24,000 nucleotides of DNA from an uncultured Actinomycetota bacterium (GTDB lineage: Bacteria > Actinomycetota > Actinomycetes > Mycobacteriales > Micromonosporaceae). The translations under genes and the position numbers were made by a program. Shown one piece after another: positions 1 through 24,000 of the stretch. Positions within the stretch are counted from its first letter, which is position 1; every line of letters begins with the position of its first letter. The stretch spans positions 324,448-348,447 of the forward strand of contig CAVUNP010000007.1 in NCBI GenBank assembly GCA_963742855.1, given 5' to 3'. The notes beneath the pieces are model-generated. The model was not told the DNA's origin, ran no database searches, and worked only from the letters and a program-made list of their open reading frames with translations.

Positions 1-147
1 GAATCAACGCTCGTCGCAGCTATAGCGCGTCAGATGGTTTTGGTCAATACCGTTAGCGTAGTGTTGAGAACTTGCTGGTAGGCCTTCCCTCGGACTTGCA
101 GGACTCCTTAAGCTTCCTCCCGCAGATACACATTGAGCGGGGGACGC

Positions 148-3100
148 ATGACGCATGTCGGCAGCAGTTCAGGTCACGTCAACGCTAAATCTGGATCTTT
201 GAGCACTTCCATGCGTCTGTCGATCGCCGTGGTTTGTGCCTTGGTGGCTTCCGCGACTGTTCTGCTTGCCCCCGCTCGGCGCGCGACCGCGGCGGATCCG
301 TCTCCGGTCTGCACAGAGACGGCCGCGTCGGAGACTGCGGCCCGCCAGATGGCGGCGGCCTGTGCCAAGCGGGTGGAGGCCCTGTCGTTGCGGTCGGAGC
401 GAAGTCAGGTGTTCGCTGAGTCCGGTGGGTCCTTCACGTATGAGGCGACGCTGACGCCACAGCGGGTTCGCAAGGCCGACGGCTCCTGGACTGGGATCGA
501 CCGCACCCTGCAGCGTCGAGCCGATGGCGCCGTGGTTCCGGCGGCGAGTGTCGTTGACGTCCAGTTCTCCGGTGGTGGTAGTGGTCCGTTCGTGCAGTGG
601 CGGCGAAATGGCCATCTGTTCACCATGTCGTGGCCGACCGCGCTCCCCGCGCCCGTCCTGGCAGGCAGTTCGGCCACCTACCCGTCGGTGATGGACGGCG
701 TCGATTTGGTTGTCACTGCGACTGATGAGGGCTTCCGCCACGTCCTGGTGGTGCGCACGGCCAAGGCCGCCGCCGATCCTCGCATCCGCGACATCCGTTA
801 CGGACTGGGTGGCGACGTACGGATGTGCGTGCTGCTGAGCGCCTCGTCGGAGGCCGCGAACCCCGTCAACGGCGGTGAGTCGACGACGGCGCGGTGGATG
901 CGTTTCAACGTCGCGAACTTTAAGCTCGTGGTCGTCTACAACTCGTTGCCGGTCCTAGGTGCGACGTCGACCAGCCCGGCCACGACGTGTGTGTCAGGCG
1001 ATACGCCGGCAGCGAACCGCCCCGGGGTGTCGAGAACGCCGACCCTCAGCGCCGTCGCGTTGGACGACGACCCTGGTGAGACCGATCTGAAGACCATCTT
1101 CGAGTGGCAGCCGTGGGTCGTGGCGAGTTCGACTTGGGGCGCCGTGTCGTCGTTGTCGCAGAACAACGTGGCCCGCGACACGGCTGGGCAGGTGACTCCC
1201 TCGACGTTGCCGGACGGCACGTACCGGTGGCGTGTCCGGGTCGCGGATCCATGGTCGGTTGGAGGCACCAGCGGTGAGGACACCACCGCATGGTCAGCGT
1301 GGTGCCAGTTCCAGGTGGACACGGTGAACCCTGGCCTGCCCACCGTCACCAGCACAGACTTCCCGAGTGGCTGCGCGCCGTGTGGAAATGTGGGCACTCC
1401 GGGCCAGCTGACATTCTCTGGCGTCAGTGACGTTGTCGCTTACCTGTGGGGTCCGTTGGATCCGCCGACCAACACAGCCACAGCGACGGCCCCCGGGGCG
1501 CCCGTAACGGTGTCCTTTACTCCGGATCGCGGCGGCCCGACCGCGATCCACGTACGGGCCATTGACTGGGCTGGCAACCAGAGCCCGATCCAGACGTACA
1601 CCTTCGACGTGACACCACCCGCGGACAACGTCGGCCGCTGGCTCCAGACGGACTGGGAGCAGATGGCGAATCTGGACGACACGGCAGACGCGTCTGTCAC
1701 GCACAATCTGACGTTGGCTGCGGGGAGCCGTGACGGAACTGGCCGAACCATCGGCGAAGCCGCGTTGACGCTGACCAACACGGGGGCGGAAGGTCAGTAC
1801 GCGACCACGTCCGCGGTCTTGGACCCGACGATGAGCTTCACCTTGTCCGCGTTCGCCAGGTTGTCGATTTCACCCACCAGCTCGGACTTCCGGACCATTG
1901 TGTCGCAACGCGGGTCGGCGACGTCTGTGATCGAGTTGCAGGCGCAGCCGTCGGGATGGTGCCTCAACGCCAGAGACATCGGCAGTGGCGGGTCGTCCAA
2001 CGCGCTCTGCGGTGGCACGGTGAAGATCGACGTGTGGACTCACGTCGCGGCGACGTACGACAACGTGACGAGCCGGTTCCGGGTCTACGTCGATGGTGAA
2101 AAGGTCGCCGACGTCGCGCATGTCGCACCGTCCTCACAGACGGGACCGTTGGCGGTCGGTGCCAGTTGGTTGAACGACGTGATCCGGGATCGGTGGACCG
2201 GCCGGATAGCTGATGTGCGCGTATGGCAACGTTCCCTCACCTCGACCGAGGTCGCCGACCTGGCCGCGCCGCCCCTGGTCGGGAAGTGGAGTTTTGGTGA
2301 GACCCGCCCACCAGAGATTGACGACTCCGGCAGAGGCAACGACCTGAACTTCAGCGGGCCTGGCATCACCGTTCCCGCGGGTGGCCAGGCGATCAACGGC
2401 ACCGCGATGCAGCTCAACGGCACCGCGAACGCATACTCGGACTATCCGGTGCTGCGAACCAACAACTCGTTCACAGTCTCGGCGTGGGTGCGGCCGGACA
2501 ACCTGACTGGGACCAGGGTGATCGCCTCACAGGATGGTGTGAACCAACCGGGCTTCTCGCTCGAGTACTCGCAGGCTGCCAACCGCTGGGTGATGCGGAC
2601 TGTGTCGGCCGACTCCGCAGGCGCAGTCACCACGTACTCCGCGACGTCGGCCTGGCCGGCCGTTCTCGGGAATTGGACGAATGTCGTAGGCACCTACGAC
2701 GCCGGTGCCAAGCAGCTTCGCATCTTCGTCGACGGTGTTCCTGGTACGGTGGCCAATACCGTGACCAACTGGCACGCCAACGGTTCGTTCCGGCTCGGCG
2801 CCGTCGGTTCCGGTGGCAGCTTCATCGGCAGTATCGATGAGGTCAATGTCTACAATGGATGCGCGCCTACCTGCAAGATCCGCGCGGACGCCCTGACGGA
2901 TTTCGCGAATGTGCAGGGCGCCAACAACTGGACCTACCAGGAGACCGACGGCACCACGTACTGGCCGATGACTTTCGACGCTTCCCGCTTGTCCTGGCAG
3001 GGATCCACGCAGTTCTCGCTGGTCGGTGACGTATATCAGCACCCGGGCCCGGTGCTCAACTCGGTCCGGACCTGGACCGCGCCGAGGGCGGGAATGATCA

Positions 3101-3849
3101 ATGTCAGCTGGAATGCGATCACCGTCGGCGCTGGAGGCAACGGAACCAAGGTCAAGGTGCTGAAGAACACGAAGGCTATCTGGGGCGAGTACCTCATAGC
3201 CGCCAACAGTTCCTGGGTAGGGACCGATGTGGTCTTGAACCAGACGATCGTCGCCGGCGATGTGATCCGCTTCGTCGTGAATGCCAATGGCGACAATGGA
3301 TACGACTCGACCAACTGGGTGCCGGTTATCAACTATGTGCCATATGACCACGACCTGCAGGCTAACTTCAGTAGCACGCAGGGGGATTCGCAGTGGTACT
3401 ACCAGGAATACACCGGTGGTGCCTACGTGAACATGACGTACAACAATGCCGGTGGCTATTGGAACGGCTCGGCGGAGTTCCTGCAGATAAGGCCGGATGG
3501 CGTCCATCCCGTGGATGGCAAGGACGCGGTCATCGTGTGGCGAGCAACCAAGCCCGGGGTTGTCGCCGTCACCACCCAACGGGGCCGCATCGGCGTGGGC
3601 AACGGCGGTGGCGCTGACGGCACGAGAATCAAGATTGTCAAGAGCCGGGTCGAGAACCCCAACGTTACGACGCCTGTCTGGCCCGCTTCGGGAACACCCC
3701 AGACTATTCCAGCCGGTCAGACGATCGATTTCACGCCGCTCATTGTGTCTGTGGGCGTGGGTGATCTCCTGTATTTCCAGGTGAATGCGAACGCCAACCA
3801 GGGCTTCGATTCGACCTTCTGGGTTCCGCAGATCGACTATGTCGAATGA
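148..3849 (+). CDS. secreted multidomain protein with two LamG/concanavalin-A-like lectin domains and a tandemly duplicated C-terminal beta-rich domain
   Basis: Long ORF (track 133..3849). TTG at 133; first ATG at 148 follows GGGGGA. A later ATG at 211 opens MRLSIAVVCALVASATVLLAPARRATA|ADP, a Sec-type signal peptide. Two LamG-like segments at ~1624-2265 and ~2275-2860 (FTLSAFARL...VWTHVAATYD...FRVYVDGE...GRIADVRVW, and FTVSAWVRP...WTNVVGTYD...LRIFVDG...GSIDEVNVY). A ~150-aa unit occurs twice (2890-3340 and 3355-3846), both copies ending G(Y/F)DST.WVP.I.YV. Start codon is uncertain. Confidence 0.8.
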   Translation: MTHVGSSSGHVNAKSGSLSTSMRLSIAVVCALVASATVLLAPARRATAADPSPVCTETAASETAARQMAAACAKRVEALSLRSERSQVFAESGGSFTYEATLTPQRVRKADGSWTGIDRTLQRRADGAVVPAASVVDVQFSGGGSGPFVQWRRNGHLFTMSWPTALPAPVLAGSSATYPSVMDGVDLVVTATDEGFRHVLVVRTAKAAADPRIRDIRYGLGGDVRMCVLLSASSEAANPVNGGESTTARWMRFNVANFKLVVVYNSLPVLGATSTSPATTCVSGDTPAANRPGVSRTPTLSAVALDDDPGETDLKTIFEWQPWVVASSTWGAVSSLSQNNVARDTAGQVTPSTLPDGTYRWRVRVADPWSVGGTSGEDTTAWSAWCQFQVDTVNPGLPTVTSTDFPSGCAPCGNVGTPGQLTFSGVSDVVAYLWGPLDPPTNTATATAPGAPVTVSFTPDRGGPTAIHVRAIDWAGNQSPIQTYTFDVTPPADNVGRWLQTDWEQMANLDDTADASVTHNLTLAAGSRDGTGRTIGEAALTLTNTGAEGQYATTSAVLDPTMSFTLSAFARLSISPTSSDFRTIVSQRGSATSVIELQAQPSGWCLNARDIGSGGSSNALCGGTVKIDVWTHVAATYDNVTSRFRVYVDGEKVADVAHVAPSSQTGPLAVGASWLNDVIRDRWTGRIADVRVWQRSLTSTEVADLAAPPLVGKWSFGETRPPEIDDSGRGNDLNFSGPGITVPAGGQAINGTAMQLNGTANAYSDYPVLRTNNSFTVSAWVRPDNLTGTRVIASQDGVNQPGFSLEYSQAANRWVMRTVSADSAGAVTTYSATSAWPAVLGNWTNVVGTYDAGAKQLRIFVDGVPGTVANTVTNWHANGSFRLGAVGSGGSFIGSIDEVNVYNGCAPTCKIRADALTDFANVQGANNWTYQETDGTTYWPMTFDASRLSWQGSTQFSLVGDVYQHPGPVLNSVRTWTAPRAGMINVSWNAITVGAGGNGTKVKVLKNTKAIWGEYLIAANSSWVGTDVVLNQTIVAGDVIRFVVNANGDNGYDSTNWVPVINYVPYDHDLQANFSSTQGDSQWYYQEYTGGAYVNMTYNNAGGYWNGSAEFLQIRPDGVHPVDGKDAVIVWRATKPGVVAVTTQRGRIGVGNGGGADGTRIKIVKSRVENPNVTTPVWPASGTPQTIPAGQTIDFTPLIVSVGVGDLLYFQVNANANQGFDSTFWVPQIDYVE

Positions 3850-3941
3850 GATCTTGCTGGGTGCCTGATCGCGTGCCCAGCCCTGAGTAGCGCGTGGCTT
3901 GATTTGAACCGCACCGCTTCGACCGGAACGGGGTAGTCGTC

Positions 3942-6900
3942 GTGTCCGAATCTGTTGTGATCCAGCCGCCGCCCGCGCGCCGCCATCGTCGGCGAGGGGT
4001 GATTGCCCTGGCCGCGGTGATCCCGCTGGTCTTGGTGTCCACATTGTTGTCGCCGTTGCCGGCGGTGGCGTTTCCGCCGAAGCCTGCGGATCCTCCCAGC
4101 CTGAACCACGACAAGCGGGTAGAGGGTGGCGACGTGGCGACTCGGAAGCCGGTGGCGCCCGATCGGGCTCCCCAGTTTGTTCCGCGGGCTCCAGTGTGGC
4201 CGGAGGCGAGTAGCGGTGAGGTAGCGACCGATGCCCGGTTGGGTGTTCGGGCGGATGGTAGTGACATCGCGGGTGGCGCGGCGAACGCCGGTGTGCCGAT
4301 TCCGGTCCGGGTGGCCAACAGCCCGGTATGGATTGACACGACGCCGAAGACGTTGGGTGCCGAAGTCGCGGCGGGTCGGGTGCCGGGCAAGGTCCGGGTT
4401 CAGGTGTTTGACCATGACACCGCGACCCGTGCCGGCGTTGACGCCACACTCGTCCGAGTGAGTCGTAGCGACGGTGTCGCCGAGGCCGGTCCGGCGGTAG
4501 TGAGCGTGGACTACTCGGCGTTCGCGGGCGCATATGGTGGAGGTTGGGCCGACCGGCTGCGACTGGTGGCGATGCCTGCGTGTGCACTGACTGACCCGAC
4601 CGAGGCGGAGTGCCGGGTGGGTGCGCCGGTGGTGGCTGCTAACAACGTGGGTGCGTCGACGATCACGGCGAAGGTGTCGTTGCCGGTGGGGTCGGCGGGT
4701 CTGCTGTTGGCGTTGGACGCTGGTTCGTCGGGTGGTTCGGGGTCGACGGCGGCGACGAGCTTGCAGGCGTCGGCGGCGTGGTCCGCGGGTGCGAACACCG
4801 GTGAGTTCAACTGGTCGTATCCCATGCAGACTCCGCCGTCGTTGGGCGGTCCGTCGCCAGCGTTGAGTTTGGCGTATTCGTCGGGTTCGGTGGACGGGCG
4901 TACGCCTGCGCAGAACGCGCAGCCGTCGTGGATCGGTGAGGGGTTCGAGTTCGGGCCGGGCGGTTTCATCGAGCGGAAATTCGTGCCGTGCGCCAAGGAC
5001 CTGAGTGCTGGGGCGAACAACACCGCGCAGGTAGGGGATCTGTGTTGGCAGACCCGTGATGGTGCCGTGGCGGAGAACCTGACGATGTCGTTGGGTGGCC
5101 GCGGCGGTGAGCTGATCCGCGATCCGTCGAATCCGAATCGTTGGTATCCGCGGGCGAATGATGGTTCGTTAGTGCAGCGGCGTACCGGTGGCCCGTACGG
5201 CGATTTCTGGGTTGTGACGACCACGGATGGGACGCAGTACTGGTTCGGTGGCCGGTCGGGTTCCAATGGTGCGTTCACCGTTCCGGTGTATGGCAACCAC
5301 GTCGGTGAACCATGTCGCGCGGCGACGTTCGCGACGTCGGGTTGTGACCAGATCTACCGGTGGAATCTCGACTATGTTATTGACCCGCATGGCAACACGA
5401 TGACGTACACGTATGTCACGGAAGCGAACTCGTACGCTGCGGCCGCGAACCCCAATGTGTTGAAGAGCTACGTGCGGGGTGGCTACCTCGCGTCGATCGG
5501 TTACGGCACGCGGGTGGGAAGCGCAGGACCGGCGCCGATGCAGGTGACATTCGAGGTCGCCGACCGCTGTGTGACGAACTGTTGGTCGGGTAGCAACCCG
5601 GTGACCGCGAATTGGTCGGATACGCCGTGGGACCAGCGGTGTGTCGCGACCCCGTGTGACGACTTCTCTCCCGCGTTCTACACCTCGAAGCGGTTGTCGA
5701 AGGTGACGACATGGTTGCAGGCAGGTGGTGCGCCGCAGCCGACGCCGGTGGAGGAGTGGACACTGCATCACGGGTATCCGCTGCCGGGTGACGGTACCCG
5801 GCCGGGATTGTTCCTGGAGCGGATCTCGCACGTGGGCAAGGTCGGTACTACGACGTCGGTGCCGGACGTTTTGTTCGAGGCACAGGCGATGCCGAACCGG
5901 GTGCTGCCGAACGCGGGTGATGGTAAGCCGGCGATGAACTGGCAACGGATCAAGTCAATCATCACCGAGGCCGGTGGGAAGATCTCGGTCAACTACGAGA
6001 CGCCGAACTGTACGTCGACGTCCTTGCCGAACATGTCGGCGTTGCAGGACAACAATCTTCGGTGTTTTCCGGTGAAGTGGACCAATCCTGACACCGGAGC
6101 GACGACGAACGAGTTCTTCCATAAGTATGTGGTGTCCACTGTGGTCAACGCGGACCCGACCGGTTCCGGTTCGCCGCAGGTGGTGACGTCGTACGAGTAT
6201 GTTGGTGATCCGGCGTGGCACTACACCGACGACGATGGTCTGATCCAGCCGGATGACAAGACGTGGTCGGTGTGGCGGGGCTACCCGACGGTCCGCACGA
6301 TCGTCGGTGATCCGGGTGATGTGCATGTGGTCCGGACGGCGAGTGAGTCAACGTTCTTCCAGGGCATGCATGGTGACAAGCGTCCGTCGGGGACGTTGAC
6401 GAAGGTGATGCCGGCCATCGACATGAACGGTGACGGTGACACGGTAGACGTGGCCGACGTACCAGCCACGAACGACGAGGATGTCTTCGCCGGCATGGTG
6501 CGCCGTTCGGTGACGCTGTCCGGTGTTGGCGGCGTCGAGGTGTCCTCGAGCGCATCAGTGCCGTGGCAGTCCGCGCCGATCGCGTCTCGGACCATCAACG
6601 GCGTCACCGTGTCGTCGCGCCATGTCGCCACCGCCGCCTCCTATGGCCGCACCGCCCTGGACACCGATTCCGGGCGTCGTTCCGCGGGGTGGCGCACGAC
6701 GTCGTCAACGACGACGTACGACGACTTCGGCATGGCGGTCGCGGCGGAGGACCGTGGCGACGACGCGGTGGCCGATGATCAGACGTGTCGGACGATCGAG
6801 TTTGTGCGGGACGCGTCGGCGATCACATCCGCGGATTCGTCGAAGTGGTTGATGGCGTTCCCGAAACGGGTCCGTGACTTTGCGGTCAGCTGTGCGACCG

Positions 6901-9900
6901 CCGCCGCGGGCGGACTCACCGAGGCCGACATCATCGCCGACAACGTGACGTTGTACGACGGCCAGGCGTTGGGGGTGCCGCCGACGAAGGGCGATGTCAC
7001 GCAGACCAGGTCGTTGAAGACGTGGAATCCGGCGACGCAAACGCCGACGTATCAGACGACGTCGAGTGGCACGTTCGACGCCTACGGTCGGATCACGCAG
7101 GCGTTCGACATCCGCGGGAACTCGTCGACCACGGCGTACACGCCGTCGACGGGTGGTCCGGTCACCGGAGTGACGATGACCAACCATCTGGGTTGGCAGT
7201 CCTCGACGACGTTCGAGCCGGCGTGGGGCGCAGCGTTGATCACCACCGACGCGAACGCCCGTTCGGTGAAGCGGACCTATGACGGTCTGGGCCGGTTGAC
7301 GCAGGTGTGGCAGCCGAGCCGCGGCATGGACCAGTCGGCGAACACCATCTATACCTACAACCTGCGCAACGACGCCCCATCATCGGTGACCACACAGGCG
7401 TTGCTGCCCAACGGTGGCTACCGCAGCACGTTCCAGATCTTCGACGCACTGCTGCGGCCACGTCAGACTCAGGCCGACAACGCCTTCGAACCGGGCCGGA
7501 TCGTGTCGGACACGTTCTACGATTCGGCCGGTCGACCGTACCTGGCCAACAGTCCCTACTGGGCGCCGGACGCCGCTGGAACAACGCTGTTCGAACCCAG
7601 CGTGGCTGACGCGGACGACATTCCGTTGCAGACGAAGACGCTGTTTGACGGTGTTGGCCGAGCCACCGCCGCGATCACCCTCAGCCTGGGGGTGGAGAAG
7701 TGGCGGACCCTGACCACGTACGGCGGTGACCGCACCGACACCCGCCCACCGCAGGGCGGGACCGCGTATTCCACCGTCACGGACGCCAGCGGCAAAACCA
7801 CCGAACTGCGTACCTACCGCGGTGCCACGCCCAGCGGGGCCTACGACACCACGACGTACACGTACAACCGCAAGGGTCAACAAACCCGGGTCATTGACGC
7901 GCAGAACAAGCATTGGGATACCAGCTACGACCTATTGGGTCGACCGGTCAGCGGCGTGGACCCGGACAAGGGCACCACCACGTCGGAATACAACGACTAC
8001 GGTGATTTGGTCAAAGTCACCGACGAACGCGGTGAGGTTCTCGTCCTCACGTACGACGCACTGGGCCGCAAACAGACTCTGCGCGATGATTCCACCACCG
8101 GCGCGAAGCGCTCCGAATGGGTCTACGAAGGCATCCCCGACTCGCGGGGCATGCTGACCAAGAGCATTCGCTGGAACGGGTCTGAGGAGTTCAGCACCGA
8201 AGTCATCGACTTCAACGCCGACTACATGCCCAGCCGCGTCGCCTACAACATCCCCACCAGCACCGCCTTCCCGGGTCTCGCCGGCAGCTACACATACCAG
8301 TTCACCTACGCCTCCAACGGCGCCCCCAAGACGATGACGATGCCTGACGTCGACGGATCCAGCGGCTTGCCCGCGGAACAGTTGACCACCGGCTACAACG
8401 ACTACGGCGCCGCGACCACCCTGCAAACCAACTATGAAATGGGCACCCAGCTCAACACGTACGTCACCGGTACCGTCTACACCGGCTACGGCGAGATCGA
8501 CAAGATCACGCTGAAGAACGGCACCAGCCCACAGGCCTACATCCAATACGGATACGAAGACGACACCCGCCGCCTCAAGCAGATCACCACCAGCCGCGAT
8601 GTCCTCCCCAAGGTCGTCAGCGACATCCAATACGTCTACGACGACGCCGGCAACACCACCAAAATCAAAGACGCTGCGGCGGCCCCCAACGACGTCCAAT
8701 GCTTCACCTACGACAACCTGCGCCGCCTCACCGAGGCCTGGACCCCAGCCACCGACAACTGCCAGGCCGCACCGAGCGCGGCGACGCTGGGCGGACCGTC
8801 GAAGTACTGGACCGCGTGGGACATCGACATCACCGGCAACCGGACCAAGCAGATCGACCATGCCACCCCACTGGGTGATCGCACGACCGACTACATCTAT
8901 GCCGGCGCCAACTCACACCAGCTGATGCAAACGACCACCGTCGACTCGTCCGGGACGAAGACCGCGAACTACGGCTACGACGTCACCGGCAATACCGTTA
9001 GCCGCCCCGGCGCCTCGCCGGCGACCAACCAGATCCTCAACTGGAACGCCGAAGGCCAACTGTCGTCCGTCACCGAGGGTGCGGCGACGACAAGCTTCCT
9101 CTACGACGCCGACGGAAATCGGCTGCTCCGCAAGGACGCCACCGGCACCACCCTCTACCTGCCCGGTCAGGAAGTCCGCCTCACCGGAACCGGGTCGAAA
9201 CTCAACACCCGCTACTACACCCACGCCGGCGTCACCGTCGCCACCCGCGCCGCCGGCACCCTCAACTGGCTATCGTCCGACCAGCACGGCACGACCAACG
9301 TCACAATCAACAAGAGCGGCACCCAAACCACGTCCGTCCGGCGCGAAACCCCCTACGGCCTGGCCCGCGACACCGTCGGCACCTGGCCTGCCAACATGGA
9401 CAAAGGCTTCGTCGGCGGCACCAAAGACTCCACCGGCCTGACACATCTCGGCGCCCGAGAATACGACCCGACCATCGGCCGATTCATCTCTGCCGACCCG
9501 TTGGTCGACTTCTCCAACCCGCAACAGATGCAGGGCTACGCCTACGCCAGCAACAACCCGACCAGCATGTCCGACGCCACCGGGCTCATGGTCTACGACG
9601 AGGACCGGGCGTTCCGCGGCTGCGACAGCGCCTGCGTCGACCTCAATATCGCCTACGCGCAACGCGAACAGGCACAGAAGGAGAAGACCGAGGCGCAGCA
9701 GGTCAAGACGAAGTCCATCAAGGACATCATCATCGAGGCCGGCGTCTCCTTCCTGCTGGACATGTTCGGCATCACCGACATCTGGAACTGCATCAGCAAG
9801 GGCGACATCGGCGCCTGCGTCAACGCTCTCATCGGCGCGTTGCCATGGGGCAAAGTCCTCGGCGCAGCCAAAGCGATCTGGAAAGGCATCGACCGGGCCC

Positions 9901-10898
9901 TCTCCGCATACAAGATGTGGAAGAAGGCAGTCAACGTCGCCGAATCAGTCATCCGACGAGCCGACGACGCCATGGCCTTCGCCGAAAACAAGTTCGACAA
10001 CGCACTCAAACTCTTCAACGACAGCAAGTCAGCCAAAGCCCCGAAGCGCAACCTGGACGCCCCCGACCGCCCCAACGCCCGACAACCCGCCGGTCCAGGT
10101 AACAGCTGCCATAGCTTCGATCCCGCAACCAAGGTCCTCATGGCGGATGGCTCGACGAAGGCCATCCAGGACATCAAGGTCGGCGACGAGGTAACCGCCA
10201 CAGACCCGGAGACCGGCGAGACCACTGCCCGCAAGGTCACCGCACTGCACGTCAACGTGGACACCGAGCTAGCCGATATCACCATCGTCGCCGAAGACGG
10301 TGTCGAAGCGACGCTGAAGACGACGCAGAACCATCCCTTCTGGGAGGCGACGGACGGCACCTGGATGGATGCCGGCGATCTGCAGCCCGGCGACACCCTT
10401 CAGGGCGTCAGCGGCGCCAACGCGGCCGTGGCTGCGACCGTTAGCCGTACAGGCAACACGGTCATGCGGGACCTCACCGTCGCCGACATCCACACGTACT
10501 ATGTGATCGCCGGCAACACGCCAGTCCTCGTCCACAACTCTGGTGGTGAGCCTGGACCTGGGCAGATCTACCTATGGCGGGCAGTGCTTCAGCCGGAACT
10601 GGAAGCCATTCAGTCAGGACGAACGTTTGCGAATCCACCGGGAATCGAAACGAAGTACTTCTCATATTCCGAGCGAGGGGCGGCCGAGTTTGCCAAGCGG
10701 ATGTATGGGCAGTTTCCGAACGAAGGTCCATACTCGATTGTGCGCACCGCTATCAACGTTGCAGATATTCCCGATGGAAGCGTCCTGCCGCATGTATCGG
10801 ACGTTGTGGACGGTGGGGTTGCGCTCCCTTCGGACACGCTCGACAAGCTCGGCCGGCCACGGATTATGCCGGGCATGAGTACCGGCATTGGGTGCTGA
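3942..10898 (+). CDS. Rhs/YD-repeat polymorphic toxin: signal/anchor, SpvB-like region, RHS shell, pretoxin linker, PT-HINT, C-terminal toxin CT1
   Basis: 2,318-aa ORF with a GTG start. N-terminus has RRHRRRG, a hydrophobic stretch and AVA|FP. SpvB/TcdB-like segment (NWSYPMQTPPSLGGPSPALSLAYSS). Many YD repeats (YDGLGRLTQV, FDGVGRATA, YDLLGRPVSG, YNDYGDLVKV, YDALGRKQTL, YDNLRRLTEA, YDADGNRLL). RHS-associated core end: GAREYDPTIGRFISADP...YAYASNNPTSMSDATGL. Confidence 0.95.
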   Translation: MSESVVIQPPPARRHRRRGVIALAAVIPLVLVSTLLSPLPAVAFPPKPADPPSLNHDKRVEGGDVATRKPVAPDRAPQFVPRAPVWPEASSGEVATDARLGVRADGSDIAGGAANAGVPIPVRVANSPVWIDTTPKTLGAEVAAGRVPGKVRVQVFDHDTATRAGVDATLVRVSRSDGVAEAGPAVVSVDYSAFAGAYGGGWADRLRLVAMPACALTDPTEAECRVGAPVVAANNVGASTITAKVSLPVGSAGLLLALDAGSSGGSGSTAATSLQASAAWSAGANTGEFNWSYPMQTPPSLGGPSPALSLAYSSGSVDGRTPAQNAQPSWIGEGFEFGPGGFIERKFVPCAKDLSAGANNTAQVGDLCWQTRDGAVAENLTMSLGGRGGELIRDPSNPNRWYPRANDGSLVQRRTGGPYGDFWVVTTTDGTQYWFGGRSGSNGAFTVPVYGNHVGEPCRAATFATSGCDQIYRWNLDYVIDPHGNTMTYTYVTEANSYAAAANPNVLKSYVRGGYLASIGYGTRVGSAGPAPMQVTFEVADRCVTNCWSGSNPVTANWSDTPWDQRCVATPCDDFSPAFYTSKRLSKVTTWLQAGGAPQPTPVEEWTLHHGYPLPGDGTRPGLFLERISHVGKVGTTTSVPDVLFEAQAMPNRVLPNAGDGKPAMNWQRIKSIITEAGGKISVNYETPNCTSTSLPNMSALQDNNLRCFPVKWTNPDTGATTNEFFHKYVVSTVVNADPTGSGSPQVVTSYEYVGDPAWHYTDDDGLIQPDDKTWSVWRGYPTVRTIVGDPGDVHVVRTASESTFFQGMHGDKRPSGTLTKVMPAIDMNGDGDTVDVADVPATNDEDVFAGMVRRSVTLSGVGGVEVSSSASVPWQSAPIASRTINGVTVSSRHVATAASYGRTALDTDSGRRSAGWRTTSSTTTYDDFGMAVAAEDRGDDAVADDQTCRTIEFVRDASAITSADSSKWLMAFPKRVRDFAVSCATAAAGGLTEADIIADNVTLYDGQALGVPPTKGDVTQTRSLKTWNPATQTPTYQTTSSGTFDAYGRITQAFDIRGNSSTTAYTPSTGGPVTGVTMTNHLGWQSSTTFEPAWGAALITTDANARSVKRTYDGLGRLTQVWQPSRGMDQSANTIYTYNLRNDAPSSVTTQALLPNGGYRSTFQIFDALLRPRQTQADNAFEPGRIVSDTFYDSAGRPYLANSPYWAPDAAGTTLFEPSVADADDIPLQTKTLFDGVGRATAAITLSLGVEKWRTLTTYGGDRTDTRPPQGGTAYSTVTDASGKTTELRTYRGATPSGAYDTTTYTYNRKGQQTRVIDAQNKHWDTSYDLLGRPVSGVDPDKGTTTSEYNDYGDLVKVTDERGEVLVLTYDALGRKQTLRDDSTTGAKRSEWVYEGIPDSRGMLTKSIRWNGSEEFSTEVIDFNADYMPSRVAYNIPTSTAFPGLAGSYTYQFTYASNGAPKTMTMPDVDGSSGLPAEQLTTGYNDYGAATTLQTNYEMGTQLNTYVTGTVYTGYGEIDKITLKNGTSPQAYIQYGYEDDTRRLKQITTSRDVLPKVVSDIQYVYDDAGNTTKIKDAAAAPNDVQCFTYDNLRRLTEAWTPATDNCQAAPSAATLGGPSKYWTAWDIDITGNRTKQIDHATPLGDRTTDYIYAGANSHQLMQTTTVDSSGTKTANYGYDVTGNTVSRPGASPATNQILNWNAEGQLSSVTEGAATTSFLYDADGNRLLRKDATGTTLYLPGQEVRLTGTGSKLNTRYYTHAGVTVATRAAGTLNWLSSDQHGTTNVTINKSGTQTTSVRRETPYGLARDTVGTWPANMDKGFVGGTKDSTGLTHLGAREYDPTIGRFISADPLVDFSNPQQMQGYAYASNNPTSMSDATGLMVYDEDRAFRGCDSACVDLNIAYAQREQAQKEKTEAQQVKTKSIKDIIIEAGVSFLLDMFGITDIWNCISKGDIGACVNALIGALPWGKVLGAAKAIWKGIDRALSAYKMWKKAVNVAESVIRRADDAMAFAENKFDNALKLFNDSKSAKAPKRNLDAPDRPNARQPAGPGNSCHSFDPATKVLMADGSTKAIQDIKVGDEVTATDPETGETTARKVTALHVNVDTELADITIVAEDGVEATLKTTQNHPFWEATDGTWMDAGDLQPGDTLQGVSGANAAVAATVSRTGNTVMRDLTVADIHTYYVIAGNTPVLVHNSGGEPGPGQIYLWRAVLQPELEAIQSGRTFANPPGIETKYFSYSERGAAEFAKRMYGQFPNEGPYSIVRTAINVADIPDGSVLPHVSDVVDGGVALPSDTLDKLGRPRIMPGMSTGIGC
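9573..9587 (+). other. end of the RHS-associated core: DATGL variant of the DPxGL autoproteolysis-type motif
   Basis: NNPTSMS-DATGL lies directly after the YD-repeat shell, at the position where Rhs/TcC proteins carry PxxxxDPxGL. A function in cleavage is inferred from the family. Confidence 0.6.
10107..10538 (+). other. pretoxin HINT (PT-HINT, intein-like) domain of the Rhs protein
   Basis: Starts at Cys in NS-CHSFDPATKVLMADGSTKAIQDIKVGDEV and ends at DIHTYYVIAGNTPVLVHN, followed by Ser. This is the Hint-fold block A and block G pattern. No extein resumes after it, so it is a pretoxin domain, not a splicing intein. Confidence 0.85.
10491..10538. repeat. conserved 45-48 nt HINT-end handle (HTYYV.AG.TPVLVHN); copies at 10491, 14459, 16196 and 23949
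   Basis: cacacgtactatgtgatcgccggcaacacgccagtcctcgtccacaac recurs with few substitutions at the 5' edge of each orphan cassette (14459-14506, 16196-16240, 23949-23993). Sequence downstream of each copy is unrelated. Confidence 0.9.
10539..10895 (+). other. C-terminal toxin domain CT1 (~119 aa, family unassigned)
   Basis: Variable region after the VLVHN boundary: SGGEPGPGQIYLWRAVLQPELEAIQSGRTFANPPGIETKYFSYSERGAAEFAKR... It is visibly more AT-rich than the rhs core. I recognise no catalytic motif. Confidence 0.6.
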
Positions 10899-10915
10899 AC
10901 GTGGGAGACTTGCGA

Positions 10916-11398
10916 ATGGAATTCGTTATCGCATCCTCGGTGGAGCACAAGACTCGGCAACTAGCTGACCTGCTAGGACGGCTCCCAGGCGTTCGCTACC
11001 TGCGAGGGTCGGTGCCCGAAGTAGGCGAGGGCTGCGACGCTCAGATCATGCACTTCACCTTGGCTCACGACCGTTATGGCGGTAGACCGATAGTCGGTCA
11101 TTCCCAAGTCCTTCATAACGCACGTGGTGATGGCGCCCCGCTGATAATCGTGTCAACGCCGCCGCTTGAGTCCGGTGCCGGCAGGGGGTCGGACAGGGAT
11201 GCGGAAACCTCTACACATGTCGAGCGAATGATCGGCACGGCACTCAGTACCTGGGTTGCTTCCCTCGATTCGGCGCAGCAGGCTCGCACACTCTGTTGCT
11301 TGATCCATATTGAGGGGGCTGGACTCGATTTTGGGCCACCGACCGCTATGTTTCATGGGCTCGGAGATGCGATTCGACCCTATTTGGGTGCAGCATGA
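10916..11398 (+). CDS. putative immunity protein for CT1
   Basis: ATG at 10916 sits 9 nt after GGGAG and 18 nt after the rhs stop. 160 aa (MEFVIASSVEHKTRQLADLL...). Position directly after the toxin tip and AT-richer composition support the call. The track ORF 10574..11398 is the same frame extended back into the toxin. In-frame GTGs at 10892 and 10901 are alternative starts. Confidence 0.6.
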   Translation: MEFVIASSVEHKTRQLADLLGRLPGVRYLRGSVPEVGEGCDAQIMHFTLAHDRYGGRPIVGHSQVLHNARGDGAPLIIVSTPPLESGAGRGSDRDAETSTHVERMIGTALSTWVASLDSAQQARTLCCLIHIEGAGLDFGPPTAMFHGLGDAIRPYLGAA

Positions 11399-11473
11399 AT
11401 GGCGTGATGTTAAGGTAACTTTCTGTGATCATAGGACTCCGTTGTGCGCCGATGTGCGCGAGCGTTCGTGGCG

Positions 11474-11495
11474 GTTGCGGTCACGGTTGCTGTCA
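11474..11495. repeat. att-like tandem decamer S1 (GTTGCGGTCA cg GTTGCTGTCA); candidate attL of element 1
   Basis: Direct tandem decamers, preceded at 11443 by TGTGCGCC. Homologous to S4 across tgtgcgcc...tggcGGTTG..GTCAcgGTTG.TGTCA. Confidence 0.55.
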
Positions 11496-11833
11496 CATGA
11501 ATGAGATCTGCATCGATACGTGAATGCGCTCGCTCGGGGTCGTGATAGGTGTCGACCTATGCGGTCGTGGTGCACGTCGATGGCCCTGGCCGGTGGTTCG
11601 GTGGCGGGCCGCGTAGCGGTGCGGCGTCGATCCCCGGATGCACCCGCTCGCGTCGACCGGTGAGGGGATCGTCGCGACCCTTGTGGCGAGATCTTCGGTT
11701 CAACTGACTGGATGTCGTTGTGTCGCCGGCTTCTTGGCGTGCGCGCGTGGCCGTAGGCCTGAACGCGTGCGCGCCCGGCTTGCCGGGCGCTCTTGATAAG
11801 TCCTTTGTATAGCAAGTTTGAGCCAGCTTGCGA

Positions 11834-12364
11834 TCATGGTGGGGTCTGTCGGGGGGTTCGGGTGGTCTTGCGTCGGCCGGTCGGTGTCCGTGTGGTCTGT
11901 CGGTAGGCGGCGAGTTCGGCGAGTTGGTCGAGGTGGTCGGCGAGGGCGTCGGCGTAGTCCTGGCGGGCGCGTTTGAGGGCGTGCACGTCGCCGCTGGCGC
12001 GTGCTTGGGTCAGAGCCTGGGTTCGGGTGGCCAGTGTGGTGTCGAGGCGGGCTTGTTCGCGGTCGTGGGTGGCTTGGTCGGTGATCGGTACGACGGCGGG
12101 TTGCTGCTCGGCGTTGCGTAGCCGGGCGACGGCGGTGGGGTGTACGTAGGTGCCACGTCCTTGGATGGCGTAGATGAGGCCCTGGTTCTGTAGCTCGCGC
12201 AGGGCGCGTTGGGCGGTCATCTGGGCGATGCCGTAGGTCTCGGCGATCTGGTTGGCCGAGGGCACCTGTGCCTCCGCTTGGAGTCGGCCGCTGCGGATCT
12301 GGTCGCGGATGTCATCGACCACGCGCTGGAACAGTGCGCGTCGGTCGTCCGGACTGTGGGCCAC
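11834..12364 (-). CDS. GntR-family winged-helix transcriptional regulator (Kor-like)
   Basis: The N-terminus LFQRVVDDIRDQIRSGRLQAEAQVPSANQIAETYGIAQMTAQRALRELQNQGLIYAIQGRGTYV is the GntR HTH signature. The gene is divergent from xis-int and paralogous to 17414..17899. Confidence 0.85.
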   Translation of the reverse strand: MAHSPDDRRALFQRVVDDIRDQIRSGRLQAEAQVPSANQIAETYGIAQMTAQRALRELQNQGLIYAIQGRGTYVHPTAVARLRNAEQQPAVVPITDQATHDREQARLDTTLATRTQALTQARASGDVHALKRARQDYADALADHLDQLAELAAYRQTTRTPTGRRKTTRTPRQTPP

Positions 12365-12427
12365 ACCCCGGAGCCTACGCGGTGGCTCGCCGGGACAGGT
12401 AGCGCGACATGGCTTGACATCCTAACC

Positions 12428-12462
12428 ATGCTAGGTAAGCTCGCAGCACGGTTACCTAGCAT
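12428..12462. promoter_or_regulatory. perfect 11-bp inverted repeat (ATGCTAGGTAA n13 TTACCTAGCAT) in the GntR/xis divergent region; candidate operator
   Basis: Seen directly in the sequence. TTGACA lies at 12414-12419 just upstream, and a third partial copy (ACCTAG) at 12463-12468. A regulatory role is inferred. Confidence 0.45.
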
Positions 12463-12486
12463 ACCTAGTAAAGGAAGGATCTGGGG

Positions 12487-12687
12487 ATGAACGATCACGA
12501 CCAACCGGCCGGTGCGTTGTTGACAGTGCCGGAGGTGATGGCCCGGTTGCGGGTCGGCAGGCATGCCGTGTACGCGCTGATCCGTGCTCGGCGGCTGGCG
12601 TCGCTGCGTATCGGGCGGGCCCGGCGGGTGCCGGTGGCTTCGGTGGAGACGTTCCTGGCGGAGCAGTTGGAGGAGGGGAGCTTGTGA
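12487..12687 (+). CDS. xis: excisionase-family HTH DNA-binding protein (Xis)
   Basis: 66 aa. LLTVPEVMARLRVGRHAVYALIRARRLASLRIGRARRVPVASVETFL matches the MerR-like excisionase fold signature. RBS GGAAGGA upstream. The stop overlaps the int start (GTGATG). Confidence 0.85.
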   Translation: MNDHDQPAGALLTVPEVMARLRVGRHAVYALIRARRLASLRIGRARRVPVASVETFLAEQLEEGSL

Positions 12688-13955
12688 TGGCCCGACGCAG
12701 AGGTAACGGTGAGGGCACAGTGTTCCAACGCGGCGACGGTAGGTGGGAAGCGGCCGCCTACGTCCGACAGCCCGACGGCACCCGCCGGCGGGTCTACCGG
12801 TACAGCGCCACCCGGCAGGCGGGTATGGACCAACTCGCCGCGCTGCGCGACCGTGACGCGCGGATGGCGCCGCTGACGGTCACCTCGTCGACGACGGTGG
12901 GCGAGTACCTGACCGTGTGGCTGGAGCAGGTCGCGGTGCACGCGGTGCGGCCGACGACCTGGATCTCCTATCGGCACGCCGTGCAGCGGTATCTGATCCC
13001 CGGCCTGGGTCGGCGGCGGCTGGCGTGGCTGACCACCAAGGAGGTCCGGGTGTGGCTGGCCGAGGTCGCCACCACCTGCCAGTGCTGCCGCCAGCACATC
13101 GACGCCCGACGAGCGATCGGGAAGCGGCGCTGCTGCGATGTCGGCGCCTGCTGCGGTCGGCGGGTCGCCCCGACCACGCTGCGCTACCTGCGGGCACTGC
13201 TGTCCTCGGCGCTGGCCCACGCGGTGCGCGAGGACGACCTACCTCGCAACGTCGTCTCCGCCGTCCGGCTACCCGTGCCGAGCCGATCGGCCTTCACCCC
13301 GCTCACCGCCGACGAGGCCCGCCGCGTCCTGGCCGCGGTTTCGGATCATCCGCTGCACGCGCTGTTCGAACTCGCCGTCCGGATCGGGCTGCGCCGGGGC
13401 GAGCTGCTCGGTCTGCGGTGGGTCGACCTTGACGAGCATGCGGGGCTGCTCACCGTGCGGCAGAGCGTGCAACGCCGCCGCGACACCGGCGCCATCATCG
13501 TCCTGCCCACCAAGACGACCGCCTCGCACCGGCGCATCCCCGTCCCCGCCGAGGCCATCCAGGCGATGCAAGAACAACGAGAGCGGCAACGCCAGCAACG
13601 CGCCGAGGCTGGACAGCGATGGCAGGACAGTGGACTGATCTTCACCCACAGCCTCGGCGGGCCGCTCGACCCCGGCGCGGTCAACCGGGCCTTCGCCACC
13701 ATCTGCGACCAGGCCGGAGTCCGCCGAGCCAGGTTCCACCTGCTCAGACACACCTGCGCCAGTCTCCTGCTGGAACAGGGCGTCGAGCTGGTCACCATCT
13801 CCCACCTGCTAGGCCACTCACGCCTCGGCGTCACCGCCGACGTGTACGCCCACGTCCGAGTCCGCCTGCAACGCGGCGCCGTCGACGCCATCGGCCACGC
13901 CCTCAACCGATCCGACGACGCGGAAGACGACCCACCCCTGCCCGTCGCAGCCTGA
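12687..13955 (+). CDS. int: tyrosine site-specific integrase
   Basis: 422 aa. GEGTVFQRGDGRWEAAAYV N-terminus. Catalytic region ...RFHLLRHTCASLLLEQGVELVTISHLLGHSRLGVTADVYAHV (the R...HxxR...Y pattern). Cys-rich insert at 13077-13154. Confidence 0.92.
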   Translation: MARRRGNGEGTVFQRGDGRWEAAAYVRQPDGTRRRVYRYSATRQAGMDQLAALRDRDARMAPLTVTSSTTVGEYLTVWLEQVAVHAVRPTTWISYRHAVQRYLIPGLGRRRLAWLTTKEVRVWLAEVATTCQCCRQHIDARRAIGKRRCCDVGACCGRRVAPTTLRYLRALLSSALAHAVREDDLPRNVVSAVRLPVPSRSAFTPLTADEARRVLAAVSDHPLHALFELAVRIGLRRGELLGLRWVDLDEHAGLLTVRQSVQRRRDTGAIIVLPTKTTASHRRIPVPAEAIQAMQEQRERQRQQRAEAGQRWQDSGLIFTHSLGGPLDPGAVNRAFATICDQAGVRRARFHLLRHTCASLLLEQGVELVTISHLLGHSRLGVTADVYAHVRVRLQRGAVDAIGHALNRSDDAEDDPPLPVAA

Positions 13956-13971
13956 ACCCATCCGGTGAAAC

Positions 13972-14003
13972 GCGCCCCTCGGACCATCCCGGCCGAGGGG
14001 CGC
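13972..14003 (+). terminator. hairpin downstream of int (11-bp perfect stem GCGCCCCTCGG / CCGAGGGGCGC, 10-nt loop)
   Basis: Located 17 nt after the int stop. No U-tract, which is common in high-GC actinomycetes. An analogous hairpin lies downstream of int2 at 22630-22669. Confidence 0.5.
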
Positions 14004-14107
14004 CGCCGTGCCCGGACCAGTCGCCCGACCGTTGAACTCGTCGAAGGCCGCCCTTACCATCCGCAGCACACCGCAGCCGACATCCACACCGTCATCACCG
14101 GAGCACC

Positions 14108-14893
14108 ATGACCTCCCAGCACCCGCCGGAGCGACCCAGCACGCGCCGCTCGGCGCCGGTCGAACCGGCCCGGAAGCCGGTCCCCGTCGGCCATCGACGT
14201 CCCGCGATCGCTAGACGGTCAGCCCGCCTGCGACCAGGGGTGTTTGGCCTGGTCGTCGCCCTGTCCACTGTGGCCGGCTGGCTATTTTCATCAACGTCGA
14301 TGGTATGGCTTGGGTCACAGCTGCTGTTCCCTGACGTTGCGGTCACCGCTGATGTCAGCCTCGGCAATACGGACACGGTCGATCTACTCGAATATCGCGT
14401 TTCCGCGGGTCACAGCCGCGGCCCACCAGCGAACGTCGATGAACCAAGGTCAACGCAGCACACGTACTATGTGATAGCCGGCACCACACCGGTCCTCGTA
14501 CACAACTGCGGAAACGAGATCGGAAAACAGGTCGATCCGTTCGACGGGGGCGATCTCAACAACGCGGTGCACAATCAAAGACTCGCGGATGGCGCCCGTG
14601 GGCGAGGCGGAAACTATGGAGCGGCGCGTCTGGACGATGGCTCAATCATCACTGGAAGATCCGGTGCGAATTGGCATGCGGAGGATGATCTCATAAACCA
14701 GGCCGGCGACCGAGGGATTGTCGACCTCTACACAGAACGCGCTCCTTGCGCAGCGAGTTGTCAAGGAAAGCTGGGCGGAGTGAATGTGACGTGGGCGTTC
14801 CCGTGGAATGGGTCGAACGCCGCAGAAACAGCCGCGATTAGAGCGGCCTCCAGCGGCGGTATTAAGAGCTACATTAGAGCTCTTTTTGGGTAG
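14108..14893 (+). CDS. orphan Rhs toxin cassette CT2: HINT-end handle fused to a nucleic-acid deaminase-like toxin domain; the upstream part of the ORF is probably fortuitous
   Basis: HTYYVIAGTTPVLVHN|C at 14459-14509. The toxin domain (14507-14890) carries WHAEDDL (14672-14692) and ERAPCAASC (14735-14761), the HxE...PCxxC zinc-deaminase signature. Residues 1-117 derive from the high-GC right arm of element 1. Confidence 0.8.
   Translation: MTSQHPPERPSTRRSAPVEPARKPVPVGHRRPAIARRSARLRPGVFGLVVALSTVAGWLFSSTSMVWLGSQLLFPDVAVTADVSLGNTDTVDLLEYRVSAGHSRGPPANVDEPRSTQHTYYVIAGTTPVLVHNCGNEIGKQVDPFDGGDLNNAVHNQRLADGARGRGGNYGAARLDDGSIITGRSGANWHAEDDLINQAGDRGIVDLYTERAPCAASCQGKLGGVNVTWAFPWNGSNAAETAAIRAASSGGIKSYIRALFG
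14336..14357. repeat. att-like tandem decamer S2 (GTTGCGGTCA cc GCTGATGTCA); candidate attR of element 1
   Basis: The first decamer is identical to that of S1. It lies 101 nt upstream of the HINT-end handle of the deaminase cassette. Confidence 0.55.
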
Positions 14894-14915
14894 GCTGACG
14901 GAACAGGAGATGGCC

Positions 14916-15452
14916 ATGCTCGCGACGAACCCATTGCCCTGGCCCCGTTTTGTTTTGAGGCGAATAGAATGCCCGGCTAACACGCCAGATGCGGCTCGGC
15001 GCGCGCTGGACATGCATCGGGTACCTGAGCGAGGCGTTGGAGGCGAGTTCGTCGCGTTCGAGGCGGCAGCATTTCTCGATGGTCACGCGAACCTACTCGC
15101 CTTGGGGCGAAGCGGACTCAGTGGCCGTGTCTGCCTGGATGTTGCGGCGCTCGAGGTCGTACACGTTCCATCGCCTAACGTTCCGAGGATCAATCCGGTA
15201 AACTCGGGCCTGGCGGCGTTCGCCGCTTGCGTAGGGATTGCGATTTCTCGTTTCCCCTATTACTCCTACGAATCAGCCGACGAACTTTCCGAGGGAGTCG
15301 CTAGCTATCTTCGGGGCCAACTCCTGGCAGCCGACCCCGTAGTTGGAGCGCACAACGGTTTATGGGAAACGTTTCTTGATGATGTGACCATGGGAAACTA
15401 CGCGGAAGAAGAATTCGAGCAGATATCGGCCCGTGGCGGCGAGATAACGTAG
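14916..15452 (+). CDS. putative immunity protein for the deaminase toxin CT2
   Basis: ATG at 14916 is 6 nt after GGAG (alternative ATG at 14910), 23 nt after the toxin stop. ~178 aa, AT-richer. The track ORF 14808..15452 is the same frame extended into the toxin gene. Confidence 0.65.
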   Translation: MLATNPLPWPRFVLRRIECPANTPDAARRALDMHRVPERGVGGEFVAFEAAAFLDGHANLLALGRSGLSGRVCLDVAALEVVHVPSPNVPRINPVNSGLAAFAACVGIAISRFPYYSYESADELSEGVASYLRGQLLAADPVVGAHNGLWETFLDDVTMGNYAEEEFEQISARGGEIT

Positions 15453-15559
15453 CGCCAAAAGATGCCATCTGGCGCGATGAGTTCTGGTTCTGCCCGCAAC
15501 GGCCGCGCTACTCTCCGTGCCCGCAGTGTGGCCGTGTGCGCCGGGTTGCGTGGCTACTT

Positions 15560-16019
15560 GGCCGAGGTCGGGCACACCGACACGTGGCTGCGCCAGATCA
15601 TCGTCACCGACCCCGCCAGTGGCGAGCAGGTTCTGCTCGACCTCGGCCAGGACTACCGGCAACACCCGCCCATCGTCGTCACCGGCCTCGGCCCGGTCAT
15701 CGACCTGCCCGACGCCGCCGCCTCCAAGGCCCGGGCTCTCAACGACCGGCGAGCCGTCCGCGACTACCTCGACCTGCACGCCCTGCTCACCCAACCCGGC
15801 TGGAGCCCGGCCCGGCTGTTCGCCGCGCTGCGAGACAACCTGCGGCCCGTACTCACCGCCGAAGAGTTCGCAGCCGACCTGGCCGCCGCCGGCCAACAGG
15901 ACCCTGAGGACTACCACGCGTACCGCCTCACCGACGCCGACATCGGCCGGCTCGCCGCCGACTTCACCCGCTGGGCCGACGACCTCAGAACCCAACACAT
16001 CGACACCCATCACGAGTAA
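15560..16019 (+). pseudogene. 5'-truncated abiEii-type nucleotidyltransferase gene (remnant of a deleted element)
   Basis: Colinear with residues ~73-225 of the 23095..23772 product (AEVGH(T/S)DTWLRQIIVTDPA...RTQHID). It lacks the N-terminal GGG...DLD nucleotidyltransferase motif. Homology begins abruptly at ~15560, just after a TGTGCGCC box (15535). Confidence 0.85.
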
Positions 16020-16069
16020 AACGGGGAAAGTCGATGGTGTGGCGGGGGTCACCGGCGACGTACGCTGAG

Positions 16070-16091
16070 GTTGATGTCAGCGTTGATGTCA
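16070..16091. repeat. att-like tandem decamer S3 (GTTGATGTCA gc GTTGATGTCA); attR-type scar
   Basis: Identical to S5. Lies 104 nt upstream of the handle of cassette CT3. Confidence 0.55.
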
Positions 16092-16204
16092 AACCACGAC
16101 CCCGCACCAGCAACCACACATCGCCGTCACGGAAACAGTTGCGGCTGAAAGGAACAACGACATGAGACATCCACGACCGCCATAGCTGATACCAAACGTA
16201 CTAT

Positions 16205-16540
16205 GTGGTGGCGGGGGACACACCGGTTCTTGTCCATAACAGCAACTGCCCACGTTTTGCCGTAGATTCAAACGGTGTTGCGACCGAGATCCAGCCACTC
16301 GGACGCGGCTCGACTGGCCGTACTGCTCCGAACAGTCTGAACGAGAAATTGGCGATGGAACAGGCGATGTCGAACTCGACCGGAGGAAATATCGTCCCGT
16401 TGCGGAATGGGATGACGGATCCACGTTGGCCGGGATCAGATGGTTGGGTGAAGATGTCTCAGAATGTCAACGGAGTTGAAATCCACTACGTGCGAAACAC
16501 AATTACTGGCCAGGTTGACGATTTCAAGTTTGTAGGCTGA
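16205..16540 (+). CDS. orphan Rhs toxin cassette CT3: handle plus ~100-aa toxin domain (family unassigned); no convincing own start
   Basis: The frame opens at 16190 right after an in-frame TGA (16187-16189): YQTYYVVAGDTPVLVHN|SNCPRFAVDSNG...GVEIHYVRNTITGQVDDFKFVG. Only internal GTGs (16205, 16208) are available as starts. Markedly AT-richer than its surroundings. Confidence 0.7.
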   Translation: MVAGDTPVLVHNSNCPRFAVDSNGVATEIQPLGRGSTGRTAPNSLNEKLAMEQAMSNSTGGNIVPLRNGMTDPRWPGSDGWVKMSQNVNGVEIHYVRNTITGQVDDFKFVG

Positions 16541-16541
16541 C

Positions 16542-16919
16542 ATGGTAGTTACGTGTATCAGTGACAGTATGCGGAATCTGCGTCCAAACCCGTTGGCGTA
16601 CAACCAGGACGCCGTCGTTCACCTGACTTTAGCTACGCGGTATCGCGCCTGCGCGATGTCGGTCTACGCTGGCTCAATAATGATTCTCGTTCGCGATGAC
16701 ACGGATCTACCAAATTGGTACCCAGTACAACTGTTCACGATCGACAATCCGGACCTTCCGAGTGGATGGCGGTTCGCATCATATGGCGAGTCGGGGCATT
16801 TACGGGCCATTTGGGGCTACGCCGAGCTCGTTGACGATGAATCTCACTACGACGCTCTCCTTGAACGCCACGCTGACGCACTCGCAGTCTTCCGCCTGCA
16901 ATGCGAGCGGGCTGAGTAA
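16542..16919 (+). CDS. putative immunity protein for CT3
   Basis: ATG lies 1 nt after the toxin stop (TGAcATG). 125 aa, AT-rich, acidic C-terminus. Tight toxin-immunity arrangement. Confidence 0.7.
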   Translation: MVVTCISDSMRNLRPNPLAYNQDAVVHLTLATRYRACAMSVYAGSIMILVRDDTDLPNWYPVQLFTIDNPDLPSGWRFASYGESGHLRAIWGYAELVDDESHYDALLERHADALAVFRLQCERAE

Positions 16920-17028
16920 GCGACTCGAACCAATGAGCAATGCCCTGCTTCTCCGATCACGTGCCGTGTCGACGCAACTGCGGAGCGTGTCACCTGTGCC
17001 CCCCCCCTGTGCGCCGGTGAGCCTGGCG

Positions 17029-17050
17029 GTTGATGTCACGGTTGATGTCA
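17029..17050. repeat. att-like tandem decamer S4 (GTTGATGTCA cg GTTGATGTCA); candidate attL of element 2
   Basis: Preceded by TGTGCGCC (17008) and a C9 run (16999-17007). Pairs with S5. Confidence 0.6.
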
Positions 17051-17413
17051 GCTCGATCGATGTAGGTAATGGTATCGATATAACAGCAACCGCGGCCGCG
17101 TCGCGTAACACTGACAATCATCGATGGCGAAGCCGTTCGCTTCGGTCCTTCGCCCAGGTCCGGTGGCGTGCCGCGTAGCGGTGCGGCGTCGATCGCCGGT
17201 GGCCGTTGGCTTCCTCGGCCTGCGAAGCGATCGTCACGGACTTGTGGAGCCACTCGCTGTCGCCCCTGGCTCGCCGTGCCCTGGCGCTCGTTCGTGGGCG
17301 TGCGCGCGTGGCCGTAGGCCTGAGCGCGTGCGCGCGCCCGGCTTGCCGGGCGCTCTTGATGCTCTTTGTAGAGACGGATTGAGCCAGCGTTCGATCTTGA
17401 AGGCGGCTGGCGT

Positions 17414-17899
17414 TCAGCGCTGGTTGACGTCGATCATGGCTCGGGTGATGCGGTCGAGTAGGTCGCGGTGGGCGTGGGCCAGGTCGTAGAGTTGCCGGCC
17501 GGCGGCGGTCTTGTCCCGGGCGTTGGTGCCGGTGCCAGCGAGGATGGCCTGCTGCTGGCGGAGGTAGTCGCCGATCTGCCGTAGGGTGGCCGCGTCTTCG
17601 ATGGTCTTGCGGAGCGGGGCGTCGGTTCGCATGTCGGCGAAGTCGGGGTAGATGAACGTGCCGCGTCCGGCGACGCTGTAGGTGACCTTCATCTGTTGCA
17701 ACTCGCGGAGAGCGCGTTGGATGGTCATGACGCCGACGCCGTACTGGTCGGCCATCGTCCGGGCCGAGGGTAGCCGGGCGTTGGGGTGGATCTCCCCGGT
17801 TTCGATCTTGGTGAGGATGTCGTCGACGACACGCTGGAACAGCACCCGTGGGTCGTCGGGCGCCCAGGGCTCGGGTAGGGGGCCGGGGTCGTACGCCAT
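17414..17899 (-). CDS. GntR-family transcriptional regulator (Kor-like)
   Basis: LFQRVVDDILTKIETGEIHPNARLPSARTMADQYGVGVMTIQRALRELQQMKVTYSVAGRGTF is the GntR HTH signature. ATG at 17899 (MAYDPGP...) is preferred over the upstream GTG at 17926 of the track ORF. Confidence 0.85.
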   Translation of the reverse strand: MAYDPGPLPEPWAPDDPRVLFQRVVDDILTKIETGEIHPNARLPSARTMADQYGVGVMTIQRALRELQQMKVTYSVAGRGTFIYPDFADMRTDAPLRKTIEDAATLRQIGDYLRQQQAILAGTGTNARDKTAAGRQLYDLAHAHRDLLDRITRAMIDVNQR

Positions 17900-17914
17900 G
17901 ACCGCACGATAGCA

Positions 17915-18011
17915 GTCACGTGACACGCATGCGACCCGACACCCACGGCACGGCAGTCCAAAGAATCTTGCGGTTCGCGCTTGACCATAGCACGAGTGTC
18001 ACGTCACACTC
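17915..18011. promoter_or_regulatory. divergent kor/tra control region with two GTCACGT-centred palindromes
   Basis: GTCACGTGAC (17915-17924) is a perfect 10-bp palindrome. GAGTGTCACGTCACACTC (17994-18011) has 6-bp inverted arms. TTGACC lies at 17981. An operator role for the GntR protein is inferred. Confidence 0.4.
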
Positions 18012-18379
18012 GGGACATACGTTGCTCGCGGTTGGCGTGGGCACGGACAGGAGACAAGTATGTTGATTCTTCCGATCGAAAGCCGCCCGCTGCTGGTGGT
18101 CGCCCCCCACCGGCACCGCAGTTCACCGACCGGCAGCGCACGCAGTCGAAGGTGGACCGGGACACCGGCGTGCCAGTGGTCGAGGTGGCCGTCTGCTTGA
18201 CCACCGACGGTGGTCAGCCGCAGATGTTGCGGGTGCAGCTGCCGGCCACCGGCATCCCCAAGGATCTGGCCGTCGGGCAGCAGGTGACGGCGTCGGGTCT
18301 CACTCTCATGGTGGGTGAGACGAATGGCCGGTCGTGGCAGATGTTCCGGGCCGCGTCGGTGACGGCGGTGAAGTCATGA
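17981..18379 (+). CDS. hypothetical small protein translationally coupled to traB (start unresolved)
   Basis: The stop overlaps the traB ATG (ATGA at 18376-18379), which supports this frame. The maximal ORF starts at a TTG inside the presumed promoter. In-frame GTGs lie at 18152, 18170 and 18185. A canonical AGGAG-n6-ATG at 18049-18062 is in a different frame. Confidence 0.45.
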   Translation: MTIARVSRHTRDIRCSRLAWARTGDKYVDSSDRKPPAAGGRPPPAPQFTDRQRTQSKVDRDTGVPVVEVAVCLTTDGGQPQMLRVQLPATGIPKDLAVGQQVTASGLTLMVGETNGRSWQMFRAASVTAVKS

Positions 18380-19860
18380 TGGCGCACCTTCCGGCTTGGC
18401 TGCTGCTGCTACCGCTCGTCGTTCTCGCGGCGGCAGTCCTGGTCGTGACCGTCCGGCTGGGCTGGGCTGGCGTCGAGTACGTGCGGGCAGCGCCTGGCGT
18501 GCGGCCGATGCTACGTCGGGCTTGGCGCATCCGCGCGACGTGGCCACGGACGGCGCGTCGGGTCGGGCTCGTCCACACGGAACGGGCCACGCCGCCATGG
18601 TGGTCCACCGCCAAGCCCACCACCGCCCACGCGTCGACGAGGACATTGGTGCCGCCGGTGCAAGTCCGGGCGGATCGGTGGGGTGTGATGGTCGTCGCGG
18701 CGACGGTGGGTCGGATCGGGTTGGTGGAGTTCCAGAACGCCGCCCGGCATCTGGCCGACGCCTGGTACGTCCCGACCGTCCGCGTCACCCAGCCCAAGGC
18801 CGGCGTGGTCCGGCTCCGAGCACTCGTGCTCGACCCTCTTACCGAGCCACTCCATTGGACGGAGCGTGATCTGGTCGGCGACGCCAACACCTGGGTCGCC
18901 GGTATAGACCAGGACGGCCAGCCGGTGACGATCCGCACCGCCGACGTGTCCGGAGTCGTCGTCGCAGGGTTGGCGGGCTATGGCAAGACGGTGTTCCTTA
19001 ACGCCCGCCTGGCCGCCCTCGCACCCGACGAGGCGGTGCAGTTCGTGCTCATCGACGGCAAAGGCGGACCCGACTACGACGACCTGTTCACCCGCGCCTG
19101 GCTGTCGGCCAAGGACGACCCGGACCTGGTCCGCGACCACCTGGCGACGGTGCACCAATTGATGAAGGTTCGGCAGGACACCATCAGGCCGGTGCTGGGG
19201 GTGAAGAACGTGTGGCAGGTCGGCCCGTCCGCGTCCTGGCCCCTTGTGCTGGTGGTCATCGACGAGGCGCATACCTTTCTCAATGAGCACAAGGGCACCG
19301 ACCCGGACTCGAAACGCCGCGACGCCCTGGCGAGGGAGACGGTGCGGCTGGTGGAGGAGTTGGTGCGTAAGGGCCGCAACGTCGGCATCCAGGTCGTGCT
19401 GGCGACGCAGAAGCCGACCGGGGACGCGATCCCGACCCGGATCCGGGACAACTGCCAAGTGTCGCTGTCGTTCGCGCAACGCACGTCCGAGGCGGCCGTC
19501 GCGGTCCTCGGCGCTGACATCACCGACTGGCCCGACGAACACCCCCGTCGCCTGGTCGATCCGGCCTACGTCGGGGTGGCGTCGATGGTCGCCCAGGGCC
19601 GACCCGGGTTCACCCTCGTCCGCACCCCGTATGTCCCGGATGGCGTGGCGGATGGATGTGCTCGGCGTGGCGCGCACCTGGTCCGCGATCCGGTCGAGCT
19701 ACAAACGTTGATGTGTACGTCACCCGGGACCAGCCAGACGGTTGGATCTTGGGAGGAGAGCGGCGGCCCATTCCGCCAAGAACAATCCGCCGCTCTCCGC
19801 GACACCAACCCCGACCTGATGGAAGGAGTCAGTAGACACGATGATGTCATCCGATCCTGA
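18376..19860 (+). CDS. traB: FtsK/SpoIIIE-family DNA translocase (TraB-like conjugation protein)
   Basis: N-terminal TM helix (LPAWLLLLPLVVLAAAVLVVTV). Walker A GLAGYGKT (18967-18990). Walker B LVLVVIDEAH (~19243-19272). The start at the 18376 ATG is coupled to the upstream ORF. Confidence 0.88.
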   Translation: MMAHLPAWLLLLPLVVLAAAVLVVTVRLGWAGVEYVRAAPGVRPMLRRAWRIRATWPRTARRVGLVHTERATPPWWSTAKPTTAHASTRTLVPPVQVRADRWGVMVVAATVGRIGLVEFQNAARHLADAWYVPTVRVTQPKAGVVRLRALVLDPLTEPLHWTERDLVGDANTWVAGIDQDGQPVTIRTADVSGVVVAGLAGYGKTVFLNARLAALAPDEAVQFVLIDGKGGPDYDDLFTRAWLSAKDDPDLVRDHLATVHQLMKVRQDTIRPVLGVKNVWQVGPSASWPLVLVVIDEAHTFLNEHKGTDPDSKRRDALARETVRLVEELVRKGRNVGIQVVLATQKPTGDAIPTRIRDNCQVSLSFAQRTSEAAVAVLGADITDWPDEHPRRLVDPAYVGVASMVAQGRPGFTLVRTPYVPDGVADGCARRGAHLVRDPVELQTLMCTSPGTSQTVGSWEESGGPFRQEQSAALRDTNPDLMEGVSRHDDVIRS

Positions 19861-21103
19861 TGAAGGCAGCAGCGCCACCCCGACCGTCGAGGCGCTGCTG
19901 CGAGTCGATGAGCACCAGGCTGCCGTGAGACGGCTTGGCCCGTGCGTGCGCCCGCTTCGCACCTTCTACGACGGCACGGTGGTGGTGATGCGGTGCCGCA
20001 ACCGGCGCGCCGCCGTGTGCCCGTCGTGCTCGGCGCTGTACCGGCTCGACGCCCGGCAGCTTCTCACGGCTGGCCTGGTCGGCGGCAAGGACACCCCGGC
20101 GAGTGTCGCGGGCCGGCCGCGGGTGCTCGTGACGTTGACCGCGCCGTCGTTTGGGAAAGTCCACACCGGACAGACCGGAGGTCGGCCCAGGAGGTGTCAC
20201 CCGACCTGCGGTGCTTGGCATCCGGCCGGTGACCGCATCCTGGGCACGGCGCTCGACGTCGAGCAGTACGACTATGTCGGGCAAGTCTTGTTCAACGCCC
20301 ACGCCGGCGCGTTGTGGGCCGCGTTCACGACCACGACTCGCCGCACGCTCGCCGCCGACGGCGGGCTGTCGAGGGCGGAGGCGGGTCGTCGGGTGCGGGT
20401 GGTGTTCGCGAAGGTGGCCGAGTTCCAGACCCGGGGCGTGGTGCACCTGCACGCCGTCATCCGCCTCGACCCGGTCCACCCACCCGACCGGCCGGCCTGG
20501 GCCAGCGTGGCGGTGCTGCGGCGGGTGGTGCGGCGGGCGGCCAGAACCACGCGGGTCACGACGCTGGCGTCCTCCGGGTCGCCGGGCCGCAGGTTGCGGT
20601 GGGGTCGGCAGGTCGACGTGCGCCCGATCACCACCGGCTCGGCGCAGGCGAGTGTGGCGGTGGTGGCCCGCTACATCGCGAAGTACGCGACCAAGGCGGC
20701 CGAGACCGCTGGACTGAACCTCGGCCCGATCGCGTGCCCGGCATGTGCGGCGACCGGGGCGACGACTCTCGCACCGGGGATGGTGCGGCTGTGTCGGGAC
20801 TGTCACGGCACCGGCCGGCGCGCAAGCGTCGACCTGGATCGGCTCACCGCCCATGCCCGTGCACTGGTCGAGACCTGTTGGCGGCTCGGCGCCCGGCCGG
20901 AGTACGCGCCGCTGCGCCTGCGCCAGTTTGCCCATCAGGGCGGCTACCGGGGTGTGTTCCTCACCAAGTCGCGGACCTGGTCGACCACGTTCGCCGCCCT
21001 GCGCGCCGAGCGGTACGCCTTCCTCGAAACCCAACGCACCGGCGACGCGGCACCGCCCGGCAGTGTCGTGAATGGACGGAGCATCAACGACCACCCCGCC
21101 TAA
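19841..21103 (+). CDS. rep: RepSA-like replication initiator protein
   Basis: 420 aa. Hallmarks of actinomycete plasmid/AICE initiators: RCRNRRAAVCPSCSALYRLDARQL, LVTLTAPSFGKVH, RGVVHLHAVIRLD, YIAKYATK. Overlaps the traB end by 20 nt. Confidence 0.85.
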   Translation: MMSSDPDEGSSATPTVEALLRVDEHQAAVRRLGPCVRPLRTFYDGTVVVMRCRNRRAAVCPSCSALYRLDARQLLTAGLVGGKDTPASVAGRPRVLVTLTAPSFGKVHTGQTGGRPRRCHPTCGAWHPAGDRILGTALDVEQYDYVGQVLFNAHAGALWAAFTTTTRRTLAADGGLSRAEAGRRVRVVFAKVAEFQTRGVVHLHAVIRLDPVHPPDRPAWASVAVLRRVVRRAARTTRVTTLASSGSPGRRLRWGRQVDVRPITTGSAQASVAVVARYIAKYATKAAETAGLNLGPIACPACAATGATTLAPGMVRLCRDCHGTGRRASVDLDRLTAHARALVETCWRLGARPEYAPLRLRQFAHQGGYRGVFLTKSRTWSTTFAALRAERYAFLETQRTGDAAPPGSVVNGRSINDHPA

Positions 21104-21290
21104 CCACCCACCGGACCCGGCTGAGCCGGATCTGTTGACGGTGGTGCAGGTGATGGCCCGGCTGCAGTTGGGCCGGCACACCGTCTACGACCTGATCCGC
21201 AGCCGTCGGTTGCGGTCCGTCCTGATCGGACGGTGCCGACGCATCCCGGCCGTTGCCTTGCGCGACTTCCTCGACTCCCTCACCGACTGA
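21072..21290 (+). CDS. xis: excisionase-family HTH DNA-binding protein (Xis)
   Basis: LLTVVQVMARLQLGRHTVYDLIRSRRLRSVLIGRCRRIPAVALRDFL parallels Xis of element 1. The start is uncertain because the ORF overlaps the rep end. Confidence 0.8.
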   Translation: MDGASTTTPPNHPPDPAEPDLLTVVQVMARLQLGRHTVYDLIRSRRLRSVLIGRCRRIPAVALRDFLDSLTD

Positions 21291-21307
21291 ACCCGAAGGA
21301 CTTTGTG

Positions 21308-22714
21308 ATGCCTGGAAAGAAGAATGCCAACGGCGATGGCACCGTGTTCCAACGCGCCGACGGCCGCTGGTGCGGCGCCGCCTACGTGACCGTCGCGGAC
21401 GGGACGTCTCGGCGGGTGTTCGTGTACGGCGACACCCACCGCGAAGCCTCCGACAAGCTGGCCGCGAAGATCGCCGATAGCGTGCGCGGCACCGCCGTGG
21501 TCGCCAAGGACCCTACGGTGACCGTGGGCGAGTACCTGACCTCGTGGCTGCAGACCGTCGCGAAGCCTAGGCTGCGGGCGACCACGTTTCGCACCTACGA
21601 GGCGATGACGACCCGCTTCCTGCTGCCCGGCCTCGGAGCGAAGCGGCTGGGGGCGTTGACGGTGTCGCAGGTGCGCGAGTTCCTCACCCAGGTCGCCGCG
21701 GCCTGCCAGTGCTGCGCCCGAGGCACCGACGCCAAACGCGACCCGAACCACCGCGACCCCGCTCGGCGGTCGCGTTGCTGCGCGGTCGGCCGCTGCTGTC
21801 ACACCACGGCCAGTCCGGCCACCGTCCGCTACATCCGCGCCCTGCTCTCGACCGCTCTCGCGGACGGAGTGCGCGAGGATCTGCTCGGCCGCAATGTCGC
21901 CGCCGCCGTCCGGCTGCCCTCCACCAGGGCCCGGTTCGAGCCGTTCACCGCCGCCGAGGCCCGCAAGTACCTACGCGCCGCCCGGCTGCACCGGCACGGG
22001 CCGCTGTTCGAACTCGCCCTGCGCACCGGGCTGCGCCAAGGCGAACTGCTCGGCCTGCGGTGGGCCGACCTGGACCTGGCCGCGGGCCACCTTACGGTGC
22101 GCCGCACCCTGGCCCGCACGCCGGGCGGAGCCACGTTCCAGGACGTGAAGACCCACCGATCCGCGCGGCGTATCAGCATCCCCGGCGAGTGCGTCACCGC
22201 GCTGCGCTGGTACCAACGCCGCCAAGACATCGACCGGCGCGAGGCGGGCCCGGTATGGCGGGATCTCGGGCTCGTGTTCACCCGCGCCACCGGTGGGCCG
22301 CTCGACGCCGCCTACGTGCACCGAACCCACCACCTGCTCTGCGACCTCGCCGACATCCGCCGGATTCGGTTTCATGATCTTCGGCACTCCGCGGCCACGC
22401 TCCTGCTGGAACAAGGGGTCGAGCTCATCGTGGTGAAGGATCTCCTCGGGCACGCTCAGATCAACACCACCGCCGACATCTACACGTCCGACTCCGCCTG
22501 CAACGCCAGGCGATCGAAGCCATGGGCGCTGCCCTCCGCGACGACCAGGCGGACACCGACGACGAGGGTCGCGATGATGAGGAGCCCGACGACCCGCCGA
22601 TCCTCGTCCCCGTCTGAACCGGACATCGAGGCGTCCCGCCACCGTTCACGCCCGGCGTGGCGGGACGCCATCTCGAGGCCGCGCAAGGCGTCGTGGCCGG
22701 GTCGTGGCCGGTAG
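21308..22714 (+). CDS. int: tyrosine integrase with a frameshifted C-terminus (possible pseudogene); the restored frame would stop at 22615-22617
   Basis: MPGKKNANGDGTVFQRADGRWCGAAYV parallels Int1, and the catalytic region RFHDLRHSAATLLLEQGVELIVVKDLLGHAQINTTADIY is intact. Straight after the Tyr codon (22481-22483) the Int1-like continuation HVRLRLQRQAIEAMGAAL...PPILVPV* is found in another frame. The track ORF start at 21233 overlaps xis. Confidence 0.85.
   Translation: MPGKKNANGDGTVFQRADGRWCGAAYVTVADGTSRRVFVYGDTHREASDKLAAKIADSVRGTAVVAKDPTVTVGEYLTSWLQTVAKPRLRATTFRTYEAMTTRFLLPGLGAKRLGALTVSQVREFLTQVAAACQCCARGTDAKRDPNHRDPARRSRCCAVGRCCHTTASPATVRYIRALLSTALADGVREDLLGRNVAAAVRLPSTRARFEPFTAAEARKYLRAARLHRHGPLFELALRTGLRQGELLGLRWADLDLAAGHLTVRRTLARTPGGATFQDVKTHRSARRISIPGECVTALRWYQRRQDIDRREAGPVWRDLGLVFTRATGGPLDAAYVHRTHHLLCDLADIRRIRFHDLRHSAATLLLEQGVELIVVKDLLGHAQINTTADIYTSDSACNARRSKPWALPSATTRRTPTTRVAMMRSPTTRRSSSPSEPDIEASRHRSRPAWRDAISRPRKASWPGRGR
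22630..22669 (+). terminator. hairpin (13-bp perfect stem GGCGTCCCGCCAC / GTGGCGGGACGCC, 14-nt loop) downstream of the restored int2 stop
   Basis: Begins 13 nt after the in-frame-restored stop at 22617, mirroring the hairpin after int1. It lies inside the frameshift-extended ORF. Confidence 0.5.
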
Positions 22715-22742
22715 ACTGCCCGGTGGAGGGAGGCTGCCGATC

Positions 22743-23078
22743 ATGTCGCGTCACTACGTCACCAACACCCCAGTGCTGGACCGGACCGCGAGCCGGCCGG
22801 TCGTCGTCGTGGACGATCTGACGCGCCTGCACGGCCCTTCGGGCGGCGTGGTGACCCTCCCCATCACGCTGAACTGGACCCCCCGCACCCGCTACGACCT
22901 GGCCACCGAAACCGCGGCCCGGTCGCTCTACCAGGTGGTATTGCGGGAAGCCCACACCGAGGCCGAGGTCGAGACCTATCTCAACGCCGACCTGCTGCGC
23001 CGGCTGTGGCCGTCGCTGACCCTGCCGAGGGCCGTGCGGGAGTTCTGGGAAGCCGCCCACCCCACCCTGGCCAACTGA
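22743..23078 (+). CDS. small protein upstream of the AbiEii-like nucleotidyltransferase; putative cognate antitoxin
   Basis: ATG at 22743 follows GGAGGGAGG. 111 aa. Ends 16 nt before the NTase gene. The pairing is inferred from position only. Confidence 0.5.
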   Translation: MSRHYVTNTPVLDRTASRPVVVVDDLTRLHGPSGGVVTLPITLNWTPRTRYDLATETAARSLYQVVLREAHTEAEVETYLNADLLRRLWPSLTLPRAVREFWEAAHPTLAN

Positions 23079-23094
23079 GCCAGCGGACGGGCTC

Positions 23095-23772
23095 GTGTCG
23101 TTCACCCCGTTCCAGCGCCTCATCGCCCAACACACCCTCGACGCGATCGCTGATCTCGGGTTCGCCCTCGGCGGCGGCCAAGCGTTGCACGCCCACGGCC
23201 TGGGTGACCGGCTCTCCCTTGACCTGGACTTCTACGTCACCCGCTTCGACCAAGACCTGTTCGACCGTGCCGAGACCGCCACCGTCACCGCCCTGCGCGA
23301 GCTTGGGTATCGGGCCGAGGTCGGGCACTCCGACACGTGGCTGCGCCAGATCATCGTCACCGACCCCGCCACCGGGGAGCAGGTCCTGCTCGACCTCGGC
23401 CAGGACTACCGCCAACACCCGCCCATCGTCATCACCGGCCTCGGCCCGGTCATCGACCTGCCCGACGCCGCCGCCTCCAAAGCCCGAGCTCTCAACGACC
23501 GGCGAGCCGTCCGCGACTACCTCGACCTGCACGCCCTGCTCACTCAACCCGGCTGGAGCCCGGCCCGCCTGTTCGCCGCGCTGCGGGACAACCTGCGGCC
23601 CGTCCTCACCGCCGACGAGTTCGCCGCCGACCTGGCCGCCGCCGGCCAACAAGACCCTGAGGACTACGACGCGTACGGCCTCACCGACACCGACATCGGC
23701 CGCCTCGCCGCCGACTTCACCCGCTGGGCCGACGAACTCCGAACCCAACACATCGACAACCATCATCAGTAA
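23095..23772 (+). CDS. AbiEii/AbiGii-type nucleotidyltransferase (type IV toxin-like, DUF1814-like)
   Basis: GTG start. 225 aa. The N-terminal FALGGGQALHAHGLGDRLSLDLDFYV fits the minimal nucleotidyltransferase motif hGG...D.D. The assignment is from recall of the family pattern, not from a search. Confidence 0.65.
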   Translation: MSFTPFQRLIAQHTLDAIADLGFALGGGQALHAHGLGDRLSLDLDFYVTRFDQDLFDRAETATVTALRELGYRAEVGHSDTWLRQIIVTDPATGEQVLLDLGQDYRQHPPIVITGLGPVIDLPDAAASKARALNDRRAVRDYLDLHALLTQPGWSPARLFAALRDNLRPVLTADEFAADLAAAGQQDPEDYDAYGLTDTDIGRLAADFTRWADELRTQHIDNHHQ

Positions 23773-23822
23773 ATCGGAGGCTGTCGATGGTGTGCCGTGG
23801 GTCACCGGCGACGTGCGCTGAG

Positions 23823-23844
23823 GTTGATGTCAGCGTTGATGTCA
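23823..23844. repeat. att-like tandem decamer S5 (GTTGATGTCA gc GTTGATGTCA); candidate attR of element 2
   Basis: Identical to S3 and differs from S4 only in the 2-nt spacer. Lies 104 nt upstream of the next handle. Confidence 0.6.
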
Positions 23845-23942
23845 AACCACCACCCCGCGCCAGCAACCACACATCGCCGTAACGGCAACAGTTGCGACTG
23901 AAAGGATCCAGGACATGAGACATCCACGACCGCCATAGCTGA

Positions 23943-24000
23943 AACCAAACCTACTATGTGGTGGCCGGCCACACGCCGGTCCTGGTCCACAACACCAACG
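23943..24000 (+). CDS. 5' end of a third orphan toxin cassette (CT4), truncated by the window edge
   Basis: The frame opens after TGA (23940-23942): NQTYYVVAGHTPVLVHN|TN... The toxin domain itself is not visible. Confidence 0.6.

What the first reader, a model, noticed from the sequence alone, without database searches (positions are those of the whole stretch)
10491..24000. Every Rhs toxin-cassette junction is occupied by an integrase module bounded by the same tandem decamer
Order as read, left to right:
- rhs-HINT-CT1, then imm1, then a TGTGCGCC box (11443) and decamer pair S1 (11474).
- GntR-xis-int, then S2 (14336), then ~100 nt, then handle + deaminase CT2 and imm2.
- A TGTGCGCC box (15535) fused to a 5'-truncated abiEii, then S3 (16070), then ~105 nt, then handle + CT3 and imm3.
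- A TGTGCGCC box (17008) and S4 (17029), then GntR-orf-traB-rep-xis-int-abiE pair, then S5 (23823), then ~105 nt, then handle + CT4.
All three orphan junctions in view carry an element or its scar, in one orientation. The decamer pair always sits about 100 nt upstream of the HTYYV.AG.TPVLVHN handle, and a TGTGCGCC box sits 45-90 nt after each immunity stop.
Established knowledge: orphan rhs/cdiA toxin arrays are normally explained by homologous recombination at the conserved handle, and AICEs normally integrate into tRNA genes.
Inference: this integrase family uses a site that is part of the cassette unit itself. Site-specific integration or excision may therefore load, displace or mobilise toxin-immunity cassettes, either by integron-like logic or as conjugative delivery of new Rhs toxin tips. 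I am not aware of a described system of this kind.
Basis: partly seen in the sequence, partly recalled or inferred. Interest (0 to 1): 0.88.

Follow-up and report, generated by a model that had tools for sequence, protein, structure and literature searches.

The report
Integrative elements that swap Rhs toxin tips
The window holds three mobile integrase elements stacked one after another at the end of an Rhs toxin gene; each most likely arrived carrying its own toxin tip and immunity gene and pushed the previous tip downstream. The repeated 10-base pairs are the integrase's landing pads on the elements, not the site where the DNA is cut and rejoined.

Summary
Five tandem decamer pairs sit at the stated coordinates, 0 are expected by chance, and they bound two integrase modules and one scar between Rhs toxin/immunity cassettes.

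The same pair lies next to related integrases in several phyla, 38-90 nt from the 3' end of ten different tRNA species. It also flanks the tRNA identity segment in the attP of a free circular Streptomyces plasmid. So the pairs are element-borne arm-type integrase sites of the pSAM2/pACPL kind.

In all 13 close relatives of int1/int2 that I examined, the pair lies 115-128 nt upstream of the conserved 'handle', the last 16 codons of PT-HINT (HTYYVxAGxTPVLVHN). Three metagenome contigs share a 100% identical 3.46-kb block running handle-CT-imm-element-spacer-handle. Its flanks differ on both sides. Two Streptomyces plasmids show the mirror-image layout, with CT-imm where a tRNA 3' half normally sits.

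Best model (confidence about 0.7): the handle is the att core. Each element carries a replacement toxin tip plus immunity gene, and integration swaps the tip and orphans the old one. The orphan array is then a record of serial insertions. I found no description of this in the literature. Excision and circular forms were not observed.

The parts
3942..10898 (+). Full-length Rhs polymorphic toxin gene. It contains RHS repeats and a PT-HINT domain ending at about 10541, and currently carries tip CT1 (10540-10898).
   Evidence: Pfam RHS_repeat, SpvB and PT-HINT. The ORF is intact.
10491..10539 (+). Handle H1: the last 16 codons of PT-HINT (HTYYVIAGNTPVLVHN). Proposed att identity segment, and attL of unit 1.
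   Evidence: Repeat family D2. The PT-HINT profile ends here. 28 of 30 distinct handles keep TACTATGTG.
10540..11398 (+). Cassette 1: toxin tip CT1 (to 10898) and imm1 (10916-11398). Proposed cargo of element 1.
   Evidence: ORFs. GC is 0.59 against 0.69 for the element. Cargo status is inferred from L135-137 and L143/L145.
11443..11495 (+). P' arm module of element 1: three 10-nt boxes (GTGCGCCGAT, GTGCGCGAGC, GTTCGTGGCG) followed by decamer pair S1 (11474-11495).
   Evidence: The same module lies beside a tRNA-Phe half in L020 and L100.
11834..13955 (.). Element 1 genes: GntR (11834-12364, minus strand), xis HTH_17 (12487-12687) and int1 (12684-13955). There is no rep or tra gene, so this is a defective or merely mobilisable element.
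   Evidence: Pfam.
14290..14458 (+). P arm of element 1: conserved block GTCGATGGTATGGC..GGGTCAC, pair S2 (14336-14357) and a 101-nt spacer X1.
   Evidence: The pair-to-handle distance is conserved.
14459..14507 (+). Handle H2: attR of unit 1 and attL of unit 2.
   Evidence: (D2).
14508..15452 (+). Cassette 2: XOO_2897-type deaminase tip (to 14893) and SUKH-4 immunity gene (14910-15452).
   Evidence: Pfam.
15532..16192 (+). Scar of an element-2-type element. A P' box remnant (15532-15554) is joined directly to the interior of abiEii (to 16019), followed by pair S3 (16070-16091) and spacer X2 (16092-16192).
   Evidence: 15548-15847 is 94% identical to 23301-23600. Pfam AbiEii C-terminal part. 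Junction read from the sequence.
16193..16241 (+). Handle H3 (QTYYVVAGDTPVLVHN).
16242..16919 (+). Cassette 3: CT3 (to 16540) and imm3 (16542-16919). Neither has a Pfam match.
17008..17090 (+). P' arm module of element 2: box, pair S4 (17029-17050) and an inverted decamer-like site (17081-17090, minus strand).
17414..23772 (.). Element 2, an AICE: GntR (17414-17926, minus strand), orf 17981-18379, FtsK/TraB 18334-19860, RepSA 19841-21103, xis 21072-21290 and int2 21233/21308-22714. int2 is frameshifted after the catalytic Tyr. These are followed by a putative AbiEi partner (22743-23078) and AbiEii (23095-23772).
   Evidence: Pfam. Frameshift.
23783..23945 (+). P arm of element 2: conserved block, pair S5 (23823-23844) and spacer X2.
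23946..24000 (+). Handle H4 (23946-23994) and the start of CT4, cut off by the end of the window.

Best explanation
The region is a tandem stack (accretion) of three integrative units at the 3' end of an Rhs toxin gene.

**What one unit contains, in gene order**
- the handle (last 16 codons of PT-HINT)
- a promoterless toxin tip and its immunity gene
- a P' arm: GTGCGC-type boxes plus a decamer pair
- the element genes: GntR, then optionally orf-TraB-RepSA, then xis-int, then optional cargo such as AbiE
- a P arm: decamer pair plus a spacer of about 100 nt

**What the decamer pairs are.** They are arm-type binding sites for the N-terminal domain of the tyrosine integrase, as in pSAM2 and pACPL. 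They lie inside each end of the integrated element.

**Where the crossover is.** The core, or identity segment, is the handle itself. The crossover is most probably at its 5' edge, in the invariant CAC-AC(G/C)-TACTATGTG block.

**How integration works.** The circular element recombines its own handle with the handle of the Rhs gene.
- The element's tip becomes fused in frame to Rhs-PT-HINT, with its immunity gene behind it.
- The previous tip and immunity gene end up behind the element as an orphan.
- Repeated invasions, followed by decay of older elements, give the array seen here: unit 1 (10491-14458), unit 2 (14459-16192, gutted) and unit 3 (16193-23945).

**Shown**
- anatomy, arm-site identity and the conserved geometry
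- restriction of this integrase lineage to Rhs/HINT genes
- a 100% identical handle-to-handle block in different contexts

**Inferred**
- that the integrase catalyses the exchange in the handle
- the exact crossover position
- that the elements still move
For: **1. The pair is an arm-type site.**
- 31 of these have a tRNA gene 38-90 nt downstream. The tRNA is always on the opposite strand, and ten species are represented.
- Many pairs lie just after the stop codon of an int1/int2 homologue.
- At the other end of such elements (attL; L020, L100) a tRNA-Phe 3' half is followed, about 80 nt later, by the TGTGCGCC box and the pair.
- The free circular plasmid NZ_CP108973.1 has GTTGATGTCA pairs on both sides of a tRNA 3' half next to int.
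- PMC3364876 describes the same layout for pACPL and pSAM2: the identity segment is flanked by two tandem-repeat arm sites that bind Int.

**2. The lineage is specific for Rhs/HINT genes.** All 13 int1/int2-like int-bearing elements have pair-spacer-handle-CT at one end. They are window elements 1 and 2, L007, L123, L125, L128, L131, L132, L133, L136, L140, L141 and L142.

**3. The geometry is conserved.**
- The distance from pair start to AC(N)TACTA is 125-128 nt in 14 of 16 attR sites, and 115/116 nt (one helical turn less) in the other 2. The spacer sequences themselves are unrelated.
- The distance from handle to attL pair varies from 780 to 1467 nt with cassette length.

**4. Homology boundaries are sharp.**
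- Homology of element-linked orphans to the main gene starts at CAC-ACG in every case.
- The element-free orphan L123_b keeps about 20 nt more of HINT.
- 28 of 30 distinct handles keep TACTATGTG, although TAT makes up only 23% of Tyr codons in the window rhs.

**5. There is a mobile block.**
- L135, L136 and L137 are 100% identical over 3.46 kb, from the left handle through CT-imm-boxes-pair-int-pair-spacer to ...CACACCTACTA of the right handle.
- Upstream, the rhs/HINT sequence differs (62% identity).
- Downstream there are three different tips.

**6. There is a mirror-image lineage.**
- In Streptomyces plasmids L143 and L145 (int 53% identical to int2) the HINT toxin gene is convergent with int, as tRNA genes are.
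- CT-imm sits between the P-arm pair and the handle, exactly where a tRNA 3' half sits.
- At the other end an orphan handle abuts the P' arm, 90 nt from the pair.
- The two elements are 85-88% identical to each other, but their CT-imm are unrelated.

**7. Terminal orphans lack boxes and pair**.

**8. The spacer belongs to the element.** It follows the element type on its left, not the tip on its right: X2 in window S3 and S5, L123 and L131; X1 in window S2, L133 and L136.
Against: - No circular form, empty site or excision junction was seen for any Rhs-type element.
- In the window-type layout the P' arm sites lie 0.8-1.5 kb from the proposed core. This is unlike classical attP sites of about 250-400 bp and would need a DNA loop.
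- The crossover position is not settled.
  - L137 and the Streptomyces junctions point to the 5' edge of the handle.
  - Yet elements with the X2-type spacer, plus L125, always have YYVV at attR (6 of 6). That would fit a crossover further 3', or a target preference.
- Apart from TACTATGTG, the attL and attR handles of one element often share only 5-8 nt runs.
- Closely related elements carry unrelated cassettes, and cassette GC (0.55-0.59) differs from the element backbone (0.69). Cassettes must therefore be exchanged often.
- int2 in the window is frameshifted and element 1 lacks rep and tra genes, so the copies in this window may be immobile.
- L135-137 are short-read metagenome contigs. 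Which left flank goes with which right flank could be chimeric, although the block boundaries themselves are not affected.
- An arm-binding N-terminal domain could not be confirmed by Pfam or PDB sequence searches.
Confidence: 0.7

Rival explanations
1. The decamer pair, with the TGTGCGCC box, is the attB/attP core and part of every toxin cassette. Elements integrate between pre-existing cassettes by crossing over at the pair, in an integron-like way.
For: The pairs are the only obvious direct repeats bounding each integrase module. attL copies share the spacer CG while attR copies have GC or CC, which could be read as a crossover to the left of the spacer.
Against: - The same pair occurs beside ten different tRNA species and in the attP arms of a free plasmid.
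- It is a direct repeat, not the inverted pair of sites a tyrosine recombinase core needs. This point rests on established knowledge.
- Terminal and element-free orphans lack it.
- The 100% identical block in L135-137 runs far beyond both pairs.
- The spacer to the right of the pair follows the element type.
Confidence: 0.04
2. The elements integrate site-specifically at the 5' edge of the handle of an orphan that already exists, and carry no cassette. The CT-imm to the left of each element is chromosomal, and arrays predate the elements.
For: - Orphan cassettes without elements do exist (L123 handle 4568).
- Closely related elements have unrelated left cassettes.
- Cassette GC differs from that of the element.
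- The P' arm would then sit at a normal distance from a core lying just after the immunity gene.
Against: - No handle or HINT remnant, and no shared core, is found between the immunity-gene stop and the boxes.
- In L135-137 the left cassette is 100% identical together with the element, while the rhs upstream of it differs.
- In L143 and L145 the cassette lies between the P-arm pair and the handle, inside the element's arms.
- The number of orphans equals the number of elements or scars in the window, L066 and L128.
Confidence: 0.13
3. Integration is by RecA-type homologous recombination between an element-borne handle and the rhs handle, not by the integrase. The integrase and arm sites would be leftovers from a tRNA-targeting ancestor.
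For: The handle is a 49-nt repeat with 76-90% identity. The apparent junction position within the handle varies between cases: L135/136 against L137, and the YYVV pattern.
Against: - 49 nt at about 80% identity is below what efficient homologous recombination needs. This rests on established knowledge.
- The pair-to-handle distance is held at 125-128 nt, or 115/116 nt, in 16 sites despite unrelated spacers.
- The 5' boundary is sharp and constant.
- xis-int is retained in 13 elements, and TACTATGTG is conserved at the nucleotide level.
Confidence: 0.08
4. A single ancient insertion near an rhs gene was inherited vertically in Micromonosporaceae. The elements have no real target specificity for Rhs.
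For: Most of the Rhs-type loci come from one family, Micromonosporaceae.
Against: - The rhs genes, tips, cargo genes and flanking genes differ between loci.
- A mirror-image version exists in Streptomyces plasmids.
- An identical block is found in different contexts.
- Several elements are stacked in single loci.
Confidence: 0.03

Closest known systems
[quoted passage not shown]
   Same: - Same gene set: GntR-family regulator, FtsK-like TraB, RepSA, HTH excisionase and tyrosine integrase next to the att site.
- Same attP layout: an identity segment flanked by two arm-type sites, each a tandem 9-10-mer with a 12-nt period (PMC3364876; free plasmid L144).
   Different: - The target is the last 16 codons of a PT-HINT domain in a polymorphic toxin gene, not a tRNA 3' end.
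- The segment between the arms holds about 1 kb of toxin tip plus immunity gene instead of a tRNA fragment of about 45 nt.
Phage 21 / e14 integration into the 3' end of icd, with a replacement 3' end (from my own knowledge, not checked here)
   Same: The element integrates inside the 3' end of a protein-coding gene. It carries a substitute 3' end, so the gene stays intact and the original end is displaced.
   Different: Here the substitute end encodes a different function, a new toxin domain, together with its own immunity gene. Integration therefore changes the phenotype rather than preserving it.
Rhs/CdiA orphan toxin arrays and tip displacement by homologous recombination (Koskiniemi et al. 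2014, cited; V. cholerae sequential displacement, PMC5361080)
   Same: The outcome is the same: a full-length gene followed by displaced tip/immunity modules that keep a short piece of conserved upstream sequence.
   Different: - The displacement is proposed to be site-specific and brought by a mobile element.
- The retained homology ends at one fixed nucleotide.
- Each orphan is preceded by an element or its remnant.
AICE accretion and decay at hot spots (Choufa et al. 2022, PMC9513070)
   Same: Tandem stacking of different AICEs with one specificity, and decay into defective AICEs that keep direct repeats. Element 1, the scar and the gene-less mini-elements in L066 and L128 fit this pattern.
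   Different: The hot spots described there are tRNA genes or rlmN, and no swap of a gene end is involved.
Integrons
   Same: They give arrays of promoterless cassettes in one orientation next to a tyrosine recombinase.
   Different: There is no attI or attC, and the cassettes have no recombination sites of their own. Each cassette comes with its own integrase module, and the recombinase is a lambda/pSAM2-type enzyme with arm sites.
Integrase or Xer genes noted beside Rhs or polyimmunity loci (Steele et al. 2017, PMC5727410; Zhang et al. 2012, PMC3482391)
   Same: Recombinase genes are seen next to Rhs arrays, with a suggested role in capturing toxin or immunity genes.
   Different: Those reports give no att sites, no mechanism and no element boundaries, and they concern Proteobacteria.

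Membership tests
AICE (pSAM2 type) | Tyrosine integrase with an adjacent HTH excisionase at one end of the element | tested here: met
   Pfam Phage_integrase, Phage_int_SAM_3 and HTH_17 for both elements.
AICE (pSAM2 type) | RepSA-type replication initiator and FtsK/SpoIIIE-type TraB | tested here: met
   Met for element 2: RepSA E=1.6e-101 and FtsK_SpoIIIE E=5e-10. Not met for element 1, which has only GntR-xis-int and is therefore a defective or mobilisable derivative.
AICE (pSAM2 type) | attP identity segment flanked by arm-type repeats | tested here: met
   A pair lies at each end of both window elements. The same decamers flank the identity segment in the free plasmid L144. Literature description. 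That Int binds these sites was not tested.
AICE (pSAM2 type) | Integration into the 3' end of a tRNA gene | tested here: not met
   No tRNA gene and no Rfam hit in the window. The flanks are Rhs handles.
AICE (pSAM2 type) | Excision to a circular, replicating, conjugative form | not testable with these tools
   No circular contig was found among the contexts fetched.
Rhs polymorphic toxin system | RHS/YD repeats, then a pre-toxin domain (PT-HINT), then a variable C-terminal toxin, followed by an immunity gene and orphan tip/immunity modules | tested here: met
   Pfam RHS_repeat, PT-HINT, XOO_2897-deam and SUKH-4. Four handles.
Integron | An intI-type integrase with attI and Pc, and cassettes each ending in a folded attC | tested here: not met
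   The integrases are most similar to lambda, Tn1549 and Xer-type enzymes in the PDB search, with only a weak hit to IntI4. No attC-like inverted repeats bound the cassettes. Each cassette is followed by an element arm.
Heterobivalent (lambda/L5-type) tyrosine integrase | N-terminal arm-binding domain in addition to the core-binding and catalytic domains | tested here: inconclusive
   The catalytic and core-binding parts match lambda Int 1z1b at E=2e-7. About 70 N-terminal residues are present, but no Pfam family matches them.
Element integrating in a gene's 3' end with a replacement end (phage 21/icd type) | The element-borne copy of the target's 3' end restores an intact ORF at one junction, and the displaced original end sits at the other | tested here: met
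   The window rhs ORF is intact through H1 into CT1. The displaced ends begin exactly at the handle. The cassette travels with the element in L135-137 and lies within the arms in L143/L145. That the cassette arrived with the element in this window is inferred.

The most novel reading that the evidence does not exclude
A widespread lineage of actinomycete integrative elements has exchanged its tRNA target for the last 16 codons of the PT-HINT domain of polymorphic toxin genes. It includes conjugative, mobilisable and gene-less miniature forms, and occurs in Micromonosporaceae and, in mirror-image layout, in Streptomyces.

These elements carry a toxin tip and immunity gene inside attP. Conjugation plus integration would then re-arm the recipient's Rhs toxin in one step and make it immune. 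Orphan arrays would be a stratified record of such invasions. By turning its host against cells that lack it, the element would behave as a mobile 'greenbeard'.
Probability: 0.6. Interest if true: 0.85.

Novelty: new variant of a known kind. Interest (0 to 1): 0.8.

Why it matters
Polymorphic toxin tips are thought to be exchanged by homologous recombination with silent orphan cassettes. How new tips enter a genome is largely unexplained. A conjugative element whose attachment site is the conserved pre-toxin motif, and whose attP carries a ready-made tip plus immunity gene, would supply three things:
- the entry route for new tips;
- an explanation for why orphans accumulate in one orientation with a fixed 5' boundary;
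- a link between interbacterial warfare and the selfish spread of mobile elements.

The finding also gives a natural, programmable system for swapping C-terminal domains in frame. It warns that direct repeats bounding an integrated element can be arm sites rather than the crossover site. The model is directly testable in culturable strains such as Actinoplanes cyaneus and Streptomyces goshikiensis NBC_01191.

Tried and rejected
- **Short shared core.** I looked for one between the zone from each immunity-gene stop to the boxes and the zone from the pair to the handle. Only chance matches of 6-8 nt appeared, so a hidden core in the spacers was dropped.
- **tRNA or known RNA in the window.** None was found.
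- **HINT remnant idea.** I considered that the pair might be a remnant of HINT coding sequence, because it reads VDVSVDV in frame with the handle. I dropped this once the pair was found at tRNA-integrated relatives.
- **Extending the window.** Exact protein look-up returned only short contigs of the same source or a near relative: L001 and L002 from Logan, and L139 from ENA.
- **Free circular Rhs-type elements.** I checked small contigs L131 (8.9 kb), L132 (11.9 kb), L141 (10.2 kb) and L142 (10.2 kb). All are integrated or interrupted by IS elements or an intron, and none has a terminal overlap.
- **Viral contig scan with int2.** It found nothing.
- **L140 contig start.** This Logan contig begins exactly at GTACTATGT. 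I considered it as a sign of an attP/attL branch in the assembly graph. It is not conclusive, because attR in the same contig is unbroken.
- **Exact crossover position.** I tried to fix it from handle mosaics. The result stays ambiguous between the 5' edge and a position after the VV codons.
- **Integrase N-terminus.** Pfam and PDB searches did not identify an arm-binding domain.

Full report
**1.

The window (65.6% GC) has a 2318-codon Rhs gene at 3942-10898, with RHS repeats and a PT-HINT domain whose profile ends at about 10541.

A 49-nt 'handle' encodes HTYYVxAGxTPVLVHN. It occurs four times: 10491, 14459, 16193 and 23946.

Five tandem decamer pairs lie at 11474, 14336, 16070, 17029 and 23823, all on the + strand, with none expected by chance. 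They bound three things:
- a GntR-xis-int module
- a scar in which a box remnant is fused to the 3' part of abiEii (94% identical to the intact copy)
- a complete AICE: GntR, FtsK/TraB, RepSA, xis, int and AbiE

TGTGCGCC is not significant as an 8-mer. It belongs to a module of 10-nt-period GTGCGC-like boxes directly left of S1 and S4 and at the scar. From pair start to handle start is 123 nt at S2, S3 and S5.

**2. The decamer pair is not Rhs-specific**

- In many loci the pair lies just downstream of an int1/int2 homologue on the same strand.
- 31 of the 122 pairs are followed after 38-90 nt by a tRNA gene. The tRNA is always on the opposite strand, so its 3' end faces the pair, and ten species are represented.
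- At the other end of such elements, a tRNA-Phe 3' half that ends in the anticodon loop is followed about 80 nt later by the box and pair (L020, L100).
- A free, circular 14.3-kb Streptomyces plasmid (NZ_CP108973.1) has the very decamer GTTGATGTCA as a pair on each side of a tRNA 3' half next to int.

This is the published AICE attP layout. In pACPL and pSAM2 the identity segment is flanked by two tandem-repeat arm-type sites that bind the integrase (PMC3364876).

The pairs are therefore element-borne arm sites. After integration, one lies just inside each end of the element. This explains why they look like bounding direct repeats. It also explains why attL copies share one spacer (CG) and attR copies another (CC or GC).

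**3. Close relatives of these integrases always sit at Rhs/HINT handles**

Homologues of int2 with at least 63% identity, and of int1 with 65%, were fetched with their flanks.

Counting the window, 13 int-bearing elements all show pair, then a spacer of about 100 nt, then handle, then a toxin tip. Where the other end is in view it shows Rhs-handle-tip-imm-boxes-pair-GntR. The sources include Rhizomonospora, Actinoplanes cyaneus, Luedemannella and Micromonospora. Two further loci without an integrase in view show the same anatomy: Paractinoplanes (L094), and Micromonospora sp. LOL_023 (L066), which has a gene-less mini-element.

The distance from pair start to AC(N)TACTA is 125-128 nt in 14 of 16 sites and 115/116 nt in two. 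That difference is one helical turn, and the spacers are unrelated in sequence. This is what an arm-to-core geometry predicts.

The distance from the upstream handle to the attL pair varies from 780 to 1467 nt with the size of the cassette.

**4. The boundary of the mobile unit is the handle, and the left cassette travels with the element**

*(a) The spacer follows the element.* The spacer to the right of the pair follows the element on its left, not the tip on its right.
- Type X2: window S3 and S5, L123, L131
- Type X1: window S2, L133, L136

*(b) The homology boundary is fixed.* Homology of every element-linked orphan to the main gene begins at the same codon boundary, CAC-ACG. An element-free orphan in L123 keeps about 20 nt more of HINT and has no pair.

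*(c) The handle is conserved at nucleotide level.* 28 of 30 distinct handles keep TACTATGTG, although TAT is a minority codon.

*(d) Terminal orphans lack boxes and pair*.

*(e) An identical block sits in different contexts.* Three contigs from sibling metagenomes (L135-137) are 100% identical over 3.46 kb. The block runs from the left handle through tip, immunity gene, boxes, pair, a deleted GntR/int, AbiEi, pair and spacer, up to ...CACACCTACTA of the right handle.
- Upstream, the rhs/HINT sequence differs (62% identity over 100 nt).
- Downstream there are three different tips, and L137 diverges immediately after TACTA.

*(f) A mirror-image lineage exists.* In two Streptomyces linear plasmids (int 53% identical to int2) the HINT toxin gene is convergent with int, as tRNA genes are.
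- The tip and immunity gene lie between the P-arm pair and the handle, exactly where a tRNA 3' half lies in relatives.
- At the other end an orphan handle abuts the P' arm, 90 nt from the pair.
- A second element stands in tandem in L143.
- The two elements are 85-88% identical, and the rhs genes 77%. The tip and immunity gene between the pair and the handle are unrelated.

**5. Mechanism proposed**

The handle is the identity segment, playing the role of the tRNA 3' half. The element carries its own copy, followed by a promoterless tip and immunity gene.

Integrase-mediated exchange, most probably in the CAC-ACS-TACTATG block, has two effects. It fuses the incoming tip in frame to Rhs-PT-HINT just before the HN cleavage motif. 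It also leaves the old tip behind the element.

In the window this gives:
- unit 1, 10491-14458, a defective element
- unit 2, 14459-16192, deleted from the P' boxes into abiEii
- unit 3, 16193-23945, a full AICE whose int is frameshifted
- the next tip, which starts at 23946

Stacking and decay of AICEs at one site is known for tRNA hot spots (PMC9513070).

**6. What remains open**

- No excised form or empty site was seen.
- The P' arm lies 0.8-1.5 kb from the core in the window-type layout.
- The crossover point is only bracketed. The 5' edge is favoured by L137 and the Streptomyces junctions. However, elements with the X2-type spacer, plus L125, always have YYVV at attR (6 of 6). This could mean a more 3' crossover or a target preference.
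- Cassettes are clearly exchanged among related elements, and their GC is lower than that of the element backbone.
- The N-terminal arm-binding domain was not identified by sequence.

**7. Comparison with the literature**

Searches for AICE together with polymorphic toxin, Rhs, HINT or attB returned nothing that describes this.
- Earlier papers only note integrase or Xer genes near Rhs or polyimmunity loci.
- The AICE survey by Ghinet et al. reports tRNA targets for nearly all tyrosine-integrase AICEs.

The components are known: the AICE backbone, arm-type sites, integration into a gene's 3' end with a replacement end, and orphan arrays. What appears to be new is their combination, namely a toxin tip and immunity gene inside attP with PT-HINT as the target.

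**Verdict**

I rate this a new variant of a known kind, with high interest.

Noticed in passing
window 22455-22720: int2 has a 4-nt deletion (GCCC, by comparison with int1) directly after the catalytic Tyr codon. The conserved tail HVRLRLQRQAIEAMG... continues in another frame. The same sequence is in an independent Logan contig (L002), so the deletion is real and element 2 may be immobile.
   Followed up: partly
window 14108-14893; also L133 about 2690-3150 and L136 4262-4957: An ORF starts inside the element's right end and runs through the decamer pair (read as DVAVTxxV) and the spacer into the handle and the displaced tip. It has a basic N-terminus and a hydrophobic, TM-like helix. The helix differs in sequence but is kept in three independent elements. 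This ORF could keep the displaced tip and immunity gene expressed, or express the element's own tip while it is in the circular form.
   Followed up: partly
window 16150-16192 and 23903-23945; L123, L131, L128, L132, L007, L140, L141, L142: In most other spacers an in-frame stop codon lies 2-4 codons upstream of the handle. This may block read-through from the element into the displaced toxin.
   Followed up: no
L066 1806-2527; L128 13977-14566: Gene-less mini-elements of 570-720 nt keep both arm modules, and each has a tip/immunity cassette on its left. They look like non-autonomous, MITE-like units that a related integrase could move in trans.
   Followed up: partly
L143 (NZ_CP108578.1) and L145 (NZ_CP108363.1): Streptomyces linear plasmids carry the mirror-image version: the toxin gene is convergent with int, and the cassette lies in the P arm. 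Compared with this type, the central handle-tip-immunity segment of the window type looks inverted between the arms.
   Followed up: partly
L003-L122 (genome scan): The arm-type decamer GTTGCTGTCA, in tandem with a 12-nt period and often preceded by GTCCGCnnnn repeats, is conserved next to related integrases across phyla (Chloroflexota, Actinomycetota, Firmicutes, Acidobacteriota). Such wide conservation is unusual for an arm site.
   Followed up: partly
window 11595-11851 and 17157-17412; also L007 1-230, L066 1960-2150, L131 230-470: A conserved non-coding block lies between the P' pair and the GntR gene. It contains repeated GCGTGCGCGC motifs around GGCCGTAGGCCTGA. It may be the GntR (KorSA-like) operator, a promoter or a transfer locus.
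   Followed up: no
window 15532-15560: The deletion that gutted unit 2 joins the P' boxes (...GCGTGGC) to abiEii (TACTTGGCC...) with 3-4 nt of microhomology. It starts exactly where the decamer pair should begin.
   Followed up: partly
L125 4430 and 12298: Both the main handle and the attR handle of this locus share an unusual extra residue (YYV[IV]AAGVPVLVHN) but differ at many synonymous sites. The element-borne handle seems matched to its target family.
   Followed up: no
L141 399-1862; L131 7502-8869; L132 454-3024; L140 7047-7889; L142 6026-7462; L145 1214-3022: A group II intron and various IS elements are inserted in or next to the arms and cassettes of several elements. These arrays attract further mobile DNA.
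   Followed up: no
L139 (ENA ERZ25039496 contig_1287), equal to window 10514-16456: A near-identical but not identical copy of units 1-2 exists in another assembly. For example, handle H2 reads AGDTP instead of AGTTP. A sister strain or population variant is therefore available for comparison.
   Followed up: no
window 133-3849: The gene upstream of rhs encodes a 1238-residue protein with two Laminin_G_3 (concanavalin-like lectin) domains. In the Streptomyces plasmids the neighbouring gene is a ricin-type lectin protein. A lectin partner may be a regular feature of these toxin loci.
   Followed up: no
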